From assembly GCA_021806645.1 (NCBI GenBank), contig JAJZQX010000012.1, forward strand, positions 73,764 to 137,763: a stretch of 64,000 bases of DNA, given 5' to 3'. Below the pieces are notes generated by a model. It worked only from the letters and a program-made list of their open reading frames with translations, had not been told where the DNA came from and searched no databases. Numbering within the stretch: position 1 is the first letter of the stretch; every line of letters begins with the position of its first letter. The translations under genes were made by a program, and so were the position numbers. Below, piece by piece: positions 1 to 64,000 of this stretch. The stretch is from Myxococcales bacterium. Its GTDB lineage: Bacteria; Myxococcota; Myxococcia; Myxococcales; Anaeromyxobacteraceae.

Positions 1-757
1 CTCGCAAGGCGACGTTGTGCCACGCCACCGCTCGGCGGGCACCGGCCCTCGTGACGATCAAGTTGTCGTAGTAGTCCGGTAGCTCGCTCTGGCCCGCCAA
101 CACGCGTTCGAAGACTGCCCGGACGGCGACGCGATCCTCAGGGGGAATGGCGAGCTCGAACCAATTCCGCCCAAGCGCCTCCTGGGGTGGAACGCCCAGG
201 AGGTCGCAACCGCGCTTGTTCAGCACCACAACGCGGGCCTCCTCGTCGAGTTCGACGATGATCGCCTCGGCGATCTCCAGGTAGGCCTCGGCCCGCTGCC
301 GCTCGGCCACCGCCAGCGCCTCCGCTGCCCGGCGGTCACCAACCTCCTGGGACAGCTGCCGGGTGCGCTCCTCCACCCGCTGCTCGAGTTCACCCTGGTG
401 GACCTCTTCGAGGGCGCGCCGCCGGCGCTCCTCGAGCATGACTGCCACCATGAAGGCCAGGTTGGTGACGTGCGGCGAGTAGGGGAGGAACTGGGCCGGG
501 TCGCTCACCTGGAGGACCATCTCGCCGTAGTGGTGGGCGTCGAGCCGGACCGGGAAACGCTCCAACCCTGGCTCCGACCCGGCCAGGTCGCCGTGCGCCT
601 CGCTGTGCCAGGCGTGCGCGACGCCCGGCAGTTGCGCCAGCCCCCGGCAGACGAACTCCATCACGCCTGTCGCGGTCGGGAGGTGGCCGGCCGTGCTCTG
701 GATGAGCAGAAGCCGGGCCAGGATGTCGGCGCGCAGCTCTCCCGGGGCTGGGCTCAT
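1..757 (-). CDS. Sensor protein with a GAF-like N-terminus, a coiled coil and a PAS domain. Partial: the 3' end lies beyond the left edge of the window.
   Basis: My own minus-strand translation gives MSPAPGELRADILARLLLIQ...EERTRQLSQE...IIVELDEEARVVVLNKRGCDLLGVPPQEALGRNWFEL, which is PAS-like. The ATG overlaps the stop of the upstream MEDS gene (ATGA). The ORF is open to the window edge. Confidence 0.6.
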   Translation of the reverse strand, partial: MSPAPGELRADILARLLLIQSTAGHLPTATGVMEFVCRGLAQLPGVAHAWHSEAHGDLAGSEPGLERFPVRLDAHHYGEMVLQVSDPAQFLPYSPHVTNLAFMVAVMLEERRRRALEEVHQGELEQRVEERTRQLSQEVGDRRAAEALAVAERQRAEAYLEIAEAIIVELDEEARVVVLNKRGCDLLGVPPQEALGRNWFELAIPPEDRVAVRAVFERVLAGQSELPDYYDNLIVTRAGARRAVAWHNVALR

Positions 758-1368
758 CCGCGGGCGATCGTCTCGGGGGCCACGTAGAAGGGGTTGAGAA
801 CCACCGCGCCCCGGATCACCATCATCGGGTGGACCGTCAGCACGTCCATGATGGTCGCTCCGTCGAAGCAGCGGGCGTCGTACTGGCAAACGGCGGTGAC
901 AGGGTGGGCCTGCAGCAGGTGGTTGACCCGCGACTCGTACTCGAGCAGCCGGGTCCCACCCGGGATAGAGTTGATCTCGGGGCTCATCTCCCCGATGACG
1001 CGTGCGCCAGGTCGGCCCGCCGCGACCGAGGCCAGGTGAAACTGGGTTAGGAGCGCGAGCATCCGGTCCGGATCGAACCGCCCGTCCTGGAAGTAGACCT
1101 GTTTGGTCGGCGAATTGGCGAACCGCCCGGAGGCACGCTCGGCCGCCAACGATAGCCCCTCCTTGGCGAACCAGGCCTCCAACTCCTGCTCGGTGACGTT
1201 CTCCGAGAAGCACGCGGTCGACTCGCCGGCCTGGAGGCCACGCGTGAGGAAGCGGAGCAGCGCGTCGGTGCGCTCGTCCGAGTCGCTGAAGATCTGGCAC
1301 ACGTGGGTCCCGGCAGGGACCTGGGCCTTGGCGAAGCCGAGGTCCACCGAGATCTGCTCACCGTTCAT
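754..1368 (-). CDS. MEDS-domain protein (DcmR-like sensory domain)
   Basis: Internal ATG of ORF 754..1491 (MNGEQISVDLGF...). The pattern HVCQIFSDSDERTDALLRFLTRGL...RVIGEM...AVCQYD is typical of MEDS domains. Confidence 0.7.
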   Translation of the reverse strand: MNGEQISVDLGFAKAQVPAGTHVCQIFSDSDERTDALLRFLTRGLQAGESTACFSENVTEQELEAWFAKEGLSLAAERASGRFANSPTKQVYFQDGRFDPDRMLALLTQFHLASVAAGRPGARVIGEMSPEINSIPGGTRLLEYESRVNHLLQAHPVTAVCQYDARCFDGATIMDVLTVHPMMVIRGAVVLNPFYVAPETIARG

Positions 1369-2156
1369 GGCCTCCTCCCGCGGTTTGGGCCGAGCCAGAA
1401 GCGTGCACCTTCCCGCTGCCGGAGTCCACACGCGGCACGGCTGGCGGGCAGGCCGACCAGGATGAGCGAGAGGAGTGCCCTCGAGTCCCACTCGTAGTTG
1501 AGCAAAAAGTGGAGGTGGGCCAGCATCTCCGGATGGAGGAGGTGCGCCTCGTCGATGAGGAAGACCGGGTGGTCCCGCTCGGCACCCAGCTCCTGAACGT
1601 GGGTGGAGACCGCGTAGAAGACGCCGGCGGCGGAGGCCTTGGGGTCGAGGCCGAGGGTGGCGTTGTGGCAGTAGGTGAGCCGGTAGCCGGAGTCGGGGAG
1701 GCGCTTTCGCAGGGCGCGCAGGACGCAGGTCTTGCCGACGCCGGGGTCGCCGGTGAGGAGCACCGAGGCCCGCTCCCCCACCGCCTCGCAGAGCTCGTCC
1801 ACCACGCCGGCCTTGGAGGAAGGCAGCCAGAGGTCAGCGTCGGCGATCTCCTTCGTGAAGGGGGTTTCCTTCAGGCCAAGGGCGCCGAGGAGGGCCCCGG
1901 CCGGGTCGAAGTCGGGGTGCGGTGCCTCCCCCGGCTCCTCTGGCCGGCCAGGCAGCCCTGGTCTTGCTCCCAGTCCTGCCCGTCCACCGAGACGGTCGTG
2001 TCGGCTCGGACCCGGCGGCGCTCGCGCACGGTGAGCGCTTCCTTCAGCTTCTGCTCGTCGAGGCGAGGCTTCCAATTCCGACCGCGGTGGTCTTGCTGCG
2101 GCGCGAGTACGAAACGCTCTTTCCACCAAGCCTGTGGCGAATGGCCGGAAGGCCAA
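1365..2156 (-). CDS. ExeA/TniB-like AAA+ ATPase. It looks C-terminally truncated relative to the family and may be a transposon remnant. The true start is unclear.
   Basis: GLKETPF...VLLTGDPGVGKTC (Walker A)...VFLIDEAHLL (Walker B)...LILVGLP, followed by an Arg/Gly-rich tail. The N-terminal ~100 aa of the ORF look non-coding. The stop overlaps the MEDS ATG (ATGA). Confidence 0.5.
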   Translation of the reverse strand: MAFRPFATGLVERAFRTRAAARPPRSELEASPRRAEAEGSAHRARAPPGPSRHDRLGGRAGLGARPGLPGRPEEPGEAPHPDFDPAGALLGALGLKETPFTKEIADADLWLPSSKAGVVDELCEAVGERASVLLTGDPGVGKTCVLRALRKRLPDSGYRLTYCHNATLGLDPKASAAGVFYAVSTHVQELGAERDHPVFLIDEAHLLHPEMLAHLHFLLNYEWDSRALLSLILVGLPASRAACGLRQREGARFWLGPNRGRRP

Positions 2157-2537
2157 TTGTCGACATCCGAGGAATCGTGCGCCCGGGGATTCGGGCCGGA
2201 ACTGCCTTCAACGGCGACCCCGAGGGCTCGCGGACGCCAAGGGGGAGATCAGTTCGCGCTTCGTCATGGGGCGCTACAAGCCGACGCTCGATCAACTGGC
2301 ACTGACGCGGATGATTGACTCCTCCGACCTTCGCTCAGTCGGCTTGCCGGCATTCGGGACGCTGGAGCGGGCGCTCCGCTTCCTGGCAAGCGCGCCGGCG
2401 CCTGGCGCCGTGTATCCACCGCCCGCCCTCCAGGAGGAGGGATGAGCCCGAGCGTGTTGGCTGTTGGACGGGCGGAACGCAGTACAGCTGACCCGCGTCC
2501 TGCTTTTCCCGGGTTGCGCCGCCTGAAGGCGGCGCGA

Positions 2538-3398
2538 TCAAGCGAACACCACGGTCTTGTTGCCGTGCACGATGACCCGGTCCTCGCAGTGCCAGCGCAC
2601 CGCGCGCGCCAGCACCCGCCGCTCCAGGTCGCGCCCGAGCCGCTTCAGGTCGTCCACCTCGTCCCGGTGCGAGACGCGGGCCACGTCCTGGTCGATGATG
2701 GGGCCGGCGTCGAGCGCCTCGGTGACGTAGTGGGCGGTGGCGCCGACGATCTTCACGCCGCGCTCGTGGGCCTGGCGGTACGGATCGGCGCCGGCGAAGG
2801 CGGGCAGGAAGCTGTGGTGGATGTTGATGAGCCGCCCGCCGAACCTGGCCACGAAGGGGCCGGACAGGATCTGCATGTAGCGGGCCAGCACCACCACGTC
2901 GGCGGCGCCGTCGAGGAGCGCGGTCATGCTCCGCTCGGCCTGCTCGCGCTGGTCGCGGCCGTTGGGGACGTGCTCGAAGCGGACGCCGAAGCCCTCCACC
3001 GCCGCCCGCAGCTCCGGGTGGTTGGAGATCACCAGCGAGATCTCGGCCGGCAGCTCGCCGCGCCGCCAGGTCCAGAGCAGCTCCAGCAGCGCGTGGTCGT
3101 GGCGCGACACCAGCACCCCGACGCGCTTGCGCGGCGTCGGCGCGGCCAGCCGCCAGTTCATGGCGAAGCGACGGGCCACCTCGGCCTCGAAGGCGCCGCG
3201 CAGCTCGTCGAGCGGCAGGTCCACGCGGCCGGTCTGGAACTCCAGCCGCGTGAAGTAGACGCCGCCGTCGTCGTCGGTCGAGTGCTGGTCGAAGTCGATG
3301 ATGTTGGCGCCGTGCTCGAAGAGGAAGCCGGAGATGGCGGCGATGATCCCGGGCTGGTCGGGGCAGCGGACGAGGAGGATGGCGCGCGGTTCGGACAC
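2538..3398 (-). CDS. purU: Formyltetrahydrofolate deformylase
   Basis: The C-terminal 286 aa of ORF 2538..4580, from a GTG start (VSEPRAILLVRCPDQPGIIA...), show an ACT domain plus a formyltransferase core (INIHHSFLPAF, GATAHYV). The upstream part of the ORF is Arg/Gly-rich junk antisense to the cytochrome gene. Confidence 0.9.
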   Translation of the reverse strand: MSEPRAILLVRCPDQPGIIAAISGFLFEHGANIIDFDQHSTDDDGGVYFTRLEFQTGRVDLPLDELRGAFEAEVARRFAMNWRLAAPTPRKRVGVLVSRHDHALLELLWTWRRGELPAEISLVISNHPELRAAVEGFGVRFEHVPNGRDQREQAERSMTALLDGAADVVVLARYMQILSGPFVARFGGRLINIHHSFLPAFAGADPYRQAHERGVKIVGATAHYVTEALDAGPIIDQDVARVSHRDEVDDLKRLGRDLERRVLARAVRWHCEDRVIVHGNKTVVFA

Positions 3399-3566
3399 GG
3401 CCCGGAAAGGTAGCAGGATCCTGCGCCGGATCAATCCGCCGCCTGCGCGCCTCGACGCGCGGTGATCCGCCGCAGGCGCTAGACGGCGCGCCCTGCTAGG
3501 AATGCCGCACCGTCTTGGACGAACCGGAATCGGTGCCAGCGACCCGTTCGCGGGGTGGGGTTCACG

Positions 3567-4607
3567 ATGAGAAAAATGACGTGGGCGGTGGCATTCCTGC
3601 TGGCGGCGGCGGCCGCGCGCGCGGCGATACCGGCCGAGCAGGACGACTGCCTCGGCTGCCACACCGATCCCGGCCAGACCTTCACCCTGGCCAGCGGCGA
3701 GGGGCTGCCGCTCTGGATCGACCAGGCCGCCTTCGCCAGGTCGGTCCACGGCGAGAACCTGCGCTGCACCGACTGCCACTCCGACAAGAGCAGCGACCAC
3801 GCCACCGGCGAGGTCAAGTTCAAGACGCGCCGCGAGGTCACCCGCGCCTACTACGAGCAGTGCAAGGGTTGCCACTTCGCCAACTACACCAAGACGCTCG
3901 ACGGCGTGCACTACGCCGTCATGTCGAAGGGGAACGACAAGGCGGCGCTCTGCGTGGACTGCCACGGCGCCCACGACATCTCCCGCCCGGCCCAGCCGCG
4001 CACGCGCATCTCCGGCATGTGCAGCCGCTGCCACCACGCCGAGGCCGACGTCTACGCCAGGAGCGTCCACGGCCGCGCCTCGGCCGGCAACCCCGACGTG
4101 CCGGTCTGCACCGACTGCCACAAGGCCCACGACACCACCGACCCGCGCGACGGCGCGCTCGCCATGCGCACGCCGGAGATCTGCGGCCGCTGCCACTCCG
4201 ACGCGAAGCTGATGAAGAAGTACGGCCTCTCCACCGGCGTGGTGGCGACCTACCTCGCCGACTTCCACGGCATGTCGGCCACCTTCCAGAAGGGGCAGCG
4301 CAGGCAGGACGGCAAGCGGCTGGCGGCCGTCTGCACCGACTGCCACGGCGTCCACGACATCCAGAAGGCCGACGACCCCAGGTCGGCGGTGATGTCGGCC
4401 AACCTGCGGAAGACCTGCGCCCGCTGCCACGCCGGGGCCAGCGAGACCTTCCCGCGAGCCTGGCTCTCGCACTACACGCCCAGCCTGGAGAAGGCGCCGC
4501 TGGTCTGGTTCGTCCAGGTCTTCTACCGCCTGCTCATCCCCTTCATGGTGGGCGGCCTGGTCCTGCAGATCGCGCTCCACCTCTGGCGCGTCGTCGTCAA
4601 CCGCTAG
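3567..4607 (+). CDS. Nine-haem c-type cytochrome with an N-terminal signal peptide and a C-terminal transmembrane anchor (CbcL c-domain-like)
   Basis: MRKMTWAVAFLLAAAAARAA signal peptide. Nine CXXCH motifs: CLGCH, CTDCH, CKGCH, CVDCH, CSRCH, CTDCH, CGRCH, CTDCH, CARCH. Hydrophobic C-terminus LIPFMVGGLVLQIALHLW. Confidence 0.85.
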   Translation: MRKMTWAVAFLLAAAAARAAIPAEQDDCLGCHTDPGQTFTLASGEGLPLWIDQAAFARSVHGENLRCTDCHSDKSSDHATGEVKFKTRREVTRAYYEQCKGCHFANYTKTLDGVHYAVMSKGNDKAALCVDCHGAHDISRPAQPRTRISGMCSRCHHAEADVYARSVHGRASAGNPDVPVCTDCHKAHDTTDPRDGALAMRTPEICGRCHSDAKLMKKYGLSTGVVATYLADFHGMSATFQKGQRRQDGKRLAAVCTDCHGVHDIQKADDPRSAVMSANLRKTCARCHAGASETFPRAWLSHYTPSLEKAPLVWFVQVFYRLLIPFMVGGLVLQIALHLWRVVVNR

Positions 4608-4624
4608 CGCGCCGGGAGAACACC

Positions 4625-5359
4625 ATGAACCACGGCCCCCAGATCCTCCGCTTCACCTTCCGGCAGCGCGCCGAGCACTTCATCACCATGGCGGTGTTCG
4701 TGCTGCTCTGCATGACCGGCCTGCCGCAGAAGTTCTTCGAGGCCGGCTGGGCCCACGCCCTGGTGGAGGGCTTCGGCGGCATCGACCGCACCCGCTGGGT
4801 CCACCGCTTCTGCGGCGTGGTGCTGGCGCTCGCGACCGTCATCCACTTCGCCGGCGCCGCCGTCACCATCTGGTCCAGGAAGGCCGGCTTCACCATGGCC
4901 CCGGTCCGGAAGGACTTCGAGGACGCCGTCCTGCAGCTCAAGTTCTACCTGGGGATGACCAACCGGCAGCCGAGGTACGACCGGTACGACTACAAGCAGA
5001 AGTTCGAGTACTGGGGGCTGGTGTTCGGAAACGTCATCATGGTGGTGACCGGGTTCGTCCTCTTCTTCCCGGTGGCCTTCGCGCAGCTGGTGCCCGGCCA
5101 GATCATCCCGGCCGCCAAGGTGGCGCACTCCAACGAGGGACTGATGGCCTTCTTCGTCATCACCATCTGGCACATCTTCAACGCTCACCTCAATCCGGAC
5201 GTCTTCCCCTTCGATGCCTCGATGTTCACGGGTAAGATCAGCCGGGAGCGGATGCTTCACGAGCATCCACTGGAGCTGGCCCGCATCGAGGGCCGTCCGG
5301 TGGAGGAGCTCGCCGGGCATGCCGCGCCCGACCATGGCCCCGAGCACCCTCACGGTTGA
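4625..5359 (+). CDS. Membrane b-type cytochrome of the FdnI/HydC (Ni/Fe-hydrogenase b-subunit) type
   Basis: ATG at 4625 within ORF 3515..5359. It has 4-5 hydrophobic helices with conserved His (AEHFITM, WVHRF, VIHFAG, KVAHSNEG, IWHIFNAH). It starts 18 nt after the 9-haem gene. Confidence 0.8.
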   Translation: MNHGPQILRFTFRQRAEHFITMAVFVLLCMTGLPQKFFEAGWAHALVEGFGGIDRTRWVHRFCGVVLALATVIHFAGAAVTIWSRKAGFTMAPVRKDFEDAVLQLKFYLGMTNRQPRYDRYDYKQKFEYWGLVFGNVIMVVTGFVLFFPVAFAQLVPGQIIPAAKVAHSNEGLMAFFVITIWHIFNAHLNPDVFPFDASMFTGKISRERMLHEHPLELARIEGRPVEELAGHAAPDHGPEHPHG

Positions 5360-6314
5360 CCTCCTCGCGCAGGGCATCTTCCACTCGCTGGTGGCGGCGC
5401 TCTTCATCGAGGCGCTGGTGAGGAGCTGGGCGGTCGAGCACCCGGCCCAGCGGGTGGCCCTGCGGCTGGTGGCGCTGGCCTACCCGCTGCTCGTCTTCCC
5501 GGCGCTGGTGTTGCTCTTCCCGCAGCGCGGGGACGAGGCCTTCCGCGACGCGGCGCTCCTGTCGGGCCGGCGCTGGAGAGACGTGCCCTTCCTCGGTCTC
5601 GACCTCTACCTGGTCTTCGTCATCTGCCTGGCGGCGGCGGGGCTGCTGCTGCTGCTCATCGACGTGGTGGCGCTGCTCCGGACGCTGCGCCGGGGGCGGC
5701 CGCCGCCGGGCCGGCTCGACGCGCCCCGCACCGCCGCGCTCGACGCGGCGCTGGCGCCCCTCTCCCCCGGCGGCGACCGACCGCCGGTGGTCTGCCTCGA
5801 CCGCGACCTTCCCAGCCTCTTCTGCGCCGGGGTGCGCCGTCCGACCATCTACGTCACCCGCGGCGCCATCGACCTGCTCGACGCCGGCGAGCTGCGCGCC
5901 GCGCTGGCCCACGAGCTGGCCCACCTCGGCCGGCGCGACCCGGCGCGGAGCTGGGTGATGCTCGGGCTCCGCTGCGCCATGTGGTGGAACCCCACTTTCC
6001 AGGTGCTGGCGCGGGCGCTGGCGCGTGACGCCGAGCGGCTGGCCGACGAGCGGGGCGTCGGGCTCGGCGGCGACCGGCTGGCGCTGGCCAGCGCGCTGCT
6101 CAAGCTCCACCGGGCCACCGGTGGCCTGGACGCGCGGCGCACGCTCCTCTTCGGCGGCGCGCTGGCGGGGACGCTGCGGCGGGCCCGCTCCCAAGACCTC
6201 GAGGGGCGCGTCCGGGCGCTCATCGAGCCGGCGCCGGCGTTGCTGCCGCTGCCCTGGCTGCGGCTCGGCCTGGCGGCCACCTCGATGACCGGGCTGCTCT
6301 ACTTCGTCACATGA
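5334..6314 (+). CDS. M48/M56-family (BlaR1-like) membrane zinc metallopeptidase
   Basis: HELAH (HEXXH) motif in AALAHELAHLGRRD, preceded by several TM helices. The start could be 5319 or 5334. It overlaps the end of the cytochrome b gene. Confidence 0.65.
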   Translation: MAPSTLTVDLLAQGIFHSLVAALFIEALVRSWAVEHPAQRVALRLVALAYPLLVFPALVLLFPQRGDEAFRDAALLSGRRWRDVPFLGLDLYLVFVICLAAAGLLLLLIDVVALLRTLRRGRPPPGRLDAPRTAALDAALAPLSPGGDRPPVVCLDRDLPSLFCAGVRRPTIYVTRGAIDLLDAGELRAALAHELAHLGRRDPARSWVMLGLRCAMWWNPTFQVLARALARDAERLADERGVGLGGDRLALASALLKLHRATGGLDARRTLLFGGALAGTLRRARSQDLEGRVRALIEPAPALLPLPWLRLGLAATSMTGLLYFVT

Positions 6315-6886
6315 CCGCCTCCGCCCGGACCACGCGGCGCACCGGCCCGGAGCTGCTCCGGTTGCTGGCCGCCCTAGGCTGGGTGGTGGCGATCACGGCC
6401 CTGATCCTGGCCGGGCTGGGGGCGCTGCCCGGCTGGATCGCCGGCGAGCCTCGGGAGGTGCGGACCGTCGCCAGCGTCGAGATCGCCGAGCGGAACCTCG
6501 GCGCCAGGCTGGCGCTGCCCTCCTACTTCCCGGCCCACCTCGGCTGGCCCCCGGCGCGCATCCGCGTGGCGGGAGGCAAGGGTGGGGCGGTCGAGCTGAC
6601 CTTCCGGGACCGGGCCGGCGGCGGCGACCAGCTGCAGCTCCTCCAGGCCACCACCACTGGCGAGCCGATCCCAACGGTGTTCGAGCCGCCGGGGAGCGAG
6701 CTCACCTCGTCGCCGGCCACGGTGGGCGGACGGCCGGCCCGGCTCACCCGGCGGACCATCGGCGGCGAGGTCTGGCAGCAGCTCGCCTGGGAGCGCGACG
6801 GCTGCCGGATGGTGCTGCGCACGCGCGGGGACGTGGACGAGCTGTTCCGGATCGCCCACAGCGCCCACCGGCGGGGGACACCGTGA
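6311..6886 (+). CDS. Hypothetical membrane-anchored (single TM) protein
   Basis: ATGA overlap with the upstream peptidase gene. TM segment LLRLLAALGWVVAITALILAGLGAL. The amino acid composition looks coding. I recognise no domain. Confidence 0.5.
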   Translation: MTASARTTRRTGPELLRLLAALGWVVAITALILAGLGALPGWIAGEPREVRTVASVEIAERNLGARLALPSYFPAHLGWPPARIRVAGGKGGAVELTFRDRAGGGDQLQLLQATTTGEPIPTVFEPPGSELTSSPATVGGRPARLTRRTIGGEVWQQLAWERDGCRMVLRTRGDVDELFRIAHSAHRRGTP

Positions 6887-8754
6887 TCCGGCCGGCCATC
6901 GGCAGGGCCAAGTCGAGCGTGCGGGGCGGCACGGGGCTGCGGCGGCGCGTCTACCTGCTGATGGCCATCGGCATCTTCTTCCCGCTGCTGGTGCTCTCGA
7001 TCGTCTCCTGGTACTGGCTCCGCGACCTCGACGCGCGGCTGCAAGGGTCCCGGGTGCAAGCGGCCGGGACGGTGGCGGCCCACTTCGACGAGGAGCTGAC
7101 CGGCGACCTGGAGCTGCTGCAGCGGCTCGCCGCCCGGATCGGCTCGCGCCTCGAGGCGGCCGATCCGGCGCTGGCGCGGCAAGCGGTCCGCGAGGCCTTC
7201 GGCCACTTCCGCCACCGCGAGGCGGTCTTCCTCCTCGACGCCGGCGGGCGCGTGGTGGCCGAGGAGCCGTACGGCCGGGTCTCGGCCACGCCGCAGGGCG
7301 CCATCCCGCTGGTCGAGGAGGTGCTGGCCAGCGGCCTGCCGCGCCTCACCGGCCTGCAGGTGGGCGGCCGGGGCCCGCTGGTCCACGAGCTGGTGCCGGT
7401 GCGCGACCTGGCCGGCGAGGTGGTCGGTGTGGCCGGGGGGACGTTCGACCCGACCCGGCGCGACTTCCAGAAGATGCTGCGCCACCTGCGCCAGGGGCGG
7501 ACCGGCCGGGCCGAGCTGCTCGACGCGACCGGCCTGGTGGTCGCCTCGTCGGAGCCGCGGCGCGCCGGCGTGAAGAGCGAGTGCAGCGTCAACCTGGCGC
7601 GGCTGGTGGCGGCCAAGGCGAGCCTCTCGTCCCGCTGTGACGACTGCCACGCGGAGCACGGCGTGCGGGCGCGCCCCGGCGAGCTGCTGACCTTCTGGCC
7701 GCTGGCCAGCACCTCGTGGGGGCTGGTGGTGCGCCAGGACGCCAGGGAGGCCTCGCCGACCGGGGGGGCGCTGCCGTGGTTCGCCGTGGCCGTAATGGTG
7801 CTGGCGCAGGTGGCCCTCTCCGGCATCTTCGCCTGGGGGGCGGCGCGCAGCGTGACCCAGCCGGTGGCGGTGCTCACCGCCGAGGCCGAGCGGATCGCCT
7901 CCGGCCAGCTCGACTGGCCCATCCCCGAGCTGGGGCGGGACGAGGTCGGCCAGCTCGGACAGGCGCTCGACCGGATGCGCCAGTCGCTCCAGGCGCTGGT
8001 GGCCCGGGTGGAGCGGGCCAACCTGGAGCTGGAGGGGCGCGTCGAGGAGCGGACCCGCGACCTCAACCAGGCCAACGCGGCGCTCCGGGAGCGCGAGCAG
8101 GCGCGCGGCGAGCTGCTGCGCAAGGTGATCACGGCGCAGGAGGACGAGCGCAAGCGGGTGGCGCGCGAGCTCCACGACGAGACCACCCAGGCGCTGGCGG
8201 CGCTGCTGATGCGGGTGGACCAGGCGGCCGAGGCGGTCCGCGCCGGGAGGCCCCCGGCGCTCGACGAGCTGCGCACGCTGGCCAACCGGGCCCTGGCCGA
8301 CGTCCACCGGCTCATCCTCGACCTGCGCCCGTCGGTGCTCGACGACCTGGGGCTGGCCTCCGCGGTGCAGTGGTACGCCGACCGGGCGCTGGGGTCGCGG
8401 GGCGTGGCGGTGCGCTGCGAGTGCGTCGAGCTGCCCGAGCTGACGCCCGAGCTGGAGACCGCGCTCTTCCGCATCTGCCAGGAGGCGCTCAGCAACGTGG
8501 CCCGCCACGCCCAGGCCTCGCACGTGCTGATCGAGGTGCGCGTCGAGGGGCCGCTGCTCTGCATCGACGTCGAGGACGACGGCGTGGGCTTCGACCAGGC
8601 CGCGGTGGCGCGCCGCGAGGGGCGGCCGCACTGGGGGCTGCTCGGCATCCAGGAGCGGGCCGGCCTGCTGGGCGGGCACGCCCGCTTCGACTCCACCCCC
8701 GGCGCCGGCACGCGCGTCGAGGTCCGCATCCCGCTCTCCGAGGAGCACCCATGA
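6883..8754 (+). CDS. Sensor histidine kinase (NarX/DesK-type HisKA_3 plus HATPase_c, with HAMP) whose periplasmic domain carries a CXXCH motif
   Basis: Two TM segments flank a ~250-aa periplasmic domain containing RCDDCHAEH (nt 7636-7650). Then HAMP, the H-box ELHDETTQAL, and N/G boxes (EALSNVARHA, DDGVGF, GLLGIQERA). Confidence 0.85.
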   Translation: MIRPAIGRAKSSVRGGTGLRRRVYLLMAIGIFFPLLVLSIVSWYWLRDLDARLQGSRVQAAGTVAAHFDEELTGDLELLQRLAARIGSRLEAADPALARQAVREAFGHFRHREAVFLLDAGGRVVAEEPYGRVSATPQGAIPLVEEVLASGLPRLTGLQVGGRGPLVHELVPVRDLAGEVVGVAGGTFDPTRRDFQKMLRHLRQGRTGRAELLDATGLVVASSEPRRAGVKSECSVNLARLVAAKASLSSRCDDCHAEHGVRARPGELLTFWPLASTSWGLVVRQDAREASPTGGALPWFAVAVMVLAQVALSGIFAWGAARSVTQPVAVLTAEAERIASGQLDWPIPELGRDEVGQLGQALDRMRQSLQALVARVERANLELEGRVEERTRDLNQANAALREREQARGELLRKVITAQEDERKRVARELHDETTQALAALLMRVDQAAEAVRAGRPPALDELRTLANRALADVHRLILDLRPSVLDDLGLASAVQWYADRALGSRGVAVRCECVELPELTPELETALFRICQEALSNVARHAQASHVLIEVRVEGPLLCIDVEDDGVGFDQAAVARREGRPHWGLLGIQERAGLLGGHARFDSTPGAGTRVEVRIPLSEEHP

Positions 8755-9404
8755 GCGCCATCCGCATCCTCATCGTGGACGATCACGCCATCCTGCGGGA
8801 GGGGGTGCGCGCCCTGCTCAAGGTGCACGAGGATCTCGAGGTGGTCGGTGAGGCCGGCGACGGGCAGGAGGCGCTGGCGGCGGTGGCCAGGCTCGATCCC
8901 GACGTGGTGGTCATGGACATCGCCATGCCCGGGCTGGGCGGCATCGAGACCAGCCTCGAGCTGAAGAGGCAGGGGCGCCGGGCTCGCGTCCTCATCCTCT
9001 CCCAGTACGACGACCGGGAGTACGTGCGGAGGCTGCTCAAGGCCGGCGTCTCGGGCTACGTGCTGAAGCGGTCGGCCGGCGCCGAGCTGGCCGGGGCCAT
9101 CCGAGCCGTCCACGGGGGCGGGCTGGTGCTCGATCCTGCCGTGGCCCGCGTCGCCATGTCGGAGGGCGGCCCGGTCGCGCCCGGCCAGGCCGACCCGTAC
9201 GACGGGCTGACCGACCGCGAGAAGCAGGTGCTCAAGCTGGTGGCCGACGGCAAGAGCAACAAGGAAGTGGCCGAGGTGCTGGGCATCAGCGTCAAGACCG
9301 CCATGACGCATCGTGAGCACGTCATGGAGAAGCTCGGGCTGCACAACCGCACCGAGCTGGTCCGCTTCGCCATCAAGCGGGGCGTGGTGCGGGTGGACGA
9401 GTAG
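8751..9404 (+). CDS. NarL/FixJ-family response regulator (REC plus LuxR-type HTH)
   Basis: MSAIRILIVDDH...VVVMDIAMPG...LTDREKQVLKLVADGKSNKEVAEVLGISVKTAMTHREHVMEKLG. ATGA overlap with the kinase gene. Confidence 0.9.
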   Translation: MSAIRILIVDDHAILREGVRALLKVHEDLEVVGEAGDGQEALAAVARLDPDVVVMDIAMPGLGGIETSLELKRQGRRARVLILSQYDDREYVRRLLKAGVSGYVLKRSAGAELAGAIRAVHGGGLVLDPAVARVAMSEGGPVAPGQADPYDGLTDREKQVLKLVADGKSNKEVAEVLGISVKTAMTHREHVMEKLGLHNRTELVRFAIKRGVVRVDE

Positions 9405-9795
9405 CCACCCGAAGTGAAGCCCGTCCCTGCAACGGGGGCTGGTGACGCGTGACCGAACGTGGTCGAGTCAGGTCCGCAGATTGAACCAATGCGCTGGGCC
9501 GCAGCGGAATTGACGCGGATCAAGTTCAGGCGATGGGGCGGACGCGCAAAATTTTCGGGTGCGGCTCTGCGTCGGAGTGGGAGAAGGTATGTCGCCACGG
9601 GCGAGTGTGCCGAAACTGGATCTGTGTCAAATCGCACCAGCTTGGGGCATTGGCCCCACTGCGCCGGATTCCGGCGGCCTCGAGCCGGGCCTGGGTGGCC
9701 GGTCAGTACCCCGGATCGACGACGCCATTTGGCCAGAAAGTCCTTTGGCTTCCATGGCGTCGGCGGGGCGCGCCCCTTGCACTTGGACATCGGTC

Positions 9796-12700
9796 ATGAC
9801 GCTCAGGACCTCCGTCTGCGCACTAGTTGCGTCTCTCTTCGCCTTTGCCCCGTCGGCCGCCCAGGCCGCCTGGGTGGCCTCGCTGTCGGTCGGCGCCGGT
9901 GACTGCGCCACGGTGCCGGGGACCTGCTCCGGCATCGCGCCGGGCAGCGCGGTGACGGTGACCTGCACCGCCAGTCAAGGCAGCTCGATGTATACCGCCA
10001 CGCTGGTCTCGCTCGACGTGACGGCCTCGGCCGGCGCGCTCGGTGCGCCGGTGTTCACCAACGGCAACCCGGCCTCGACCGTCGTGACCTGGACCGCGCC
10101 CGCCTCGGGCAGCGCCACCATCACCTGCCGCGGCGTGGACAAGGTCGCCAACACCACCACCGCCACGGTGAGCGCCCAGGTCGCCGCGGCCGCGGCCGGC
10201 AAGCCTGTCATCTCCGCCTTCACCCGGCCCACCGGGCCGGTCGTCGAGGGCGCGGCGGTTCCACTGTCGGTCACTGCGACCGATCCGGCCGGCGGCACGC
10301 TCAGCTACGCCTGGACCGCCACCGGCGGCACCTTCGACGCGACCAGCGCCGCCGCCGTGACCTGGACCGCCCCGGCCACCGAGGGCTCGGTGGACGTGAC
10401 CGTGGCGGTTTCCAGCGCCACCGGGACCACCACCCGCGTCGAGAACTTCCGGGTGGTCATCTCGGTCTTCCAGGGCGATCTCGCCACCCGGCCGCGGGCG
10501 CCGAACCGCCTGGCGGCGGCCGGTGGCGGCGACATCGCCGTGTCCGACGCCGAGGGGAAGCTCTACCTGTTCACGCGCCGCGGCGAGCTGCGCGGCGCCC
10601 CGGCCGTGGACGCGCCCATCGCGTCGGTGGCCGCCGGCGACGGCACGGTCTTCGCCGCCACCCGCACCGGCGTCATCCTCACCATCGACGCCACCACCGG
10701 CCGCGTGCTGCGCCGCCTGCGGCTCGGCACGGCGTCCGGCCCGATCGCCATGGCCTGGGACTCGGCCCATGGCCTGCTCTGGGTGGTCGAGCAGGGGATG
10801 CCCGGCGCGCGCGCCCTGCTCTCCAATGGCACCGTGGCGCGCGAGATCCGGCAGACGCCGGCCGGCCTGCCGCTCGACTTCGCCGCCGACGTGGCGGTGG
10901 ACGGCGCCGGCAACGTCTGGATCGCCCAGGCGTCCATGGACACCGGTCCGATGGTCCACGCCTTCGACGCCGCCACCGGCGCCTGGGTCCGCTCCATCGT
11001 CAGCAGCGGGAGCGGCCCCGGCCAGGTGCGGCGGGTGGGCGGCCTCGGCTTCGACGCGGCCGGACGGCTCTTCGTCTCCGACGCCTTCAACGGCAACGTC
11101 AAGGTGATGAGCCCGGACGGCACGCCGCTCGGCACGCTCGGCTCCTTCGGCGGCGGCCCCGGCCAGCTCCGCCAGCCGGCCGGCCTCGCGCCCATGGCCA
11201 ACGGTGACGTGCTGGTGGCCAACTTCGACGTGGGCCGGCTCGATCGCTTCGGCGCCGGCCTGCCGCTCCCCACCTGCACGGTGAAGGGGCTGCTCGACAG
11301 CGACTGCGACGGCATGTCCGACGAGTGGGAGCTGGCCCACGGCCTCGACCCGCTCGACCCGTCCGACGCCATGCTCGACGCCGACGGCGACGGCCTCGCC
11401 AACCTCGAGGAGTACGCCCACGGCACCGACCCGGGGAAGGCCGACACCGACGGTGACGGTCTCGCCGACGGTGCCGAGGTCCTGGCCGGCACCAATCCGC
11501 TCAACCCGAGCGACGGCGTGGCCGGCTTGATGGCGGCCGGCCCGGCCGGCGCGGTCCGGCCCGGCGAGATCCACCTCTCCGCCACCGTGTCCGGCCCCGG
11601 CGCCTGCACCCTGGGCTGGAAGCAGGTGGGCGGGCCCCCGGTCGTGCTCCGCGCCACCACCTCGCTGACGCCGTCGTTCATCGCGCGGGCCGCCGCCGTC
11701 TACACGTTCGAGGGGCAGGCCCGGTGCGGCAGCTCGGTGAGCACCCCGTCCCGGGTCGCGATCACCGTCCTCAACGTGGCCCCACGGGCCGCCGCCGACC
11801 GGATGGCGGTGGTGGCCGCGGGCGACCGGCTCGAGCTCTCGGCCGCCGCCTCCAGCGACGCCAACGGCGACGCGCTCCGCTTCGCCTGGGAGGTGGACCA
11901 GTCGCCGGTGGGCGCCAGGGCGGCCATCGCGCCGCGCTCCGCCGAGCTCGGGCTCGGCTACCACCCGTTCCGCGCGGTGGTTCGCGACGCCGCCGGCGCC
12001 GCCGACGCCGTCGAGGTGCCGGTCATGGTGGTGGACGAGCGGCTGGTGGCCCCGACCGCCATCGTGGACGCCTCGGTGCTGGCCGGCGAGGTCGGCCAGC
12101 CGGTGCAGCTGAGCGCGGCCGCCAGCATTGGCCCGGCCATCCGCTGGGAGCAGGAGAGCGGCCCGGCCGCCGCGCTCTCGGATCCCGCCGGCGCCATGCC
12201 CACCTTCCTGCCCCCGGTCGCCGGCCGCTACGTCTTCGCCGCCTACGCGGTGGACGGGCTGGTCTGGTCCGCCCCGGCCCGCGTCGAGGTCTACGTGGCC
12301 GGCGGCGGCACCGCCCTGCCGCAGGCCGCGGTCGCCCCGCTCGCCGCCACCGTCCCCGTCAACACCGCCATCGTGCTCGACGGCTCCGGCAGCCTGGCCG
12401 GCGCCGGTGGCGCCATCACCTGGGCCTGGAAGCAGGTGGCCGGCCCGGCCGCCGCCATCGTGGACGAGGACCGGCCGCTGGCCACCGCGGTCGCCTTCGT
12501 GCCCGGCTGGTACCAGTTCGAGCTGACGGTCAACGAGGCGGGGGTCTCCTCGCTGCCGGTCCGGATCGGCTTCGAGGCCCGTGTCGAGGGCGCGCCCATC
12601 CCGGTGGCCAGGGCGGCCGGCCCGGCCGGCGCCGTCACCGGCGAGCTGGTCCGGCTCGACGGCCGCGCCTCCACCGGCGCCCGCCGCTACCACTGGACGC

Positions 12701-12861
12701 AGGTGGCCGGCCCGTGGGTCGCACTGAAGGCGAGCCAGCAGGCGCCCACCTTCGTGCCCCTGGCCGAGGGGAGCTATCGCTTCGAACTGGAGGTGGACGA
12801 CGGCACGGTGCGCAGCCGCCCGGCCTCGGTCACCGTCCTCGTCAACGGGAAGGGGAACTAG
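9796..12861 (+). CDS. Secreted multidomain protein: Ig-like domains, an NHL-repeat beta-propeller, thrombospondin type-3 (Ca-binding) repeats and four PKD-like domains
   Basis: Signal peptide MTLRTSVCALVASLFAFAPSAAQA. NHL-like blades (VWIAQAS.., RLFVSDAFNGNVKVMSPDGT, GDVLVANFDVGRLDRF). TSP3 repeats (DSDCDGMSDEWE, DADGDGLANLEE, DTDGDGLADGAE). Repeated motifs such as LDGSGS...ITWAWKQVAGPAA. Confidence 0.8.
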   Translation: MTLRTSVCALVASLFAFAPSAAQAAWVASLSVGAGDCATVPGTCSGIAPGSAVTVTCTASQGSSMYTATLVSLDVTASAGALGAPVFTNGNPASTVVTWTAPASGSATITCRGVDKVANTTTATVSAQVAAAAAGKPVISAFTRPTGPVVEGAAVPLSVTATDPAGGTLSYAWTATGGTFDATSAAAVTWTAPATEGSVDVTVAVSSATGTTTRVENFRVVISVFQGDLATRPRAPNRLAAAGGGDIAVSDAEGKLYLFTRRGELRGAPAVDAPIASVAAGDGTVFAATRTGVILTIDATTGRVLRRLRLGTASGPIAMAWDSAHGLLWVVEQGMPGARALLSNGTVAREIRQTPAGLPLDFAADVAVDGAGNVWIAQASMDTGPMVHAFDAATGAWVRSIVSSGSGPGQVRRVGGLGFDAAGRLFVSDAFNGNVKVMSPDGTPLGTLGSFGGGPGQLRQPAGLAPMANGDVLVANFDVGRLDRFGAGLPLPTCTVKGLLDSDCDGMSDEWELAHGLDPLDPSDAMLDADGDGLANLEEYAHGTDPGKADTDGDGLADGAEVLAGTNPLNPSDGVAGLMAAGPAGAVRPGEIHLSATVSGPGACTLGWKQVGGPPVVLRATTSLTPSFIARAAAVYTFEGQARCGSSVSTPSRVAITVLNVAPRAAADRMAVVAAGDRLELSAAASSDANGDALRFAWEVDQSPVGARAAIAPRSAELGLGYHPFRAVVRDAAGAADAVEVPVMVVDERLVAPTAIVDASVLAGEVGQPVQLSAAASIGPAIRWEQESGPAAALSDPAGAMPTFLPPVAGRYVFAAYAVDGLVWSAPARVEVYVAGGGTALPQAAVAPLAATVPVNTAIVLDGSGSLAGAGGAITWAWKQVAGPAAAIVDEDRPLATAVAFVPGWYQFELTVNEAGVSSLPVRIGFEARVEGAPIPVARAAGPAGAVTGELVRLDGRASTGARRYHWTQVAGPWVALKASQQAPTFVPLAEGSYRFELEVDDGTVRSRPASVTVLVNGKGN

Positions 12862-12863
12862 CG

Positions 12864-13976
12864 ATGCGTACCCGCTGGCTCGGAATCCTCGCGGTCCTCT
12901 CCACCGTCGTCCCGGTGGCGGCGCTGGGCGTGGACGCCCCGCACGACGGCTCGGCCACCGTCGGCACCTGCGAGAACTGCCACATGATCCACAACGCGCT
13001 GGGCGGCACGCTGATCAACGCGCCGGACAACAACACCGCCTGCTCGTCGTGCCACAACCCCTTGTCCACCACCCCCAGCGGGGCCCGGCTCGGCCTCCCG
13101 TGGCTCACCGAGGACCAGGCGTTCCCGGGCAAGAGCGGCCAGCAGCACCGCTGGGACGCGCTGGCCGATTCGCCGGCGTTCGGCGCGGCGCAGCCCACCG
13201 ACTCCGGGATGCTGAAGCGGATCAAGGACGGCCGGATCCAGTGCGCCGCCTGCCACGACCCGCACGCCGACGTGAAGGCGTTCGACCCGACCGCGCTGCA
13301 CACCTCGATCGCGCCCGGCGTCGCCACGGCCGTGACCGGTGGCACCACCACCATGACCATGACGCTGACGGCGCCCGCCGCCGCCGCCGTGACCAGGGGG
13401 TACCGGGTCCAGGTGGAAGGCATCTCGGGCGCCCAGTTCCGGCTCGCTATCAGCCACAACGCCAAGACCACCGACGGCGCGCCGATCTGGTGGGTCAACA
13501 ACGGGACCAGCTGGGTTCAAGGTGCGCTCGGAACCGGCACGCAGCTCTGGTCCACCGGCGCGGCCATCGCGCTCGACGACGGGACCAGCGTGCAGGTGAC
13601 CTTCACCGGCACCGCCGCCGTCGGCCAGTTCTGGGACTTCTACGTCTCCTACGCCCACCTGCGGGCCAGCAACGTGGCCGACGCCATGTGCCTGCAGTGC
13701 CACGCCTCGCGCAACCAGACCCACGTCACGGTCGAGGGGCCGGGGAACGGCGTGACCATCTTCAGCCACCCGGTCGGCGAGGCGCTCAACGCCAACGGCA
13801 AGGGGTACGACCGGGCCGCCGCCAACGTGCTCGACGCCAACGGCGCGCTCCAGGCCACCGGCGACGGCAACCCCACCAACGATCTCACGCTGGACGGCGG
13901 CACCACGGTCCGCTGCACCACCTGCCACAACGTCCACAACGCCGACTCCAACTCACTCACCACCGATGCTCGGTAG
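12864..13976 (+). CDS. Pentahaem c-type cytochrome with an OmcS-like N-terminus and an inserted non-haem domain
   Basis: Signal peptide MRTRWLGILAVLSTVVPVAALG. Five CXXCH motifs: CENCH, CSSCH, CAACH, CLQCH, CTTCH. First motif is HDGSATVGTCENCHMIHNALGGTLIN. About 140 aa between haem motifs 3 and 4 contain no Cys. Confidence 0.85.
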   Translation: MRTRWLGILAVLSTVVPVAALGVDAPHDGSATVGTCENCHMIHNALGGTLINAPDNNTACSSCHNPLSTTPSGARLGLPWLTEDQAFPGKSGQQHRWDALADSPAFGAAQPTDSGMLKRIKDGRIQCAACHDPHADVKAFDPTALHTSIAPGVATAVTGGTTTMTMTLTAPAAAAVTRGYRVQVEGISGAQFRLAISHNAKTTDGAPIWWVNNGTSWVQGALGTGTQLWSTGAAIALDDGTSVQVTFTGTAAVGQFWDFYVSYAHLRASNVADAMCLQCHASRNQTHVTVEGPGNGVTIFSHPVGEALNANGKGYDRAAANVLDANGALQATGDGNPTNDLTLDGGTTVRCTTCHNVHNADSNSLTTDAR

Positions 13977-14040
13977 CCCCGGGGCGCACGTGAAGACCAC
14001 TCAGCGCAGCTCCCGCATGGTGAACGACATGGCCGCAAGG

Positions 14041-17000
14041 ATGAACTCCGTGAAGACCCTGGCTCGCGCCGTTGCCGCGGTCGCCGTCGCGTTGCTCGCG
14101 GTGCAGGCGGGGCCGGCGGGGGCGGCCGGCACAGCCGGCAAGAGCTACAACATCTCCTGCGACACCGGCACGACCGCCAACGTGTCGCTCTACAACATCA
14201 CCACGGGCACCCAGTTCAAGGTGCGCTGCAAGATCATCGACCAGGCGACTGGTGCGGGGATTACCGGACTCGTCAGCGGTGACATCACCATCAGGCAGAT
14301 CACGGACGTCACCACCAACACCGCGCTCACCAGCGGCACCGACTACACCGCCGGCAACCTCGTGGAGGTTGGAAGTGGCGTTTACGATTTCTTGCTGACC
14401 ATCAGTTCGGGCGTTGCCACGGGTGACATCCTTGAGATCCAGATGCGCGAGGACGGTGGCAATGAGGTCGACACGGAGCGCCTCTTCGTCACCCAGTATG
14501 TACGCGTTGCAACTGCTGGCGTCGCTGGAAACGCCCGCTACATCGAAGTCCAGCCGACGACCAACGCTGACATCAACACGGCGGCGGGGACCTACACAGT
14601 GCGGGTTCGCTTCATCGATGCGCTGGGCAACTACTTCAATCCCGGCACCTTGACCTGGAGCATCAATCGATGGCGCGACAGCACCGGCGCCACCATCACC
14701 ACCGGCACCCCTTCGGCTGCAGCCTACGACACCACCAACAACTGGTACCTGCTCAGCATCCCCTACAGCACGGCACTGACCAACGGCGACCGACAGTACA
14801 TCAACATCGGCGCCAGGATCGGTAACTACCGGTACCTGGCCGGTTTCGGTCTGACCGCGGTCACCGCCCAGACCAATACGCCGCTCGCCGTGCCAACCTT
14901 CACGACGCCTGGCCTATTTGCTCCGGCCAACACCACCACGGTCGGCAACGGCACCGATCCGGCCGGTGGCACGGTCGGCCCCGGGGGCGCGGCCACCATG
15001 GTGGACGCCTTCACGCTGCAGACCAGCGCCGGCACCGACACGATCACGGCGGCCAGCGTGACGCTCTCGACCGTGAGCGGCGTCGGCCTGGTCGAGATCA
15101 CCAACGACGCCGGCACGACCGTCTACGGTTCGACCAGCAACCCCGCGGCCACGCCGGTCGCCGTTTCGCTCACCACCAGCATCTCCGCCACCACCACGCT
15201 GACGCAGTACAGGGTCCGCGTCACGCCGCTGGCGCATGCCGCCATGCCGGCGGTGCCGGGCGGGACCTACGCGGTGACGGCCACGGTGACCGGGCTCACC
15301 TCGACCAACGGCAAGACCTACGCCGACAGCGGCAGCGGCACGCTCACCATCGACAACCTCTCCCCGGGCGACGTGACCGGCCTCTCGGCCACGCCCGGCA
15401 ATACGCAGCTGGTGGTCAACTGGACCAACCCGGCCACCGACTACGCGCGGACCATGGTCCTGTATCGCGCCACCACCGCCATCAGCGACGTGCCCGGCGA
15501 GGGAGCGACCTACACCGCCCCGGGCACGCTCGGAGCGAGCACCATCGCCTACGTGGGCGGCACGGCCGGCGCGGCCGGCACCACCACCATCACCGGCCTG
15601 ACCAACGGCACGCTCTACAACTTGAAGGTCTTCGTCCAGGATGCCTATGGCAACTGGTCCACGCCGGGCGCCACCACCTCGGGCACGCCGACCGCCCCCG
15701 CCAACACCACCACGGTCGGCAACGGCACCGATCCGGCCGGTGGCACGGTCGGCCCCGGGGGCGCGGCCACCATGGTGGACGCGTTCACGCTGCAGACCAG
15801 CGCCGGCACCGACGCGATCACGGCGGCCAGCGTGACGCTCTCCACCGTGAGCGGCGTCGGCCTCGTCGAGATCACCAACGACGCCGGCACGACCGTCTAC
15901 GGTTCGACCAGCAACCCGGCGGCCACGCCGGTCGCCGTGACGCTCACCACCAACATCTCCGCCACCACCACGCTGACGCAGTACAGGGTCCGCGTCACAC
16001 CCCTGTCGCACGCCGCCATGCCGGCTGTGCCGGGCGGGACGTACGCGGTGACGGCCACGGTGACGGGGCTCACCTCGACCAACGGCAAGACCTACAGCGA
16101 CACGGGAAGCGGCACGCTCACCATCGACAACCTCTCCCCGGGCGACGTGACCGGCCTCTCGGCCACGCCCGGCAATACGCAGCTGGTGGTCAACTGGACC
16201 AACCCGGCCACCGACTACGCGCGGACCATGGTCCTGTATCGCGCCACCACCGCAATCAGCGACGTGCCCGGCGAGGGGGCGACCTACACCGCCCCGGGCA
16301 CGCTCGGAGCGAGCACCATCGCCTACGTGGGCGGCACGGCCGGCGCGGCCGGCACCACCACCATCACCGGCCTGACCAACGGCACCCTCTACAACGTGAA
16401 GGTCTTCGTCCAGGATGCCTATGGCAACTGGTCCACGCCGGGCGCCACCACCTCGGGCACGCCCGCCGTCCCGGTCATCAGCCTGGCCGTCGGCAACGGC
16501 ACCAACCCGGCCAACACGGCGCTGCTCTGCCCGTCGCCGACCGCGCCGACCGGCCCCACCATGCTCGACGCCTTCACGCTGCAGGCCCTGGTGGCCGACG
16601 ACGTGGTGACCCGCATCACGGTCCAGCTCGCCCCGGCGGGCGCCTGGATCAACGTGGCCACCGTGGAAATCACAGACGCCGCGGGCGGCACCACGGTCTA
16701 CGGCAGCGCCATCCCCGGCGGCGACCAGGTCAACGTCTACGTCACCGGCATCGCCCCGACCGTGGCCGCCGGCGCGGTCAGCTACAACGTCCGGATCACC
16801 CCCAAGACCCACGCGGCCATGCCGGCCCCCAACACCGGCCAGCAGTACGCCACCACCGGCACCGTGGTCTCGGTCGCCTCCAACAACCCGCGCACCTACG
16901 GCGACGCCTCCAGCGCCACCGTCACCATCGACAACCTGGCGCCGTCAGAGGTGGTCTGGTCCGGGGTCACCACCGGCGCCACCAACATCCAGCTCAACTG

Positions 17001-20000
17001 GGTCACGGCCACCAACGTGGTGGTGCTGCGCAAGCAGGGCGGGCCGGTCACCGACTCGCCGGTCGAGGGGACCACCTACACCGCCGGCGCCACCATCGGC
17101 GCCAGCACCGTGGCCTGCGCCGGAACCATGGCGCTCTGCAACTCGACCGGCCTGACCGCCGGCACCGCCTACTACTTCAAGGTCTTCACCGCCGACGCCT
17201 GCGTCAACTACTCGCTCGGCGGCCCGGTCGGTCCGCTCTTCGCGGGCGGCCTCAACGAGGGCAGCGCCACCGCGAGCACGCTGCTGCCGGTGGTGGGGAT
17301 CATCAACCCGAAGAACCCGGCCACGGTGACCAGCTCCGGTGCCGGCTTCCGGGTCCAGGTCCGCGCCTTCAGCCGGATGAACGCGGGCGTCGCCCAGCCG
17401 TTCGCCGCCGGTGCCGTCCGGCTCAAGGCGGCCACCCCGGCCCAGCCCTTCGTCGCCACCTGCGACGCGGCCAACTACCCGATCGCGCTGGCGCTCAACG
17501 CCAACTACCCGAACAGCACGGTAGCGGCCACCGACAACCACGGCGTCTACGAGGCCACGGTCACGGTCGCCAAGGGGGCGTACACGTTGCGTGCCTGCGC
17601 CACCAACGCCAGCGGCACCGTCCTGTCGGGTCCGGTCGGCATCACCGTCAACGACGGCTCGGCCGGCTCGCCCAGGGGCGACGGCAACCTGCTGGTCCGC
17701 GACAACGGCGCGCAGCTCTGCAACGACTGCCACGCCATCGCCACCCACGCCTCGGAGACGGTCGGCAACAAGTACGGCTCCTGGTACGCGGCCTGCCGCG
17801 ACTGCCACACGCCGCACAGCACCACCAACGTCGAGCTGATCCGCAAGCAGATCACGCCGCCCGGCTACCGCGGCCAGCAGCCGCCCAGGGACGTGGTCTT
17901 CTACGACAGGTCCACCGGCTTCGCCGCGACCGCGTACGCGAATTCCGGCGGCACCGGCGTCTGCCAGGTCTGCCACACCGCCACCACCTACTACCGGAGC
18001 GACGGAACGCTGGCCGGCACCCACAACCCCAACCAGGCCTGCACCGCCTGCCATGCCCACGAAAAGGGGCTCAAGGCCTCGTGCACCACGTGCCACGGCG
18101 ACAAGACCGGGACCTACGCGGCCATCTCCGGGGCCGACACCAACGCCAACGCCGCGCCGCCGACAGCGGCCGACAAGGTGACCACCACCGGCGTGAAGGT
18201 GGGCGCGCACCAGGCCCACGTCAACGGCAACGGCACCGTCGCCACCTACCGGACCAACCCGATCGGCTGCGCCGACTGCCACCCGGTCCCGAACTCGCAC
18301 AACGGCACCACCGACGCGGCCTGGAGCGTGCTGGCCACCAACACCATCGTCAACGGGACGAGCCTCGCCGTCGCCCCGACGCCGGCCGCCGGGCTTGGCG
18401 CCTACAACGCCACCTGGGAGGCGACGCCGACCTGCACCAACGCCTGCCACGGCGCCAACCTCCCCTCCAACGCCGTGAAGCCGGCGCCGAGTTGGACCGC
18501 GGCGGGTGGCCTGACCTGTGCCTCCTGCCACGGCGCTCCGCCTCCGCTCTCGGCCACCGCCAACCAGAACCACCCGCAGAACACCACCTGCGCCACCTGC
18601 CACGGGGCCGGGTACGTCAACGGCGGGCCGCTGGCGGCTGCCGCCAAGTCCACGCACGTCAACGGCACGCTCGACCGGATCACCGCCGGCTGCACCTCCT
18701 GCCATGGTGAGCTGGGCGCGCCGGGCGTGACGCTGACGGCGAACACGGTGAAGGCGGCGCCGGGCGCCTCGGGGAGCGGCACCAACTCCTTCGACACCAC
18801 CGGCCTCGCCACCGGCAACGCCATCGGCGCGCACAAGGCCCACCTGGCCGGTTCCACGGGCACGCCGCGCTGGCGCTCGGCCGTCATCGCCTGCAACGAG
18901 TGCCACCTGTTGCCGCCGAGCGACACCGACATGGCCCACGCCACCGGCGCCGGCACGGGTGGGGCGCGCGCCACCCTGACCTGGACCGGCGGCATCGCGC
19001 AGAGCACGGCCTTCGAGACCAAGACCGCCTCGTACGCGCAGCCGACCTGCACCAACGTCTATTGCCACAACCCCAAGAGCACCGACACGGCGGCGACGAC
19101 CAAGACGCCGGCCTGGAACGGGGCCACCACCCTGGCGCAGTGCGGTTCCTGCCACGGGCTGCCCCCCACCACCGGGACCGCCCACCCGACCGGCGTGACG
19201 GAGTGCGCCAGTTGCCACCCGGGCTACAGCGCCACCATGCCGACCAGCACCAGCACCATCGCGGCGGTGAACACGCTGGCCCACATCAACGGCCAGCTCG
19301 ACGGCGGCGGCGACTGCACCGGCTGCCACGCCAGCGCGCAGGGGCCCCGGCGCCCCATCGTTCCAGAGTTCGCGCTGGCCTGGTCGCACAAGCGCTCCGC
19401 CGGCGGCGCGGTCACCAAGTGGGACTGCGTGGTCTGCCACATGGAAGGGGACCCGACGACCGGGAACACCACGGCGGTCCACAAGGACGGCTTCGTCAAC
19501 CTGAGAGACCCGGACACCGGGGCGAACATCAAGGGCGTGACCTTTGCCGGGACGCCGGGCAGCTACACCGCCACGGCCACCGACGCGACCTTCACCACGT
19601 TCAGCCGCAACCTGGGCAGCGCCACGCTGGAGCCGGCGGTCCAGGCCATCATGATCAACCAGTGCCTCAAGTGCCACGACGCCAACGGCGCGGCCAGCAC
19701 GCTGGCGCGGGTGCCGACCACCGGGACGGCGGAGAAGCCCTTCGGCACCACCATCGCCGGCGCGGCCTACACCGGAGCCGGCGTGACCGCCAACGGAGTG
19801 ACCGGCGGTGTCGCCGACGTCAACGCCGCCTTCGCGACGACCAACTCCTCGTACCACCCGGTGACCGGGAAGCAGAACAACTGGTACGCGAAGGACGTTC
19901 GCATGGTTGCGCCCTGGAACATGGGGGTGACCACCAGGGCCGGGACCGTCAACCTGACCACGTGGGGCCCACTACTCTCCTGCTGGGACTGCCACTCCGA

Positions 20001-20571
20001 CCCCGCCGACACCGGCGTCATCACCAGGACGGTCACGGCCCACGGCGCGGCACAGACGCTTCGCGGCACTCCGACGTATAGCGGAACGCTCACGTCGCGA
20101 CCGGCGAGTTCCACGACCTACCCGGTCACCCGGCCGGCAACGGCGGTGACGCTCTGCATCGTCTGCCACGATCGCTACGACACGTGCGGTGGGGCGGGCA
20201 CCAACAACTGCTCCAGCGCAACGCACGGCGCGGGGTCGGCGGAGTCCAGCAACCTCAACAGCGGCATGACGGGGACCATGCAGTTCGCCTGCAACTGGTG
20301 TCACAGCAGCGGAAGCCTCACGGCCGTGGTGCGGCCGATTCGAGGGCAGGACGTGCACGGCGTGAACACCGTGGCGACCGGCGGCTCGGCCAAGTCGGGC
20401 AGGTGGGCGACGGCCAACCCGAAGCCGTATGCATTCATCCGCAACACCTCCCTCCTGGGTGACCACTCACCCCGCAGTATCCTCGGGACGACGTACTCGC
20501 CCGGATGCGACATGGTGACCAGTCCCTGCAGCCAGGGCTTCAAGACCTACACGGTCGGCGGCACCTACTAG
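14041..20571 (+). CDS. Giant (~2176 aa) secreted multihaem cytochrome. The N-terminal ~1200 aa are Ig/FN3-like repeats; the C-terminal ~1000 aa carry 18 CXXCH motifs plus one CX3CH and one CX4CH.
   Basis: Signal peptide MNSVKTLARAVAAVAVALLAVQAGPAGA (starts at 14017 or 14029 are also possible). Three units each combine a beta-sandwich with an FN3-like domain. Two modules resemble the Geobacter CxxxxCH...CXXCH domain (PTCTNACHG...LTCASCHGAPP and PTCTNVYCHN...AQCGSCHGLPP). Confidence 0.85.
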   Translation: MNSVKTLARAVAAVAVALLAVQAGPAGAAGTAGKSYNISCDTGTTANVSLYNITTGTQFKVRCKIIDQATGAGITGLVSGDITIRQITDVTTNTALTSGTDYTAGNLVEVGSGVYDFLLTISSGVATGDILEIQMREDGGNEVDTERLFVTQYVRVATAGVAGNARYIEVQPTTNADINTAAGTYTVRVRFIDALGNYFNPGTLTWSINRWRDSTGATITTGTPSAAAYDTTNNWYLLSIPYSTALTNGDRQYINIGARIGNYRYLAGFGLTAVTAQTNTPLAVPTFTTPGLFAPANTTTVGNGTDPAGGTVGPGGAATMVDAFTLQTSAGTDTITAASVTLSTVSGVGLVEITNDAGTTVYGSTSNPAATPVAVSLTTSISATTTLTQYRVRVTPLAHAAMPAVPGGTYAVTATVTGLTSTNGKTYADSGSGTLTIDNLSPGDVTGLSATPGNTQLVVNWTNPATDYARTMVLYRATTAISDVPGEGATYTAPGTLGASTIAYVGGTAGAAGTTTITGLTNGTLYNLKVFVQDAYGNWSTPGATTSGTPTAPANTTTVGNGTDPAGGTVGPGGAATMVDAFTLQTSAGTDAITAASVTLSTVSGVGLVEITNDAGTTVYGSTSNPAATPVAVTLTTNISATTTLTQYRVRVTPLSHAAMPAVPGGTYAVTATVTGLTSTNGKTYSDTGSGTLTIDNLSPGDVTGLSATPGNTQLVVNWTNPATDYARTMVLYRATTAISDVPGEGATYTAPGTLGASTIAYVGGTAGAAGTTTITGLTNGTLYNVKVFVQDAYGNWSTPGATTSGTPAVPVISLAVGNGTNPANTALLCPSPTAPTGPTMLDAFTLQALVADDVVTRITVQLAPAGAWINVATVEITDAAGGTTVYGSAIPGGDQVNVYVTGIAPTVAAGAVSYNVRITPKTHAAMPAPNTGQQYATTGTVVSVASNNPRTYGDASSATVTIDNLAPSEVVWSGVTTGATNIQLNWVTATNVVVLRKQGGPVTDSPVEGTTYTAGATIGASTVACAGTMALCNSTGLTAGTAYYFKVFTADACVNYSLGGPVGPLFAGGLNEGSATASTLLPVVGIINPKNPATVTSSGAGFRVQVRAFSRMNAGVAQPFAAGAVRLKAATPAQPFVATCDAANYPIALALNANYPNSTVAATDNHGVYEATVTVAKGAYTLRACATNASGTVLSGPVGITVNDGSAGSPRGDGNLLVRDNGAQLCNDCHAIATHASETVGNKYGSWYAACRDCHTPHSTTNVELIRKQITPPGYRGQQPPRDVVFYDRSTGFAATAYANSGGTGVCQVCHTATTYYRSDGTLAGTHNPNQACTACHAHEKGLKASCTTCHGDKTGTYAAISGADTNANAAPPTAADKVTTTGVKVGAHQAHVNGNGTVATYRTNPIGCADCHPVPNSHNGTTDAAWSVLATNTIVNGTSLAVAPTPAAGLGAYNATWEATPTCTNACHGANLPSNAVKPAPSWTAAGGLTCASCHGAPPPLSATANQNHPQNTTCATCHGAGYVNGGPLAAAAKSTHVNGTLDRITAGCTSCHGELGAPGVTLTANTVKAAPGASGSGTNSFDTTGLATGNAIGAHKAHLAGSTGTPRWRSAVIACNECHLLPPSDTDMAHATGAGTGGARATLTWTGGIAQSTAFETKTASYAQPTCTNVYCHNPKSTDTAATTKTPAWNGATTLAQCGSCHGLPPTTGTAHPTGVTECASCHPGYSATMPTSTSTIAAVNTLAHINGQLDGGGDCTGCHASAQGPRRPIVPEFALAWSHKRSAGGAVTKWDCVVCHMEGDPTTGNTTAVHKDGFVNLRDPDTGANIKGVTFAGTPGSYTATATDATFTTFSRNLGSATLEPAVQAIMINQCLKCHDANGAASTLARVPTTGTAEKPFGTTIAGAAYTGAGVTANGVTGGVADVNAAFATTNSSYHPVTGKQNNWYAKDVRMVAPWNMGVTTRAGTVNLTTWGPLLSCWDCHSDPADTGVITRTVTAHGAAQTLRGTPTYSGTLTSRPASSTTYPVTRPATAVTLCIVCHDRYDTCGGAGTNNCSSATHGAGSAESSNLNSGMTGTMQFACNWCHSSGSLTAVVRPIRGQDVHGVNTVATGGSAKSGRWATANPKPYAFIRNTSLLGDHSPRSILGTTYSPGCDMVTSPCSQGFKTYTVGGTY
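14926..16473 (+). repeat. Near-identical tandem duplication (2 x 774 bp, 2 x 258 aa) inside the giant cytochrome gene. A third, diverged copy follows at about 16474-17230.
   Basis: Copy 1 (14926-15699) and copy 2 (15700-16473) both begin gccaacaccaccacggtcggcaacggcaccgatccggccggtggc. By eye, about 7 aa differ out of 258. Confidence 0.85.
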
Positions 20572-20592
20572 CCGCACCGAGAGCGTCGGGGT

Positions 20593-21894
20593 ATGAACGC
20601 CCCCGCGTCGCACCGGGCTCCAATGCCACGGTGCGGCGCGCCCGCTCCAATGGCCGACCCGTCCATGCCGACGCCCGAAGCACCAGCAGCGCCCGCGCCG
20701 CGCGTTCGCCCCCCACCGAGCCTGGGGCGCCGGGTCTTCAGCGTGGTTTCCTCGCCGCGGCTGGCCATCGCGCTGCTCATCGTCGTGCTGGCCTGCTGCG
20801 TGGTGGGCGTCACAGTCTTCACGCCGGAGCCGGCTTGGCGGCTCATCTTCAACACGCTCTGGTTCAACGGCCTGCTGGTGCTGCTGGCGCTCAGCTCGGG
20901 CGTCACCTTCCTGGCCCGCACCTGGGGCCGGAAGCTCACGCTGGTCTCCGTGGGTATGATCCTGTTCCACGTGAGCTTCATGAGCCTGCTGGGCGGCGTG
21001 GTCTTCAACAGCTTGTTCCACTTCAAGGGCGTGCTGCGGCTCACGGAAGGCGAGATCCTGCCCAACGGCGATCCCGCCAGCTACGACACCGTCGATGCTG
21101 GGCGCTTCTTCGACTTCACCCGCCTCCGCGGCGAGACCACCCTGGTCAAGATGCACCGCGGCTACAAGGTGGACGGGCAGGACAAGCGGGCCGCCTACGA
21201 GATCGCCGTCGGCGAGGGGTCGTCGAAGACGACGGGAATCATCTACATGACGCAGAACCTGGACTACCGCGGCGTGCGGTACCTGGTCTCCAAGGAGGGG
21301 TACTCGATCGGCGTCGTCCTCCACGACAAGCAGGGACGCGAGCTGTACGCGGCCATGGTCCCGCTGCAGAGCCTGCAGCGGGGCGAGAACGCCCACCTCT
21401 ACACCACCGGCTCCGCGCTGGCGCCAGGCGCCTTTCCGTTCCCGCCGCCGCCGGACTCCGCCGCGCTCCTGCTCCAGGTGGGGTACGTGCCCGATCAGCG
21501 GAAGGAGCGGGCCGGGCAGGTCGAGTTCTTCACCTGGCCGGTGAGCCAGGCGGTCGCTGGCCACGACGGTGCCAGGGGCGCGGGGCACGCGTCCGGCCAG
21601 GCCGCGTCGATCGGGGGCGGCAAGGACACGGAGCCTGCCGCCTCGGGCAAGGTGGCCGTCGGCGGCACCTTCGACGCCGGCGACTACAAGCTCGAGGCGA
21701 GAGAGGTGCGGTACTGGGTCGGCATGACGGTACGACGCGACCCCGGTCTGACCGTCATCCTCTCCAGCCTCTGGGCGGGGCTGGCAGGCATGACCATGAC
21801 CTTCATCGGACGGATCGTGCAAGACTCGAAGCGAGGCAAGCGCGAGGCGAGCAGCTCTGAACCGGGCGCGACAGCGCCGAAGGGGGTCCCATGA
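20593..21894 (+). CDS. resB: System II cytochrome c biogenesis protein ResB/Ccs1 (CcsB)
   Basis: VFSVVSSPRLAIALLIVVLACCVVG...WFNGLLVLLALS...LFHFKGVLRLTEGE.. is a typical ResB N-terminus, and there is a C-terminal TM segment. The stop overlaps the ccsA ATG (ATGA). The start could be any of several Met codons between 20593 and 20665. Confidence 0.8.
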   Translation: MNAPASHRAPMPRCGAPAPMADPSMPTPEAPAAPAPRVRPPPSLGRRVFSVVSSPRLAIALLIVVLACCVVGVTVFTPEPAWRLIFNTLWFNGLLVLLALSSGVTFLARTWGRKLTLVSVGMILFHVSFMSLLGGVVFNSLFHFKGVLRLTEGEILPNGDPASYDTVDAGRFFDFTRLRGETTLVKMHRGYKVDGQDKRAAYEIAVGEGSSKTTGIIYMTQNLDYRGVRYLVSKEGYSIGVVLHDKQGRELYAAMVPLQSLQRGENAHLYTTGSALAPGAFPFPPPPDSAALLLQVGYVPDQRKERAGQVEFFTWPVSQAVAGHDGARGAGHASGQAASIGGGKDTEPAASGKVAVGGTFDAGDYKLEAREVRYWVGMTVRRDPGLTVILSSLWAGLAGMTMTFIGRIVQDSKRGKREASSSEPGATAPKGVP

Positions 21895-22715
21895 ACGTCG
21901 AGCAGGTGCTGTTCTGGTGCGCCGTCGGATTCTACGGGCTGAGCGCGTTCGCCTACGTCTTCGGCTTCATCGCCGAGAACGAGAAGCTGCTCTCTGGGGG
22001 GCTGGCCACGGCCGTGCTCGGGTTCGCCGCCCACCTGACCAGCATCGCCCTCCGCTGGGTGACGAGCAGCGTGACGCCGTTCATCACCATCTCCGAGTCG
22101 CTCGCCCTCGGGACCCTCATGGCGATGGCCCTCTTCCTCATCCTCCAGGCCTCGAACAGGAAGGTCCGGCCGCTCGGTGTCTTCGTGCTGCCGGTGGTCT
22201 TCGTGCTCATCGGGTGGGCCGGCACGCTGCGGGCGGCCTCCGGATCCCAGCTCGCCCCGGCGCTGCAGAGCGGCTGGCTCTGGGCGCACATCGTCGGCGC
22301 CACCATCGGCTTCAGCGCGGTGCTGATGGCGGCGGGGCTGGCGATGATGTTCCTGCTCAGGGAGAACCGGTCGGGGGGGATCTACGACCGGCTGCCGTCG
22401 CCGGCCGACCTCGACCGGCTGGCCTACCGGTTCGTCGCCGCCGGTTTCATCATGTACGGCCTCATGATCGTCACCGGGGCGCTCTGGGCCGACCAGGCCA
22501 AGGGCAGCTACTGGAACTGGGACCCGGTCGAGGTCTGGTCGCTGGTCTCCTGGCTCATCTACGGCATCTACCTCCACCTGCGCATCACCATGGGCTGGCG
22601 CGGGCGGAGGCTGGCCTGGTACGCGCTGGCGGCGGTGGCGGTGATGATCGTCAGCTACTGGGGCATCCCGTTCTCGGTCGAGACCTTCCACAAGGGCTTC
22701 CGCGTCGAGCACTAG
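21891..22715 (+). CDS. ccsA: System II cytochrome c biogenesis haem lyase subunit CcsA/ResC
   Basis: Polytopic membrane protein with the W-rich haem-handling motif (WADQAKGSYWNWDPVEVWS) and conserved His residues. Confidence 0.9.
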   Translation: MNVEQVLFWCAVGFYGLSAFAYVFGFIAENEKLLSGGLATAVLGFAAHLTSIALRWVTSSVTPFITISESLALGTLMAMALFLILQASNRKVRPLGVFVLPVVFVLIGWAGTLRAASGSQLAPALQSGWLWAHIVGATIGFSAVLMAAGLAMMFLLRENRSGGIYDRLPSPADLDRLAYRFVAAGFIMYGLMIVTGALWADQAKGSYWNWDPVEVWSLVSWLIYGIYLHLRITMGWRGRRLAWYALAAVAVMIVSYWGIPFSVETFHKGFRVEH

Positions 22716-22728
22716 GCGCCGGGCTTCC

Positions 22729-24075
22729 ATGAACCGCCACCTCACGACGCTCGCCGCCGCGTGTGCCGCCTGGCTGTCGCTCTCGGGCTGCCGCTGCGGG
22801 AAGCCGGAGCCGGTGCGCGGCGCGCCGCCGCTCGCAGCCGCAGCCGCCGTCGCCGCCGTGGCCGTGGCCGACAAGCCCGCCGTGCTCGCAACCCTGCCGG
22901 ACGAGCGGGAGCGGGAGTTCGTCTTCGCCGAGCGCGGGGGCGGCGTCGCCTGGGCCGATGAGAGGGGCGGCCGCTTCCAGGTGGTCCACGACGGCCGCGC
23001 CGGCAAGACCTACGACGCCGTGGGGCCGATCGCCCTCAGCCCGGACGGGCGGCGCTGCGCCCACGGGGCGCAGGCGGACGGCCAGTGGCGAATGGTGGTA
23101 GACGGCGTGGAAGGGCAGGGGTTCGACGAGGTCCAGTCGCCGGTCTTCAGCCCCGACGGAGCGCACCTCGCCTACCAGGCCAGGGCCGGGGAGCGGTGGC
23201 ACCTGGTCGTGGACACGACGGTGGGCCCTGGGACCAGGAGCCGCCTCCTCGGGCCGGAGTTCGGCGCCGACTCCTCCAGGATCGCCCTCATCGACGACGC
23301 CGACGACCAGGGTTTCGGCCGGCTGGTGGTGAGCGACCTGGACTTCAAGGGGCAGACGGTGGTCGAGGCGCGCGCCTCCGAGCTGCTGGTGAACGGGGAC
23401 CGGACCCAAGTCGCAGCCATCGGCGCGAGCGGCGGGAAGCAACGGGTGCTGACCTTCGCCTTCGACCGGCCCGGCCAGGTGAGGCGAGGGCCGGACTTCG
23501 ACGCCGTCTCCCGCCTCGCCTTCGGGCCAGGCGGCCGCTCGCTGGCCTACCTGGCGGAGCGGGCCGGCCAGCGCATGGTGGTGCTGGACGGGAAAGAGGA
23601 GACGGTGCCTCCGGGTGAGCTGTTCGGGCCGCTGGTGGTCCGTCCCGACGGCAAGGCGGTGGGGATCTTCCGGCTGGACGGTGACGCCGTGCGGCTCCAC
23701 CAAGCCTTCGCCGGGGCTGGGCCGGACGAGGTGACCCCAGGGGGAGGTGAGGAGCTCACCTACTCTCCCGGCGGCTTGCACGCCTACGCCTCCAGCCGCA
23801 GGGGACGGCAGCTCGTCGTGGTCGGCGGCAAGGACGGACCGCCCTTCGACCGGGTGGTGTCGCCGTCGTTCAGCCCCGACGGCAGGTTCCTCGTCTACCG
23901 CGCCCGCCAGGACGGGCGGCGCTTCGTGGTGGTGGCGGACCCCAGCGGCAAGACGACCCGCCAGCTGCCGACCTACGAGCAGGTCTTTCCGGTCCGGTTC
24001 ACGGCTGACGGCAAGTCGGTGGCCTACGGGGTGAAGGACGGCAAGAGCCTGCGCTGGGTCGTCGAGCCGCTCTGA
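22729..24075 (+). CDS. Lipoprotein with PD40/WD40-like (TolB-type) beta-propeller repeats
   Basis: Lipobox LSLSGC. Recurrent FSPDG/LSPDG...AY motifs (LSPDGRRCAHGA, FSPDGAHLAYQA, FSPDGRFLVYRA, FTADGKSVAYGV). Confidence 0.7.
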   Translation: MNRHLTTLAAACAAWLSLSGCRCGKPEPVRGAPPLAAAAAVAAVAVADKPAVLATLPDEREREFVFAERGGGVAWADERGGRFQVVHDGRAGKTYDAVGPIALSPDGRRCAHGAQADGQWRMVVDGVEGQGFDEVQSPVFSPDGAHLAYQARAGERWHLVVDTTVGPGTRSRLLGPEFGADSSRIALIDDADDQGFGRLVVSDLDFKGQTVVEARASELLVNGDRTQVAAIGASGGKQRVLTFAFDRPGQVRRGPDFDAVSRLAFGPGGRSLAYLAERAGQRMVVLDGKEETVPPGELFGPLVVRPDGKAVGIFRLDGDAVRLHQAFAGAGPDEVTPGGGEELTYSPGGLHAYASSRRGRQLVVVGGKDGPPFDRVVSPSFSPDGRFLVYRARQDGRRFVVVADPSGKTTRQLPTYEQVFPVRFTADGKSVAYGVKDGKSLRWVVEPL

Positions 24076-24133
24076 TCCGTCGAAGGTCGCTCCCTGGGCC
24101 AGTCCATACCCAATCGAGGTCCCTCAAACGCAA

Positions 24134-24168
24134 CTTTGGGCGCCCAAAGTGGATTTCGGGGGGGGGGG
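24134..24168 (+). repeat. Perfect 16-bp palindrome (CTTTGGGCGCCCAAAG, 24134-24149) followed by a G11 homopolymer (24158-24168)
   Basis: Read directly from the sequence. It lies between the lipoprotein gene and the first TA cassette. The palindrome could form a 6-bp stem with a 4-nt loop and act as a terminator. Confidence 0.7.
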
Positions 24169-24221
24169 CTGGTTTTCCACGCCGGATTGGCGAAGCAGCT
24201 CCGCGCGGATAGTATTGCCAC

Positions 24222-24524
24222 ATGGGTGCGCATCTCGACCTGGATCGCGACCAGCTCGCGGCGTTCTGTCGGCGGCACCACGTGCGCCGGCTGGCACTGT
24301 TCGGCTCCGTGCTGCGCGACGACTTCGGTCCGGACAGCGACATCGACGTGCTGGTGGAGTTCGAGCCCAACCACGTGCCGGGCTTCATCGCGCTTCACGG
24401 CCTTGAAGAGGAACTGGGGCAGTTCATGGCAGGGCACCCTGTCGATCTGGTCACCGCCGGGGCGCTCAACCACCGCATCCGTGATCGAGTCCTGGCGTCG
24501 GCCGAGGTCCAGTTTGCAGCATGA
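24222..24524 (+). CDS. mntA: MntA-type nucleotidyltransferase antitoxin
   Basis: LALFGSVLRDDFGPDSDIDVLVEF is the GS-X10-DxD minimal nucleotidyltransferase signature. Confidence 0.75.
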   Translation: MGAHLDLDRDQLAAFCRRHHVRRLALFGSVLRDDFGPDSDIDVLVEFEPNHVPGFIALHGLEEELGQFMAGHPVDLVTAGALNHRIRDRVLASAEVQFAA

Positions 24525-24670
24525 TGACGGCGTCTACCTCGGCGGCCATCATCGGCATGAGGCACCGGGTCGTCCACGATTACATGAGCGTGGACCAGGA
24601 GGTGGTCTGGAAGACGGCCACGCAGGAGATGGCGCCGCTCCTGGCGATGTTCCAGCGCCTCCGCGGGTGA
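24521..24670 (+). pseudogene. hepT: N-terminally truncated HepT (DUF86) toxin remnant of 49 codons
   Basis: My own translation is MMTASTSAAIIGMRHRVVHDYMSVDQEVVWKTATQEMAPLLAMFQRLRG. It retains the Rx4HxY motif (RHRVVHDY) but lacks the ~60-70 N-terminal residues seen in the intact copy at 25952. ATGA overlap with mntA. Confidence 0.55.
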
Positions 24671-24898
24671 GTGTGATCGCCAGGTAGGGCACCGTGCGGC
24701 ATCCTGACCGCTTATCCCCCGTCCACCTGAGCACGCCCACCCTCGCTGATGGCGGTACCCCGGGGTCCTGAGCACAGACGGTGATGGACGGGGAGCCGCG
24801 CCCCTCGATAAGGGTGGCAGCGGCGAGGGGGCAGGCGCTCCCGGGCTCGCTGCGGCGCCACCGTCTCGGTCCAGACAGCGGGATGGTGCGGCCCTCGC

Positions 24899-24917
24899 TT
24901 GACGTACGTACGTACGC
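24899..24917 (+). promoter_or_regulatory. TTGACG -35-like hexamer fused to an (ACGT)n 14-bp perfect palindrome (CGTACGTACGTACG). Candidate operator/promoter of the phd-vapC cassette.
   Basis: Read directly from the sequence. It ends 18 nt upstream of the antitoxin ATG at 24935. Confidence 0.4.
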
Positions 24918-24934
24918 GCCCAAACGTCCTGGAC

Positions 24935-25168
24935 ATGAAACGCACCGCAACCGACCTCAGGGCCCACCTCTACGAGGTCCTCGACCAGGTCGCCAGGACA
25001 GGGAAGCCGGTCGAGGTGGTGCGCGGAGGGGTCGAGCTGGCGATCGTCCGGAAAAGGGCCGCCCCGCGCCGGAAGAAGGTCCCCCGGACCATCCCTGGCC
25101 TCATCGTCGGAGACCCTGACGATCTGGTCCACATCGAGTGGCCTTGGAGTTCGCGGACGGAAGCGTGA
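24935..25168 (+). CDS. Phd/YefM-like antitoxin
   Basis: MKRTATDLRAHLYEVLDQVARTGKPVEVVRGGVELAIV is a typical Phd/YefM N-terminus. The stop overlaps the downstream PIN gene start (GTGA). Confidence 0.65.
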   Translation: MKRTATDLRAHLYEVLDQVARTGKPVEVVRGGVELAIVRKRAAPRRKKVPRTIPGLIVGDPDDLVHIEWPWSSRTEA

Positions 25169-25545
25169 GCTTCCACCTCGACACCCACGTCGCTCTCTGG
25201 ATGGCCGCGGGCGATGCGCGGCGACGACTGAAGCCGATCGAGGCGATGCTCCGCAAGGGGCCTCTGTATCTCTCCCCGCTGGCCATCCTCGAGCTGCAGT
25301 TCCTCTTCGAACTCGGCCGCCTCGGTACGCGGGTGGTGGAGGTGGTCGGCGTCCTCTTCGAGGATCACGGCGTGGAGGAGGCCCCCGGGGACCTCAGGGA
25401 GATCGGGAGGCAGGCGCAGGGACTGACCTGGACCCCCGACCCGTTCGACCGGTTGATCGTGGCGCATGCGCTCGCCCAGGGAAGCGTCATCCTCACCGCG
25501 GACGAGACGATCCTCGCCCACTGCCCTCGGGCCAGTTGGGGGTGA
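25165..25545 (+). CDS. vapC: PIN-domain ribonuclease toxin (VapC family)
   Basis: LDTHVALW...SPLAILEL...DPFDRLIVAHA...ILTADE supplies the acidic residues of a PIN domain. Best-guess start is GTG at 25165 (the track start is 25138). Confidence 0.7.
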   Translation: MSFHLDTHVALWMAAGDARRRLKPIEAMLRKGPLYLSPLAILELQFLFELGRLGTRVVEVVGVLFEDHGVEEAPGDLREIGRQAQGLTWTPDPFDRLIVAHALAQGSVILTADETILAHCPRASWG

Positions 25546-25664
25546 GTCGAGGCCCTCGCCAACGGCCCCGTGTGCCTTTCCGGTTGGCTCCACTCCGCGG
25601 CGAACCAGCGCGTTGCCGAACGCCAGGGGGGCGCGGTACGATTCGTGTGGACTTGAGGTTCTCC

Positions 25665-25955
25665 ATGCGGCCTTCCGAATCGCTTGAACTTCACCGAACC
25701 GCGGTGCGCGATCTGGTCGCTCGCTATCCCGCGGCCAATCCGCGTGTTTTTGGGTCCGTTGCGCGCGGCACGGATACCGACGCCAGCGACATCGACATCC
25801 TGGTGGACGACCTCCCCGGCTGCACACTCTTCCGGCTAGGTGGATTGCAGATGGACCTCCAAGACCTCCTCGGGGTCAAGGTCGACCTGGTGCTTCCAGA
25901 CGAACTCCCCGAGAAGTACCGGGAGTCCATTCTGTCGGAGGCGAGGGCCGTATGA
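25665..25955 (+). CDS. mntA: MntA-type nucleotidyltransferase antitoxin
   Basis: VFGSVARGTDTDASDIDILVD signature. ATG at 25665 within ORF 25536..25955. Confidence 0.8.
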   Translation: MRPSESLELHRTAVRDLVARYPAANPRVFGSVARGTDTDASDIDILVDDLPGCTLFRLGGLQMDLQDLLGVKVDLVLPDELPEKYRESILSEARAV

Positions 25956-26335
25956 AGGAGCCGAGCCTCCAGGACTACCTGGAAGACATGGTGCAGTACG
26001 GCGGGAAGGCCCGCGAGTTCTGCAAGGGGCTGACGGAAGAGGCTCTGCAGCATGACGACAGAACTCGCTTTGCTGTGGAAAGGCTGCTCGAGATCGTCGG
26101 CGAGGCCGCCGCCAAGGTCGTCGCTCGGCACCCTCGGTTCGTGGACCGCCATCCGGAAGTGCCCTGGCGCGACATGGCCGGTATGAGGAACCGCCTTGCT
26201 CACGCGTACCGGAGCATCAGGCTGCATCTTGTCTGGGAAGCTGCGACGGTGAGCATTCCTGATCTCGAGAAGAAGATGCCTGAGCTTCGCGCGGATGTCC
26301 CGGCATACGAGCGAAGCCGCGGCCCCGCTCTCTAG
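25952..26335 (+). CDS. hepT: HepT (DUF86) toxin
   Basis: Full-length 127-aa protein with MRNRLAHAY (Rx4HxY). ATGA overlap with mntA. Confidence 0.85.
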   Translation: MKEPSLQDYLEDMVQYGGKAREFCKGLTEEALQHDDRTRFAVERLLEIVGEAAAKVVARHPRFVDRHPEVPWRDMAGMRNRLAHAYRSIRLHLVWEAATVSIPDLEKKMPELRADVPAYERSRGPAL

Positions 26336-26512
26336 CCGGGACGCCCGGTCAGTTCGAATGGGTCACGCCCGGGACGGACGCTCCAACACCGAGAAGCGGT
26401 TGGAGCCGAACGCGACCTGAACCCTCGCCGCGCGCCTCGACCGCCCCAGCCCACACATCCAGGACATGACGCGGACCGCCGCCGACCGCGCGGGGACCCC
26501 GCTGGTGGCGTC

Positions 26513-26971
26513 TCAGGCGGAAGTGCCCGGTGGCCCTCCCAGCAGGTAGTCCCGCCAGTCCTGCCAGGCCACGCCGGCGCGCTCCGCCGGAGCCCGACCG
26601 GCGGCGGCGCCCAGCACGAGAGGCTTGAACCTGGGGTGACGGCGATTGAACTCGAGGAGACCGGCGAGTTCGGTGGCCCGGAACGGGCCGGTCTTCACCT
26701 CGATGGCCCAAGCGCCCCAGGTCCCCTCGATCACCCCGTTCACCTCGAATGGCTCCTCGCGCCACGAGGAGACTCGCTGCCCTGAGTTCCAGGCGTGGGC
26801 CAGGCAGGCGTTCTCGACCCAGGCGCCGAACCTGGCCGGGTCGGCCGCGGGGTCCACCGGCCCGCCGGGCGCGCCGGCACCGTCGCCCAGGGGCTGCTGC
26901 TGGGAAAGTTTCCGGCCGCCCAACTCACCGCGCTCCGCCACCGGCGTCGAGCGCGCGGCCGAGACCGGCAT
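26513..26971 (-). pseudogene. C-terminal fragment of a DUF4143/COG1373-type AAA ATPase
   Basis: GAWVENACLAHAW...SWREEPFEVNGVIE...WAIEVKTG matches the C-terminal DUF4143 region. No P-loop domain lies upstream. Confidence 0.5.
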
Positions 26972-27189
26972 GAAGTGGCCGGTGGATTACGCTGCTACGC
27001 GGGAACCGACAGCCCGATCGGCGCGCAGCGGGTTGGCGCCCGGGCGCCGGTTCGCGGAGCCGCCGCGCCAGGGCCTCCCGGCAGTCGGCGAAGTCGAGGC
27101 GGAAGGTGTCGCCGGTCACGGTCGAATAATCATTCGACTACAAGCGAATAGCAACTTCAGGCGGCGGCGTGTGAACGGCGGCTTCAGGG

Positions 27190-27322
27190 GCGTCCTGCGG
27201 GCGCGCCGGCATCTTCTCCTGGAGGTCACGTCGCCAGGACCGGGAAGCCGGTCGAGGTGATGAGTGGCGGTGTCGAGCTGTCCATCGTCCGGAAGACAAC
27301 AAGTGGGTGCCAGCCCGGTTGA
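27190..27322 (+). pseudogene. Frameshifted remnant of a second Phd/YefM-like antitoxin gene
   Basis: gtcgccaggaccgggaagccggtcgaggtgatgagtggcggtgtcgagctgtccatcgtccggaag is about 80% identical over ~75 nt to 24988-25062. It encodes VARTGKPVEVMSGGVELSIVRK out of frame with its upstream part. Confidence 0.45.
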
Positions 27323-27346
27323 CCCCACCTGGTACCGCCGGTAGCC

Positions 27347-27706
27347 TTGACGCCAGGTTGGGAGGTGCGCGCCTTGCTGACACATCCGGAAATCGACGCT
27401 CGCAGCCGTGCCCTCCATCGCCTGGTGGCGGACAAGGTTCGACTGGAGCCGGCGCGGTTCGAGCGGGCCCGCACGATCCTGCGGCATTGGCGCATCGTGG
27501 TCTGCGAGAACTCGCAGCCGTACTTGGCCGAGTGGGAGGGCCTCTTCCGGCAGGGGGTCGAACCGACTCTGGCGGTGGCCGTGGAGGACTCCGAGCGAGC
27601 GGATGCGCTCCGGCAGTGTTCGCCGCTGGCCGGCGTGCTGACGAATCGGGAGCGGTGGGCCTTTCTGCGAGACTGGAGCCGGTCGCATGAGGCGCAAGGA
27701 GCTTGA
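27347..27706 (+). CDS. Hypothetical protein, possibly the partner of the downstream nucleotidyltransferase-fold protein. The start may be the TTG at 27374.
   Basis: Coding-like composition. GGGAGG lies 8 nt before the TTG at 27374. It overlaps the downstream ORF by 20 nt. Confidence 0.45.
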   Translation: MTPGWEVRALLTHPEIDARSRALHRLVADKVRLEPARFERARTILRHWRIVVCENSQPYLAEWEGLFRQGVEPTLAVAVEDSERADALRQCSPLAGVLTNRERWAFLRDWSRSHEAQGA

Positions 27707-28280
27707 GCACATCATTCGAGTGGCGGCCGGACTCGCGGACTCCCTTGAGATCGTGGTCGTCGGTAGCCAGTCCATTCTCGGAGCCCTGCCTGACGCTCCG
27801 GCCGAGCTGCTCGAGTCCATGGAGGCCGACGTCTACGCGCTCCATGCGCCTGAGAAGTCGGAGGTCATCGAGGGGGCGATCGGAGAGGGTTCCCCGTTCG
27901 AGACCATGTACGGCTATCGAGCCCAGGGGGTCGGACCGGAGACCGCCAAGTTGCCGATCGGGTGGGAGAACCGCGTCGTGCGGGTGCAGAACCCCAACAC
28001 GGACAACAAGATCGGCTACTGCCTGGAGCCGCATGACATGGCGGCGGCGAAGCTCGTGGCGAGTCGGGAGAAGGACAAGCCGTTCGTTTCCGCCATGCTT
28101 CGGCTGGGAGTGATCCAGGAAGCGACCCTCGCCGAGCGGCTCACGACGTTGCCGATCGAGCCCGAGCACAGGGAACGGTTGCGGCAGTGGCTGAGCGCGG
28201 AGATGGAACGCCAGAGGTCGATGTCGCCTGGCCGCCCGGGGCTTGGCGGGCGCGGGCGGGATTCCGGGCCTGCACGGTGA
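27687..28280 (+). CDS. DUF6036-like / nucleotidyltransferase-fold protein (candidate TA or Abi component)
   Basis: MRRKELEHIIRVAAGLADSLEIVVVGSQSILG... resembles families I recall as DUF6036. I could not verify this. Confidence 0.5.
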   Translation: MRRKELEHIIRVAAGLADSLEIVVVGSQSILGALPDAPAELLESMEADVYALHAPEKSEVIEGAIGEGSPFETMYGYRAQGVGPETAKLPIGWENRVVRVQNPNTDNKIGYCLEPHDMAAAKLVASREKDKPFVSAMLRLGVIQEATLAERLTTLPIEPEHRERLRQWLSAEMERQRSMSPGRPGLGGRGRDSGPAR

Positions 28281-28383
28281 CGCTCCCGGGCGCCCGGACA
28301 TTTCGTTTACCCGGCAGACCTTTCACTCCGGTTTCCGCATCGAGTACGATCGCGTCTCACGGGGGAAGGTAGGAGGAGAATCG

Positions 28384-29745
28384 TTGAAGCTCTGCATCAT
28401 CAAGCCACCGCTTCCCTTCGGCTGGACGCCGGTGGCGCCGCCCATCCTCGAGTACCTGGCGGCGCTCACCCGCCAGGCCGATCCCAGCATCGACATCGAG
28501 GTCTACAGCGCCAGCGCCACGCCGGACGTCTTCGACACCCTGGAGTGCGATCTGGCGGCCATCAGCCTGCTGACGCCGACCTCCGTCCCCGGCTACCGGA
28601 TCGCCGACGGGCTGCGGGCGCGCGGCATCAAGGTGGTGGTCGGCGGCATGCACGCCACGGCCCTGCCGGAGGAGGCCAAGCTCCACGCCGACGCGGTGGT
28701 GACCGGCGAGGCCGAGTCGGTCTGGCCGCGGGTGCTCGCCGACTTCCGCGCCGGCACGCTGCAGCCCTTCTACAGGGGCGAGCAGCTCCCGCTCGAAGGC
28801 CTGCCCACACCGCTCTACGGCCTGCTGAAGCACGGCCACGACTTCCGCATCGTCAACACCGCCCGCGGCTGCCCGTACCCGTGCAGCTTCTGCACGGTGA
28901 GGAAGGTCTTCGGCTCCAAGATCCGCATGCGCCCCATCGACGACGTGGTGCGCGACGTGGACGCCATGCCGGGCGGCATGTACATCAACGGCGACGAGAA
29001 CATCTGGTGGCTGGGCAAGACCGACCGGGCCATCGAGCTCTTCACCGCGCTGCGGGGGAGCAAGAAGAAGTGGATGGGCTTCGGCAGCCTGGCGCCGGTC
29101 CTCTCTCCCGATGGCTCGCGCATGCTCAAGGCGGCCAGGGCGAGCGGGATGCTGACGGTCTGGGTCGGGTGGGAGTCGATCACCGACGGCGGGCTCGAGG
29201 AGTACCGCGCCGACCGGAAGGTGGGGATCGACCGCGAGCGCGCGGTCCGGACCTTGAAGGACCACGGCATCGACGTCTCGCTCTTCTTCATGCTCGGCTC
29301 GCGCGCCGACTCGCTCGACGACTACCACCGCGCCGTGGACCTGGCCGACCGGCTCGGCGTGAGCATGCACCCGTCGCTGGTGGTCCCGTATCCCGGCACC
29401 GACCTGCGCAAGGAGTACCAGCCCTACCTCTACAAGGAGCTGGGCTGGGAGTACTACACCGGGGCCTACGCGCTCTTCGAGCACCCGGACCCGGGCATGA
29501 CCCCCGAGGTGCGGGAGGAGCGGTTCTACGAGACCTCGCTGGAACTGCTCAAGCTGGGACGGATCTGGAAGCACATGTTCAAGGTCCCGGCCTCGGGCTT
29601 TCCCCACGCCCACATCCTCTCGCTGATGAACCAGCTCCCGGTCCGCAAGGGGATGAAGATCGCCTTCGAGAAGTGGAAGGAATCGAAGCAGGCCGTGCGC
29701 GAGAAGCAGGCACGGCCCGGGGCCGACTCCGCCCTCACCGGATAG
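28384..29745 (+). CDS. B12-binding-domain radical SAM protein (COG1032 class)
   Basis: TTG start with GGAGGAG 4 nt upstream. N-terminal Rossmann-like B12 domain (AISLLTPTSVPGYRIADGLRARGIKVVVGGMHAT). Radical SAM cluster motif CPYPCSFC (CX3CX2C). Confidence 0.85.
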   Translation: MKLCIIKPPLPFGWTPVAPPILEYLAALTRQADPSIDIEVYSASATPDVFDTLECDLAAISLLTPTSVPGYRIADGLRARGIKVVVGGMHATALPEEAKLHADAVVTGEAESVWPRVLADFRAGTLQPFYRGEQLPLEGLPTPLYGLLKHGHDFRIVNTARGCPYPCSFCTVRKVFGSKIRMRPIDDVVRDVDAMPGGMYINGDENIWWLGKTDRAIELFTALRGSKKKWMGFGSLAPVLSPDGSRMLKAARASGMLTVWVGWESITDGGLEEYRADRKVGIDRERAVRTLKDHGIDVSLFFMLGSRADSLDDYHRAVDLADRLGVSMHPSLVVPYPGTDLRKEYQPYLYKELGWEYYTGAYALFEHPDPGMTPEVREERFYETSLELLKLGRIWKHMFKVPASGFPHAHILSLMNQLPVRKGMKIAFEKWKESKQAVREKQARPGADSALTG

Positions 29746-29822
29746 ATCTCCCCGGAGGCGCTGGTGTCGCGGTGCTCGATCGCGCCGCTCCCGCTGGCTC
29801 CCTTCGTGCAAAGGAATCGAGC

Positions 29823-31319
29823 ATGCCGACTCCCACAGCCGCCACCACCGACCTGTCCGGCCCCGCCCTCGAGCGTCACCGGCTCACCGAGGAGGTCCTC
29901 GGCTACATCGAGGCCGGCGTGGACGCCGAGGTCCCCGACTTCAACGGCTCCTGCCTGCGGATGTTCGCCCTGCACTACGAGGTGAACCCGATCTTCCGCG
30001 AGTTCTGTGACGTCAAGAAGGTCCGCCCCGGCGACGTGACGCGCTGGCAGGACGTCCCGCTGGTCTACAACGACATGTTCAAGACCCACCTGGTGGCCTC
30101 CTTCCCGCTGGAGAAGGCGGTCATGGGCTGCCTCACCGGCGGCACCACCAGCCTCACGCAGCGCGGCCGGATCTTCCGCGACGAGGAGGGGAAGAAGCTG
30201 GTCTTCGGCGCCAACAAGCGGATGACCGGCGCCTACCTCTTCCCCGACTTCGAGGAGGGCAAGCGCTGCCGCATCCTCATCCTCGCCCCCAGCCCGGAGA
30301 TGGCCCCGTCGATGGGCATGGCCATCGGCATGGAGCAGACGCGGACCCACTTCGGCACGCCCGACAGCCAGTTCCTGCTGGGCCGGACCGGGATCGACGT
30401 CAACGGTCTCTTGAAGGCGCTGCGAGAGGCGGAGGCGAGCGGCGTGCCGGTGGCGATCATCGGCGCCACCTCCGCGTACGTCTACTTCTTCCAGGCCTGC
30501 AAGCGGAAGAGGTGGAGCTTCAAGCTGCCGAAGGGGAGCCGGGTCTGCGACGGCGGCGGCTACCGCGGTCGCTTCGGGACCGTCACCCGCGACGACTACT
30601 ACGCCATGGTGGAGGCGACGCTCGGGGTCCCGTCCTCCCACTGCGTCAACGTGCTCGGCGAGGCCGAGACCGCCACCAACCTGTTCGACGACGCGCTCCG
30701 CCGCCACGTCCAGGGGCTGCCGCCGCGGGACCGGATCCGCCCGGTGCCGCCCTGGTCGCGCGTGCTGGCCATGGACATCGACACGCTCGAGCCGCTCCCC
30801 GACGGGAAGGTCGGGCTGATGGCCCACTGGGACCTCGCCAACGTCCCCACCGTGCTGGCGGTCATCACCGACAACCTCGGGTACACCGCCGACCAGGGGC
30901 GCGCCTGCGAGATCGTGGGGCGGGCCAAGCTCGAGGGCGGCAAGGTCTCGCCGCTGCCCGACGAGCGCCCGATCGGAGGCATGGGAGACTCGGCCATCTT
31001 CCGGATGCTCGAGACCTACGTGAACTTCTCCATCGACCTGAAGATGCTCACGGCCAAGGCGCCCCCGGCCGAGCCGAGCACGCGCGAGGAGATCGAGGCC
31101 CGTCCGGGCTCGGTCGCCTCCTGCCCGCAGGTGGTGGACGAGATCCTGGTCTCGCAGGGCAACGAGGACGCCGCGCGCCAGCGCGACGCGTCGCTGCGGA
31201 CGTTCAAGGACCAGACCGAGCGTCCCATGGAGTGGTTCGTCGAGCAGGCCAGGAAGCAGAAGCTCGCGGACCACCCGGCCGGTCTCCAGTCGGAGGAGCC
31301 GGGGCCCAACAAGCTGTAG
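29823..31319 (+). CDS. LuxE-like acyl-protein synthetase / adenylate-forming enzyme (ANL/PaaK-like superfamily)
   Basis: N-terminus F..LHYEVNPIFREFCD...RWQDVPLVYNDMFKTH...CLTGGTTSLTQRG matches the LuxE layout as I recall it. There is a ~100-aa C-terminal extension. ATG at 29823 within ORF 28545..31319. Confidence 0.65.
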   Translation: MPTPTAATTDLSGPALERHRLTEEVLGYIEAGVDAEVPDFNGSCLRMFALHYEVNPIFREFCDVKKVRPGDVTRWQDVPLVYNDMFKTHLVASFPLEKAVMGCLTGGTTSLTQRGRIFRDEEGKKLVFGANKRMTGAYLFPDFEEGKRCRILILAPSPEMAPSMGMAIGMEQTRTHFGTPDSQFLLGRTGIDVNGLLKALREAEASGVPVAIIGATSAYVYFFQACKRKRWSFKLPKGSRVCDGGGYRGRFGTVTRDDYYAMVEATLGVPSSHCVNVLGEAETATNLFDDALRRHVQGLPPRDRIRPVPPWSRVLAMDIDTLEPLPDGKVGLMAHWDLANVPTVLAVITDNLGYTADQGRACEIVGRAKLEGGKVSPLPDERPIGGMGDSAIFRMLETYVNFSIDLKMLTAKAPPAEPSTREEIEARPGSVASCPQVVDEILVSQGNEDAARQRDASLRTFKDQTERPMEWFVEQARKQKLADHPAGLQSEEPGPNKL

Positions 31320-31412
31320 GCTTGAGGGACCACCCTCACCTCCCAGGGCCGCTCCAGCCAACCAGCCACCGGCGCGCCGTCGAAGCTCATCTCGTGGGCT
31401 TTCTTCTCCGTC

Positions 31413-32252
31413 TCACCCAGCCAGACCAGCCCGCCGCAGGCTGCGGTGTACGGACCGGAAGACGCCGTCGAACTCGGGCAGCTCGACCATCTGGGCGGCG
31501 AGGCGCGCGCCCCAGAGCTTCTTCAGGCGGGATTCCTTCTTTTGGAACTCCTCGCCGAGCGTCGCCAAGGCTCTGCCCCGGAACTCGAGCTTCCTTTCCA
31601 CCTCGGCCTTGAGGTGGTCGAGGTCCACGTGCCCGCCGGTCGTCAGGTGCCAGATGTCGTAGAGGTCACGGGGCTCGTTGCGCGCGCGGTCGCCGAGCGC
31701 CACGACCTTCTCCACGGAGATCTCATCGAGCGAGTACACACGCACGGTCGCGCCGTCCGGCAAGTCCTCGTACTACCCGTAGCCGCGGACGACGGGTCGA
31801 TCCACGAGCGGGGTTACCAGGCACTCGCGGATGGTGACGTCGACCTTCACCTCGCGGGCCGTGCGCGAGGGGAGCGGTCCGTCGTAGCCCAGGTAGAAAG
31901 TGTGGCTGTTCAGGTGCCGTTGGCGGTCCTCCCGATCGAAGCGGAACAGGAGGCCGGAGGCCCGCCGCACCTCCTTGAAGACTGGCTCGAGCTCGGCGTG
32001 GAGGGCCTCGAAGGGGACCTCCTCCGTCAGCGTGAAGTCGAGGTCCTCGGAGAAGCGGTAGTCGCCGAAGTAGCAGCGCTTGATGGCCGTCCCGCCCTTG
32101 AACGCGAGCCGCTCCCGAAGCGGCGCACGGGACAGGCCCACGAGGAACCACGCCAGGCAGTAATCCCGCTCGAGCACGGCCTCCGGGATTCGTCGGCCGC
32201 CTTCACGCGCGAGCCGGTTGGACAGGAGGGAGATGTTTCGGTGGGGGATCAT
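31413..32252 (-). pseudogene. abiEii: AbiEii/AbiGii-family nucleotidyltransferase toxin (type IV TA) interrupted by one in-frame TAG at 31773-31775
   Basis: ORFs 31773..32252 and 31413..31763 are in the same frame. The junction reads GYG-TAG-YEDLPDGATVRVYSLDE. Motifs: AFKGGTAIKRCY...RFSEDLDF. Confidence 0.8.
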
Positions 32253-32256
32253 CGGC

Positions 32257-33102
32257 TCACGTGCTCCGGACCGCCGTGAGTTCCTCCGTGCTCACGTTGA
32301 GACGGAGCCGCCAGCGAGCCACGCGATGGCCCTCGACCGGAAGGGTGGGATCGAGCAGCTGATACGTGGCGGTGAGCCTCGCGCGCAGCCGTGCGATGGC
32401 TGCCGGCTCGTCGACCCCGCACGTTTCGAGCAGGAAGCCGAGCCGGCGGATGACGGCGCCGACATCGAGACGGATCGCGTAGTCGACGAGCCGCCCGATG
32501 TTCATGTCGCCCCTTCGCATCCAGAAGCCCTTGGCCACTTCGACGATGCCGCCGCAGTATCCGGGCTGCTTGAGGCCGTCGATGACCGTGCGCTCCAGGT
32601 CGCTCACGATGACCTTCTCGGTCTTGTCGACCCAGTGCTCGACCAGGCCGAAGAGGTGCTCCGCCTTGCATCGGACGAAGCGGAACTCGGTGCCGAGAAT
32701 GGTCCGCCGCCGAAGCGGGAGGGGGCTTGTCACGTAGACGACAAACTGTGGCTGCGTGACCATCCGGTGCATGTCCATGGCCGAAGCGTGCGACAGGTAG
32801 TAGTCGCGTCCGCCCGCGAGCGCGCGCGCGACAATGTTCGGGTTGCCGAGGTACTCGCGTTCACGCCCAAGTTCGAAAGGCACCAGTATGAACAGACCGG
32901 GCTTGAGGCGGGTCGCCACACCCCGCCGGACGAGTTTTCCCACGAAGTTCCGCGTGGTCTTGGGCCCGAGGCCCGTGACCTCCTGGACATCGCCGACCGT
33001 GAAGATGGTTCGTCGCTTCTCGTGGAGTGCCGCGAGGAGCCTGGCCGCTTGTGGGCCGAGCGTCTTCTGTTGGCTCAGCCCTTCGTGAGTATTCGTCTGC
33101 AT
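32257..33102 (-). CDS. abiEi: AbiEi-family antitoxin / transcriptional regulator (type IV TA)
   Basis: ATG at 33102 (MQTNTHEGLSQQ...). N-terminal wHTH (IFTVGDVQEVTGLGPKTTRNFVGKLVRRGV) and an AbiEi C-terminal domain. It stops 4 nt before the abiEii start. An AT-richer promoter region lies at 33103-33270. Confidence 0.8.
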   Translation of the reverse strand: MQTNTHEGLSQQKTLGPQAARLLAALHEKRRTIFTVGDVQEVTGLGPKTTRNFVGKLVRRGVATRLKPGLFILVPFELGREREYLGNPNIVARALAGGRDYYLSHASAMDMHRMVTQPQFVVYVTSPLPLRRRTILGTEFRFVRCKAEHLFGLVEHWVDKTEKVIVSDLERTVIDGLKQPGYCGGIVEVAKGFWMRRGDMNIGRLVDYAIRLDVGAVIRRLGFLLETCGVDEPAAIARLRARLTATYQLLDPTLPVEGHRVARWRLRLNVSTEELTAVRST

Positions 33103-33275
33103 CGTGCCCGCCACCAGGATGTAATCTGCGATAGAAGTATCACGACCGCAGAAGAAGAGATAGTTCGATGCTCCAATGCCCTTCCTCAGGGCGACTATTG
33201 CACCCAAGCTATCACCAGGGTTTGGTGAGAGCACCGACGCCAACCGTGGGGCGCGCTGGAGCGTGCGGCCGAAGG

Positions 33276-33626
33276 TCACCCATGGACCAACAGGTACTGG
33301 TACAGCGTGCCGGCCGCGAAGACCACGCCGAGCAGGGCGTGCTTCACCTTGAGGAGCTGGATCCGGCTCCGCTCCATGTCCCCGGTCCAGCCGAAGACCT
33401 TCCAGGTGACCATGCGGACCACGCCGGTGGCCACGATGACGGCCAGGCTCACCCAGGTGACCACCAGGAACTTCCGCTCCAGCCCCGGGACCAGGGGGCC
33501 GGCCAGCAGCCAGGCGGGCCGCTGGGTCTCGCGGTGGAGCATGGTGAGCAGGATGAGCGTGCCGATCCACGTGCCGGTCGCCACGTCGTGGACGAAGGCG
33601 TTGAGGATGGTGAGCCGGTCCCGCAT
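33276..33626 (-). CDS. Small integral membrane protein (3-4 TM helices), function unknown
   Basis: Hydrophobic helices (WIGTLILLTML, FLVVTWVSLAVIVATGVV, ALLGVVFAAGTLYQYLL). Codon usage matches neighbouring genes. It is divergent from radical SAM gene 2. Confidence 0.55.
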   Translation of the reverse strand: MRDRLTILNAFVHDVATGTWIGTLILLTMLHRETQRPAWLLAGPLVPGLERKFLVVTWVSLAVIVATGVVRMVTWKVFGWTGDMERSRIQLLKVKHALLGVVFAAGTLYQYLLVHG

Positions 33627-33806
33627 CGGGCTCGAAGTGTATCACCAGGGTGGGCGGCTGTAGTCTTGACGGTAAGCAACCAGTTGCTCGATGTAGGCCT
33701 AAGCACGGCGTTCTCCACCTGCCGCCGGGATGCCCCGGGCGGGCCGGGCGTGGTAAAGTGATCATCCCCGGTCGAACGGGGTCCGTTACTTCAGGAGAGC
33801 CCGAAG

Positions 33807-35321
33807 ATGACCGCTCGCCGTCCTCGAGTCCTGCTCGTCACCGCGCCGTATCACTCGGGTGTGGTCGAGTCGGCCGGCGTCTGGATGCCACTCAACTTCG
33901 CGTACGTGGCGGGGGCCGCCCGGAAGGCCGGCGCCGAGGTCGAGATCTACGACGCGATGAGCCTCTTCGCCTCGCACGACGACATCCGGAAGAAGATCGA
34001 GGCCTTCAAGCCCGATCTGATCGGCACCACCGCCATCACCGCCACCGAGCCCGACTGCCGCGTCATCTGCGCCACGGCCAAGGCCTGGAACCCGGCGGTG
34101 AAGACCATCATCGGCAACGTCCACGCCACCTTCTGCTGGGAGCAGATCCTCCGCGACGACCCCAACGTGGACTTCGTGGTCCGCGGCGAGGGCGAGCTGA
34201 CCATCATGGAGCTGGTCAAGGCGATCGAGGCGGGCGAGGGCTGGGACCGGATCGACGGCCTGGCCTGGCGCAAGGACGGCCACCCGGTGACCAACGGCCC
34301 GCGCGCGCTGCAGGCCGACATCGACTTCGTCACGCCCGCCTGGGATCTCGTGGACTGGCCGCTCTACTACTACCGGCCCCGGCCGCACGGCCGCCTCGCC
34401 ATCGCCAACTCGGCGCGCGGCTGCTCGTCGCGCTGCAGCTTCTGCTCGCAGCAGAAGTTCTGGGGGCGCAGCTGGCGCGGGCGGGATCCGCTCAAGTTCG
34501 TCTCAGAGCTGGAGCACCTGCGGGACACCTACGGCGTGGCCGTGACCATGCTCTCCGACGAGACGCCCACCTCCGACGGGGCGCGCTGGGAGGCGATCCT
34601 CGACCTGATGATCGAGCGGCAGACCGGCGTCGAGATCCTGATGGAGACCCGCGTGGACGACGTGATCCGCGACGAGCCGGTCCTGTCCAAGTACGTCAAG
34701 GCGGGGATCAGCCACATCTACGTGGGGGTCGAGTCCACCAACCAGTCCACGCTCGACATGTACCACAAGGACATCAAGGTCAACCAGTCGAAGAAGGCCA
34801 TCGATCTCATCAACCAGCACGGCATGGTGAGCGAGACCTCCTTCGTGCTCGGCACGCCCGACGAGACCGCCGCCTCCATCCGCAAGACGGTCGAGCTGGC
34901 CAAGTGGTACGCGCCGGACATGGCCTTCTTCCTGGCGCTGACGCCGTGGCCCTACGCCGAGATCGCCGGCGAGCTCGACGGGCACGTCGCCACCCGCGAC
35001 TACCGGCGCTACAACCTGGTCGAGCCGGTCATGAAGCCGGACAACATGACGATGGAGGAGGTCCAGAGGGAGCTCCACCGCGCCACCGGCCACTTCTTCC
35101 ACGACAAGTTCCAGAACCTTCACAAGCTCTCGCCGGAGAAGCGGGCCTTCATGGTGAGCGTGCTCAAGCTGCTCATCGAGAAGAGCTACCTCGGCCAGGA
35201 GATGAAGCACATGGCCAGCGGCGCCGAGATGCCGGAGTCGGTCCGCAAGATGCTGGCCGAGCTCGGCCCCATCACCGGGCCGGTGGCCGGCGGTCCGGGA
35301 ACCAGCCGGAAGGCGGGGTGA
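33807..35321 (+). CDS. B12-binding-domain radical SAM protein (BchE/HpnJ-like COG1032 class)
   Basis: N-terminal B12-type domain (LIGTTAITATEPDCRVICATAKAWNPAVKTIIGNVHAT). Cluster motif CSSRCSFC (CX3CX2C). Confidence 0.85.
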   Translation: MTARRPRVLLVTAPYHSGVVESAGVWMPLNFAYVAGAARKAGAEVEIYDAMSLFASHDDIRKKIEAFKPDLIGTTAITATEPDCRVICATAKAWNPAVKTIIGNVHATFCWEQILRDDPNVDFVVRGEGELTIMELVKAIEAGEGWDRIDGLAWRKDGHPVTNGPRALQADIDFVTPAWDLVDWPLYYYRPRPHGRLAIANSARGCSSRCSFCSQQKFWGRSWRGRDPLKFVSELEHLRDTYGVAVTMLSDETPTSDGARWEAILDLMIERQTGVEILMETRVDDVIRDEPVLSKYVKAGISHIYVGVESTNQSTLDMYHKDIKVNQSKKAIDLINQHGMVSETSFVLGTPDETAASIRKTVELAKWYAPDMAFFLALTPWPYAEIAGELDGHVATRDYRRYNLVEPVMKPDNMTMEEVQRELHRATGHFFHDKFQNLHKLSPEKRAFMVSVLKLLIEKSYLGQEMKHMASGAEMPESVRKMLAELGPITGPVAGGPGTSRKAG

Positions 35322-35324
35322 CGC

Positions 35325-35771
35325 GTGGCTGGGGCGGGGCGCTGGGGCGCGCGGCGCGCCGTCGCGCTCGCGCTGCTGGGCTCGCTCGGCGCGGTGGCCG
35401 GCTGCGCCGGGATCTTCGGTCCGCGCCGCCCCTGGGTCGAGTTCACGCCCTACCCCGAGTCGCAGGTGGCCGGGGTGCGCGACCCGCACGACTACCTCGG
35501 CAAGCCGCTCTGCCAGCGCTGTCACCTGCCCGGTCGTGGGGGTCTGACCAGCGGCGCCATCTCGCTCTGCGTGAGCTGCCACGCCTTCGGCCACGGCAAC
35601 CACCCGGTGGACGTGGTCCAGAAGGCGCCGGCCACGGGGATCCCGCTGCTGGAGGGCGGGCGGGTGGCCTGCCACAGCTGCCACGATCCGCATGACCTGA
35701 AGCGCAACCGGGCGGGCTTGCGCTTCCCCTTCACCGAGCTCTGCCTCCGCTGCCACACCCGCCACGCGTAG
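35325..35771 (+). CDS. Tetrahaem c-type cytochrome lipoprotein (c3/c7-like)
   Basis: GTG start 3 nt after the radical SAM stop. Lipobox GAVAGC. Four CXXCH motifs: CQRCH, CVSCH, CHSCH, CLRCH. Confidence 0.8.
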   Translation: MAGAGRWGARRAVALALLGSLGAVAGCAGIFGPRRPWVEFTPYPESQVAGVRDPHDYLGKPLCQRCHLPGRGGLTSGAISLCVSCHAFGHGNHPVDVVQKAPATGIPLLEGGRVACHSCHDPHDLKRNRAGLRFPFTELCLRCHTRHA

Positions 35772-35787
35772 CCGGCGTGGCGCTCGC

Positions 35788-38268
35788 TCAACGCTTCTCG
35801 AGCCGGTCGAGCGCCTGCTTGGCCTTGGCCGCCCAGAAGCCCGATGGCTCGAGTTCCATGTAGCGGCGGAAGGCGGCCGCGGCGCCGGCGCGGTCCCCCC
35901 TGGCGGTGAGGGACTCGGCCAGGCCGTACCAGGCCGGGGCGAAGGTGGGAACGAGGGCGATGGCCCGCCGCTGCTGCGTCTCGGCGTCGGCGAACCGGCC
36001 CAGGTCGTAGTAGACGCGGCCCAGGTTGATCCTGACCTGCGGGGTCTCGTTCACCGCCAGCGCCGCCTCGTACCAGGTGATGGCCGCCGGCAGGTTTCCC
36101 TGGTTGACCGCGGCCATCCCCTTGTCCTGGTACTGCACCGCCATCTGTTCGGTCTGGAGCCGCTGCAGGCGGGCCGACCAGGCCGCCGCCTCCTCGGGCC
36201 GGTTGGCGGCCCGCATCAGCTCGACGGCCAGCGCCACGTCGGCCAGGTCCATGCCGCCGCTTCCGAGCGACGGCGCCAGCACCCGCATCGCCTCGCCAAG
36301 GTTGTTGCGCCGCAGGGCCAGCCTGGCCAGGGCGCGGCGCGAGGTGCCCACCTCCTGCCCGAACTCGATCAGCTGGCGGTAGATGGCGGCGGCGTCGTCG
36401 AGCTGGCCCAGCCCCTCGGCGGCCTGGGCGCCCACCAGCATGGCGCCCGACCGCTCCACGATCTTGCTGCCGAGCACCGGGGCCACCGCGTTCCAGGCCT
36501 CGTCCCAGGCGCCGATGGTCAAGGCGGTGGCGCCGAGCAGCTGGCGGCAGCGGACACAGGCCGGGGCGGCGGCGACGCTGCGGCGGAGCTCGGCGAGGAA
36601 CTGGGAGGACTGGGCGCCGGGGACGCTCAGGTAGGTGTTGGCCGGCCGGACCAGCTTGAACTCGTCACGCGCGATCAGCGCGGCGTGGCGGCCGTCGCGG
36701 CGGAGGTAGAGCAGCCCGCCGTCGTCGAAGGCCACCAGCGCCCAGAAGCGCCGGTCGGCGCCCCAGTCGGCGTCGGGGCTCGAGGAGGCCAGCGAGGCGG
36801 CCGTGGCCGCGTCGGGCTGCGGGTAGTTCACCACCAGGGCCTCGAAGTGGTACTTCCGATCCAGGCCGTAGAAGAGGCCGTAGTTCTGCGGGCCGCTCAC
36901 CGCGGCGTCCTCTTCGCCCGGGGAGATGAGCCCGCGGCCGTCCTGGTAGGTCATCCGGTTGGTGCGCCACTCGATGTAGCCACCGAAGTGGAAGGTGTTG
37001 AAGATCGGCCCCTCGATCCGGTTGGCCACCAGGTAGTCCACGGCGCGGACCGGGAAGGCGTACGGCCTGAGCCCGGTCCCGAAGCGGACCACGCTCGGCA
37101 CCGGGAACCAGGCGCAGCCGGCGATGGTGGCGGCCAGCAGCGAGCTGGCCGCGACCGGGCGCGCCCAGCCGGCCCACCAGCGCTCGGGCAGCTGGTCGAG
37201 CGCCTCGCCCAGGTTGCGGGCGGTGATGGGCGCGGCCACCACGGCCATCATCACGGCGAAGCGGCCGGCCGAGAAGCCGAGGTAGGCGAAGGCCGCCACC
37301 GTCAGCAGCTCGCGCGGCCGGATGCGCCGCAGGTTGAGCAGGAACCCCAGCGCGGTGATCCCCAGCACCACGCCGAAGGTGTCGTTGAGCGAGCTCCAGC
37401 CGAGCGGCTGCATCTCCAGCACCATCCGCTTGGCGAACGGCAGCATCCGCTCCATGGCCTCGACGGCCTGCGGGCCGACGTTCTCGAAGCCGAGGCTGGA
37501 GAGCGCGAAGCGCAGCGAGGTGACCAGGGGGTTGAACGGCGACGGGGAGAGCAGGGCGGCCAGCAGCGTCACCGCGCCCACCGCCGTGGCGTAGCCGAGG
37601 GCCCGGAGTGACGGCGCCTCGGCCAGCTCGCGCCCGGTCACCCGGCGCAAGGCGTGCACCAGCAACCCGACCGCGACCATCACGCCGATGGGGACCACCG
37701 CCACCGGGACCGAGGGGTGGAGGTTGGTCCAGAGGATGGCCAGCGCCGGCAGGGCGTAGAGCAGCCGCGGCTGGCCTTCCTCGAAGCGCCGGATGGCCCA
37801 CATCACCAGCGCCAGCAGCACCGTGGCCAGCAGCTCGGGCCGCGCGAAGGCGCGGTAGCGCCCGAAGGAGAGCAGCGGCACCAGCACCGCCGCGGTGGCG
37901 AGGAGCGAGGTGGCGGTCCACGGGCCGTGCCGCGGCCTGGAGTCGAGGAGCAGCAGCAGCGCGATCAGCGCCCCGAAGACGGCCGGGAACCAGGCCATCG
38001 ACCCGTCGCCGAAGGCCGAGGCCCACAGGTAGATGAGGAAGCTCCCCAGCCAGTAGGGCATCGGCCCGGTCTGCGTGCCGCGGAGCGGGAAGAGGAACGG
38101 CTCCGCCGTCCGCAGGCCGTGCTGGGCGATGTCCCGCCCGTAGGCCATGTGGTGGAACATGTCGGGGTCGCGCACCTCGGTGAGGTAGGCCACGAAGCCG
38201 GCGGCGGCGGCCAGCACCGCCGCGGCCACGAACCAGCGGCGGTCGAGCGGTCTCGACAGGACGTTCAC
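35788..38268 (-). CDS. Polytopic membrane protein with C-terminal TPR repeats. Candidate GT-C-fold (PMT/TMTC-like) glycosyltransferase.
   Basis: GTG start at 38268 (VNVLSRPLDRRWF...) overlaps the upstream stop (GTGA). More than 10 TM helices, with an acidic DPDMFHH loop after TM1. The C-terminal ~300 aa are TPR-like (AWYGLAESL..., AITWYEAALAVN...). Confidence 0.7.
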   Translation of the reverse strand: MNVLSRPLDRRWFVAAAVLAAAAGFVAYLTEVRDPDMFHHMAYGRDIAQHGLRTAEPFLFPLRGTQTGPMPYWLGSFLIYLWASAFGDGSMAWFPAVFGALIALLLLLDSRPRHGPWTATSLLATAAVLVPLLSFGRYRAFARPELLATVLLALVMWAIRRFEEGQPRLLYALPALAILWTNLHPSVPVAVVPIGVMVAVGLLVHALRRVTGRELAEAPSLRALGYATAVGAVTLLAALLSPSPFNPLVTSLRFALSSLGFENVGPQAVEAMERMLPFAKRMVLEMQPLGWSSLNDTFGVVLGITALGFLLNLRRIRPRELLTVAAFAYLGFSAGRFAVMMAVVAAPITARNLGEALDQLPERWWAGWARPVAASSLLAATIAGCAWFPVPSVVRFGTGLRPYAFPVRAVDYLVANRIEGPIFNTFHFGGYIEWRTNRMTYQDGRGLISPGEEDAAVSGPQNYGLFYGLDRKYHFEALVVNYPQPDAATAASLASSSPDADWGADRRFWALVAFDDGGLLYLRRDGRHAALIARDEFKLVRPANTYLSVPGAQSSQFLAELRRSVAAAPACVRCRQLLGATALTIGAWDEAWNAVAPVLGSKIVERSGAMLVGAQAAEGLGQLDDAAAIYRQLIEFGQEVGTSRRALARLALRRNNLGEAMRVLAPSLGSGGMDLADVALAVELMRAANRPEEAAAWSARLQRLQTEQMAVQYQDKGMAAVNQGNLPAAITWYEAALAVNETPQVRINLGRVYYDLGRFADAETQQRRAIALVPTFAPAWYGLAESLTARGDRAGAAAAFRRYMELEPSGFWAAKAKQALDRLEKR

Positions 38269-38660
38269 GGGTGCTGCTCCCCGCCGTCGGCGGCCCGTTC
38301 GGCCGGCGCGGCGGCCTGGCCGGCGCGACCGCGCTCCGCCTGCAGGATGGCCAGCTCCTGCGTCAGCCGGCGGACCTGGACGGTGAGGCGGGAGATGACG
38401 GTGGTGAAGTGGACGCTGATGAGGAGCAGGAAGATGAGCGCGAAGATGAAGACGGTGGTGGTGACGGTGACGGCGCCGATGACGCGGGTGATCCACTCGA
38501 TCAGCCCGTACCAGGTGGCCAGCAGCATCATGCCGACCGTGGTGAGCACCCAGAGCAAGGCGTACTCCTCCCGCAGGCGGCGGCGGCGGATCAGCTCCAT
38601 GACCACGAGGAAGGTGGTGATGGAGATGACGATGGCGAAGACGCGTTGGGTGGGGGTCAT
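38265..38660 (-). CDS. DUF2304-like small membrane protein
   Basis: MTPTQRVFAIVISITTFLVVMELIRRRRLREEYALLWVL... I recall this family as commonly following GT2 genes. ATGA overlap with the upstream GT2 gene. Confidence 0.65.
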   Translation of the reverse strand: MTPTQRVFAIVISITTFLVVMELIRRRRLREEYALLWVLTTVGMMLLATWYGLIEWITRVIGAVTVTTTVFIFALIFLLLISVHFTTVISRLTVQVRRLTQELAILQAERGRAGQAAAPAERAADGGEQHP

Positions 38661-39364
38661 GGCCGTTCGTTCCGCAGGGGGACCAGCGCCAGGGCGAGGG
38701 TCATCCGGAAGACGTAGTAGAGCGGCCGGAGGACGCCGCCGTGCATGCTCTTGCCGCCGGGGGAGCCGAGCATGCGGACCGGCACCTCGGTGAGCTTCAT
38801 GCCGGAACGGGCCACCATGGCCAGCACGTCGGCGTCCGGGTAGTCGTGGGGCCAGCGGTCGTGGGCGTAGAACTCGAGGGCCCGGCGGGAGATGGCCTGG
38901 AAGCCGCTGGTCGGGTCGGTGAGCCGCTGGCCGGAGAGGTGGCTGGCGACGGCGCCGAAGAGGGTCATGCCGAGCCGGCGCGAGAGCGGCGGTTTGTAGG
39001 AGCCGGGGTGGAGGAAGCGTGAGCCGACCACCACGTCGTGGCCGGCGAGCGCCGCCAGCAGCGGCGGGATCGAGGCCGGATCGTGCTGGCCGTCGGCGTC
39101 GAGCTGGAGCACCGCGTCGTAGGCGTGGCGCAGGGCGTAGCGGTACCCGGTCTGGAGCGCCGAGCCGTACCCCAGGTTGACCGGGTGCGTCGCCACGATG
39201 GCGCCCCCGGCCCAGGCCTCGGCGGCGGTGGCGTCGAGCGAGCCGTCGTCCACCACCAGCACGTCGGCGGCCACCTGGCCGCGCACCGCCTCGACCACGC
39301 CGCGGATGCGGAGGGCCTCGTTGAAGGCGGGGATGACGACGAGGAGCTTGGTGGGGACGGGCAT
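38657..39364 (-). CDS. GT2-family glycosyltransferase (polyprenol-phosphate sugar synthase, Dpm1/GtrB-like)
   Basis: ATG at 39364 (MPVPTKLLVVIPAFNE...). VVDDGSLD, QLDADGQHDP, TDPTSGFQA motifs. Confidence 0.85.
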   Translation of the reverse strand: MPVPTKLLVVIPAFNEALRIRGVVEAVRGQVAADVLVVDDGSLDATAAEAWAGGAIVATHPVNLGYGSALQTGYRYALRHAYDAVLQLDADGQHDPASIPPLLAALAGHDVVVGSRFLHPGSYKPPLSRRLGMTLFGAVASHLSGQRLTDPTSGFQAISRRALEFYAHDRWPHDYPDADVLAMVARSGMKLTEVPVRMLGSPGGKSMHGGVLRPLYYVFRMTLALALVPLRNERP

Positions 39365-39481
39365 GGAAGCTGCGATTCCGAGGGCGGATCCGGACTTGCG
39401 GCGGGCCGAACCATAGCCCAAGGCGGGCGCTGCGTGAACGAGGCGGCGGCCCGGCGACCCGGCGGGTCGCCGGCGCGGCGG

Positions 39482-40651
39482 TCAAGGAGGCCGGGGTGCG
39501 CCGCGGCCGGCACGAGCCGCCTCGACGAGCGCCAGCAGCTCGCCCTCGGCCTCCTCGGCGATCCGGTCCCAGGTGAACCGCTCCGCGACCAGCCGCCGGG
39601 CGGCGTCGCCGAGCCGGGCCCGAAGCGCCGGATGGTTCACCAGCCGGGCCATGGCGTCGGCCAGCGCCGCGGCGTCGCCAGGTGGCACCAGCAGGCCGTG
39701 GTCGGGGGACCGGACCACCTCGACCGTCCCGCCCTGCGGTGTGGCCACGATGGCCACGCCGGCGGCGGCCGCCTCGAGGATGGAGCTGGGGAGCCCCTCG
39801 GCGCAGCAGGACGGGTGGACGAAGAGATCGGCGGCGGTGAGGAGCCGCAAGACCTCGGACGGCGCGACCTGGCCCAGCAGGTGGAGCCGCGGCAGCCGGC
39901 CGGCCCGCCGGCGGAGCTCCCCGAGGGCCTGGCCGTCGCCGGCCACGGCCAGGTGGAGCGCCGGCAGCCGCGCCAGCGCGTCGAGCAGCACCAGCATCCC
40001 CTTGTCTGCGGTGACGCGCCCCGCGTAGAGCGCCAGCGGCTCGCCCGCGCCGACCCGGAGCTGCGCGCGCACCGCGGCGCGGTCGCCGCCCGGTCCCGGC
40101 AGGTCCACGCCGTTGGTCAGGAGACCGGCGCCGGGCCGCCCGAGGTGGGCCAGGAATTCCACCACCGCGCCGGAGACGCCGACGCAGTGGGTGGCGCGCC
40201 GGATCACCCAGCGGCCGGGACCGTGATCGACCGCGGCCGAGAGCCGGTCGGCCAGCGGACCGCCCAGCTTGACGTGGCCGGAGCCGTGCTCGACGTGGAG
40301 GTGGGGGAGAGCCTGGGCGCCCGCGAACCAGCCGCCCAGCCAGCTCGCGCTGAAGAAGCGGGTGTTGGTGACCACCACGTCGGGCTGGAAGTCGCGGAGC
40401 CAGGCCACGCCGCGCGCCAGGCGGAGGCCGGGGAGGAGCACCGGGAAGCGGGCGCTGAAGAGCGGCAGCACCGGCAGCCGCGCCACCTCGATGCCGTCCA
40501 CCGTCTCGCGGGGCTCGCCGCCACCCGTCGCCGAGGTGACCAGCGCCACGGCGTGGCCGCGCTTCACCAGCCGTGAGAAGATGGCGCGGGTGTACCGCTC
40601 CACCCCGCCGACGTGCGGGTGGAAGTGGCCGGTGAAGACGGCGATGCGCAC
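39482..40651 (-). CDS. GT4-family (GT-B fold) glycosyltransferase
   Basis: GTG at 40651 (VRIAVFTGHFHPHVGGVERY...). C-terminal EGLPSSILEAAAAGVAIVAT (EX7E-type region). Confidence 0.85.
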   Translation of the reverse strand: MRIAVFTGHFHPHVGGVERYTRAIFSRLVKRGHAVALVTSATGGGEPRETVDGIEVARLPVLPLFSARFPVLLPGLRLARGVAWLRDFQPDVVVTNTRFFSASWLGGWFAGAQALPHLHVEHGSGHVKLGGPLADRLSAAVDHGPGRWVIRRATHCVGVSGAVVEFLAHLGRPGAGLLTNGVDLPGPGGDRAAVRAQLRVGAGEPLALYAGRVTADKGMLVLLDALARLPALHLAVAGDGQALGELRRRAGRLPRLHLLGQVAPSEVLRLLTAADLFVHPSCCAEGLPSSILEAAAAGVAIVATPQGGTVEVVRSPDHGLLVPPGDAAALADAMARLVNHPALRARLGDAARRLVAERFTWDRIAEEAEGELLALVEAARAGRGAPRPP

Positions 40652-40688
40652 TGAACCTCGGCGACGAGAGACGAAGCCCGCGCTCCCG

Positions 40689-42590
40689 TCAGTAGGAGAG
40701 CGAGCTGTGCGGCTTGCCGTGGCAGACCAGGGCGCAGGAACCCCCGCGCCCACCGCTGGCGGTGTAGCGCGGAGCGGCCTGGCCGGGCAACGCCTTCACC
40801 ACGTCGAGGTCGAAGTCCACGAGGTGGGCGTTGTTGGCCGGGGAGCCGACCAGCGAGGAGACGCCGTGGGCGTTGTGGCAGGCCGAGCATGGGGTGGGGA
40901 TGGCGCCGGCCAGCGTCGCGGAGGCGCCGGGCGAGACGTGGCCCTGGTGGAGCGGGAAGGAGGACTGCGTCGAGAGGACGGTCTCGCGCCTGTGGCACTT
41001 GTAGCAGAGCGCGTAGGCGACGGGGCTCTCCGGCGTGCCGTCCTGCGTCTGGTAGTTCCGCTCCAGCAAGGGGCGGTAGATGGAGCCGTGCGGCCCGCGC
41101 GGACCGGTGCCGCCGCTGGCCCGCGTGTCGTCGGAGGCGTGGCAGTCGGAGCAGTAGATGACCGATGACGCCGTGAGCGGGGCGATCAGGCTCGGCACCA
41201 CCGGGTTGCGGCCGGGTCCGATGACCGGGTGGGCGGAAGCGCCGCTCGGCTCGAAGACGCGGCGCAGGTTCACCTCGGCCACGGCCCGCCGCGGGGAGCC
41301 GGCGCCCAGCGCGGCGCGCGCCTGCGGCTGGTTGGCGCTGTCGGCGTGGCACTTGAAGCAGACCTCGTATTCGTACCTGGCGGGGTCGGCCCGGCGCCCG
41401 GTCCGATCGACGCCCCAGGTGCCGGCCATGGCACCCTGGATGGCCGGGGCGACCGCCGCCCTGGCTCCGGTGGCCTGGTGCGGTTCGTGGCAATCGACGC
41501 AGGTGACGTGGCGAGCGGCCGACGGCGAGGTCTCTGGGAGGCGGACGGCACGGTCCGGTCCCTCGGCCCGGTCGTGGACGGTCGTGCCGGTGATGGGGGC
41601 GGCGTGGGCGGATGGGCGGAGCGTGGCGCCGCGGATGTCGGCCCTGGCGTGCTGGCCGTCGTGGCACGCCAGGCACATGCCGTCGTCGCCGAGATCGGTC
41701 GGGCGCACCAGCCGGCCGCGCTTGTCTCCATTGTGCGGCACGTGGCACGCGGCGCAGCGCAGGTCGGCCAGCGTGGTGGAGGCTCCGGTCACGGGATCGC
41801 TGATGGTCCTGGTCGAGGTCAGGTGGGACGCGTCGGGCGACTCCAGGCGCGCGGCGTCGTGGCAGGTGAGGCAGAGCTCGGCGCGGCGCATGCTCTTGAC
41901 CAGGAACTGGCCCTCGCCGGTCACCGGGAGCCGCTCCCGGTGAGGGTCGTGGCAGGCGACGCACTGCAACTGGTTGGTCCGGTCGAGCCGGACCGGATCG
42001 TCCGGCGGCGGCGGGTGGGAGGTCGCCGACGGCGCCGGCACGAAGGAGACGGGGTGGGTCCCGCGCAGGTCGGTGCCGAGGTTGGCGCGGTGGCCGGCAG
42101 GGAGCCTGCCGCCGGGAGCGTTGCCGCGCAGCTGGATCAGCCGGGTGCGGGTCTGGCCGAGGGCGATGGTCCCGTCGTGGCACGAGAGGCAGATCCGCGA
42201 GGCTCCGGTGGGGCGGGAGGTGGTGCGGGCGCTGGTGGTGCTGCTCGTGTAGGGGATGATCGGAGCGGACTCGGCCGGGCGCCCATCGGCATGCTCGCCG
42301 CCGTGCGGCACATGGCAGAAGACGCAGGCGTTGGCCTCCACGTCCGACTTGAAGGGGCCAGGGCCGCTGGTCGAGAGGTCGTGCTTGCTGCCGATGACGC
42401 CGAGCGGCGCCGCGCCGGCGCGCGGCGCGACCTGTTGGGCCGCCGGCGAGGGGGGGCGCCGGGGTCGGGCGGAGGCGCCGGCCGGCGCGGGGGACGCCGT
42501 GGCGGGCGGGCGCGGCGCGACGGGCTCGCGGGCCGGAAGGTCCGGGTTGATCGGCGCCGCGAGGGCGGTCAGCAGGATCAGCAGCTTCAT
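40689..42590 (-). CDS. Multihaem c-type cytochrome (11 CXXCH plus a C-terminal CX3CH) with a Pro/Ala-rich N-terminal linker
   Basis: Signal-like MKLLILLTALAA. First motif GSKHDLS...CVFCHVPHGG, then CLSCH, CVACH, CLTCH, CAACH, CLACH, CVDCH, CFKCH, CSDCH, CYKCH, CSACH, and CALVCH (nt 40719-40736). Confidence 0.85.
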   Translation of the reverse strand: MKLLILLTALAAPINPDLPAREPVAPRPPATASPAPAGASARPRRPPSPAAQQVAPRAGAAPLGVIGSKHDLSTSGPGPFKSDVEANACVFCHVPHGGEHADGRPAESAPIIPYTSSTTSARTTSRPTGASRICLSCHDGTIALGQTRTRLIQLRGNAPGGRLPAGHRANLGTDLRGTHPVSFVPAPSATSHPPPPDDPVRLDRTNQLQCVACHDPHRERLPVTGEGQFLVKSMRRAELCLTCHDAARLESPDASHLTSTRTISDPVTGASTTLADLRCAACHVPHNGDKRGRLVRPTDLGDDGMCLACHDGQHARADIRGATLRPSAHAAPITGTTVHDRAEGPDRAVRLPETSPSAARHVTCVDCHEPHQATGARAAVAPAIQGAMAGTWGVDRTGRRADPARYEYEVCFKCHADSANQPQARAALGAGSPRRAVAEVNLRRVFEPSGASAHPVIGPGRNPVVPSLIAPLTASSVIYCSDCHASDDTRASGGTGPRGPHGSIYRPLLERNYQTQDGTPESPVAYALCYKCHRRETVLSTQSSFPLHQGHVSPGASATLAGAIPTPCSACHNAHGVSSLVGSPANNAHLVDFDLDVVKALPGQAAPRYTASGGRGGSCALVCHGKPHSSLSY

Positions 42591-43603
42591 GGCCTGTCTC
42601 CAGTGAACCTGTACGTTTCGACGCGGCGGTGCTGGCCGTCGGCTACCACCAGCAGGTCGCCGGCGATGGCCACCCCGGCCGGCATGGACAGCTGGCCCGG
42701 GCCGTCACCGATCCCCCCGGCGGCATAGATGAACCTGCCGTCAGCCTCGAACGCCAGCACCAGGCCGCGCTGCGTGTCGGTCACGTAGATCCGGCCAGCG
42801 GCGTCCACCGCCACGGCCTTGGGGCGGGAGAACCGGCCGCCGTCGTCGCCGGCCTCGCCGAAGCTGGAGAGCAGGGTGCCGTCCGGCCCGAACCGCTTCA
42901 CCTTGTAGTTGAGGGCGTCGATCACCAGCAGCGTGCCGTCGGGGGCCGCCGCCAGGCCGGTGGGGAAGTTGAAGCCGGCGTCGCCGTCGCCGCGGGCTCC
43001 GAAGCGCAGGACCTCCGCGCCCGAGGCGTCGTAGGCCACCACCTGGTGGCGCGGGGGGTCGGCGACGTAGAGCCGCTCGCCGAGGAGGGCCAGGGCGGTG
43101 GGACGCTCCAGCGTGCCGCTGCCCCAGCGGTCGCAGCGGCCGTCGGGCGCGATCCGGACCACCACGGCGAGGCCGGCGTCGGCCACGTAGACGACGCCGC
43201 CGGGGCCGATGGTCACGGCCATGGGCGCGCCCCACTCTCCGTCGCGGCAGCGGACCGGCTCGAAGGCCCCGCTGGCCAGGTCGGCGCGGAGCACGCCCGG
43301 TGCGTCGGGATCGGCCACGTAGACCGCGCCGGGGAGGGCCGCCACGCCGAAGGGACGGACCAGCACCGGCTCGCCGGCGCCCGGCTCGAGGCCCAGGATG
43401 GCGTCCACGACGCGGCGGAAGCCGGAGCGCTGGTCGGGCCGATCCGGGTCCGGGAGCGAGCGTTCGAAGATCAGGCGGGCGGCGGCCGGCGGCCGGGGCC
43501 AGGCCGGAGGGGGCCCGGGCGCGACGCGCGGGGTCGTGGTGCCGGCGCAGGCGGTCGCCCACAGGGCGAAGGCGATGACGGCCGGGAGGAGGGGTGCGCG
43601 CAT
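42587..43603 (-). CDS. NHL-repeat six-bladed beta-propeller lipoprotein
   Basis: Lipobox LWATAC. Blades such as AVYVADPDAPGVLRADL, VVYVADAGLAVVVRI, RLYVADPPRHQVVAYD, TLLVIDALNYKVKRF, RIYVTDTQRGLVLAFE, DLLVVADGQHRRVETY. ATGA-type overlap with the downstream cytochrome gene. Confidence 0.8.
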   Translation of the reverse strand: MRAPLLPAVIAFALWATACAGTTTPRVAPGPPPAWPRPPAAARLIFERSLPDPDRPDQRSGFRRVVDAILGLEPGAGEPVLVRPFGVAALPGAVYVADPDAPGVLRADLASGAFEPVRCRDGEWGAPMAVTIGPGGVVYVADAGLAVVVRIAPDGRCDRWGSGTLERPTALALLGERLYVADPPRHQVVAYDASGAEVLRFGARGDGDAGFNFPTGLAAAPDGTLLVIDALNYKVKRFGPDGTLLSSFGEAGDDGGRFSRPKAVAVDAAGRIYVTDTQRGLVLAFEADGRFIYAAGGIGDGPGQLSMPAGVAIAGDLLVVADGQHRRVETYRFTGDRP

Positions 43604-43607
43604 GTGG

Positions 43608-45338
43608 CTAGCGCCGGAACGACCTCGTGACCGAGAAGAAGAGCAGGTTCTGGTTGCCGGTGGCCCCGCCCCGGGTGCCTCCGCTGGAGAGCTGGTCGTA
43701 GAGGGAGAACTGGAAGGCGCCGATGTAGTAGGCCAGGTTGAGGCTGAGGCCGCGTTCCCACTGGGTCGGGCGGCCGGGCGTCGTCACCGACGAGTACCGG
43801 CCCGCCAGGGAGAGGAAGAGATTGAAGGCGGTGGGGACCGTGGCGGTGATGGTCCCGTAGGTGGCCCTGGTGTTGAAGTCCAGCGGCACCAGGGAGCCGG
43901 GCACGGAACCCGGAGTCAGGAACTCCGAGGCCTGGTCGTTCATGCCCGCGTTGAGCGCGAGCGCATATCCACTCCGGTAGGCCTGCGCCGTGAGCAGGGC
44001 GCTGGTGTAGCCGCTGGTGCCGAAGGTCGGGGATTCGCTGCGGGAGTAACCGACGTCGAGCCGGGAGGTGAACGACCAGCCGAAGGGGAGGCCGGAGGCG
44101 CTGGCGGTGCCCCGGAGCGAGGTGCGGGTGCCGGCGGCGGCGTTGGAGTTGTCGTCGTGGCTGGCGCTGAATCCGGCGCTGCCGTACCAGGACCCGATTG
44201 GCCGCGAAACGTCGATGCCACCGCCGACGCCGTAGGCGGCCTGGCTGCCCCCGGCCTCGGGCTGGAGGAGGCCGGCGCTCGCGGCGGCCGTGGCCGAGAT
44301 CAGGTACCCGCCACCCTGCCTGGCCCAGCGCGCGCTGGCGCCCACCGCCTCGCCGCGGTCTCTCGTCGCCACCGTCCCGACGCGCGAGTCCGCGACCGAC
44401 ACCGATGCGCTGAGGCCGTAGCCCCACGCCGGCGTGAGCTGGTGGTTCCCGTACGCGCTGACCGAATGGCCGATATTCTGGCGCAGCAGGCCGCCAGGGG
44501 CCTCGAAGAGCGAGTTGGAGTAGGAGTAGCCACCGCCGGCGCTCAGGCTCTGGCTGGCCTTCCACTGCGTCCAGGCCGAGACGTACTCGTTGTCCACTCT
44601 TGGGTTGAGCGGGTTCTCCACCGTGGGAAGGCGCAGCGTGTATGAGGCCGCCACCTGGGCGGTGGCGTTGGTGGCGAGCTGGGCCTGGGCGCGGACCGAG
44701 CCGACGTGGGTGCGGTAGTTGGTCTCGGCGTAGTCGCCGGCGGCCCACCGGGTATCGTAGGTCAGCGAGTAGTTGAGCCCTTCGACTGATTGTGAGAGAT
44801 CGGCTCTCAGGGTGGTGTCGCTCGACCTGACCGGGGCCACCCCGATGCTCCGGTTGGTAGAATCGGTCTGGGAAGCCGAGGTGGTCAAGGTCGGCGTGCC
44901 GACGGTGCCGATGATCACCATCCCGGATCGAGAGTCAACCCGGGTCGAGCCGGTCCGGCCGCCGGCCCGGTCAGCGGAGAAGTCGATGGTGGTGCGGCTC
45001 GCCCCTGCGTTCACGTTCACCGGCGTGTTGCGGAGGGCGCCCAGCGACAGCCGGTAGTTGAGGGCGTCGCTGGCGCTGCCCCCCTGGGCCCGGTAGCCCA
45101 GGTAGGAGGCCGAGGCGCCGAGGTCGAGGACGCCCGGACCGAAGACGGTGGCGTCGAGGGCCAGGCTCCCCGTGAACCAGAGCTGGTCGTGGCCGGAGCG
45201 TGGCATGGTGTCGGACCATGCGTCAATTCGCTGCAGGCTGAGGCCGGCCGAGCCGGACAGGCCGACGCCGGCGGCGGCCGGCCCAGCCGCGGCGAGCAGG
45301 GTGAGCCACAGCAGCGCTCGCGGGGTCATGGCCCTCAT
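43608..45338 (-). CDS. Large (~576 aa) predicted outer-membrane beta-barrel protein
   Basis: ATG at 45338 (MRAMTPRALLWLTLLAAAGPAAAG signal). G/S/T/Y/A-rich sequence with alternating hydrophobic pattern. ATGA overlap with the upstream gene. No domain recognised with certainty. Confidence 0.6.
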   Translation of the reverse strand: MRAMTPRALLWLTLLAAAGPAAAGVGLSGSAGLSLQRIDAWSDTMPRSGHDQLWFTGSLALDATVFGPGVLDLGASASYLGYRAQGGSASDALNYRLSLGALRNTPVNVNAGASRTTIDFSADRAGGRTGSTRVDSRSGMVIIGTVGTPTLTTSASQTDSTNRSIGVAPVRSSDTTLRADLSQSVEGLNYSLTYDTRWAAGDYAETNYRTHVGSVRAQAQLATNATAQVAASYTLRLPTVENPLNPRVDNEYVSAWTQWKASQSLSAGGGYSYSNSLFEAPGGLLRQNIGHSVSAYGNHQLTPAWGYGLSASVSVADSRVGTVATRDRGEAVGASARWARQGGGYLISATAAASAGLLQPEAGGSQAAYGVGGGIDVSRPIGSWYGSAGFSASHDDNSNAAAGTRTSLRGTASASGLPFGWSFTSRLDVGYSRSESPTFGTSGYTSALLTAQAYRSGYALALNAGMNDQASEFLTPGSVPGSLVPLDFNTRATYGTITATVPTAFNLFLSLAGRYSSVTTPGRPTQWERGLSLNLAYYIGAFQFSLYDQLSSGGTRGGATGNQNLLFFSVTRSFRR

Positions 45339-47761
45339 GGCTTCGCTCCACCGCCGACGACCGTGATGGGCACGTCGACCACGTACTCGGCGTCGGCCGG
45401 GGGGAACAGCCAGGACGCCGAGCTGGCCTTGAGACAGGCCTCCAGCTCGTCGCCCCCGAGGTCGCCGTTGCCGACCTTGGTCCCGGTGACCTTGCCGGTC
45501 GGGGCGAGGTTGACCCGAAGCCTCCCCTCGGCGCCGGTCAGTCCCCGGCGCACCATCTGCTCCGAGACGCACCGCTCGATGGCCGGCTGGACCGCCACCA
45601 CCGCGTCGCGGAGCTGGCGCCTGGCGGTCTCGCCGCCCGCCAGCATGTCGCCGGCCGCCACCTCGCCGCCGCGGTCTCCGCGGGCCTGGCCGGCGGCGCG
45701 CAGCGCGGAGACCACCACGTCCACGCCTTGCGCGCCGGGCCGGGTGGTGATGCGCGTGACCACCTGCTTCGCCGGCAGCTTGCCGATGCCGACGACCAGG
45801 GCCTTCACCTCCTGGGCGCGCCGGTTGGCCTCGTTCATCAGGCCCGGCTCCCTGGCGCGGGCCCAGACCAGCACCTCGCAGTTCTCGCGGGCTGCCAGCC
45901 TGGCGATGCCGTCGATGGCCTCGCGGTCCAGCTCGGAGAGCGCGGAGGCCGGGGTGGCGAAGGTCACCACGGTGGCGGCGGCCACGACCTTCTCGACGGC
46001 GCCGCCGGGGTCGTACGTCTCGCGCCGGGCGTTGCCGGCGCCGGTCGCGGCGCCGCCCGCCTTCATGATCGCGGTGGGTGACTTGACGACCATGACGAAG
46101 ACCGACCTGTCCTTCGGGACCGGTGGGAGCGGCACGCCCGGCGCCGGCGCCCTGGTGGCGCCGCGCCGCTGCTCGGCGGCGCGCTGCTCGAGCAGGGTGA
46201 GCCGCTCGGCGCGGACGTCGAGGCGGCGCTGCCAGGTGTCGAGGCGCTGTGCGCGGGCATGGAGCTGGCGGGTGCTGGCGTCCACGCGCTCGCCGCGCGC
46301 GACCAGGCGGCTCTCCATGGCGGCCAGCATCCGCTGGCGCGCGGCCAGGGCCTTTCGGCGGAACTCGCCCTGGCGCGCCGGGGTCTTCTCGGCGCCGGCC
46401 TGGGCCAGCAGCCGCTCGGCCTCCTTCCGCTCGGCCTGTTCGCGGGCCTGGGCGTCACGCTCGGAGCCCAGCGCGGCCTCCCTGGTCGGGTTGAAGCCGC
46501 GCTCCTGGGCCGCCAGTTGCCGCTCGGCCGCGCCCAGCTCGGACTCCTGCGACTCGAGCTGGCGCTGCGGGCCGGTGGGGGCGCCGCGGACCACGATGCG
46601 CCGCTCGCGGGCCTCGAGCTGGGCCTCACGGGCCGCCAGCGCCCGCTCGCGCTCGTCGAGCTTGCGGGCGTCGGCGTCGAGGGTGGCCTCGTCGGCGTCG
46701 AGCGACTCCTCGGTGGCGCGGAGCCGCTTCAGCCGGGCCTCGGCCTGGAGTTCCTGGTCGCGAAGCTGGGCGGCGAGGACGTCGTCGGCGCTCGGGACGG
46801 GGACGCGTGGTGGCGCCGCCGCCAGCGAGCCGGCCTGCGCGGGCGGCGTGTACGGAGCGTACTGCCGGTGGCGAGGCTGGCCCAGTCGGCCCGGGTCGGC
46901 GCCGTGGATCCTGAGCCGGAACCGGGGGCGGTCGCCGAGGGCGAGGGACGGCGCGGCCTCCTCTTCGTCGGGCGGTGGCGCGACCGGCGCGGCGGCCGCC
47001 ACGGTGGCGCGGCGCTTCGGCACCCCATGGAACCCGAACCCGAGCGAGACCCGGACCCCCTGCTCGTCGGGGAGGTAGCTGGCGCCGAGCGACAGGCCGA
47101 CCCGCTCGGACAGGTCCCAGCGGATGGCGGCGCCAAGCAGGCTGCCCCGCGGGTTGCGGACCGCCTCGATCACCGCTTCCAGCCCGCTCCGGTGCCGGAG
47201 CTGGGCGGCCAGGCCGGCGGTCGGGCCGGCGGGGCCGGCGGCCTGCTTCTCGTAACCGGCGAAGCCGGCCAGCTTGAGGAGGCCCACCTGCGCGGTGGAG
47301 AGGATGAGGCGGCCGCCGCCGGCGCCGTTGTCGTTGAAGCGATCGAGGTAGCCGTCCACGGCCAGCCCGGGGCGCCAGCCAGAGGCGGCGACGAGGCCGG
47401 CCTTGAGGGCGGCGCCGAAGAGCATGGGGGCCGGGCGGGGATCGCCGGGGAAGCCGGACTCGCGCGCCGACACGCCCAGCTCCAGGCGGCCCAGGCCGAC
47501 GCCGAGTGAAAGAGGCAAGGGGCCGACGCGGTCCGTGGAGCCGGCGGCGTGGTCCCAGCCGAGCTCGAAGCCCAGCATGGCCGTCGAGGGTTCGATCACC
47601 TCGGCGGAGGGCACGTCGAGGAGGCCCGCCTCGCCCTGCCGGGTCGGGAAGTGGCCGGCCAGCGCCGCTTGCGGCGCCACCAGCAAGGCGAGGACGACGA
47701 GAGGTCCAGCGGTCGGGAGGCGGCTCAACTCACGCCCTCCCGTCGCCGCCACGCTCGCCAT
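45335..47761 (-). CDS. Large envelope protein: N-terminal barrel-like domain, long Glu/Arg/Ala coiled coil, OmpA-like region and an AgmX/PglI-type C-terminal domain
   Basis: Signal LVVLALLVAPQAALAG. Coiled-coil repeats (EARLKRLRATEESLDADEATLDADARKLDERERALAAREAQLEARERR...). C-terminus ...VQPAIERCVSEQM...GKVTGTKV...LEACLKASSASWLFPP. Confidence 0.65.
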   Translation of the reverse strand: MASVAATGGRELSRLPTAGPLVVLALLVAPQAALAGHFPTRQGEAGLLDVPSAEVIEPSTAMLGFELGWDHAAGSTDRVGPLPLSLGVGLGRLELGVSARESGFPGDPRPAPMLFGAALKAGLVAASGWRPGLAVDGYLDRFNDNGAGGGRLILSTAQVGLLKLAGFAGYEKQAAGPAGPTAGLAAQLRHRSGLEAVIEAVRNPRGSLLGAAIRWDLSERVGLSLGASYLPDEQGVRVSLGFGFHGVPKRRATVAAAAPVAPPPDEEEAAPSLALGDRPRFRLRIHGADPGRLGQPRHRQYAPYTPPAQAGSLAAAPPRVPVPSADDVLAAQLRDQELQAEARLKRLRATEESLDADEATLDADARKLDERERALAAREAQLEARERRIVVRGAPTGPQRQLESQESELGAAERQLAAQERGFNPTREAALGSERDAQAREQAERKEAERLLAQAGAEKTPARQGEFRRKALAARQRMLAAMESRLVARGERVDASTRQLHARAQRLDTWQRRLDVRAERLTLLEQRAAEQRRGATRAPAPGVPLPPVPKDRSVFVMVVKSPTAIMKAGGAATGAGNARRETYDPGGAVEKVVAAATVVTFATPASALSELDREAIDGIARLAARENCEVLVWARAREPGLMNEANRRAQEVKALVVGIGKLPAKQVVTRITTRPGAQGVDVVVSALRAAGQARGDRGGEVAAGDMLAGGETARRQLRDAVVAVQPAIERCVSEQMVRRGLTGAEGRLRVNLAPTGKVTGTKVGNGDLGGDELEACLKASSASWLFPPADAEYVVDVPITVVGGGAKP

Positions 47762-48170
47762 CGCTGGCGGCGCCGCGGGTGAGGCCGAACTGGTTGAGGG
47801 TCCGTTCGACCGACCGGACGCTCACGGCGTGGCCGAGCCGAAGGAGGTCGCCGGCGATCAGCGCGGCGCTGCGGTTGGGCTCGTGGAGGCGGGCCCGGAC
47901 GATGAACCGGACCACCTCGAGCGGACGGCGCCAGGCCGTCCGCGGGCCGGGTGGGCGCGAGAAGAGCCCTTCGAGCCCCTCTTCGCGGAACCGGCGGAGC
48001 TTTTCGTAGTAGGTGCTGCGGGACCGCCCGAACTCGGAGAGGACCTCGTCAAGCGGCCGCCCGCTCGTCTCCCCTTCCATGAGCATGAGGAGATCCGACC
48101 CGGCCTCGTCGTCGCGACGGAGCGGGAGCAGTCCCCCGGGACCTCGAATGGCGTGGAGTTCGGTCTTCAC
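47730..48170 (-). CDS. Helix-turn-helix protein resembling the N-terminal DNA-binding domain of IS481/IS630-type transposases. No catalytic domain is present.
   Basis: LDEVLSEFGRSRSTYYEKLRRFREEGLEGL...AALIAGDLLRLGHAVSVRSVERTL. It overlaps the start of the next gene by 32 nt. Confidence 0.55.
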   Translation of the reverse strand: MKTELHAIRGPGGLLPLRRDDEAGSDLLMLMEGETSGRPLDEVLSEFGRSRSTYYEKLRRFREEGLEGLFSRPPGPRTAWRRPLEVVRFIVRARLHEPNRSAALIAGDLLRLGHAVSVRSVERTLNQFGLTRGAASDGERGGDGRA

Positions 48171-48229
48171 GGTCAGGACAGAGGGGTTGGGGTGGGGCGA
48201 CGATATCCAGCGGATTGTGGCGGGCGCTG

Positions 48230-48271
48230 GAGCGGAAAGAAGCGCGGGGCGCCGGTTGCACGCCCCGCGCT
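48230..48271 (-). terminator. Intrinsic terminator downstream of the tetrahaem cytochrome gene
   Basis: Perfect 10-bp GC stem (GCGCGGGGCG, 48242-48251, pairing with CGCCCCGCGC, 48261-48270), 9-nt loop, followed on the minus strand by TTCTTTCC. Confidence 0.6.
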
Positions 48272-48281
48272 CGGGTGCCGC

Positions 48282-49046
48282 CTACTTGATGTGGCAGCCG
48301 CCGCAGCGGCCGTTGGTGACCGAGGTCGGGACGCGGAGGAAGAACGGGTTCGCGCTGGCCACGTTCTCGGTGTGGGGCTCGTGGCAGGTGCCGCACTCCA
48401 CCTGGAAGGCTCCGCCGGAATTGGCGAAGAGCTTCAGGTAGGCGCCGCCTGCCGACGCGCCGGACACGCACTCCGGGATGCCGGCCTGACAGCCGGCGGC
48501 GGTGGCCGTGCCGTACTGCGCGGTGACGGCGCTGGAGCCGACTTGCCCGGCGAAGGGGATGCCGACCGGGTGCTGGCCGTTGAGGTTGGTGTACGCGAGG
48601 TTGCTGGCGAGGAAAACGTTGCCGCCTGACACGGTCACGTTGCCGGTCGCGGTCGCGCTGATGGTGGCGGCGACCTGCGTGTAGGTGCCGAACTTGTTGA
48701 CGGTGGTGTTCATGGCCACCGAACCGTCATGGCAGGAGAGGCACTTCTGCGAGGCGGAGCCGAGGGCGGCGTTGGTGGCCGGAAGCGGCGTGCCGTTCGC
48801 GGTTGCGGTCGGAGACGTGAAGCCGGTCCCGGTCGGCGCCGGGCGGGCCCAGAGCGTGCCCTGGGTGGTGTTGGCGTTGTGCGGCATGTGGCAGAAGCGG
48901 CACATGTCCACGCCGGCGTCGGTGAAGTAGACGTTGCCCTGAGTGTTGGTCGAGGTCAGGTTGTGCTTGGTGTTGGAGATGGCGGCGGTGGCCATGGTCG
49001 GGATGGCGAGGGCCACCACGAAGAGGACCTTGAGAGCGTTGCGCAT
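48282..49046 (-). CDS. Small (254 aa) tetrahaem c-type cytochrome, OmcE/OmcS-like candidate filament subunit
   Basis: Signal MRNALKVLFVVALAIPTMATA. Four CXXCH motifs: CRFCH, CLSCH, CGTCH, CGGCH. Exactly 8 His in the mature part. First motif SNTKHNLTS...CRFCHMPHNA. The last motif sits at the extreme C-terminus (RCGGCHIK*). The protein is T/A/G/N-rich. Confidence 0.85.
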   Translation of the reverse strand: MRNALKVLFVVALAIPTMATAAISNTKHNLTSTNTQGNVYFTDAGVDMCRFCHMPHNANTTQGTLWARPAPTGTGFTSPTATANGTPLPATNAALGSASQKCLSCHDGSVAMNTTVNKFGTYTQVAATISATATGNVTVSGGNVFLASNLAYTNLNGQHPVGIPFAGQVGSSAVTAQYGTATAAGCQAGIPECVSGASAGGAYLKLFANSGGAFQVECGTCHEPHTENVASANPFFLRVPTSVTNGRCGGCHIK

Positions 49047-49170
49047 GAGAGACTTCCTCCGTTGTTCGGGGTGATCCCCGGCTGACCGGGCCGGGAGGCG
49101 ATGGACTCCCGCCCGGACCGTTGATTCGTGGGCGCCATGCTGGCCGCGCTGTCGGTGATGGCCTGGACCT

Positions 49171-49187
49171 TAGCAACCCCGATGCCA
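49171..49187 (-). promoter_or_regulatory. Sigma54 (-24/-12) promoter candidate for the tetrahaem cytochrome gene
   Basis: The minus strand reads TGGCAT-CGGGG-TTGCTA, with consensus spacing for TGGCAC-N5-TTGCW. The predicted leader is ~115 nt and ends in GGAGGAAG before the ATG. Confidence 0.6.
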
Positions 49188-49287
49188 GCCTTGCCGCGCG
49201 AAACTCCTCGGCTTTTCGCTTCCCGCCGGCGACCCGATTGGGCTCGAACACCCATCGATGGGGCATCTGCCCCACGCGAAGAGGACG

Positions 49288-50319
49288 CTATTGCTGGGCC
49301 GGGACCTCGACGAACTCGTAGACGTTGATGCGGGGCAACTGGGCGCTCTGCTCCCCGACGAAGATCCGCTTCCCGTCCGGGTGGATGGCGATGGGGCCCG
49401 GCATGTCGAGGTACTCGAGCATGTTGACCTTGCCGCCGAAGTACATCAGCAGCTGGTTCTTCTGGTTGAACATCTGGACGGTCGCGGTCTCGCCGTCCAC
49501 GACGTAGAGGATGCCGCGCGGGTCCACGGCCACGCCCTTGGGCCGGGCGAACTGCCCCGGGCCGATGCCGGACTCGCCGAAGAAGCGGATCAGGCCGCCT
49601 TCCGGGTCGAAGACCTGGATCCTGAAGTTGAGCATGTCCGAGACGTAGAGGTTGCCGTCCTTGTCGAGCGCCAGGTAGCCGGGGAAGTTGAACTGGCCTG
49701 GCGCGGTGCCGCGCGCGCCGATGGTCCGCAGCAGCTTCCCGGCCGTGCTGTACACCAGCACCCGGTGGTTCTGCGACTCGGGGAAGGAGCCGTCGGTCAC
49801 GTAGACCAGCTGCCGCTTGCGATCGAGGGCCAGGGCCGTGGGGCGCTCGGCGTCGCCGCCGAACTCGCGGAGGAACCGGCCGTCTGTGGAGAAGACCCGG
49901 ACCCGCCGCGCCGGGGGCTCGGAGACGTAGACGTTCCCCTCCTGGTCCACCGCCACGCCGAACGGCTGCATCATGCCGAAGTCGGGGGCGAAGCGATCGG
50001 CCCGGCCCTGGGCGAAGTCGAAGCGGACCACCTGGCCTCGCGGCTGGTCGGTCACGTAGAGGAGCTGCCCGTCCGGCGAGAAGGCGAAGCCGGAGGGCTG
50101 CTCGAAGGTGATGGGCTGGGTGCCGAGCAGGGCGCGCTGGAAGCCGCCCCAGCCGGTCTTCTCGATGTCGGCCCCCGAGGTGATGGCCTGTACGAAGCGG
50201 ATCCGGGCCGGGTCCGGGGGTGGGGGCCAGCGGACCTTGGCGCCCTTGAGCGGGGCCACCGCGCAGGCCGAGGCGATGAGCATCAGGGAGACGGCGGTGA
50301 GGCGCAGATCACGCGGCAT
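49288..50319 (-). CDS. NHL-repeat six-bladed beta-propeller lipoprotein (paralog of 42587..43603)
   Basis: Lipobox LIASAC. Blades LLYVTDQPRGQVVRFDF, NVYVSEPPARRVRVFS, LVYVTDGS...HRVLVYS, NLYVSDMLNFRIQVFD, ILYVVDGETATVQMFN. It shares the N-terminal WPPPP..ARIRF motif with the other NHL lipoprotein. Confidence 0.85.
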   Translation of the reverse strand: MPRDLRLTAVSLMLIASACAVAPLKGAKVRWPPPPDPARIRFVQAITSGADIEKTGWGGFQRALLGTQPITFEQPSGFAFSPDGQLLYVTDQPRGQVVRFDFAQGRADRFAPDFGMMQPFGVAVDQEGNVYVSEPPARRVRVFSTDGRFLREFGGDAERPTALALDRKRQLVYVTDGSFPESQNHRVLVYSTAGKLLRTIGARGTAPGQFNFPGYLALDKDGNLYVSDMLNFRIQVFDPEGGLIRFFGESGIGPGQFARPKGVAVDPRGILYVVDGETATVQMFNQKNQLLMYFGGKVNMLEYLDMPGPIAIHPDGKRIFVGEQSAQLPRINVYEFVEVPAQQ

Positions 50320-50342
50320 GGGGCGGTGCTCCTTGGGACGGG

Positions 50343-51953
50343 CTACGGATGGCCGGACGAGGAGGCGCGCCGGACGGCCTCCTCGTCGATGGAGATCCTG
50401 GCGGAGGCTCGGAGCCGGGCGAGGAGCTGCTCAACCGCGCGCTGGCCGGCCTCGGCCCGCCAGCGGGCCTCGACGCCGGCGCGGACCTCGGCGAGGTCGG
50501 GGGTCCTCTCCGGCCGGATGGTCTCGCAGCGGAAGAGGTACTGCACCGGTCCGGCCGCGACCGGGCCAACCAGCTCGCCGGCCGGCGCGGTCTTGACCGC
50601 GCGGGCCAGGGCGGATTGAGCCGCGTCCCTCTCCATGGCGGCGAGGGCGGCCCATGAGACGTCGCCCAGGTCACCGCCCAGGGCGGCGCTGGCCTGGTCG
50701 ATGCTGGCGGCGCGGGCCACGGCCGGGAAGGGCTCGCCGGCCTCCAGCCGCCGGCGCACGGCCGCGGCCGCGGCGGCGTCGGCGACCACCACGGCGCGGC
50801 ACCGCCGGGTGGTGGGGATCCGGTAGTCGGCGGCGTGGCGGCGCAGGTACTCGGCCTCCTCGGGCCCGGTGGGCGCCTTGACAGCGGCCCGCATCGAGAG
50901 GGTCAGGGCCGCCGCCATCGCCTCGCGGCCGGCCGGCGCCAGCTCGGCCAGCACGGCCGGGCTCCGATCGGTGCCGGCGCGCACGGCATCCGCCTTCAAC
51001 ACCAGGTCGTCCACGAGCGCCCCGGCCATCTCCACCTTCACCGCCCCGCCGAAGGCGTGCCCCTGGGGCCGCCCGCGGAAGGCGTCGTCGATGAAGTCGA
51101 GCAGCTCCCCGTACCGAACCTGGCGCTTGCCGACGGTGGCCACCACCCGGTCCGACCGGGCGCGGTCCACGGAGGGGCCGGTGGAGAGGATGAAGGCGTC
51201 GTCGATGGTCACCTTCTCGCGGGCCCGCAGCTGGTCGAGGTAATGGCGGCGCGCTGAACCGCGGAGCTGCTGCCTGGCGAAGCCCGTCAACCGCTCGCGG
51301 TTGGCCTGGAACTCGGCCTCGGTCCCGATTGCGCGGGCGGAGACCTGCAGCACGGCCCACCCCAGCTCGAGCGGCACCGGCCCCACCACCTGGTCGAGCG
51401 GCGCCTCGAAGGCGGCCCTGGCCACGCCCTTGTCGAGCTGGGCGCGGCTGCGCAGCCCGAGCTCGCCGCCGGTGCGGACCGTCTCCGGGTCGAGCGAGGC
51501 CGTGGCCTCGGCGGTGAAGGTGCCGCCGGCCTTGAGGCGATCGCGGGCCCGCTCCGCCGCGACCTTGGTGGGCAGCACCAGGAGGCGGAGACGGACCGAG
51601 TCGGCGCCCATGTGGAACACCTCGCGAAGGGTGGCGTCGTCGGGGTTGATCCCCTCCATAGCCGCGTCGAGGTGGCGCCGGGCGGCGATCCGCAGGCGGG
51701 TCTCGTCGAGCTGGCCCGCCAGCATCGGAGGCAGCGATAGCCGGAGCCGCTCCGCCTCGGCGGCCAGCAGCACCTCGTCCACCAGGCCTTGCGTGACGAC
51801 CTCGGCGGAGACCTGCTCGCCGCGCTGGCGGCGGGCCTCGAGCCGGGCCCGCAGTTCCCTCGCGGAGATGGAGACGCCGTCCACGGTGGCCACCGGGGCG
51901 CCGCCGGCGGGCGCCGCGGCCAGCAGCAGCGAGAGCAGCAGGGTGAAGCTCAA
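50343..51953 (-). CDS. SurA-like periplasmic chaperone / peptidyl-prolyl isomerase with two parvulin-like domains
   Basis: Signal MSFTLLLSLLLAAAPAGGA. SurA-N-like region (ATVDGVSISARELRARLE). Two rotamase-like segments (...GGELGLRSRAQLDKGVARAAFEAP...GWAVLQV and ...GGDLGDVSWAAL...VQYLFRCE). Confidence 0.7.
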   Translation of the reverse strand: MSFTLLLSLLLAAAPAGGAPVATVDGVSISARELRARLEARRQRGEQVSAEVVTQGLVDEVLLAAEAERLRLSLPPMLAGQLDETRLRIAARRHLDAAMEGINPDDATLREVFHMGADSVRLRLLVLPTKVAAERARDRLKAGGTFTAEATASLDPETVRTGGELGLRSRAQLDKGVARAAFEAPLDQVVGPVPLELGWAVLQVSARAIGTEAEFQANRERLTGFARQQLRGSARRHYLDQLRAREKVTIDDAFILSTGPSVDRARSDRVVATVGKRQVRYGELLDFIDDAFRGRPQGHAFGGAVKVEMAGALVDDLVLKADAVRAGTDRSPAVLAELAPAGREAMAAALTLSMRAAVKAPTGPEEAEYLRRHAADYRIPTTRRCRAVVVADAAAAAAVRRRLEAGEPFPAVARAASIDQASAALGGDLGDVSWAALAAMERDAAQSALARAVKTAPAGELVGPVAAGPVQYLFRCETIRPERTPDLAEVRAGVEARWRAEAGQRAVEQLLARLRASARISIDEEAVRRASSSGHP

Positions 51954-51991
51954 GGTGTTTCTCCTCGACCTGGAAGCGGAGCGGCTGGAGC

Positions 51992-53698
51992 CTAGCGCGT
52001 CGGCGGCGCGCCGTCGCCGGATCCGGGACCAGCACCTCCCGAGCCCGAACCGCCGGAGCCGCCACCGGTCCCGGAGCCCGCGCCACCCCCAGCGGCGCCG
52101 GCCGCCGGGCCGGTGCCGGGCTTGCGGGAGCGCGAGATGACGTTCTTGAGCCCCGGGTTCTTGCCGGTCTTGTCGCCGTGGCAGCCGTCACACGACTCCA
52201 TGGTGGTGTTCCCCATGTAGAAGAAGTTGGGGAAGTCGGAGCCGTGCGGGTTGTGGCAGCTGGCGCAGGAGAACGGCCGGTCCGGCTTGCGCGGGTCGTT
52301 CAGGCCTGGGCCGCCGACGGTGTGGCCGCGCGCGACGATGGTGGTGACGTGCCTTCCGTCCTTCTGCTCGGCGTGGCAGCCGGTGCAGAGGTCGTTGGTC
52401 TTCTTGGCCAGCAGGAAGCGGTTGGCGGAGCCGTGCGGGTCGTGGCAGCCGGTGCAGCCGTACCGCTCCAGCGCCGCGTGCTTCACCTTGCCCGAGTCAA
52501 CGGGCGTCTGGTGGCAGGCGTAGCAGGCCTTCTTGCCCTCGCCGCCCTTCAGCAGGTTCCGGTTGGCCCCGCCGTGAGGGAGGTGGCACTGGTCGCACCC
52601 CTTCTCCAGCGGCTTGTGGATCACCTTGCGGCCGGTCAGGTCGTCCTGGTGGCAGGTGAAGCAGGTGCCGGCCGAGGTCGCCGCGGAGATCAGCTTGGGC
52701 CGGTCGGAGCTGTGCGGGTCGTGGCAGACGGCGCAGTCCCCCGCGATGACCGCGGTGTGCGGGAACTTCGCCTTGTCCTGCCGCTCGTGGCAGCCGTAGC
52801 AGAGGTCGCGCGCGCTCTTCTTGAGCAGCTTGAGGTTGTCGCCGGAGTGGCCGACCACGTGGCAGACGCCACAGTCGTTCTTCTGCGTGATGACCTTGTG
52901 GACCACCGGCCTGGAGAGGTCCAGCCGGTATCCGGCCGAGGGGGTGCCCGTGCCAGAAGGGGCCTTGGTGTCGTGGCACTTCAGGCAGAAGGCGGCGCCG
53001 GCGGCGCGGGTCGAGAACGGGTTCTCGCTGCCGTGCGGGCTGTGGCAGCCGAGGCAGCGCCCCTCGGCGACCGGCGCGTGGTGGACCGGCTTTGGCAGCA
53101 GCGGCTCGATCTCGTGGCACTCCAGGCAGAGTTCCTGGCTGGGCAGCCGGACCAGCTTCGGGTAGGCCGACGAGTGGGCCTCGTGGCAGGAGAGGCAGGA
53201 CCCCTGGCGGACCGCGGTGTGGACCGACTTCGACTGGTCCAGCCGCTTGTGGCAGTTGTAGCAGAGGTCCGGCTCGGTCTTGACCAGCGACCACGCGGTC
53301 GAGGTCTTCGACAGGCACTTGCCGCGCTCGGCCGGCGAGGGGCGGTGACAGGCGGTGCAGTCGTTCTTCACCAGCGCCGGGTGCAGGTAGCGCTTGGCCG
53401 CGACGGCGGCGTGGCAGCTGGAGCAGCGCTCGGCGGTCGGGGCGGGGGCGATGGCGCCGGCCGGCTTGGCCACCGTGCCGTCGCGGAGGACCGGCGGTGG
53501 AGGCAGGGGCACGCTGGTGTCGCGGACTCCCGGCGGGGGTGGCGTGGTGGCCGGAGCGGATCTGGCGGCGACCGGGGTCTTCGACTCCCTGCTCGGCGCT
53601 TGGGCCATGGCCGCGGGTACGATCGCGAACGAGGCGGCGAGGAGGACCGCCCTGCGAGCGGAAACGGCGAGCGAAACGGGGCTCTTGACGAAGCTCAT
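51992..53698 (-). CDS. 17-haem c-type cytochrome built from c7/c3-like repeats, with a Gly/Ser-rich C-terminal tail
   Basis: Signal MSFVKSPVSLAVSARRAVLLAASFAIVPAAMA. I counted 17 CXXCH motifs (CSSCH ... CDGCH) spaced every ~25-35 aa. The tail is GAAGGGAGSGTGGGSGGSGSGGAGPGSGDG. Confidence 0.85.
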   Translation of the reverse strand: MSFVKSPVSLAVSARRAVLLAASFAIVPAAMAQAPSRESKTPVAARSAPATTPPPPGVRDTSVPLPPPPVLRDGTVAKPAGAIAPAPTAERCSSCHAAVAAKRYLHPALVKNDCTACHRPSPAERGKCLSKTSTAWSLVKTEPDLCYNCHKRLDQSKSVHTAVRQGSCLSCHEAHSSAYPKLVRLPSQELCLECHEIEPLLPKPVHHAPVAEGRCLGCHSPHGSENPFSTRAAGAAFCLKCHDTKAPSGTGTPSAGYRLDLSRPVVHKVITQKNDCGVCHVVGHSGDNLKLLKKSARDLCYGCHERQDKAKFPHTAVIAGDCAVCHDPHSSDRPKLISAATSAGTCFTCHQDDLTGRKVIHKPLEKGCDQCHLPHGGANRNLLKGGEGKKACYACHQTPVDSGKVKHAALERYGCTGCHDPHGSANRFLLAKKTNDLCTGCHAEQKDGRHVTTIVARGHTVGGPGLNDPRKPDRPFSCASCHNPHGSDFPNFFYMGNTTMESCDGCHGDKTGKNPGLKNVISRSRKPGTGPAAGAAGGGAGSGTGGGSGGSGSGGAGPGSGDGAPPTR

Positions 53699-53713
53699 GT
53701 GCAGCGCGCCATG

Positions 53714-53729
53714 TGCAAGCCGGGTGCCG
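53714..53729 (-). promoter_or_regulatory. Sigma54-type promoter candidate for the 17-haem operon. It implies a very short leader.
   Basis: The minus strand reads CGGCAC-CCGGC-TTGCA with correct GG/GC spacing. The predicted transcription start is only ~5 nt upstream of the ATG at 53698, which lowers confidence. Confidence 0.4.
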
Positions 53730-53870
53730 CTAAGCCCCTGTAGGGACTGCGCGGCTTCGGGCGGCCGCGGAGCGCCAGTCCACGAGGGGATGAGCGGTCT
53801 TGGGCCGGAAGGTCGCGCACCGTCACCCCTCGTCCCTCACGCAGCGGTTTCGCCGGGCGGAGTCGCCGGG

Positions 53871-53901
53871 GTGAAATCACGCAAGCGTTGCGTGTTTTCA
53901 C
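53871..53901. promoter_or_regulatory. 31-bp near-perfect palindrome. Candidate enhancer (UAS) for the adjacent NtrC-family activator.
   Basis: GTGAAATCACGCAAG-C-GTTGCGTGTTTTCAC, with 13 of 15 arm positions complementary. It sits ~158 bp upstream of the -24 element at 53728, in the divergent intergenic region. Confidence 0.5.
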
Positions 53902-53999
53902 CCGCTTGTCCTGGGGAATCTGGCGCCCGCGACGGCGGGCTTCCAACAGGCCGGTGTCTCTGAGAAGATGGCGGTGTTCCTTAGCAGACCAGCCCCGGG

Positions 54000-55501
54000 A
54001 TGCCCACCCTGAGATCGCTCTTCGGCCGGCTCGACGCCAGCCTTCGCGCTCGCATTCTGATTCCAACCGCCGTCCTCTTCGGCCTGACGCTTACGGCCAT
54101 GGTGATCGGCGCCGTCCAGTCGTACGGCACCGGCATCGAGCGAGGACGGCAGGAGCGGGCCGAGATCTTCGCCCACATGGTGGCGTCCGGCGTCTCCAAC
54201 GTGATGCTCTCGGGCCAGCCGCAGGCGGTGCCGCGGCTGCTCGAGTCGCTGGTCTCCCACCGCGGCGACCTGGTGACTGCCTCGCTGATCGCGCCGAGCG
54301 GCCTGGTCTCCATCTCCTCGGATGCCAGCTACATCGGGGCCCGCCCGTGGGGCCGGCCCGATCGGTTCGCCGACACCACCGTGGTGACCGAGCCGGGCGG
54401 CCTCGAGAACCAGTACGCGGTGATCCAGCCGGTCGTCAACGCCGTCTCCTGCAACCGCTGCCACGAGGGGACGGCACCGGTGCGCGGCTGGCTGGAGCTC
54501 CGCTTCTCGCGTGACCCGGTGGCGGAGGCGAAGCGGGAGCTGGCCGGGACGCTGGCGCTCGCCGCTGGCGCCGCGCTGGTGGCCCTGCTCGCCATCGCGC
54601 TCTGGCTGCTGGGGCGGGAGGCGGTCGGGCCGCTGCAGCGGCTGGTGGCGGTCATGCGGCGCGCCGAGGCCGGTGAGCTGACGGTCGTGGCCGACGAGGG
54701 GAGGACCGACGAGCTGGGCGTGGCGGCTCGCGGCTTCGACGCCACGCTGGCCGCGCTGCGGCGCAGCCAGGCCGAGCTGGAGGCCTTCTACCAGGAGCGG
54801 ATGGTCCGGGCCGATCGCTTCGCGGCCGTCGGCGAGGTGGCCACCGGCCTGGCGCACGAGATCAAGAACCCGCTGGCGGGCCTCTCCGGCGCGCTGGAGC
54901 TGCTGGCCGAGGACCTGGCCACGCACCCGCGTCACGCCGAGGTGGTGGGCGAGATGCGCCACCAGGTGCACCGGCTAACCCACACCATGGAGAGCCTGCT
55001 CTCCTTCGCCCGCCCACCCAAGGCGACGCTCCGCTCCACCGAGGTGAACGCCACGCTGGAGAAGGTGCTCTTCCTCATCCGCCAGCAGTGCCGCGGCACG
55101 CCGGTGGAGGTGGAGGCCAGGCTGGCCGGCGCGCTGCCGCTGGTGCTGGCCGACCCCTCGCAGCTGGAGCAGGTCTTCCTCAACCTCTGCCTCAACGCGG
55201 TGCAGGCCATGAGCGGCCGCGCCGGCTCGCTCCGCGTCGGCTCCAGGCTCGGCGAGGCCGGGCTGGTGGTGGTGGAGGTCGCCGACGACGGGCCGGGCAT
55301 CCCGGCCGATCTGCGCGAGCAGCTCTTCAAGCCGTTCTTCACCACCAAGCGGGAGGGGAACGGCCTCGGCCTGGCCATCTCGGCGCGGATCATTGCGGAA
55401 CATGGCGGCCACATCGGGTATAGGTGCCCGCCGGAAGGCGGTACCATCTTCACCGTGACCCTCCAGGAATCCCAGGCGCCCCGGGGCGCCGACCAGGTCG
55501 C

Positions 55502-55505
<4 letters not shown>
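54000..55505 (+). CDS. NtrB-type sensor histidine kinase (HAMP, HisKA, HATPase_c) with a periplasmic CXXCH motif
   Basis: Two TM segments flank a ~130-aa periplasmic domain containing SCNRCHEG (nt 54450-54464). H-box GLAHEIKNPLAG. N/G boxes (NLCLNAVQAM, DDGPGI, GNGLGLAI). Confidence 0.85.
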
Positions 55506-56881
<1,376 letters not shown>

Positions 56882-56941
56882 AGCACACCCCACGACCCCC
56901 AGCCTGCTGCTGCTAGACTCACGGGGCAGCCGGGAGGTGCA

Positions 56942-57625
56942 GTGTCCGAGGAACGGGAGCCGCCAGCCAAGTCGCCCGAGGTGACCCCGTCACGCCCCCT
57001 CCAGCCGGCGGGCCTCGACCGGGGCCTCCACCTCGGGTTCGTGGCCCATGAGTTCCGCAACCCCTTGTCCACGGCCCTCTGGAGCGCCGAGCTGCTGGCC
57101 CGTCTCCGGCCAGAAGAACGGGCTGGCGAGCGAGGGGGCAAGCTGGCCAAGCTCATGGCCCGGGCGCTGGGTCGGGTCCAGCTGCTGATGGAGGACCACC
57201 TGCTCTGCGAGCGGCTCGACGCCGGCGGTTACCTGCTCCGGCTCGGGCCGATCGACGTCGCGGCGCTGCTCCGGGCGGTGCTGGAGCGGCTCGCGCTTGA
57301 GCCCGTCCCTGAACTCCGACTGGCGCCGGGGCTGGCGGCGCGCGGTGACCGGGCGCTCCTCGAGCGGGCGGTCGAGGGGGTGTTGGCCGTGGCCGGGCGT
57401 GGTGGCGGCCCGGTCCATGTCGCCGGCGAGGCCTCCGCGGGACTGGTCCGGCTGACGGTCCGGGGCGCGCCGGTCGAGCGGCTGTCCGATCCAGTCAAGG
57501 GTTCACTCTCCGATCCGACCGGCCGGGCGCTGGCGTTGCCGATGGCGCGAAGGGTCGCCGAGGTGCATGGCGGGGCCCTGACCGCGGACGAGGATGGGTA
57601 CCTCCTAGTCTTTCCGGCCACTTGA
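56942..57625 (+). CDS. Soluble histidine-kinase-like protein (HisKA plus a degenerate HATPase domain), with no sensor domain
   Basis: H-box FVAHEFRNPLSTAL. The C-terminal ATPase-like region lacks clear N/G boxes. GTG start. Confidence 0.55.
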   Translation: MSEEREPPAKSPEVTPSRPLQPAGLDRGLHLGFVAHEFRNPLSTALWSAELLARLRPEERAGERGGKLAKLMARALGRVQLLMEDHLLCERLDAGGYLLRLGPIDVAALLRAVLERLALEPVPELRLAPGLAARGDRALLERAVEGVLAVAGRGGGPVHVAGEASAGLVRLTVRGAPVERLSDPVKGSLSDPTGRALALPMARRVAEVHGGALTADEDGYLLVFPAT

Positions 57626-57721
57626 CAGGTACTTGCGGCACCTGTAGAACCCGCGCCCTCACAACGGCACGTCCTCCGTGGTCGATGGTGACGCACGGCG
57701 GACCAATGCGAGGTCACACAC

Positions 57722-58432
57722 ATGGCTACGGGTCTGTTGGCGAAGAAGGTGGGGATGACGCAGATCTTCACCCCCGAGGGTGACTGCAAGGCGGTCACGG
57801 TCCTCGAGGTCGGTCCCTGCACCGTCATCCGGCGCAAGACGAAGGAGAAGGACGGCTACGACGCCGTCGTCCTCGGCTTCGGGGCCATCGACGAGAAGCA
57901 CGCGCACCGGATCTCCAAGGGCGAGATCGGCGTCTTCAAGAAGGCCGGCACCGGCCTGTTCCGGCACCTCCAGGAGGTCCGGGTCAAGGACGCCAAGCTG
58001 CTCGGCGACCTCAAGCCTGGCGACGTCCTCACCGTGGACAAGGTCTTCAAGCTGGACCAGCGGGTGGACGTCACCGGCGTCACCAAGGGCCGCGGCTTCG
58101 CCGGCGTCTTCAAGCGCTGGGGGATGAGGGGCGCCGCGCGTGACAGCTCCACCGCGCACGAGCACCACCGCCACCCGGGCGCGATCGGCCAGCGCAAGAC
58201 GCCCGGCAAGGTCTGGAAGGGCAAGCACCTCCCCGGCCACTACGGCGTGGACATCCAGACCGTCCAGAACCTCTTCGTCGAGGGGATCGAGGCCGAGAAG
58301 AACATCATGCTGGTGACCGGCGCCGTGCCGGGCCACGCCGACGGCCTGCTCTTCGTGGGCACCGCGGCGAAGGGGCAGCCCCGCGCCAAGCAGAAGCAGC
58401 TGGTCCGCGAGCGCTCGAAGCCGAAGGTCTAG
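57722..58432 (+). CDS. rplC: Ribosomal protein uL3, as a stand-alone paralog outside an S10 operon
   Basis: MATGLLAKKVGMTQIFTPEG...VTVLEVGPC...GYDAVVLGFG...VDVTGVTKGRGFAGVFKRWG...HPGAIGQRKTPGKVWKGKHLPGHYG...TVQNL. No rpsJ or rplD flanks it. Confidence 0.85.
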   Translation: MATGLLAKKVGMTQIFTPEGDCKAVTVLEVGPCTVIRRKTKEKDGYDAVVLGFGAIDEKHAHRISKGEIGVFKKAGTGLFRHLQEVRVKDAKLLGDLKPGDVLTVDKVFKLDQRVDVTGVTKGRGFAGVFKRWGMRGAARDSSTAHEHHRHPGAIGQRKTPGKVWKGKHLPGHYGVDIQTVQNLFVEGIEAEKNIMLVTGAVPGHADGLLFVGTAAKGQPRAKQKQLVRERSKPKV

Positions 58433-58461
58433 GCTTCAGCCACCACGCCCGCTTCACCGCG

Positions 58462-58492
58462 ACGCGCCGGTCCGAGAGGGCTGGCGCGTTTC
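58462..58492 (+). terminator. Intrinsic terminator candidate after the L3 paralog
   Basis: ACGCGCC (58462-58468) pairs with GGCGCGT (58483-58489), followed by TTTC. Confidence 0.5.
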
Positions 58493-58565
58493 AGTTGGTG
58501 GGGTCCTCGGCCCTTCTCGGCGTGGCGGCGTGGCTGGGGTCGATCCCGCGTGCTAGAATTTCCAA

Positions 58566-58982
58566 ATGGCACCCGTGAAGGTCCACAGGTTCCCCCTCCA
58601 CATCGTCATCGACCGCTGCCGAGAGATCCCCGGCCGGTGGAACGCCCACTGCCTCGAGCTGGATGTGATGAGCTGGCACGACACCGTCCAGGGCGCGTTC
58701 GACATGATTCGCGAGGCGGTCGAGGTGACCCTCGTTCACGAGGTGTCGCAGGGAAGAGACCCGTCGTGGCGGAGCGCTCCCCAGGAGGACTGGGACGCGA
58801 TGTGGGCTCGGATGCGGTCGGCCAGGATGAATCCCGCTCCTCTGGCCGCGGGGGTCGAGCCGGAGTTCGTCATCATCGAGACGATGCTTCAGCTCGCGCA
58901 CGTCGTTGGCGACGCGCCGGCCCAGGTGCCGGAGTTCACGCCCGAGGTCACCTTCCTGCCGGCGCTGGCCCTCTCCGCGTAG
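58566..58982 (+). CDS. hicB: HicB-like antitoxin (UPF0150 fold)
   Basis: The pattern IDRCREIPGRWNAHCLELDVMSWHDTVQGAFDMIREAVEV is typical of HicB N-domains. It lies immediately upstream of a HicA-like gene. Confidence 0.55.
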   Translation: MAPVKVHRFPLHIVIDRCREIPGRWNAHCLELDVMSWHDTVQGAFDMIREAVEVTLVHEVSQGRDPSWRSAPQEDWDAMWARMRSARMNPAPLAAGVEPEFVIIETMLQLAHVVGDAPAQVPEFTPEVTFLPALALSA

Positions 58983-58991
58983 ACCCTGTGG

Positions 58992-59213
58992 ATGGCGCCT
59001 CGCCTTCGAGACCTCATCCGGGAACTGGGACCGTTGGGGATCCGACACGAGCCGCCCAACAGCGGATCGCACTGGAAGTTCTTCAACCCCGCCGGGGAGG
59101 TCTACCCTATCAGCGCCCACAACGGGTTGAAGGAAGAGATCCCCTACCTCTACGTCCGGCGTCTCTGCCGCGCCTTCGGCCTAGACTACGACGAGCTGAA
59201 GAGGCGCCTGTAG
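58992..59213 (+). CDS. hicA: HicA-like mRNA interferase toxin
   Basis: A 73-aa protein: RLRDLIRELGPLGIRHEPPNSGSHWKFFNPAGEVYPISAHNG..EIPYLYVRRLCRAFG. This matches HicA with a GSH motif. Confidence 0.65.
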   Translation: MAPRLRDLIRELGPLGIRHEPPNSGSHWKFFNPAGEVYPISAHNGLKEEIPYLYVRRLCRAFGLDYDELKRRL

Positions 59214-59391
59214 ACGCGCACGAGCATCGCGTCACCGAGACGCGCCGGTCCGAAGTGCCGCGGGCTGGTTGATAGACCAAAATGCTCGCGGCGAGGAGAC
59301 CCGTCTCGCCAAAAGCAGCCAGCCGGCTCGCCCGGCGGTCGAGGTGGCGCGTCAGGGGTGGTGCCTGGTGCTTGGTGCCTAGTCCGGCAGG

Positions 59392-60549
59392 TCAGCCTTT
59401 CTTCGCGGCCCTGGAGCGGGACAGGCCCTGGTCAAGCAGGGGACGAATGACCTCGACGAAACTCTCGATCATGCGTTCCATGCCCCAGTGTTCGAGGGCA
59501 TAGGCCCGGGCCGCCGAGCCCATTGTTGTTTGGGCCTCCAGGGCGGCCGCCAGCCCAGCGGCCATTCCCTCCTGCGAGCGCGGCGCGCCCTGGCAGACTC
59601 GCCTGGCGAGCAGGTCCTCGGCATAGACCTCGTCGTCGGAGATGACGGCGGGAAGGCCGCACGCCATCGCCTCCTGCACGAAGAGCGGAAGTCCCTCGCC
59701 CCGCGAGGGCAGGAGCACGGCGTCGGATGCCCGGTAGAGTTGCTGCATGCCATTGATGTCGACGTAGCCGATTTTGCGCACGTTGGAAGGCGCCGATTCG
59801 AGGAGCGGGCTAAGCGGGCCGTCGCCGGCGAGCAGGAAGGTGACGTCGGGGATCAGGCCGGCGGCAGCCAGGACCAGCGGGACGCCCTTCTTCTCGACCA
59901 GGCGTCCAGCGAAGAGTGCCACCCGGGCGCGAGGCGAGATCCCCAGCGCCGCCCGGGCTTCCCCTCGCTCCGAAGGCGTCGCGGGTCGAAAGGTCTCGGT
60001 GTCGATCCCGATCGGGAAGGTCGAGGCGTTCCGAAGGCGATCGCCGAGCAAGCGGCGGACGAACCGGTCGGCGGTCGGGGTGGCCAGCACGACATGGGAT
60101 GCCGAGAGCAACACCCAGCGCCCGAGGGTGGCGTACGCCGCCTGCTCGATCCACTCAAGGATCCGTAGCCGATATGGGATGAAGCCCACGTTCTGGCAGA
60201 GCACCACGGGCTTCCTGGCGCGCCGGCCTGCCCAGACCGCCATGGCACAGGGGAGGTAGAGCGCCTCGACCACGTGAACCACATCGGCCCAGTCGGCCGC
60301 CTCCCGCAGGTCGCGAAGCGCGCCCGGTCCCCAGATCGGGACGGGGACGCCGAGCCAGTCCTCGACCAAGTTGAAGGTGGGTACTCGGACGAAGGGCCCT
60401 TCGCGCCGCGGCAGTGTCCTCGGGACACGGCTCGTGACCCAGCGCACCTCATGGCCGGCTCGCTGGTAACCCTTGAAGAGGTTGCCTGCGACATGCTCGA
60501 TGCCGCCGGGATGGGGCGGCATGTAGGTGCTGACCAAGGCAATCCTCAT
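59392..60549 (-). CDS. GT4-family glycosyltransferase
   Basis: ATG at 60549 (MRIALVSTYMPPHPGGIEHV...). PSRGEGLPLFVQEAMACGLPAVIS. ATGA overlap with the upstream methyltransferase gene. Confidence 0.85.
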   Translation of the reverse strand: MRIALVSTYMPPHPGGIEHVAGNLFKGYQRAGHEVRWVTSRVPRTLPRREGPFVRVPTFNLVEDWLGVPVPIWGPGALRDLREAADWADVVHVVEALYLPCAMAVWAGRRARKPVVLCQNVGFIPYRLRILEWIEQAAYATLGRWVLLSASHVVLATPTADRFVRRLLGDRLRNASTFPIGIDTETFRPATPSERGEARAALGISPRARVALFAGRLVEKKGVPLVLAAAGLIPDVTFLLAGDGPLSPLLESAPSNVRKIGYVDINGMQQLYRASDAVLLPSRGEGLPLFVQEAMACGLPAVISDDEVYAEDLLARRVCQGAPRSQEGMAAGLAAALEAQTTMGSAARAYALEHWGMERMIESFVEVIRPLLDQGLSRSRAAKKG

Positions 60550-61529
60550 CGGCGGCTGGCCTCGCGTCGATCGGCCGCCGCAGGGGGCGTGGCCGTGGGC
60601 GGGCGGCGCAGCACCACCGTGAGTTGGTCCCCAAGCCCGGTCGCGCGCAATAGCACGTTGATCACGGACTGCACCAGCCCGAAAGCGCCAGCGGCGGTGA
60701 TCCGCCTGTAGGTTTCCAGGTAGTCGGCACGAACCTGGGCGGCGCCTCGCGAAGGAGGTCCGGCCGAGGGCGCTCGGGGGCCGAGACGCTTCCCCACGTC
60801 GAGCCACTCGCGCAGCCGCACATCGGTCGTCTCGGCCCGCACGGTGTCGAGGCCGGCGCGATCGGTTGCCGCCCGGAGGCCTCGCCTGCTCGGCAGGAAC
60901 AGGTGCTCGGGAGGCATGACGATCAATGACCGGGAACCGAAGACCCTGAGCGTGATCCCGTGCCGATGCGGAACGCCGAGCAGCAGGACACCTCCGGGCC
61001 TGACCAGCCGCGCCAGGCGTCGCAGTGCCGCTGCCGGTTCCGGCAGGTGCTCCAGGACATCCCAGAGGCTCACCACGGCGTAGCGATCGTCCACAAGGGA
61101 CGCACTCTCCAGCGTCGCTTCCTGTACCGCGGCGCCCGAGACCCTTCGAGCAGTTGCGGCCACGTCGGGCGCCACTTCCAACCCCTCCAACTCGGCCCAG
61201 CCGAGAGTTCGGGCGTAGGCCAGGAACTGGCCAGCGCCACAGCCGACGTCGAGCAATGGCCCAGTTCCTGCCAGCTTTGCGGCTGTCGCCAGTGCACGGC
61301 ACCAGCTGGCGTGAGCGTGCTGGTTGCCGCCTTCCCAGCAGAGGCGGGAGTTCTGGTCGGCGCTCGACCGCCGGTAGAAGTCAGCCAACGCCTCGGGCGA
61401 TGGCACTGGTTCCAGGTACAAGGAGGCGCAACGGTCACACTGGTGGTGGAGGTACCCGTTCTTTTCGAAGGCGCCGTGGCCAGTGCCCCCACAGAGCGGG
61501 CAGAGAGACGAGGCGGCGTTGGTCTTCAC
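60546..61529 (-). CDS. Class I SAM-dependent methyltransferase with an N-terminal Cys4 zinc ribbon
   Basis: GTG at 61529 (MKTNAASSLCPLCGG...HHQCDRCASLY). LLDVGCGAGQF SAM motif. GTGA overlap with the upstream gene. Confidence 0.8.
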   Translation of the reverse strand: MKTNAASSLCPLCGGTGHGAFEKNGYLHHQCDRCASLYLEPVPSPEALADFYRRSSADQNSRLCWEGGNQHAHASWCRALATAAKLAGTGPLLDVGCGAGQFLAYARTLGWAELEGLEVAPDVAATARRVSGAAVQEATLESASLVDDRYAVVSLWDVLEHLPEPAAALRRLARLVRPGGVLLLGVPHRHGITLRVFGSRSLIVMPPEHLFLPSRRGLRAATDRAGLDTVRAETTDVRLREWLDVGKRLGPRAPSAGPPSRGAAQVRADYLETYRRITAAGAFGLVQSVINVLLRATGLGDQLTVVLRRPPTATPPAAADRREASRR

Positions 61530-62371
61530 GAGGCGAGCCTCACAACGGACCCAATCGGCTTGCGGGCCACCAGCATGTGATTCACCGCAAAGGCGCCGGG
61601 CTGGGGCAAGGCATCCAGCGCCGCGAAGGCGAGGTTGAAGAGAGCCATCGGGGCGCGGAGCGGCCAGAGCAGGCGGCGCCATCCTGGGACCGCTTCATTC
61701 GCCTGCGGCGCCGACGTCGTCGGTGCCCCCTGCTCTCCCAGCCAGCGGGCGTAGCTGCCGAGTTGCATGATGATGGAGATCCCGGCCACGGCCCAGAACC
61801 CGCCCTGGGGACGAACCTCGATCGGGTCCAGCCCAGCTCCGGTGGCCAGCCGCTCGAGGCCAAAGCGCGTGAAGCGGAAGAAGTCGAACGGCTCCTCGTG
61901 GAGGCACCAGGTCTGGGGCGCGGTGAGCACCAGCACCCCACCTGGCCGAAGCACACGAGCCATCTCCCCCGTGGCCACAGCCGGATCCTGGAGGTGCTCG
62001 AGCACCTGAGTACACAGGACGAGGTCGTAGCTTCCCTCGGCGAACGGGAGTCTTTCCGCTAGCGCCCAAGTGTCGGGGTGCGAAGCGCGGCTGGCAGGAA
62101 CGTCTACGCCTACGTAGCGAACGCCGGGCGGCAACCGGTTCTCGTACGGGCGCCCGCCGCAGCCGACATCGAGGACCCGCCCTACGGCGAAACTGGCCAG
62201 CGCGCGGGAGAGATCGCGGACGAGGTGACGCTGCAGGAGCCAATCCGGCTCGAACGGCGAGGTGACACCTTTGGTGCGTCGAGCTAGGTGGTGCCGGTAT
62301 TGGTCGGGCCGGACCGGTCCGGAACTGGTCGCGACCGCGACCTGCGCCGGTGGAAGGGCGGGGGGCTTCAT
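61526..62371 (-). CDS. Class I SAM-dependent methyltransferase (Methyltransf_11-like)
   Basis: VLDVGCGGRPY...YDLVLCTQVLEHLQDP...LRPGGVLVLTAP. Confidence 0.8.
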   Translation of the reverse strand: MKPPALPPAQVAVATSSGPVRPDQYRHHLARRTKGVTSPFEPDWLLQRHLVRDLSRALASFAVGRVLDVGCGGRPYENRLPPGVRYVGVDVPASRASHPDTWALAERLPFAEGSYDLVLCTQVLEHLQDPAVATGEMARVLRPGGVLVLTAPQTWCLHEEPFDFFRFTRFGLERLATGAGLDPIEVRPQGGFWAVAGISIIMQLGSYARWLGEQGAPTTSAPQANEAVPGWRRLLWPLRAPMALFNLAFAALDALPQPGAFAVNHMLVARKPIGSVVRLAS

Positions 62372-62467
62372 CGCCGCTCATGCTAGCCGACGTACGTCGC
62401 CCAGTCATCTTGCGGAAATACTCGCCATGCTCCTCCCATCACAGCCTGTGTGCTAAACGGGAGCGTA

Positions 62468-63445
62468 ATGGAACTCGGCAGTCAGCCGCAGATCGTGGTG
62501 GTCATACCTTGCCTCGACGAGGCCTTGACCATCGGAACGGTGGTCGCCGACTTCCGGCGCTCGCTTCCTGGAGCCATGGTGGTGGTGGTGGACAACGCCT
62601 CCACAGACGACACCGCTGCGGTGGCTGCGGCCGCGGGGGCGACCGTGCTCAAGGAACGGCGTCGCGGCAAGGGGAACGCGGTTCGCAAGGCCTTCAACTC
62701 GATCGAGGCCGATGTCTACCTGCTCGTCGATGGGGACGGTACCTACCCCGCCTCCGAGGCGCCGCGCCTCGTGGCACCGGTGATTGCCGGGGATGCCGAT
62801 GTCGTCATCGGAGGGCGCCTTGACCAAGCATCCCGCAGCGAATTCCGAAAGGCCAACAGGCTCGGGAACCATTTCTTCCTCGCCGTGGTCAACCTGATCT
62901 TCGGTGCCCAGGTGAGTGACCTGCTCACCGGCTACCGGGTCATGTCGCGGGAGTTCGTGAAGCGGACCCCCATCCTCGCGGCCGGTTTTGAACTGGAGAC
63001 CGAGTTGACCATTCTCGCGTTGGAGCGCGGCTTCTTGACCATCGAGGTGCCGGTGCAGTTGGCGACGAGGCCTGAAGGCAGCCACTCCAAGATCCGCGTG
63101 ATCGGCGATGGGTGGCGAATCCTCTCGGCCATCGTGACGCTGCTGCGCGACTATCGGCCCTTCACCTTCTTCGGAGGCCTCGGTTTGGGCGCGTGCCTCA
63201 TCGGTTTGGTCCCTGGCCTCTTCGTGACCTGGGAGTTCATCCACACCGGGGCCGTCCGCATACCCACCGCGGTCCTGGCCACCGGACTGGAACTGGCCGG
63301 ACTCACGTTCATCCTGGTGGGGGTGGTCCTGACGACCTTGGCCCGGCGCTTCCGCGAGTTGGACCATCAGCTGGCGGTAGTGCAGAGGAGCCTGGAGCGC
63401 TTGTCCGCGGCGACGGGCCCGGCGGATCGCCGCGCGCCCCGGTAG
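62468..63445 (+). CDS. GT2-family glycosyltransferase with two C-terminal TM helices (GtrB/Dpm1-like polyprenol-phosphate sugar synthase)
   Basis: ATG at 62468 preceded by GGGAGCG. IVVVIPCLDE, VVVDNASTDDT, LVDGDGTY, DLLTGYRVMS. C-terminal helices FFGGLGLGACLIGLV and LELAGLTFILVGVVL. Confidence 0.85.
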   Translation: MELGSQPQIVVVIPCLDEALTIGTVVADFRRSLPGAMVVVVDNASTDDTAAVAAAAGATVLKERRRGKGNAVRKAFNSIEADVYLLVDGDGTYPASEAPRLVAPVIAGDADVVIGGRLDQASRSEFRKANRLGNHFFLAVVNLIFGAQVSDLLTGYRVMSREFVKRTPILAAGFELETELTILALERGFLTIEVPVQLATRPEGSHSKIRVIGDGWRILSAIVTLLRDYRPFTFFGGLGLGACLIGLVPGLFVTWEFIHTGAVRIPTAVLATGLELAGLTFILVGVVLTTLARRFRELDHQLAVVQRSLERLSAATGPADRRAPR

Positions 63446-63466
63446 CGATCGCGCCGTCGCGGCACC

Positions 63467-64000
63467 TCAGGGCGCCGGCGCGGGCGGTGCCAGCAGCGTG
63501 ATCGGCAGGAGCAACGTGGCCAGCACGCACCACCAGAGGTAGCGGAAGTCGGCGGAGGGGGCCGCGAAGAAGTAAGGGCCTGCGTAGGCGAAGCTGCTGG
63601 CGAGTACCGCCAGGGCCGGCCACCAGGGTCGCCGGAGCGCCAACCCGAGCGGGAGCATGGCGAGGCTGGCCAGCAGGTAGATCCAGCCGCGGAAGAAGAG
63701 ACTCTGGCCGAGCGCGTCCAGCAATCGCTGCACGGCGATATTCAAGGGACTCCGCTCCAGGGCCACGCCGAGGTCGTTGGGATCGATGCCGGTGTGGAAA
63801 GGGTACCGTACGTACGGCGGGTTCCAGGCCAACACGAACGCCATCATGGCCCACCGCTTCTCCAGGTAAGCGCCCGGGTGCTCAGCGATGGCCCGGAGCC
63901 AGGCCGCCCGCAGTGTCGCCAGCCTGGCCGGATCGCTGGTGAGCTGCAGGTTCATTGGGTCGTAGAAGATGCCGCCCAGGTCGAGCGGGTGGTACAGGGC
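63467..64000 (-). CDS. Integral membrane protein, C-terminal part only (possibly a GT-C-type glycosyltransferase). The 5' end lies beyond the right edge of the window.
   Basis: The reading frame is open to the window edge (ALYHPLDLGGIFYDPMNLQLTS...). C-terminal TM helices are present. It is convergent with the GT2 gene. Confidence 0.55.
   Translation of the reverse strand, partial: ALYHPLDLGGIFYDPMNLQLTSDPARLATLRAAWLRAIAEHPGAYLEKRWAMMAFVLAWNPPYVRYPFHTGIDPNDLGVALERSPLNIAVQRLLDALGQSLFFRGWIYLLASLAMLPLGLALRRPWWPALAVLASSFAYAGPYFFAAPSADFRYLWWCVLATLLLPITLLAPPAPAP

What the first reader, a model, noticed from the sequence alone, without database searches (positions are those of the whole stretch)
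9796..50319. The pairing of an NHL beta-propeller with a CxxCHxxH-first cytochrome recurs three times in one window
Three independent loci place an NHL propeller immediately upstream of a cytochrome whose first haem motif is CxxCHxxH(N/G):
- 9796-12861 followed by 12864-13976 (CENCHMIHNA);
- 42587-43603 followed by 40689-42590 (CVFCHVPHGG; the genes overlap);
- 49288-50319 followed by 48282-49046 (CRFCHMPHNA).

The two NHL lipoproteins also share an N-terminal WP(P)PP..ARI.F motif. Tight or overlapping junctions suggest stoichiometric co-production. This argues that the NHL propeller is a dedicated partner (chaperone, polymerisation or anchoring factor, or haem/metal handling) for this cytochrome class. 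As far as I know, that function has not been established.
Basis: inference. Interest (0 to 1): 0.75.

Follow-up and report, generated by a model that had tools for sequence, protein, structure and literature searches.

The report
Propeller lipoproteins paired with nanowire-type cytochromes
The window holds an OmcE-type "cytochrome nanowire" gene cluster in which each exported cytochrome gene follows its own six-bladed propeller lipoprotein gene; this pairing occurs in many bacterial phyla and is already described, but what the propeller does has not been tested.

Summary
All three gene pairs are at the stated coordinates, and only these 3 of the window's 7 multihaem cytochromes start with CxxCHxxH.

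Pairs 2 and 3 are not independent. They lie in one minus-strand cluster (53698..35788):
- a 17-haem DmsE-like cytochrome and a SurA-like PPIase;
- an NHL lipoprotein followed by an OmcE homologue;
- an 808-aa protein and a 28-strand beta-barrel;
- a second NHL lipoprotein followed by an 11-haem cytochrome;
- glycosyltransferases and a TPR protein.

This matches the published minimal omcE nanowire cluster and resembles the uet cluster.

Comparative evidence:
- In 80 loci from more than 10 phyla, 123 of 131 NHL-family genes had a multihaem cytochrome immediately downstream, and 102 of those start with CxxCHxxH.
- Each NHL paralogue co-varies with its own cytochrome more than with the other one.
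- Seeding from the cytochrome instead, 38 of 47 metagenome loci had an NHL gene within 3.5 kb.

The "dedicated partner" idea is therefore supported by comparative genomics. The association itself is already in the literature (omcE clusters, UetH/I, osc, Desulfovibrio ferrophilus). Function is untested. My best guess is a cytochrome-specific docking or chaperone factor next to the secretion barrel. This is a new member of a known kind, of moderate interest.

The parts
51992..53698 (-). 17-haem periplasmic-type cytochrome, DmsE/MtrA-like; first gene of cluster B
   Evidence: 17 CxxCH motifs; the first is CSSCHAAVAA, not CxxCHxxH. TIGR03508 DmsE family, 177 bits, below the cut-off of 192. Syntenic in L001-L005, L007 and L055.
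50343..51953 (-). SurA-like peptidyl-prolyl isomerase with two PPIC domains
   Evidence: Pfam Rotamase_2 E 2e-23, Rotamase E 9e-16, SurA_N weak. Corresponds in kind to UetB and OscH.
49288..50319 (-). NHL3: six-bladed NHL beta-propeller lipoprotein, upstream of the OmcE-like cytochrome
   Evidence: Pfam NHL E 2e-24. Invariant lipobox Cys19 and WPxxP..R motif. AF2 pLDDT 91, six blades closed by the N-terminal strand 40-46. Best fold matches are TRIM2/3/71 NHL domains.
48282..49046 (-). OmcE-homologous tetrahaem cytochrome (candidate filament subunit)
   Evidence: Full-length match to the OmcE filament 7tfs_A (E 6e-18) and to D. soudanensis OmcE 9yuq_N (E 1e-14). Exactly 8 His for 4 haems. The CxxCHxPH His is invariant across phyla.
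45335..47761 (-). 808-aa envelope protein: beta-rich N-terminus, coiled coil, weak AgmX/PglI-type C-terminal domain
   Evidence: No Pfam hit. NF033768, 28.8 bits, below cut-off. Syntenic only in Anaeromyxobacteraceae-type loci.
43608..45338 (-). 576-aa outer-membrane beta-barrel with 28 predicted strands
   Evidence: AF2 on alignment A3: pLDDT 82, 28 long antiparallel strands. Best fold hit is MtrB, 6r2q_B, E 4e-10. UetC was also predicted to have 28 strands.
42587..43603 (-). NHL2: second NHL beta-propeller lipoprotein, upstream of the 11-haem cytochrome
   Evidence: Pfam NHL E 6.5e-19. 34% identical to NHL3, with the same lipobox and WPxxP..R motif. NHL2-like ORFs precede 11-haem cytochromes in 22 of 26 cases.
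40689..42590 (-). 11-haem (plus one CxxxCH) cytochrome with an OmcE-like N-terminal part; UetJ-like
   Evidence: Residues 57-189 match OmcE 7tfs_A, E 4e-12. 11 CxxCH motifs, the first CVFCHVPHGG. Orthologues follow NHL genes in 42 loci.
35788..40753 (-). GT4 glycosyltransferase (39482-40753), GT2 (38657-39481) and TPR protein (35788-38700) downstream of cluster B
   Evidence: Pfam. Matches the glycosylation and TPR extension described for omcE clusters.
53985..56881 (+). Divergent HAMP histidine kinase (with one CxxCH in its predicted periplasmic loop) and a sigma-54 response regulator
   Evidence: Pfam. CNRCH at ORF residue 156.
9796..12861 (+). NHL1: 1021-aa secreted protein made of Ig/PKD repeats, an NHL propeller (about residues 290-545) and TSP3 repeats; not a lipoprotein
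   Evidence: Pfam PKD and TSP3 strong, NHL weak. No WPxxP motif. The same architecture lies upstream of 5-haem homologues at 45% identity and in L004.
12864..13976 (+). 5-haem cytochrome of an uncharacterised family with an OmcS-like N-terminal stretch
   Evidence: CENCHMIHNALGG here against CEGCHTMHNSLGG in OmcS 6ef8. No significant overall PDB match. 10 invariant His, but His43 is not invariant.
13966..22715 (+). 2201-aa cytochrome (18 CxxCH motifs, plus one CxxxCH and one CxxxxCH) followed by ResB-like and CcsA haem-attachment genes
   Evidence: A giant cytochrome also follows the 5-haem gene in the P0214 contigs.

Best explanation
Identity. The window comes from an Anaeromyxobacteraceae-like metagenome genome and carries two operons for exported multihaem cytochromes.
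- Cluster B (53698..35788, minus strand) is a member of the omcE-type cytochrome-nanowire / uet-type cluster. It encodes a periplasmic DmsE-like 17-haem cytochrome, a SurA-like PPIase, a 28-strand outer-membrane barrel, an OmcE-homologous tetrahaem subunit, an 11-haem extracellular cytochrome, and two paralogous NHL six-bladed propeller lipoproteins. Each lipoprotein gene sits directly upstream of one of the two exported cytochromes.
- Locus A (9796-22715, plus strand) is a related but distinct triad. It encodes a large secreted NHL/PKD/TSP3 protein, a 5-haem cytochrome with an OmcS-like N-terminus, and a giant cytochrome, followed by ResB/CcsA.

Shown here: the homologies, the architecture, the conservation of the NHL-cytochrome gene pairs across more than 10 phyla, and the pair-specific co-variation.

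The haem motif. In the OmcE-like family the CxxCHxPH second His is one of exactly eight invariant His for four haems, so it is a haem ligand. This assumes bis-His ligation as in OmcE. In OmcS and OmcE one haem is ligated by a His of the neighbouring subunit (literature).

Inferred mechanism. Each NHL lipoprotein is held on a short tether of about 11 residues plus a Pro-rich stretch, at the membrane next to the barrel. There it acts as a cytochrome-specific docking or holding factor. It binds its cognate cytochrome after haem attachment and PPIase-assisted folding, keeps the polymerisation interface unreacted, and hands the cytochrome to the barrel for export. This is analogous to the chaperone of a chaperone-usher pathway.
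For: Homology and architecture:
- OmcE homology.
- Eight-His budget and invariant CxxCHxPH.
- NHL fold and velcro closure by the conserved N-terminal strand.
- 28-strand barrel with MtrB as best fold match.
- PPIase, glycosyltransferases, TPR protein.
- The published minimal omcE cluster has two multihaem cytochromes, two beta-propeller lipoproteins, OmcE and a large beta-barrel, often followed by GT2/GT4/TPR genes: bioRxiv 10.1101/2025.10.22.684050.
- uetA-J has a 4-haem cytochrome, a PPIase, a 28-strand barrel, two NHL proteins and an 11-haem cytochrome.

Pairing:
- At least 592 loci in GTDB species genomes.
- Among the 80 kept, 123 of 131 evaluable NHL ORFs have a multihaem cytochrome immediately downstream on the same strand, and 102 of those start with CxxCHxxH (49 four-haem, 42 eleven-haem).
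- Odds ratio 12.5 and p 1e-20 against the other cytochromes in the same loci.

Specificity:
- The nearest NHL from another locus has the same partner class in 95 of 98 cases.
- Mirror-tree test in 30 loci holding both pairs. The NHL upstream of the 4-haem gene (NHL_A) correlates with the 4-haem cytochrome at 0.61, against 0.26 for the NHL upstream of the 11-haem gene (NHL_B). NHL_B correlates with the 11-haem cytochrome at 0.44, against 0.22 for NHL_A. The bootstrap differences exclude zero.

Literature:
- An inter-subunit His ligates a haem in OmcS and OmcE: PMC9473688, PMC7096707.
- Deleting the NHL gene Gmet_0556 is reported to impair Fe(III) oxide reduction (cited).
Against: - No physical interaction was tested or predicted; no multimer prediction tool was available.
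- Co-variation of adjacent genes can come from shared inheritance or transfer of a two-gene unit, without any contact between the proteins.
- In Planctomycetota-type loci a larger NHL protein lies downstream of the 4-haem gene and upstream of a 5-haem cytochrome that lacks the motif.
- 9 of 47 cytochrome-seeded loci lack an NHL gene within 3.5 kb.
- Published cryo-EM filaments contain only the cytochrome. That is neutral between the chaperone and anchor models.
- The membrane and the side of it that the lipoprotein faces are unknown.
- Filament formation by the window's OmcE homologue is not shown.
Confidence: 0.55

Rival explanations
1. Anchor or base-plate model. The NHL lipoproteins are structural subunits of the outer-membrane conduit. 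Each tethers its cytochrome, which has no lipid anchor, or the base of its filament, to the cell surface or to the barrel. They would not act as transient chaperones.
For: - The OmcE-like and 11-haem proteins have ordinary signal peptides without a lipobox, whereas the NHL proteins have an invariant lipobox Cys.
- NHL domains are binding scaffolds.
- The 11-haem gene is typically translationally coupled to its NHL gene, with a median junction of -4 nt, which suits a stoichiometric complex.
- Deng et al. proposed that such propellers stabilise the outer-membrane cytochrome complex (PMC5815863).
- Pair-specific co-variation fits this model as well.
Against: - The 4-haem gene is usually uncoupled from its NHL gene (241 nt here).
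- No extra density for a propeller has been reported on sheared OmcE filaments, although a base would be lost on shearing.
- Surface exposure of the lipoprotein is not shown.
Confidence: 0.25
2. Operon passenger model. The NHL proteins serve another component, for example assembly or gating of the 28-strand barrel in the manner of BamB, or general envelope organisation. Their adjacency to the cytochrome genes would only reflect inheritance of a conserved cluster.
For: - Tight junctions occur throughout the operon, not only at NHL-cytochrome borders.
- The whole cluster is syntenic in relatives.
- 9 of 47 OmcE-like loci have no nearby NHL gene.
Against: - The gene order NHL then cytochrome persists across more than 10 phyla while the rest of the cluster varies.
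- There are two NHL paralogues for two exported cytochromes but only one barrel.
- Each NHL co-varies with its own cytochrome much more than with the other cytochrome of the same locus. Shared cluster history alone does not predict that.
Confidence: 0.1
3. Enzyme or cofactor-handling model. The propeller modifies the cytochrome, for example through glycan, lyase or lactonase chemistry, or it handles haem or metal.
For: - Weak Pfam matches to SGL/lactonase, arylesterase and Vgb lyase families.
- PAL is a distant fold match at rank 36.
- Glycosyltransferase genes lie downstream.
- His185, Lys261 and Asp266 are invariant.
Against: - The best fold matches are non-catalytic TRIM/Brat NHL binding domains, with TM 0.84-0.86 on the target.
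- The protein has no CxxCH motif and no known metal-site motif.
- Most invariant residues are Gly, Pro, Asp or Asn of the NHL repeat itself.
- Minimal omcE clusters lack glycosylation genes but keep the propellers.
Confidence: 0.05

Closest known systems
omcE nanowire gene cluster of Desulfuromonadia (Geobacter sulfurreducens OmcE, PDB 7TFS; Desulfuromonas soudanensis OmcE, PDB 9YUQ; bioRxiv 10.1101/2025.10.22.684050)
   Same: - OmcE-homologous tetrahaem subunit with the 8 conserved His.
- Two beta-propeller lipoproteins, a large beta-barrel and two further multihaem cytochromes.
- Followed by GT2/GT4 glycosyltransferases, a TPR protein and regulators.
   Different: - The host is Myxococcota (Anaeromyxobacteraceae-like), a phylum not among the five listed in that paper.
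- It has an extra 808-aa coiled-coil protein and a SurA-like PPIase.
- Identity to OmcE is low (alignment).
- Filament formation is not shown.
uetABCDEFGHIJ cluster of 'Ca. Tenderia electrophaga', also found in Gallionella (bioRxiv 10.1101/2022.05.06.490989; PMC10734462)
   Same: - Tetrahaem UetA, PPIase UetB and a 28-strand barrel UetC.
- Two NHL proteins, UetH and UetI, placed directly before the undecahaem UetJ.
- The window has the same kinds of parts, and its 11-haem gene directly follows an NHL gene.
   Different: - Cluster B has no trihaem c7 genes (UetD, E, G), and no cupredoxin (UetF) was found. Trihaem genes do occur in many of the related loci.
- The gene order differs.
- ccsAB genes are linked to locus A, not to cluster B.
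- Uet is proposed for electron uptake.
- No Tenderia sequences were available for direct comparison.
osc (omcS companion) cluster of G. sulfurreducens (Shen et al. 2025, Cell Chem Biol 32:239; seen only through PMC13194489) and the core operon of Skennerton et al. 2017 (PMC5539420)
   Same: - A dedicated set of a PPIase (OscH), channel-like proteins (OscEFG) and a further protein that affects filament morphology (OscD) accompanies a filament-forming cytochrome.
- The Skennerton core operon has a six-bladed propeller, two large cytochromes and a PPIase, and is reported in Anaeromyxobacter.
- The first haem motif of OmcS is also CxxCHxxHN.
   Different: - The window has no OmcS homologue: the 5-haem family profile scores E 0.63 against 6ef8.
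- The roles of the Osc proteins were taken from a secondary citation.
- Orthology of NHL2/NHL3 to any Osc protein was not tested.
Porin-cytochrome conduits (MtrCAB; Pcc of Geobacter)
   Same: - A large barrel whose best fold match is MtrB, plus a DmsE/MtrA-like periplasmic multihaem cytochrome and extracellular cytochromes.
   Different: - 28 strands rather than 26.
- The extracellular cytochromes are not lipoproteins.
- NHL lipoproteins and a PPIase are additional parts.
- The extracellular cytochrome is of the polymerising OmcE type.
NHL-repeat beta-propellers in the outer-membrane cytochrome clusters of Desulfovibrio ferrophilus (PMC5815863) and Gmet_0556 of G. metallireducens
   Same: - NHL propeller genes are co-located and co-expressed with extracellular cytochrome genes.
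- A role in stabilising the complex has been proposed.
- A deletion phenotype on Fe(III) oxide has been reported.
   Different: - Sequence relationship to the window's NHL proteins was not tested.
- Those reports do not describe one propeller gene per cytochrome gene.

Membership tests
omcE-type cytochrome nanowire gene cluster | Tetrahaem OmcE-homologous subunit with four CxxCH motifs and four further conserved His | tested here: met
   7tfs_A E 6e-18 and 9yuq_N E 1e-14, both full length. 8 His in total. 7 are invariant and the eighth is nearly invariant in a 12-sequence, multi-phylum alignment.
omcE-type cytochrome nanowire gene cluster | Two beta-propeller lipoproteins in the cluster | tested here: met
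   NHL2 and NHL3: Pfam NHL, invariant lipobox Cys, six-bladed AF2 model with pLDDT 91.
omcE-type cytochrome nanowire gene cluster | Large outer-membrane beta-barrel | tested here: met
   43608-45338: AF2 pLDDT 82, 28 strands. MtrB is the best fold hit. This is a prediction only.
omcE-type cytochrome nanowire gene cluster | Two additional multihaem cytochromes | tested here: met
   17-haem (51992-53698) and 11-haem (40689-42590) cytochromes.
omcE-type cytochrome nanowire gene cluster | The subunit polymerises into an extracellular filament with an inter-subunit His-haem bond | not testable with these tools
   Needs cryo-EM or biochemistry.
uet (undecahaem electron transfer) cluster | Undecahaem UetJ directly preceded by NHL genes, plus tetrahaem UetA, PPIase UetB and a 28-strand barrel UetC | tested here: met
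   11 CxxCH cytochrome after NHL2, 4-haem cytochrome, PPIase and 28-strand barrel, compared with the description. This is a match of kinds of parts; no Tenderia sequences were compared.
uet (undecahaem electron transfer) cluster | Trihaem c7-type cytochromes UetD/E/G and cupredoxin UetF | tested here: not met
   Cluster B has no 3-haem ORFs. The 808-aa and 576-aa proteins have no Pfam domain. Trihaem pairs are present in many related loci, such as L010, L013, L043 and L064-L068.
osc / OmcS nanowire system | OmcS-homologous hexahaem subunit | tested here: not met
   The 5-haem protein has no PDB hit. Its family profile scores E 0.63 against 6ef8. Only the N-terminal CExCHxxHNxLGG stretch resembles OmcS.
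NHL-repeat six-bladed beta-propeller (Pfam PF01436) | NHL repeats forming a six-bladed propeller | tested here: met
   Pfam E 2e-24 and 6.5e-19. Foldseek TM 0.84-0.86 (normalised on the target) to the TRIM2, TRIM3 and Thin NHL domains. For the 1021-aa protein only a weak NHL hit (E 3e-4) and cross-hits to the family.
MtrCAB-type porin-cytochrome conduit | 26-strand MtrB barrel enclosing a decahaem MtrA, with a lipoprotein decahaem MtrC outside | tested here: not met
   28 strands with low TM (0.44) to MtrB. The DmsE-family score of the 17-haem protein is below cut-off. The extracellular cytochromes have no lipobox.

The most novel reading that the evidence does not exclude
The WPxxP..R-motif NHL lipoproteins are subunit-specific periplasmic chaperones or adaptors of a chaperone-usher-like export pathway for polymerising and other extracellular multihaem cytochromes. 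There would be one propeller per exported cytochrome. The pathway would be present in more than 10 bacterial phyla, including Myxococcota, Acidobacteriota, Planctomycetota, Nitrospirota, Bacteroidota and Gemmatimonadota, well beyond the known electroactive groups. Finding the gene pair would then predict cytochrome-filament producers from sequence alone.
Probability: 0.3. Interest if true: 0.75.

Novelty: new member of a known kind. Interest (0 to 1): 0.4.

Why it matters
How cytochrome nanowires are exported and kept from polymerising inside the cell is an open question. For OmcE no biogenesis factor has been tested.

This window adds a Myxococcota example of the omcE/uet-type cluster. The comparative work adds three points that I did not find stated in the papers I could read:
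- The propeller-cytochrome gene pair is the most conserved unit of these clusters. It occurs in at least 592 loci of GTDB species genomes, and the 80 examined span more than 10 phyla.
- There is one propeller paralogue per exported cytochrome, and each co-varies with its own partner.
- The filament-type 4-haem gene is usually uncoupled from its propeller gene, whereas the 11-haem gene is translationally coupled to its propeller gene.

These points give a specific, testable hypothesis and a sequence marker for candidate nanowire producers. They do not establish a function.

Tried and rejected
- OmcS link for the 5-haem cytochrome. phmmer at E up to 10 and a 17-sequence profile against the PDB gave nothing significant. 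Only a local N-terminal resemblance to OmcS remains. I rejected calling the protein an OmcS homologue.
- CxxCHxxH as a universal ligand motif. This was rejected for the 5-haem family: His43 is Tyr or Val in many members, while 10 other His are invariant.
- Curated family names. No NCBIfam model reached its cut-off for any cluster protein. The 808-aa and 576-aa proteins have no Pfam hit.
- Deep split of NHL proteins by partner type. Average-linkage clustering on p-distances did not separate the 4-haem partners from the 11-haem partners. Only the nearest-neighbour and mirror-tree tests show specificity.
- Barrel in distant loci. A profile of the 576-aa barrel finds it only in Anaeromyxobacteraceae-type loci. 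I could not show by sequence that the 2-3 kb gaps in other phyla hold a homologous barrel.
- Shen et al. 2025 and Wang et al. 2019 could not be read. The Osc roles therefore come second-hand from PMC13194489. The statement that His16 of OmcS is the inter-subunit ligand rests on my memory. Only 'a His of the adjacent monomer ligates haem 5' is documented here.
- No multimer structure prediction is offered by the tools, so no interface was predicted.
- Chance as an explanation was rejected on the basis.

Full report
**1. Observation**

The six ORFs exist as described.
- Pair 1: 9796-12861(+) encodes a 1021-aa protein. It is followed after 2 nt by 12864-13976(+), a 5-haem cytochrome starting CENCHMIHNA.
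- Pair 2: 42587-43603(-) encodes a 338-aa protein whose stop overlaps (ATGA) the start of 40689-42590(-). That cytochrome has 11 CxxCH motifs plus one CxxxCH and starts CVFCHVPHGG.
- Pair 3: 49288-50319(-) encodes a 343-aa protein. It is followed after 241 nt by 48282-49046(-), a 4-haem cytochrome starting CRFCHMPHNA.

Pfam NHL is strong for the two small proteins. It is weak for the 1021-aa protein, which is mainly PKD and bacterial TSP3 repeats.

The window has four other multihaem cytochromes: 3483-4607, 13966-20571, 35322-35771 and 51992-53698. None starts with CxxCHxxH and none follows an NHL gene. Within the window this is only modest evidence: 3/3 against 0/4, p about 0.03, and CxxCHxxH makes up 22 of 68 haem motifs.

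**2. Gene map**

A GC3-guided ORF map and Pfam/NCBIfam scans show that pairs 2 and 3 belong to one minus-strand cluster, here called cluster B. In order it contains:
- a 17-haem DmsE-like cytochrome (53698..51992);
- a SurA-like PPIase (51953..50343);
- NHL3, then the 4-haem cytochrome;
- an 808-aa protein (47761..45335);
- a 576-aa protein (45338..43608);
- NHL2, then the 11-haem cytochrome;
- GT4, GT2 and TPR genes.

A histidine kinase and a sigma-54 regulator are transcribed divergently from the start of the cluster.

Junctions are tight along the second half of the cluster. The 808-aa and 576-aa genes overlap by 4 nt, and 4 nt separate the 576-aa gene from NHL2. Overlap is therefore not special to the NHL-cytochrome borders.

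Pair 1 heads a separate plus-strand operon, locus A. It continues with a 2201-aa cytochrome and with ResB-like and CcsA genes.

**3. What the parts are**

- The 4-haem protein is a full-length homologue of the OmcE filament subunit: 7tfs_A at E 6e-18, and D. soudanensis OmcE 9yuq_N at E 1e-14.
- It has exactly eight His for four haems. In a 12-sequence alignment spanning many phyla, seven of them, including the His of CxxCHxPH, are invariant and the eighth is nearly so. The second His of the motif is therefore a haem ligand in this family, assuming bis-His ligation as in OmcE.
- In OmcS and OmcE one haem is ligated by a His of the neighbouring subunit (PMC9473688; PMC7096707). Mature OmcS also begins ...CEGCHTMHN.
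- The N-terminal part of the 11-haem protein also matches OmcE (E 4e-12).
- NHL3, modelled with 21 homologues, is a confident six-bladed propeller (pLDDT 91). Its best structural matches are the TRIM2/3/71, Thin and Brat NHL binding domains. Enzymes such as PAL rank far lower.
The lipobox Cys, W, P, P and R are invariant. In the model, strand 40-46 (RIRFVQA) supplies the fourth strand of the last blade, which has only three C-terminal strands. The motif is therefore the 'velcro' closure, preceded by a Pro-rich tether about 11 residues after the lipid anchor.
- The 576-aa protein is predicted as a 28-strand beta-barrel (pLDDT 82), with MtrB as the best fold match.

**4. Comparison across genomes**

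At least 592 loci were confirmed. The 80 kept come from Myxococcota, Nitrospirota, Acidobacteriota, Planctomycetota, Burkholderiales, Thiodiazotropha, Kiloniellales, Bacteroidota, Ignavibacteriae, KSB1, Gemmatimonadota and candidate phyla.
- Of 143 NHL-family ORFs in these loci, 131 had enough downstream DNA to evaluate.
- 123 of the 131 had a multihaem cytochrome immediately downstream on the same strand.
- 102 of those 123 start with CxxCHxxH: 49 four-haem OmcE-like and 42 eleven-haem cytochromes, with the rest carrying other haem counts.
- Against the other cytochromes in the same loci the odds ratio is 12.5 and p is 1e-20.
- 120 of the 143 have such a cytochrome on one side or the other.
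- The WPxxP..R motif is present in 117 of the 143. It is absent from the larger Planctomycetota NHL proteins that precede 5-haem cytochromes, and from the window's 1021-aa protein.
- Close relatives (L001-L003, L005, L007, L055) share the whole order of cluster B.

*Scan seeded from the cytochrome.* I seeded metagenome contigs with OmcE-like sequences and kept the 47 loci with at least 1.2 kb of upstream DNA.
- 26 have an NHL gene immediately upstream.
- 4 have one immediately downstream.
- 8 have one elsewhere within 3.5 kb.
- 9 have none.

The pairing is therefore frequent but not obligatory.

*Caveats.* The samples are the top-scoring hits and are phylogenetically related. ORFs are stop-to-stop calls, not curated genes.

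**5. Specificity of the pairs**

- For 95 of 98 NHL ORFs, the most similar NHL from another locus has the same class of partner. This partly reflects orthology among related genomes.
- The mirror-tree test is stronger. In 30 loci that contain both pairs, I call the NHL upstream of the 4-haem gene NHL_A and the NHL upstream of the 11-haem gene NHL_B. The distance matrix of NHL_A correlates with that of the 4-haem cytochrome at Spearman 0.61. NHL_B correlates with the 4-haem cytochrome at only 0.26.
- For the 11-haem cytochrome the own-partner value (NHL_B) is 0.44 and the other-partner value (NHL_A) is 0.22.
- Bootstrap differences are 0.34 [0.13, 0.51] and 0.22 [0.06, 0.36]. Partial correlations are 0.65 against 0.06, and 0.52 against 0.24.
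- Shared history of the whole cluster does not predict this result. Either physical co-adaptation or inheritance of each pair as a unit does.
- Junctions differ by partner. NHL to 11-haem junctions are typically overlapping (median -4 nt). NHL to 4-haem junctions are spaced: median 74 nt to the first possible start, and 262 against 149 nt from the NHL stop to the first haem motif, p 1e-8. This argues against stoichiometric co-production for the filament-type subunit.

**6. Locus A**

The 5-haem cytochrome belongs to an uncharacterised family of about 350-390 aa.
- The family has ten invariant His. The His of the first CxxCHxxH is not one of them: it is Tyr or Val in many members.
- The family profile has no significant PDB match (OmcE E 0.042, OmcS E 0.63), even though the N-terminus resembles OmcS locally.
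- The triad of an NHL/PKD/TSP3 protein, the 5-haem cytochrome and a giant cytochrome, with overlapping junctions, recurs at 45% identity and next to a cluster-B-like region in L004.
- It is a real conserved operon but of a different kind. Its NHL protein is not a lipoprotein of the WPxxP family.

**7. Literature**

[quoted passage not shown] It adds that these are often followed by GT2/GT4/GT39, TPR and regulator genes, and it uses the barrel and the propeller lipoprotein as markers of true OmcE clusters. Cluster B matches this description item by item.
- The uet cluster of Tenderiales has the same kinds of parts, with the NHL genes uetH and uetI directly before the undecahaem uetJ and a 28-strand UetC. 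It is also reported in Gallionella.
- NHL propellers in cytochrome clusters were noted in D. ferrophilus.
- A core operon of a six-bladed propeller, two large cytochromes and a PPIase was described in Desulfuromonadales, SEEP-SRB1 and Anaeromyxobacter.
- For OmcS, the osc cluster is reported to provide folding (OscH), secretion (OscEFG) and morphology (OscD) functions. The primary paper could not be read.
- In what I could read, no function of the omcE- or uet-type propeller lipoproteins has been tested.

**8. Interpretation**

The identity of cluster B as an omcE/uet-type extracellular cytochrome system is well supported.

The mechanism I think most likely is inference only. Each lipoprotein would be a cytochrome-specific docking or holding factor next to the barrel, in a chaperone-usher-like export route. 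This would act after CcsBA-type haem attachment and PPIase-assisted folding.

The main rival is a permanent anchor or complex subunit. That model is favoured for the translationally coupled 11-haem pair. A passenger role or an enzymatic role is less likely.

**9. Verdict**

This is a new member of a known kind, of moderate interest. The value lies in the phyletic breadth, the one-propeller-per-cytochrome rule and the co-variation. Together these make the open question of OmcE-type nanowire biogenesis directly testable.

Noticed in passing
window 53985-55505 (+): The HAMP/HisKA histidine kinase transcribed divergently from cluster B has a single CxxCH (CNRCH, ORF residue 156) between its two predicted membrane segments. 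This suggests a haem-c periplasmic sensor domain that could put the cluster under redox control, together with the adjacent sigma-54 response regulator (55424-56881).
   Followed up: no
window 13966-20571 (+): A 2201-aa cytochrome. Its N-terminal 1200 residues or so are Ig/FN3-like and include two long near-identical repeats. Its C-terminal part has 18 CxxCH motifs plus one CxxxCH and one CxxxxCH. It is followed by ResB-like (20572-21894) and CcsA (21861-22715) haem-attachment genes and a PD40 propeller protein (22648-24075).
   Followed up: partly
window 45335-47761 (-): An 808-aa protein with a beta-rich N-terminus, a long Arg/Glu-rich coiled coil and a weak AgmX/PglI-type C-terminal domain. 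It overlaps the barrel gene by 4 nt. It was found only in Anaeromyxobacteraceae-type versions of the cluster (L002-L005, L007, L008, L055). Its role is unknown.
   Followed up: partly
window 33762-35771 (+): A B12-binding radical SAM gene (33762-35321) directly abuts a 150-codon ORF with four CxxCH motifs and a possible lipobox (35322-35771). A second B12-binding radical SAM gene lies at 28195-29745.
   Followed up: no
window 47730-48170 (-): A 146-aa ORF with a helix-turn-helix-like sequence lies in the 520-nt gap between the OmcE-like gene and the 808-aa gene. Relatives have a gap of similar size there (L002, L003). It may be a small regulator, an IS remnant or not a gene at all.
   Followed up: no
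L024, L035, L036, L049, L050, L071, L073, L079 (Planctomycetota loci): A variant layout. A 4-haem OmcE-like gene (CDGCHxPHNA) comes first. It is followed by a larger NHL protein (450-580 aa) without the WPxxP motif, then a 5-haem cytochrome. About 2 kb further on come a WPxxP NHL lipoprotein and an 11-haem cytochrome.
   Followed up: partly
L010, L013, L043, L064-L068, L070 and other loci: Many Proteobacteria-type loci place two small trihaem genes (CxNCHPAIF and CxVCHxK types) right after the 4-haem gene, as with uetD/E/G. The window's cluster B lacks them.
   Followed up: no
window 6289-9404 (+): A histidine kinase and LuxR/GerE-type response regulator pair lies just upstream of locus A. A HisKA_3 kinase and GerE regulator pair lies upstream of the homologous triad, along with a Cache/GAF hybrid kinase and a small ORF, in the P0214 contig. 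This suggests a conserved dedicated regulator.
   Followed up: partly

Follow-up and report, generated by a model that had tools for sequence, protein, structure and literature searches.

The window, a 64,000-nt stretch of a Myxococcales contig (Anaeromyxobacteraceae), carries a forward-strand gene row that includes a 370-aa multihaem cytochrome, here called T5, and also a canonical OmcE cluster. The features are listed by window position and strand.

3555-4607, +, nine-haem cytochrome, upstream (Pfam)
5214-6314, +, M56 peptidase, upstream (Pfam)
6289-8754, +, Cache/HAMP histidine kinase, upstream (Pfam)
9559..12861, +, upstream partner, a 1100-aa NHL propeller / bacterial TSP3 / PKD protein (Pfam)
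12864..13976, +, T5 gene, 370-aa pentahaem c-type cytochrome (translation)
12864..12929, +, T5 Sec-type signal peptide, residues 1-22 (basic MRTR start, hydrophobic core, AALG end)
12936..13016, +, T5 residues 25-51, APHDGSATVGTCENCHMIHNALGGTLI, the N-terminal stretch that resembles OmcS and holds invariant His27, haem motif 1 and His43
12969..12983, +, haem-binding motif 1, CENCH (C36-H40), invariant in the family alignment
12990..12992, +, His43 codon, the counterpart of OmcS His16 by alignment
13041..13055, +, haem-binding motif 2, CSSCH (C60-H64) (translation, family alignment)
13242..13256, +, haem-binding motif 3, CAACH (C127-H131), then invariant His134; aligned to OmcS CSSCHDPH
13305..13667, +, T5 residues 148-268, an all-beta domain set between haems 3 and 4 (AF2)
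13689..13703, +, haem-binding motif 4, CLQCH (C276-H280), preceded by the 'xLR' motif Y-A-H-L-R
13914..13928, +, haem-binding motif 5, CTTCH (C351-H355), aligned to OmcS haem 5 CLSCHRAH
13966..20571, +, downstream partner, a giant Fn3/Ig-repeat protein (~2200 aa), conserved downstream (Pfam)
20593..22715, +, genes for system II cytochrome c maturation, ResB-like and CcsA (Pfam PF05140, PF01578)
22729..24075, +, PD40 (TolB-like) beta-propeller protein, end of the gene row (Pfam PF07676)
40.7-53.7 kb, opposite strand, canonical OmcE cluster
48285-49046, true OmcE homologue, with four CxxCH, TKH[DN]L, PFLR...CxxCHK and a length in the 230-280 aa range

By its sequence, T5 is an exported five-haem c-type cytochrome that is remotely related to the OmcS 'nanowire' protein. 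The five CxxCH motifs and the ~140-aa Cys-free stretch described in a sequence-only reading of this DNA are borne out by the translation, which also shows a signal peptide and has 144 residues free of Cys between H131 and C276. The signal peptide is probably cleaved before V23-D-A-P-H-D, where the family consensus is A-x-A followed by x-D-A-P-H-D, and the mature N-terminus would then be VDAPHDG rather than HDG. After motif 5 come invariant His358 and a conserved tail, NADSNSLT.D.R. T5 belongs to Paired_CXXCH_1 (PF09699; E=1.2e-11, 44.5 bits against a cut-off of 20.6) and TIGR01905 (36.8 bits, cut-off 25.2), labels that are generic only. Beyond TIGR01905, an NCBIfam search returned only sub-threshold generic multihaem matches. 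Relatives fall into 1182 clusters (50% identity, E<=1e-3), and 218 homologues have a length of 350-390 aa.

The stop codon of the NHL/PKD gene lies 2 nt before the T5 ATG, and the real start of the giant cytochrome gene is probably the Met at 14041. A promoter and terminator scan of 9000-14600 found none between the NHL, T5 and giant cytochrome genes. This arrangement of three genes is conserved. Where sequence 5' of the T5 homologue is available, almost every locus has an NHL gene directly before it, those of Flavobacteriaceae and Phycisphaeraceae among them (25 of L001-L027, plus L028, L030, L031, L033 and L039). Most loci have a relative of the giant cytochrome downstream, and about half have CcsA, with or without ResB; the ResB/CcsA pair is conserved in L006, L008, L017 and L027, and CcsA alone occurs in many other loci. 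From about residue 1230 the giant protein carries an 18-CxxCH haem chain, the start of which (GDGNLLVR..CxxCH..CxxCHxPH) is kept in 26 loci, with the His of CxxCHxxH present in 26/26. Further upstream, the order of nine-haem cytochrome, M56 peptidase and histidine kinase (3555..8754) is the same in L001, L002, L005, L006 and L027.

OmcS and OmcE are usually said to have no recognisable relatives beyond their own families. The sequence-only reading claimed that the mature N-terminus of T5 mirrors that of OmcS residue for residue. The OmcS N-terminus that it gave, FHSGGVAECEGCHTMHNSLGGAVMN, is identical to residues 1-25 of 6ef8_A, and the T5 segment ATVGTCENCHMIHNALGGTLINAP matches OmcS 4-27 without gaps at 11/24 positions. 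The first residues do not align residue for residue, because the spacing from His to Cys is 9 residues in T5 and 7 in OmcS. Similarity extends beyond the haem motif. Compared against OmcS 2-27, the T5 segment ranks first of 1017 unique CxxCH-anchored 26-mers, a chance control drawn from the multihaem ORFs found in the window and in 39 related loci. With C, C and H left out, its BLOSUM62 score is 47, against a background of -9.8 +/- 12.8 and 29 for the best non-family segment. Of the N-terminal match, only H..G..C..CH..H and a nearby GG are conserved among OmcS relatives; 'NSLGG' itself is not.

Pairwise and profile-to-sequence similarity to OmcS is not significant. OmcS is the top PDB match of the T5 N-terminal 73 aa (E=0.022, domain E 1.9), full-length T5 does not find OmcS in the PDB at E<=10 (phmmer), and the T5 family HMM meets OmcS at E=0.97. 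Profile-profile comparison carries the likeness past the N-terminus to the whole protein. The T5 family aligns with OmcS in one colinear alignment of 264 columns (98.2% probability) that covers OmcS haems 1-5 and stops short of haem 6. It is also colinear with OmcS-family fragments (98.4%, E=7.8e-15, an E-value inflated by haem motifs, as non-cognate controls reach E=6.6e-10 over 21 columns). OmcS relatives were represented by fragments of <=280 aa, aligned separately for the N-terminal and the C-terminal part, and by a chimeric reference. A-P-H-D-G of T5 is paired with A-F-H-S-G of OmcS, and FSHPVG with lrHPaG. When single sequences are compared as a control, T5 reaches a score of 82 over 107 columns; for other window cytochromes the scores are 26-65 (15-47 columns), from short single-motif matches only. 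T5 also contains an internal repeat, its haem 3 region being alignable with that around haem 5.

OmcS haem 5 is ligated by a His of the neighbouring subunit (PMC7096707), and OmcE likewise takes a haem-ligating His from its neighbour (PMC9473688). The His that the sequence-only reading takes to be donated to the next protomer is present in T5 as His43, aligned to OmcS His16, which stands three residues past the first CxxCH and ligates haem 5 of the next subunit, but in the T5 family this residue is not invariant. Among 117 family members the position is His in 79, Tyr in 26, Phe in 5, Thr in 4 and another residue (Val, Ala or Ser) in 3, whereas OmcS His16 is invariant in 71/71 OmcS-family N-termini. 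Counting fused modules, it is His in 26/32 genome loci that cover the site. Retention in 68% of the family and in most loci suggests some role for His43. Ten His are invariant in 117/117 members (the five motif His plus H27, H95, H134, H302 and H358), enough for five bis-His haems, and all five T5 haems are probably ligated in this way. The one-to-one mapping of ligands is tentative, since in OmcS relatives the six haems go with seven conserved His outside the motifs, and His counting has no power to separate cis from trans ligation.

The stretch between haems 3 and 4 is predicted with confidence as a beta domain (AF2 of the domain alone: pLDDT 94.7, pTM 0.88). The sequence-only reading raised the possibility that this insert varies among orthologs; it does not, being present in 117/117 family members at 98-128 aa and 44% mean identity. 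Most fused and stand-alone relatives of T5 do not have it, and relatives bear different domain insertions in surface loops. The domain is probably a lineage-specific surface decoration. A PDB fold search with the domain alone gave nothing significant (best E=0.31, FlgL/FlgK beta domains, TM 0.41-0.45). In the AF2 model of full T5 the haem regions have pLDDT <50, as expected for regions modelled without haems. Foldseek of that model against the PDB found no significant match, a result that reflects the beta domain only and is therefore uninformative on fold similarity to OmcS or OmcE.

Across lineages that include Geobacter, Phycisphaerae and Flavobacteriaceae, a T5-like five-haem module is fused straight to a giant haem chain. 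Single-ORF fusions place the module N-terminally in L028, L032, L034, L035 and L037 and internally in L030, L031, L033 and L039. The order is the T5 N-terminal part, the T5 C-terminal part and then, gaplessly, the giant chain from about residue 1230; a further fusion, P0302, retains the insert. We define here a class, so far without a name, of 'five-haem module of giant multihaem cytochromes', with a DAPH[DE] start, five CxxCH, five conserved non-motif His, an HxxDSNS tail and GDGxLLxR...CxxCH next, either in cis or in the next gene. T5 shows all of these features, as do the fused ORFs of L028, L032, L034, L035 and L037. For P0377, a short stand-alone relative, the T5-like gene likewise stands between a propeller gene and that of a large Ig-repeat protein. 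Four apparent NHL-T5 fusions (P0267, P0281, P0316, P0320) look like read-through or miscalled genes and were discounted, as they keep the sorting tail at the C-terminus of the upstream protein (GCG...RRRR) and, after it, the T5 signal peptide. P0250 is a frameshift artefact and was not used as evidence.

So, is T5 a nanowire subunit? We favour, at roughly even odds (about 0.5), a reading in which T5 belongs to the OmcS/OmcE superfamily and is the terminal module, now split off, of a heteromeric haem wire at the cell surface. As its sequence profile indicates, the haem core is distant kin of the first five OmcS haems and, more loosely, of OmcE. The occurrence of the same module fused to giant multihaem chains elsewhere points to a heteromeric partner rather than self-polymerisation, and most likely T5 plugs into the neighbouring giant cytochrome instead of forming a wire of its own. 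The core can be read as two and a half di-haem units (x-H-P/R-V/W ... CxxCHxxH ... xLR ... CxxCH), the last cut after its first haem. The missing half-unit (GDGNLLVR...CxxCH) opens the haem domain of the giant Fn3-multihaem cytochrome downstream, which points to docking onto that protein. T5 would dock via its conserved C-terminal end (haem 5, His358 and the tail NADSNSLT) and would lengthen the haem chain of the giant protein by five haems, the two together forming one long cell-surface electron conduit. The NHL/PKD propeller protein may be an assembly or anchoring partner, and the ResB/CcsA pair would supply haem attachment. His43 may be an inheritance from the OmcS-type unit that, at the free N-terminal end of the chain, finds no haem, which would explain its loss in a third of the family. 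Physical association of T5 with the giant protein, the place of the complex at the cell surface, the direction of electron flow and the role of His43 are what we infer from these patterns. Genomic adjacency and fusion show that the two are linked in function, which need not mean a stable 1:1 complex.

Alternatively, T5 may polymerise head to tail in the fashion of OmcS, with His43 or His27 completing a haem of the next subunit. The product would be a five-haem nanowire studded with beta domains, with the NHL protein as assembly factor and the giant cytochrome as base. The remote OmcS homology covers the CxxCHxxH segment, neighbour-subunit ligation is established in OmcS and OmcE, NHL propellers accompany the OmcE cluster of the same window, and varied domain insertions in surface loops, as seen in T5 relatives, are frequent in filament subunits. 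Five-haem OmcE-like proteins are predicted to keep a nanowire-like haem chain and have been put forward as a potential new family of nanowires (Petersen et al. 2025, bioRxiv 10.1101/2025.10.22.684050). Five-haem OmcS/OmcE relatives are already in the literature (the same preprint and PMC11492766); the sequence-only reading knew of no described five-haem cytochrome that polymerises. However, we consider self-polymerisation unlikely. The counterpart of the invariant OmcS His16 is replaced in 38/117 members, the five haems are already satisfied by the ten invariant His, T5 does not have the sixth haem that forms the OmcS interface, its gene is one of a closely spaced operon and lacks promoter or terminator signals of its own, and in many lineages the same module is covalently extended by a long haem chain. 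As an observation that runs counter to docking, both structurally characterised relatives, OmcS and OmcE, are homopolymers, and their clusters have NHL propellers too.

That the OmcS likeness reflects convergence among multihaem cytochromes, T5 being an ordinary periplasmic electron carrier unrelated to nanowire proteins, seems less probable still. CxxCHxxH is common, the full-length and family-profile searches are not significant, the Pfam match is to a generic family, and hhalign reaches 90-97% probability for single-motif matches of unrelated regions. Yet only the cognate alignment is both long and colinear (104-264 columns), non-motif features align too (the N-terminal A-x-H-x-G, a conserved Trp and HPxG), T5 leads the motif-anchored control, and the partners with Fn3, PKD and TSP3 domains are typical surface proteins. 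At the far end of the range we place the idea that T5 is an adaptor or cap, its spare His43 plugging the haem left open where an OmcS/OmcE-type filament ends (e.g. one of the 48285-49046 product) and wiring that filament to the giant cytochrome. Filaments of OmcE end in an unsatisfied haem, for which a capping protein with one extra His is sought (Petersen et al.), OmcS homologues exist in Anaeromyxobacter (PMC10954620), an OmcE homologue and its cluster lie in the same window, and members with His at position 43 have eleven conserved His for five haems, one of them spare. But Tyr43 members have no spare His, the T5 and OmcE clusters are 27 kb apart on opposite strands, and the sole basis of the idea is the counting of His residues. 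It would be just as much of a long shot for T5 to link a nanowire to the cell with trans-ligation at both ends, His43 capping a filament haem and the first haem of the giant protein completing the C-terminal half-unit; if true, one small protein couples a haem polymer that is held together non-covalently to an 18-haem chain that is covalent.

The T5 family bears on a question still open in the field, that of how nanowires made of cytochromes are started, terminated and coupled to the cell. Across about 1200 clusters (50% identity), the T5 family deploys an OmcS-type haem unit in three ways: as a stand-alone five-haem protein, as such a protein plus a beta domain, and as a module fused once or many times in giant cytochromes. 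This is a testable case of one haem-wire unit that is joined either covalently or across separate polypeptides, and A. oryzae, A. terrae and A. oryzisoli are cultivable candidates in which to seek trans-histidine ligation outside homopolymers. Should T5 be merely a subunit of the giant cytochrome, the result is a useful annotation for an abundant soil metal reducer and no surprise.

Among known systems, OmcS, the hexahaem nanowire subunit of Geobacter sulfurreducens (PDB 6EF8/6NEF), has haem motifs 1-5 colinear with those of T5. Both families have the N-terminal A-[FP]-H-x-G ... CxxCHxxH-N segment, HPxG past haem 4 and CxxCHxxH at haems 3 and 5. With five CxxCH motifs instead of six, T5 departs from the OmcS family: the C-terminal QRxLCNKCH haem is absent, the conserved His of 'SSYHIS' has no counterpart, and a 120-aa beta domain replaces the haem 3-4 linker. 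Unlike OmcS, T5 shares an operon with a giant cytochrome gene.

OmcE (G. sulfurreducens, tetrahaem, PDB 7TFS) is the top PDB match of the T5 family profile (E=3.6e-4), through SHPV...CxxCHxxH and PFLR...CxxCH motifs in pieces that are partly out of order. The xLR...CxxCH motif of T5 haem 4 corresponds to OmcE PFLR...CLGCH, and the OmcE homologue of the window, like T5, has CxxCH-x-x-H-N-A at haem 1. The match between the OmcE family (84 relatives) and the T5 family (hhalign, 94%, score 60) is weaker than that with OmcS and partly out of register, and the window homologue alone reaches 24% over 17 columns. OmcE proteins have four CxxCH, an N-terminal TKH[DN]L, a length of about 230-280 aa and a terminal PFLR...CxxCHK haem that is not at the T5 end; T5 has five motifs, 370 aa and a different C-terminus. 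Stand-alone T5 relatives of 237-293 aa fit, by description only, the five-motif proteins of OmcE-like length of Petersen et al.

At the level of gene clusters, those of OmcE and T5 both combine NHL propellers with multihaem cytochromes; unlike with OmcE, no large beta-barrel gene was recognised beside T5. The Uet cluster of 'Ca. Tenderia electrophaga' (bioRxiv 10.1101/2022.05.06.490989) is an example of electron-transfer clusters that, like the T5 row, bring together genes for NHL propellers, for multihaem cytochromes both small and large, and for a dedicated system II maturation pair. Unlike in Uet, the T5 row has neither a recognised porin nor a recognised PPIase, and the T5 partner is a 2200-aa Fn3-repeat cytochrome. 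The modules of giant multihaem cytochromes (e.g. Geobacter L032 and L034) have the same five motifs and ten His as T5, along with the DAPH[DE] start and the C-terminal HxxDSNS tail, and the fused forms compare with the long predicted 'nanowire' cytochromes OmcG, OmcH and GSU2884 (PMC11492766). Those modules are covalently continued by a haem chain, usually without the beta domain, whereas T5 is a separate polypeptide that carries it.

Translation of the ORF at 12864-13976 (+) yields a 370-aa protein, T5, that opens with a Sec-type signal peptide (MRTRWLGILAVLSTVVPVAALG) and carries five CxxCH motifs on the + strand (C36, C60, C127, C276 and C351), with 144 Cys-free residues between haems 3 and 4; the sequence-only reading had described it correctly as pentahaem with a ~140-aa Cys-free stretch. 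Judged by its homologues, the T5 gene is real and conserved. A search of 5.8 billion proteins recovered 218 homologues, nearly all 350-390 aa and with full-length coverage, and the T5 profile matched 1182 clusters at E≤1e-3, 166 of them at E≤1e-30, among 1.84 billion representatives. The exact sequence is already present in public data, and curated libraries give it only the generic label Paired_CXXCH_1. Almost all genome matches are from Anaeromyxobacter or Anaeromyxobacteraceae, often with 2-3 copies per genome.

The N-terminus was previously said to align residue for residue with OmcS, the hexahaem Geobacter sulfurreducens nanowire subunit, and the OmcS string given for that purpose is exactly residues 1-25 of 6ef8_A. 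An ungapped T5 stretch, ATVGTCENCHMIHNALGGTLINAP, shares 11 of 24 residues with OmcS 4-27, and a PDB search with the first 73 residues has OmcS as its best match, although with E no better than 0.022. To tell this resemblance apart from the haem motif itself, OmcS 2-27 was compared, with C, C and H excluded from the score, with all 26-mers anchored on CxxCH in the multihaem ORFs of the window and of 39 related loci. The T5 segment ranked first of 1017 (score 47; background -9.8 ± 12.8), directly followed by its orthologues, and the top unrelated site scored 29; the OmcS-like N-terminus is therefore real. It is not residue for residue, as nine residues separate His27 from the first Cys versus seven in OmcS, and ‘NSLGG’ drops out of the shared motif, since OmcS relatives conserve only FH.GG..C..CH..H and a nearby GG.

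Full-length T5 did not retrieve OmcS at E≤10 as a single sequence, whereas profiles aligned the two families (OmcS set, 120 fragments) colinearly over 264 columns at 98.2% probability, ending where OmcS runs on to its sixth haem. OmcS N-terminal fragments matched at 98.4% (132 columns; 98.0% over 104 columns with signal peptides removed) with E=7.8e-15, a value inflated by haem motifs, as controls showed: non-cognate halves reached E between 1e-3 and 1e-6 over 18-30 columns, and the OmcS N-part against its own C-part E=6.6e-10 over 21 columns. The C-terminal halves matched at 92.7%, placing haem 4 on haem 4, haem 5 on haem 5 and FSHPVG on lrHPaG. Against the OmcS profile, T5 scores 82 over 107 columns versus 26-65 over 15-47 columns for other cytochromes of the window. 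As a yardstick, the families of OmcS and the tetrahaem subunit OmcE (84 relatives) align at 98.2% over 176 colinear columns (E=3.6e-14, again inflated by haem motifs); the two share a common haem arrangement but have been described as lacking sequence similarity (PMC9473688). T5 matches the OmcE family more weakly (94%, register partly off), and OmcE (7tfs_A) is the top PDB match of the T5 family HMM (E=3.6e-4). The family alignments comprise proteins P0121-P0240 (OmcS) and P0382-P0472 (OmcE). In our reading, these profiles place T5 within a broad OmcS/OmcE group, nearest to OmcS and a strict member of neither family.

Across 117 full-length T5 relatives, ten His are invariant (five in motifs, plus H27, H95, H134, H302 and H358), the exact number needed for five bis-His haems, although such counts cannot show which His ligates which haem: in OmcS relatives, six haems go with seven conserved non-motif His. 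OmcS His16 completes haem 5 of the adjoining subunit (PMC7096707) and is His in 71/71 OmcS relatives. The proposed donated His does exist in T5, as His43, but the family can dispense with it: 79 of the 117 relatives have His at this position, 26 have Tyr, 5 Phe and 4 Thr, and the remaining 3 have other residues. Among genome loci, the position is His in 26/32.

The insert between haems 3 and 4, whose variability among orthologues had been raised as a question, is kept in 117/117 relatives, with a length of 98-128 aa and a mean identity of 44% (N-terminal haem part, 49%; C-terminal part, 64%). Modelled alone, it is predicted to be an all-beta domain (pLDDT 94.7), for which comparison with the PDB found no significant relative. 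It is missing from stand-alone relatives of 237-293 aa and from most fused ones, and is therefore a lineage-specific conserved domain, not a variable region. Insert-free relatives run from CxxCHD.H...PF.. directly to ..MR/LR...CxxCH, the same passage that joins haems 3 and 4 in OmcE. Two other five-haem relatives, P0344 and P0363, carry an unrelated domain (...W..N....VRITSG......R.I.SN...T...), at the haem 3-4 loop in one and just before haem 5 in the other, suggesting that surface loops of the five-haem module accept varied domains.

The genes around T5 share its strand and follow one another in this order:

Nine-haem cytochrome, +
5214-8754, +, BlaR1-type M56 peptidase, then Cache/HAMP/HisKA_3 sensor kinase
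9559-12861, +, 1100-aa NHL/TSP3/PKD protein (NHL)
12864-13976, +, T5
13966-20571, +, 2201-aa Fn3/Ig-repeat protein with 18 CxxCH motifs (the giant)
20593-22715, +, ResB and CcsA, directly 3' of the giant
PD40 propeller, +

T5 starts 2 nt from the NHL stop, and a promoter and terminator scan found no signals between NHL, T5 and the giant. An NHL gene lies directly 5' of the T5 homologue in nearly all loci with upstream sequence, including Flavobacteriaceae and Phycisphaeraceae; downstream, most loci have a relative of the giant and about half have CcsA, with or without ResB. A metagenomic short stand-alone relative has the same arrangement. The peptidase and kinase keep their place between the nine-haem cytochrome and NHL genes in five related loci, and may therefore regulate the operon. 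The giant has a Geobacter-type CxxxxCH...CxxCH motif (PF09698, residues 1694-1730), for which ResB/CcsA may be a dedicated haem lyase. Its N-terminal Fn3/Ig part (residues ~320-836; ~14923-16471, +) holds two near-identical tandem ~258-aa units, PANTTTVGNGTDPAGG..., followed by a third, more diverged copy. In some relatives (P0267, P0281, P0316 and P0320), the propeller protein upstream has a C-terminal tail that is Cys-rich, hydrophobic and poly-Arg (GCG...LLLRRRRR) and resembles a C-terminal sorting signal of Myxococcota; the NHL protein in the window has no such tail.

In at least nine loci of other lineages, a single ORF runs directly from the T5 N-part through the T5 C-part into the haem chain of the giant (from residue ~1230). 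The junctions are gapless; in locus L034, T5 265-368 corresponds to residues 143-235 and giant 1230-1587 to residues 235-567. A conserved opening of the giant chain, GDGNLLVR..CxxCH......CxxCHxPH, is shared by 26 loci. Some giant cytochromes have up to 13 copies of the T5 N-part: in P0349, P0356, P0371, P0378, P0380 and locus L031 (4277-9175), the three-haem T5/OmcS-like unit recurs 8-13 times in tandem within 1400-3000-aa proteins, and is thus a block used repeatedly to build very long single-chain haem wires.

The T5 haem core can be read as a repeated di-haem unit, H-[PR]-[VW] ... CxxCHxxH ... xLR ... CxxCH, and its haem 3 region aligns with its haem 5 region. Counted this way, OmcE would have two units, OmcS three and T5 two and a half, and the half-unit missing from T5 (LLVR...CxxCH) would be exactly what opens the haem domain of the giant, from which we infer docking between the two. 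The conserved C-terminal end of T5 would dock onto the giant and lengthen its haem chain, with the NHL/PKD protein as an assembly or anchoring partner, a reading based on the fusions, the order of the genes and the logic of the motifs, to which we give a probability of about 0.5. T5 could instead form a homopolymer: both solved relatives polymerise, His is still the majority state at position 43, and five-motif OmcE-like proteins are predicted to keep a nanowire-type chain (2025 preprint, bioRxiv 10.1101/2025.10.22.684050). We consider this unlikely. If T5 docks on the giant, His43 would be a feature inherited from an OmcS-type unit, with no obligatory partner at the free chain end, which fits its partial loss.

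Pentahaem sequences had already been noted among OmcS/OmcE relatives (PMC11492766), and the same preprint proposes ‘five-haem OmcE-like proteins’ as a possible nanowire family, so the earlier statement that no five-haem polymerising cytochrome is described no longer holds in silico. In the literature we found no description of the Anaeromyxobacteraceae five-haem form that bears a beta domain, of its constant pairing with a giant Fn3 cytochrome and an NHL/PKD protein, of how split and fused versions of the module relate to giant cytochromes, or of the profile-level link to OmcS.

The window also contains, at 40692-53698 (-), an apparently complete nanowire cluster of the canonical OmcE type:

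51995-53698, -, 17-haem cytochrome
50346-51953, -, SurA-like PPIase
49291-50319, -, NHL lipoprotein
48285-49046, -, OmcE homologue, 254 aa, four haems (E=6.3e-18 to PDB 7tfs_A, full length)
47733-48170, small HTH (transposase-like) ORF inside the cluster
45338-47761, -, 808-aa protein with no Pfam match, possibly a large beta-barrel
42590-43603, -, second NHL lipoprotein
40692-42590, -, 11-haem cytochrome

Its make-up agrees with that of the cluster described by Petersen et al. 2025.

Follow-up and report, generated by a model that had tools for sequence, protein, structure and literature searches.

A giant predicted multihaem cytochrome with a beta-sandwich stalk in a conserved gene cassette of a Myxococcales bacterium: a candidate for extracellular electron transfer

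What role can be assigned to a protein that joins a long array of beta-sandwich domains to twenty haem motifs? The question is raised by a 64,000-nucleotide stretch of DNA from a Myxococcales bacterium (the window), in which an initial annotation had placed a cytochrome of ~2176 aa at 14041-20571. The reading frame is indeed uninterrupted on the + strand up to a stop at 20571; its longest version begins at ATG 13966, with further in-frame ATGs at positions 14017, 14029 and 14041. Translation from ATG 14041 yields 2176 aa. ATG 14029, which would lengthen the product to 2180 aa, is the more likely start because its methionine is the one kept in relatives. Residue numbers given here count from ATG 14041 (2176 aa). 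Judged by its sequence, the gene is real and intact, has the same GC3 as the neighbouring genes (0.93), and encodes a predicted secreted protein whose sole hydrophobic stretch is an N-terminal signal-like peptide and whose predicted mass is ~216 kDa as mature apoprotein and ~229 kDa with 20 haems. The gene and its neighbours are as follows:

9796..12861, + strand: NHL / bacterial TSP3 / PKD protein, 1021 aa, first gene of the cassette (Pfam)
12864..13976, + strand: pentahaem c-type cytochrome, 370 aa, with signal-like peptide and 5 CXXCH (motifs; Paired_CXXCH_1, 1.2e-11)
14029..20571, + strand: giant cytochrome gene (ORF, motif count, hydrophobicity)
20593..21894, + strand: divergent ResB-like protein, CcsB component of System II cytochrome c synthase (PF05140 ResB, 28.8 bits)
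21891..22715, + strand: CcsA-type haem-handling membrane protein (PF01578, 1.2e-37)
22729..24075, + strand: PD40 (TolB-like) beta-propeller protein with lipoprotein-type N-terminus, LSGC (PF07676, 7.9e-09)

In the giant protein, a signal peptide and a variable head precede three units of beta-sandwich plus FN3, an Ig-like domain, a four-haem domain, two five-haem TIGR01904/PF09698 modules and a six-haem C-terminal domain:

14131..14922, + strand: variable N-terminal head, aa 31-294 (matched in 5/184 retrieved relatives)
14923..17250, + strand: three stalk modules, aa 295-552, 553-810 and 811-1070 (self-comparison)
17251..17640, + strand: Ig-like beta-sandwich domain, aa 1071-1200, directly N-terminal of the haem region (all-beta model)
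17641..18081, + strand: first haem domain, aa 1201-1347, with four CXXCH plus four conserved histidines outside motifs (alignment, 32 homologues)
18082..19314, + strand: two five-haem TIGR01904/PF09698-type modules, aa 1348-1550 and 1551-1758 (TIGR01904 score, module alignment)
19315..20568, + strand: C-terminal six-haem domain, aa 1759-2176 (alignment with 13 homologues)

Each stalk module comprises 258-260 aa, namely a ~165-aa beta-sandwich that has no match in Pfam followed by an FN3 domain (PF00041, 46.1 bits against a cutoff of 25). An AlphaFold2 model of aa 295-1200 consists of all-beta domains, mostly with pLDDT >90, and a Foldseek search with the stalk model returned tandem Ig/FN3 arrays in the PDB; the modelling confirms this part as a string of Ig/FN3 beads. 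The N-terminal beta-sandwich/FN3 units proposed in the initial annotation are thus upheld for aa 295-1200 but not for the head, where pLDDT is <50. The five relatives with a matching head are all cytochromes, and P0002, P0003 and P0004 carry a head differing from that of the giant protein. Stalk modules 1 and 2 form a tandem DNA repeat at 774-nt spacing with 97% identity at the DNA level, by which measure they are a recent tandem duplication. This duplication, together with the heads differing among relatives, gives the giant cytochrome features of a surface protein. The stalk module occurs in non-cytochrome proteins too (72 copies) and appears to be extracellular in character, since some of these carriers have dockerin (PF00404) or Flg_new_2 (PF18998) domains. 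Cysteine had been thought absent from the N-terminal ~1200 residues; eight are counted in the translation (40, 63, 830, 1026, 1033, 1054, 1141 and 1186), none of them in a haem motif. With the head included, the N-terminal ~1170 residues form a string of ~10 beta-sandwich domains without cofactors, so that the stalk would be unable to carry electrons and the haem end itself would have to contact the electron donor. The layout is that of the stalk-borne haem array first envisaged, but for a non-conducting stalk the role of tether, spacer or adhesin is the more plausible.

The motif count of the initial annotation—18 CXXCH and two variants, CTNACH (CX3CH, aa 1465) and CTNVYCH (CX4CH, aa 1670)—withstands comparison with shuffled versions of the protein, which contain 0.03 CXXCH on average and 1 at most. 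Both variants fall in the five-haem modules, each of which has the pattern CxxCHG, VGAHxxH, CxxCH, CX3/4CH, CxxCHGxPP, CxxCH. The proposal of two Geobacter-type copies of (H..H)-CxxCH-PTCTNxxCH-CxSCHGxPP-CxxCH is likewise substantiated by ~33% identity between aa 1344-1561 and aa 1547-1769 in a self-comparison, and by scores above the cutoffs for TIGR01904 (47.4 bits, cutoff 27) and PF09698 (27.9 bits, cutoff 21.7). In 541 copies of the module from 111 proteins, the five motifs and five non-motif histidines are 95-100% conserved and the variant motif 99-100%; the CX3CH of the giant cytochrome corresponds to the CX4CH of the family, one residue shorter. The first haem domain was found in 32 of the retrieved relatives. 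The C-terminal domain, which matched no specific Pfam or NCBIfam model, shares with its 13 aligned homologues a conserved Cys2156/Cys2163 pair and a Y..GG.Y C-terminus. Of 41 histidines in aa 1201-2176, 20 belong to motifs. All but one of the remaining 21 are conserved in relatives (first haem domain 4, each of the two modules 5, C-terminal domain 6), and these 20 could act as distal haem ligands. Twenty candidate distal histidines for twenty motifs suggest that all 20 haems, if every motif is occupied as expected, are probably bis-His ligated, which in turn argues that the C-terminal 976 residues serve electron transfer and not catalysis. AlphaFold2 gave a poor model of the haem region (mean pLDDT 48.5), and a profile search of PDB sequences returned weak generic multihaem matches and no member of the family.

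The CxxxxCH/CxxCH family (TIGR01904/PF09698 GSu_C4xC__C2xCH), known from Geobacter, Anaeromyxobacter and other Myxococcota, is widespread, large, annotated and uncharacterised. At E < 1e-5 the haem region matched 233 relatives, for which any name given in the sources is mostly that of the family, and the five-motif, five-histidine pattern is common to the family and the giant cytochrome. Many members, however, have ~1070-1650 aa and haem modules only, e.g., P0067 (1477 aa) and P0148 (1645 aa); the giant cytochrome adds a ~1170-aa stalk, a distinct four-haem entry domain and the six-haem C-terminal domain, and it has CX3CH in place of CX4CH at one of the two variant sites. The junction between stalk and haem region (Ig-like domain plus first haem domain) is matched by 654 cluster representatives, and multihaem/FN3 fusions have previously been seen in soil metatranscriptomes (PMC6199725). 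The architecture is thus less unusual than had been assumed, and it remains functionally uncharacterised, as the initial annotation had it.

The NHL/TSP3/PKD, pentahaem and giant genes are likely co-transcribed, since the gaps between them are short (2 nt and about 52-64 nt), no terminator-like site was found between them and their order is conserved in other loci. The single operon earlier proposed for these three genes is supported on these grounds, but the conserved unit is larger and includes ResB and CcsA. Four other loci have the whole order NHL/TSP3/PKD, ~370-aa pentahaem cytochrome, giant, ResB, CcsA and three short contigs have part of it, and it is kept even though the giant proteins are only 50-64% identical or share parts only. 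Orthologues of the NHL/TSP3/PKD protein—its length counted from the methionine opening the signal-like peptide MTLRTSVCALVASLFAFAPSAAQA, its Pfam domains K319L-like_PKD (1.2e-28), TSP3_bac (8.6e-19), PKD_4 and NHL—occupy the same position in loci L001 (74% identity), L004 (84%), L002 (50%), L003 (38%) and L011 (39%); the protein is presumed to be an extracellular Ca-binding scaffold. The pentahaem cytochrome has a beta-rich insert of ~150 aa between haems 3 and 4 and no match among PDB sequences, and in L001, L002, L003, L004, L011, L012 and the P0194 contig the gene immediately before the giant one encodes a cytochrome of 350-382 aa. ResB-like orthologues (53-77% identical) come after the giant gene in both L002 and L003 and lie beside a kinase in L005, and two different ccsBA lineages hold the same cassette position in different relatives. 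The ResB-like gene and the start of ccsA share 4 nt, and CcsA scores 178.5 bits for TIGR03144, slightly short of the cutoff of 187.6. The PD40 gene, in the same direction and 13 nt past ccsA, is retained only in L005, where its orthologue (65% identity) follows CcsA. Because L005 has kinase, ResB, CcsA and PD40 contiguously without the NHL/pentahaem/giant trio, the CcsBA pair is not strictly tied to the giant cytochrome. Upstream of the cassette, a multihaem plus cytochrome b pair, a kinase and a regulator are also conserved in L001. P0067 and P0148, close relatives in the haem region that lack the stalk, have none of the cassette neighbours.

The most likely role of the giant cytochrome is extracellular electron transfer: it would be a Sec-exported ~229 kDa protein of the CxxxxCH/CxxCH family combining an electron-transfer chain with a tether, in the outer part of an extracellular electron-transfer route (probability roughly 0.6). 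The polypeptide would be exported unfolded via Sec and receive its 20 haems in the periplasm, at the 18 CXXCH, the CX3CH and the CX4CH, most likely through the ResB/CcsA pair encoded downstream. It would then pass beyond the outer membrane to a presumed location at the cell surface, where the four-haem entry domain, the two five-haem modules and the six-haem end domain would form a chain, and where the N-terminal string would act as a length-adjustable tether or adhesin fixing the haem array to the surface, the extracellular matrix or a partner. The pentahaem cytochrome and the NHL/TSP3/PKD protein are its putative partners, most likely making up the outer part of the route with it. Upstream genes would regulate and supply this route: control would fall to the kinase/response-regulator pair, and electrons would enter from the quinol-oxidase-like multihaem and cytochrome b pair, this being the presumed direction of electron flow.

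Alternatively, the beta-sandwich array could itself be the functional part, in cell-surface, cell-cell or mineral/polysaccharide attachment, with the haem region as a redox-active accessory, e.g., a conductive matrix working by hopping among tethered copies without a defined conduit. The variable head, the duplicated modules and a stalk module common among non-cytochrome surface proteins are consistent with this, as are the TSP3 repeats of the neighbouring protein, similar to the ones in CglD and MtsD (adhesion proteins of myxobacteria), and the glycosyltransferase genes found nearby within the window and, as PMT-type genes, adjoining the cassette in relatives. The parts conserved, however, are the stalk-to-haem junction and the haem domains rather than the head, and the cassette keeps cytochrome partners and a haem lyase, not adhesion or export genes; attachment as the main function is considered unlikely, and it overlaps with electron transfer rather than excluding it. 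To a similar degree it is doubtful that the protein stays inside the outer membrane, where its 20 haems would buffer or relay electrons from an inner-membrane quinol oxidase to outer-membrane partners and the beta-sandwiches would anchor it to peptidoglycan or to PD40/NHL propellers. Such a location would agree with the proposal of large multihaem cytochromes as electron capacitors in Anaeromyxobacter (PMC2330069), with the lipoprotein-type PD40 gene after ccsA and with a cassette in which type II secretion genes, outer-membrane porins and lipid anchors are all absent. Yet the expected length of ~10 beta-sandwich domains and a 20-haem region is several times the width of the periplasm (PMC11492766 argues likewise for related single-chain wires), the stalk module is common to extracellular proteins with dockerin or Flg_new_2, and the TSP3/PKD domains of the neighbour are typical of extracellular proteins.

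Two further proposals concern catalysis and maturation. Conservation of the ResB/CcsA pair beside giant cytochromes with variant motifs, and its divergence (CcsA just under the TIGR03144 cutoff, ResB at only 28.8 bits), could mean that it is a specialised haem lyase required for the CX3CH and CX4CH sites. There is precedent in Wolinella succinogenes, where NrfI serves CXXCK and CcsA1 serves CX15CH. However, the locus of P0009, a protein with 16 CXXCH but neither CX3CH nor CX4CH, retains ResB and CcsA that are 53% and 68% identical to those described here, and the CX4CH-rich P0067 and P0148 have no adjacent ccsBA; CX4CH sites elsewhere are matured by general systems, as in Desulfovibrio cytochrome c3. 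In the loci compared, presence of the CcsBA pair is not coupled to that of variant motifs, and specialisation of this kind appears still less likely than either alternative above. Least probable is a multihaem enzyme, e.g., a reductase for a soluble substrate with a catalytic C-terminal domain. The C-terminal 420 aa do contain only 6 haems, long haem-free stretches and the strongly conserved non-haem motifs SSYHPV.GKQNN and RDPD, and weak PDB profile matches include NrfA and octahaem nitrite reductases; but these matches are short, generic to CXXCH regions and of 20-40 bits, a conserved histidine is available as candidate distal ligand for each haem motif, and neither CXXCK nor another known catalytic-haem motif is present.

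Extracellular electron transfer, as the preferred role, invites comparison with known systems. OmcS, OmcE and OmcZ nanowires and their archaeal relatives presumably share with the giant cytochrome the task of moving electrons outside the cell over tens of nanometres through stacked bis-His haems. They are, however, filaments of small 4-8-haem subunits, whereas the giant cytochrome would carry all 20 haems on a single polypeptide joined to a non-conducting stalk; neither OmcS nor OmcZ was among the sequence-search matches, the sole filament-like one being 8e5g_A, named 'c-type cytochrome' (E 1.9e-4, family profile). Also comparable by description are the long single-chain 'wire' cytochromes that PMC11492766 predicts in Desulfuromonadia, among them a Geobacter metallireducens protein of 130.7 kDa with 27 haems. 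They likewise have many closely spaced haem motifs on one polypeptide, are predicted to be extracellular, exceed the periplasm and lie outside a porin-cytochrome operon; fibronectin, NHL and ResB are unmentioned in that text. NHL propellers, proposed to stabilise the cytochrome complex, occur in outer-membrane cytochrome clusters of Desulfovibrio ferrophilus (DFE_448-451 and DFE_461-465; PMC5815863) and in the Uet cluster of Tenderia and Gallionella (PMC10734462). These clusters resemble the cassette, by description, in co-encoding multihaem cytochromes and NHL propellers, but the NHL protein here has ~1020 aa with additional TSP3 and PKD domains, and the cassette lacks a peptidyl-prolyl isomerase and a porin and has its own ResB/CcsA. 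Geobacter has ResB/ResC pairs that are transcribed together with multihaem cytochromes and have been suggested to serve cytochromes encoded nearby (PMC2700814); these and the dedicated System II lyases of Wolinella succinogenes share with the cassette an extra System II pair adjoining large cytochrome genes, but the cassette loci show no tie to a particular motif type. The multihaem/FN3 genes of Wilmoth et al. 2018 (PMC6199725), described there without architecture or gene context, have the same domain combination as the giant cytochrome. Anaeromyxobacter and Geobacter are among the Fe(III)-reducing genera to which they were attributed, and their expression in soil shifted with Fe mineral crystallinity.

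A conserved cassette of five genes, which includes a private System II synthase, is the most useful new point to emerge from this locus. The genes run in the order NHL/TSP3/PKD protein, pentahaem cytochrome of ~370 aa, giant cytochrome, ResB and CcsA, and in the window they lie among the following features:

3567-4607, plus strand: multihaem cytochrome with a C-terminal membrane segment
from about 4624, plus strand: ORF matching a Ni_hydr_CYTB gene in the same position of the related locus L001
between this ORF and the kinase, plus strand: M56/M48 peptidase
6883-8754, plus strand: dCache/HAMP histidine kinase
ending at 9404, plus strand: LuxR/GerE-type response regulator, assigned from its own sequence and from the Response_reg/GerE gene in the same L001 position
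9796-12861, plus strand: NHL/TSP3/PKD protein, followed by the pentahaem gene
12864-13976, plus strand: pentahaem cytochrome, followed by the giant gene
14029-20571, plus strand: giant cytochrome
20593-21894, plus strand: ResB-like protein, directly after the giant gene
21891-22715, plus strand: CcsA, after the ResB-like gene
22729-24075, plus strand: PD40 propeller lipoprotein, after CcsA

From the NHL gene onward the gaps measure 2, about 52-64, 21, -4 and 13 nt, and a promoter and terminator scan found no terminator-like site and nothing meaningful between these genes. The initial annotation had placed the NHL, pentahaem and giant genes in one operon; their close packing without a terminator agrees with this, but the ResB/CcsA pair had been overlooked. 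CcsA reaches 178.5 bits where the TIGR03144 cutoff is 187.6, and ResB only 28.8 bits in Pfam, with no NCBIfam match, so that the pair is, to judge by these scores, divergent. The pentahaem protein gave no PDB sequence match. Upstream, the multihaem gene at 3567-4607 is 91% identical in L001; the pair at 3567-5140 resembles an inner-membrane quinol:cytochrome oxidoreductase and could feed the cassette.

The giant cytochrome is encoded by a single unbroken plus-strand ORF ending at 20571, whose third-position GC (0.93) is similar to that of the neighbouring genes; the long ORFs on the minus strand here are what ~70% GC usually produces. The longest version of the ORF begins at ATG 13966, with further in-frame ATGs at 14017, 14029 and 14041, the last of which yields, without interruption, the 2176 aa originally noted. 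The start is more likely to be ATG 14029, because this methionine (MAARMNSVKT...) is common to the N-termini of the three related database proteins P0002, P0003 and P0004; starts at 14029 and 14041 differ by four residues of signal peptide. This signal-like peptide is the sole hydrophobic segment of the protein, and no lipobox, C-terminal anchor or MYXO-CTERM-like sorting signal is visible in its sequence. The 20 haem-type motifs noted earlier were all recovered between aa 1227 and 2088 (numbering from ATG 14041) as 18 CXXCH, one CX3CH (CTNACH, aa 1465, module A) and one CX4CH (CTNVYCH, aa 1670, module B), compared with a mean of 0.03 and a maximum of 1 CXXCH in the shuffled protein. The assertion that the N-terminal ~1200 residues lack cysteine is wrong: eight are present (40, 63, 830, 1026, 1033, 1054, 1141 and 1186), none of them inside a haem motif. 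Otherwise the initial observation is borne out almost entirely.

Self-comparison in chunks resolved the stalk into modules 1 (aa 295-552), 2 (aa 553-810) and 3 (aa 811-1070), each of 258-260 aa; modules 1 and 2 are 97% identical, and module 3 shares about 43%. A repeat search of the DNA shows modules 1 and 2 as a 774-nt tandem duplication of 97% identity, no repeat being reported by Tandem Repeats Finder at its longest period of 500; given so near-identical a duplication, the copy number in this short-read assembly is to be taken with care. FN3 (PF00041) is found in the modules at 46.1 bits against a cutoff of 25, and the ~165-aa domain before each FN3 has no Pfam match. An AlphaFold2 model of aa 31-1200 reached a mean pLDDT of 77, with aa 295-1200 entirely beta and mostly above 90, and Foldseek matched the stalk to tandem Ig/FN3 arrays in the PDB: contactin-2 (6e-13), titin/MyBP-C and fibronectin arrays span E 6e-13 to 1e-7, and a mastigoneme and alpha-2-macroglobulin were also among the matches. 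The beta-sandwich/FN3 reading therefore holds for aa 295-1200, a fibronectin type III/Ig-like tandem array by virtue of an FN3 score above cutoff and a beta-sandwich fold; in the head (aa 31-294) pLDDT stays below 50. Another 72 copies of the 258-aa module occur in proteins without any haem motif, assigned by their sources to Vicinamibacterales, Gracilibacteria and Niyogibacteria and some of them carrying dockerin or Flg_new_2 domains, which argues for the module as a probable extracellular spacer. Sequons of the N-x-S/T type are not clearly enriched in the stalk (21, against 15.6 +/- 3.4 in shuffles). Each module also contains a TP..H..MP...G motif:

15226-15243, plus strand: motif at aa 396-401, with H399/M402
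16000-16017, plus strand: motif at aa 654-659, with H657/M660
16801-16818, plus strand: motif at aa 921-926, with H924/M927

These histidines are three of only four in aa 1-1200, and the motif, kept at >=80% in the 72 non-cytochrome copies and 33 cytochrome copies, may be a metal-binding or structural site.

The haem region was divided into four parts according to which of 184 retrieved relatives share each:

aa 1201-1347: first haem domain, 4 CXXCH, present in 32 of the 184 relatives
aa 1348-1550 and 1551-1758: two modules of ~205 aa (A and B), in >110 relatives and >600 copies
aa 1759-2176: C-terminal domain, 6 CXXCH, present in 13 relatives

Modules A and B constitute an internal duplication of about 33% identity (aa 1344-1561 against 1547-1769 in self-comparison). 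The membership in the CxxxxCH/CxxCH family suggested by the initial annotation was borne out by domain annotation: TIGR01904 scores 47.4 bits in three stretches (curated cutoff 27) and PF09698 27.9 bits in two (curated cutoff 21.7). Module B (CTNVYCH...W...CGSCHGLPP) has the spacing and the flanks (W, CHGxPP) of the family, and the CX3CH of module A (CTNACH...W...CASCHGAPP) is one residue shorter than the family CX4CH. An alignment of 541 copies from 111 proteins gives five haem motifs per module (CxxCHG, CxxCH, CxxxYCH, CxxCHGxPP and CxxCH) together with five non-motif histidines (two in VGAHxxH, one past the second motif and one on either side of the fifth), each 95-100% conserved; the columns of the CX4CH...CXXCH signature with its flanks reach 99-100%. 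Since the CX3CH aligns with the family CX4CH, the variant motifs are, on this alignment, a family signature rather than chance, and their conservation argues for haem occupancy. Altogether, aa 1201-2176 contain 41 histidines, 20 in motifs and 21 outside, of which all but one are conserved in relatives:

first domain: 1236, 1259, 1328 and 1340, conserved in 30-31 of 32 sequences
module A: 1390, 1393, 1420, 1511 and 1539, with five counterparts in module B
C-terminal domain: 1783, 1814, 1939, 2001, 2062 and 2106, conserved in 13-14 of 14 sequences

An AlphaFold2 model of this region from a 49-sequence alignment has a mean pLDDT of 48.5, too poor for any claim on haem geometry or for a meaningful fold search. 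At its very end (window 20506-20568, aa 2156-2176), Cys2156/Cys2163 and an aromatic Y..GG.Y C-terminus are common to homologues having the C-terminal domain, for which a docking or sorting function is possible.

Resemblance over the whole protein is confined in the databases to P0002 (61% identity, 86% of the query), P0003 (64%, 60% of the query; 3300 aa) and P0004 (50%, 66% of the query; 2870 aa). The remaining relatives match in parts, which makes the family a collection of shuffled modules; P0067 and P0068, whose haem regions are the closest (60-61% identity), lack any stalk. The stalk-then-haem design is widespread, as a junction query comprising the Ig-like and first haem domains (aa 1071-1347) produced 654 matches at E <= 1e-3, 220 at <= 1e-10 and 74 at <= 1e-30 among 1.84 billion cluster representatives, many of them spanning all 277 residues and internal to proteins of 1000-3800 aa. 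The full cassette order, with a cytochrome of 350-382 aa in second place, recurs in four related loci, and three short contigs (L004, L012 and that of P0194) hold it in part:

L001 (P0003): full cassette, interrupted by a toxin-antitoxin pair and a further small ORF
L002 (P0004): full cassette
L003 (P0009), Archangiaceae MAG: full cassette
L011 (P0063), Anaeromyxobacteraceae MAG: full cassette

The window and L001 further have in common the genes upstream of the cassette: multihaem, cytochrome b, peptidase, kinase and regulator. In L001, L011 and L010, the synthase belongs to another ccsBA lineage, whose CcsA is no more than 31-35% identical and whose two genes are separated by an additional ORF of ~170-240 aa. 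The link between giant stalked cytochrome and private synthase is kept across two ccsBA lineages. The related MAG contig L005 (531-6647) has contiguous kinase, ResB, CcsA and PD40 genes (81%, 77%, 85% and 65% identical), a different 3114-aa cytochrome lying further downstream (9791-19135). Because the NHL/pentahaem/giant trio is missing between these contiguous genes, it behaves, on gene order, as an insertable or losable block. Stalkless P0067 and P0148 (Anaeromyxobacter sp. Fw109-5) have none of the cassette neighbours. Insertions seem to be tolerated in the region, as suggested by a PhdYeFM-type antitoxin/PIN-domain pair within the L001 cassette (20097-20704) and by small nucleotidyltransferase-type ORFs just past the PD40 gene of the window (24100-27000; raw translation, e.g., LFGSVLRDDFGPDSDIDVLVEF). 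Genes for B12-binding radical SAM proteins are located a few kb past the window's cassette (28195-29745 and 33762-35321) and directly after that of L003 (18084-19430) and L011 (22064-25898). A PMT/PMT_2-family (GT-C) glycosyltransferase gene and an ORF of ~230-250 aa adjoin the cassette in L001 (23564-24979), L011 (18662-19918), L010 (5242-6516) and the P0194 contig (13096-14403); its recurrence hints that Thr/Ser-rich proteins of the giant-cytochrome type are glycosylated, no such gene adjoining the window's cassette.

One spare histidine per haem, with no CXXCK and no obvious open haem site in the sequence, points to 20 low-spin bis-His haems and hence to electron transfer, not catalysis; a signal-like N-terminus, 20 motifs and 20 conserved spare histidines are the marks of a bis-His electron-transfer protein. 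A multihaem enzyme is thus unlikely, and NrfA appears only among the weak, generic, motif-driven multihaem matches of the family profile in the PDB (MtrF and UndA, both of porin-cytochrome type, NrfA and others), the whole protein giving nothing below E 0.05. Similarity to the filament subunits of OmcS/OmcE/OmcZ nanowires was not found (no whole-protein PDB match at E <= 1), the sole filament-type match of the profile being 8e5g_A (E 1.9e-4) among generic multihaem hits. Unlike MtrCAB/Pcc porin-cytochrome conduits, the window's cassette has no porin gene, none of its genes matching Pfam or NCBIfam porin families. The variant sites beside a private CcsBA raise the prospect of a motif-specific lyase of the NrfI/CcsA1 type dedicated to CX3CH/CX4CH. 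This has largely been rejected, since P0009, with 16 CXXCH and neither variant, keeps orthologous ResB (53% identical) and CcsA (68%) at its locus, and the variant motifs therefore do not explain the presence of the private synthase.

The giant protein would be exported by Sec, its 20 haems probably being attached by the adjacent ResB/CcsA pair, and its haem region would form a bis-His electron-transfer chain. At the cell surface, the haem end would contact the pentahaem cytochrome and the NHL/TSP3/PKD scaffold of the cassette, or alternatively it would contact other cytochromes in the matrix, and the stalk, with exchangeable head and variable module number, would tether or aim the assembly. 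The earlier proposal of a long stalk presenting a haem array is supported only in part: the stalk, lacking cofactors, cannot conduct, so that haems held away from the cell by it would be without electron supply. The haem end at cell-surface partners, with the stalk as tether, gives the more coherent picture; the extracellular location, the partners and the direction of electron flow are what we infer. At a probability of roughly 0.15, the cassette would give Myxococcota and neighbouring phyla an extracellular electron-transfer device that is complete in itself and needs no porin, composed of scaffold, pentahaem cytochrome, stalked giant cytochrome and private ResB/CcsA. The synthase would mature the >200 kDa cytochrome while it emerges from Sec, the scaffold and pentahaem protein would provide the docking for its haem end on the cell surface, the exchangeable head and length-variable stalk would select and hold the electron partner, and the conserved His-x-x-Met-Pro site of each module could bind metal. 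By Pfam/NCBIfam annotation, the cassette encodes no route across the outer membrane. A periplasmic electron store or wire is an improbable alternative. Very large Anaeromyxobacter cytochromes have been discussed as capacitors (PMC2330069), and an extracellular location is predicted for long single-chain 'wire' cytochromes (PMC11492766). A mainly adhesive or matrix role is likewise improbable.

The family of the giant cytochrome is known, annotated (sources name relatives 'CxxxxCH/CxxCH domain-containing protein' or 'fibronectin type III domain-containing protein') and uncharacterised, no member having a solved structure or an assigned role; at <=64% identity to anything retrieved, the protein is new within it. 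The locus alone does not reveal a new kind of system. It is a clean, complete example, whose domain map and haem/ligand bookkeeping point to electron transfer and whose conserved cassette names likely partners, making targeted experiments possible. Genomes of soil Myxococcota and Geobacter relatives abound in giant multihaem cytochromes, which are also expressed in iron-reducing soils; Fe mineral crystallinity affects multihaem cytochrome/FN3 genes in soil metatranscriptomes where Anaeromyxobacter and Geobacter predominate (PMC6199725). In Geobacter, multihaem cytochromes share transcripts with ResB/ResC pairs that may be dedicated to them (PMC2700814). NHL propellers are contained in outer-membrane cytochrome clusters (PMC5815863; Uet cluster, PMC10734462).

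A second cytochrome cluster occupies 40689-56881 on the minus strand of the window:

53985-56881, after the cluster: divergent histidine kinase and sigma-54 response regulator
51992-53836, minus strand: multihaem protein with 8 paired-CXXCH stretches
50343-52187, minus strand: SurA-like PPIase
49288-50430, minus strand: NHL beta-propeller
48282-49046, minus strand: small cytochrome
43608-45572 and 45335-47761, minus strand: two large ORFs with no Pfam match
40689-42704, minus strand: further multihaem protein

Its NHL propeller and PPIase both have counterparts in the Uet cluster (PMC10734462).
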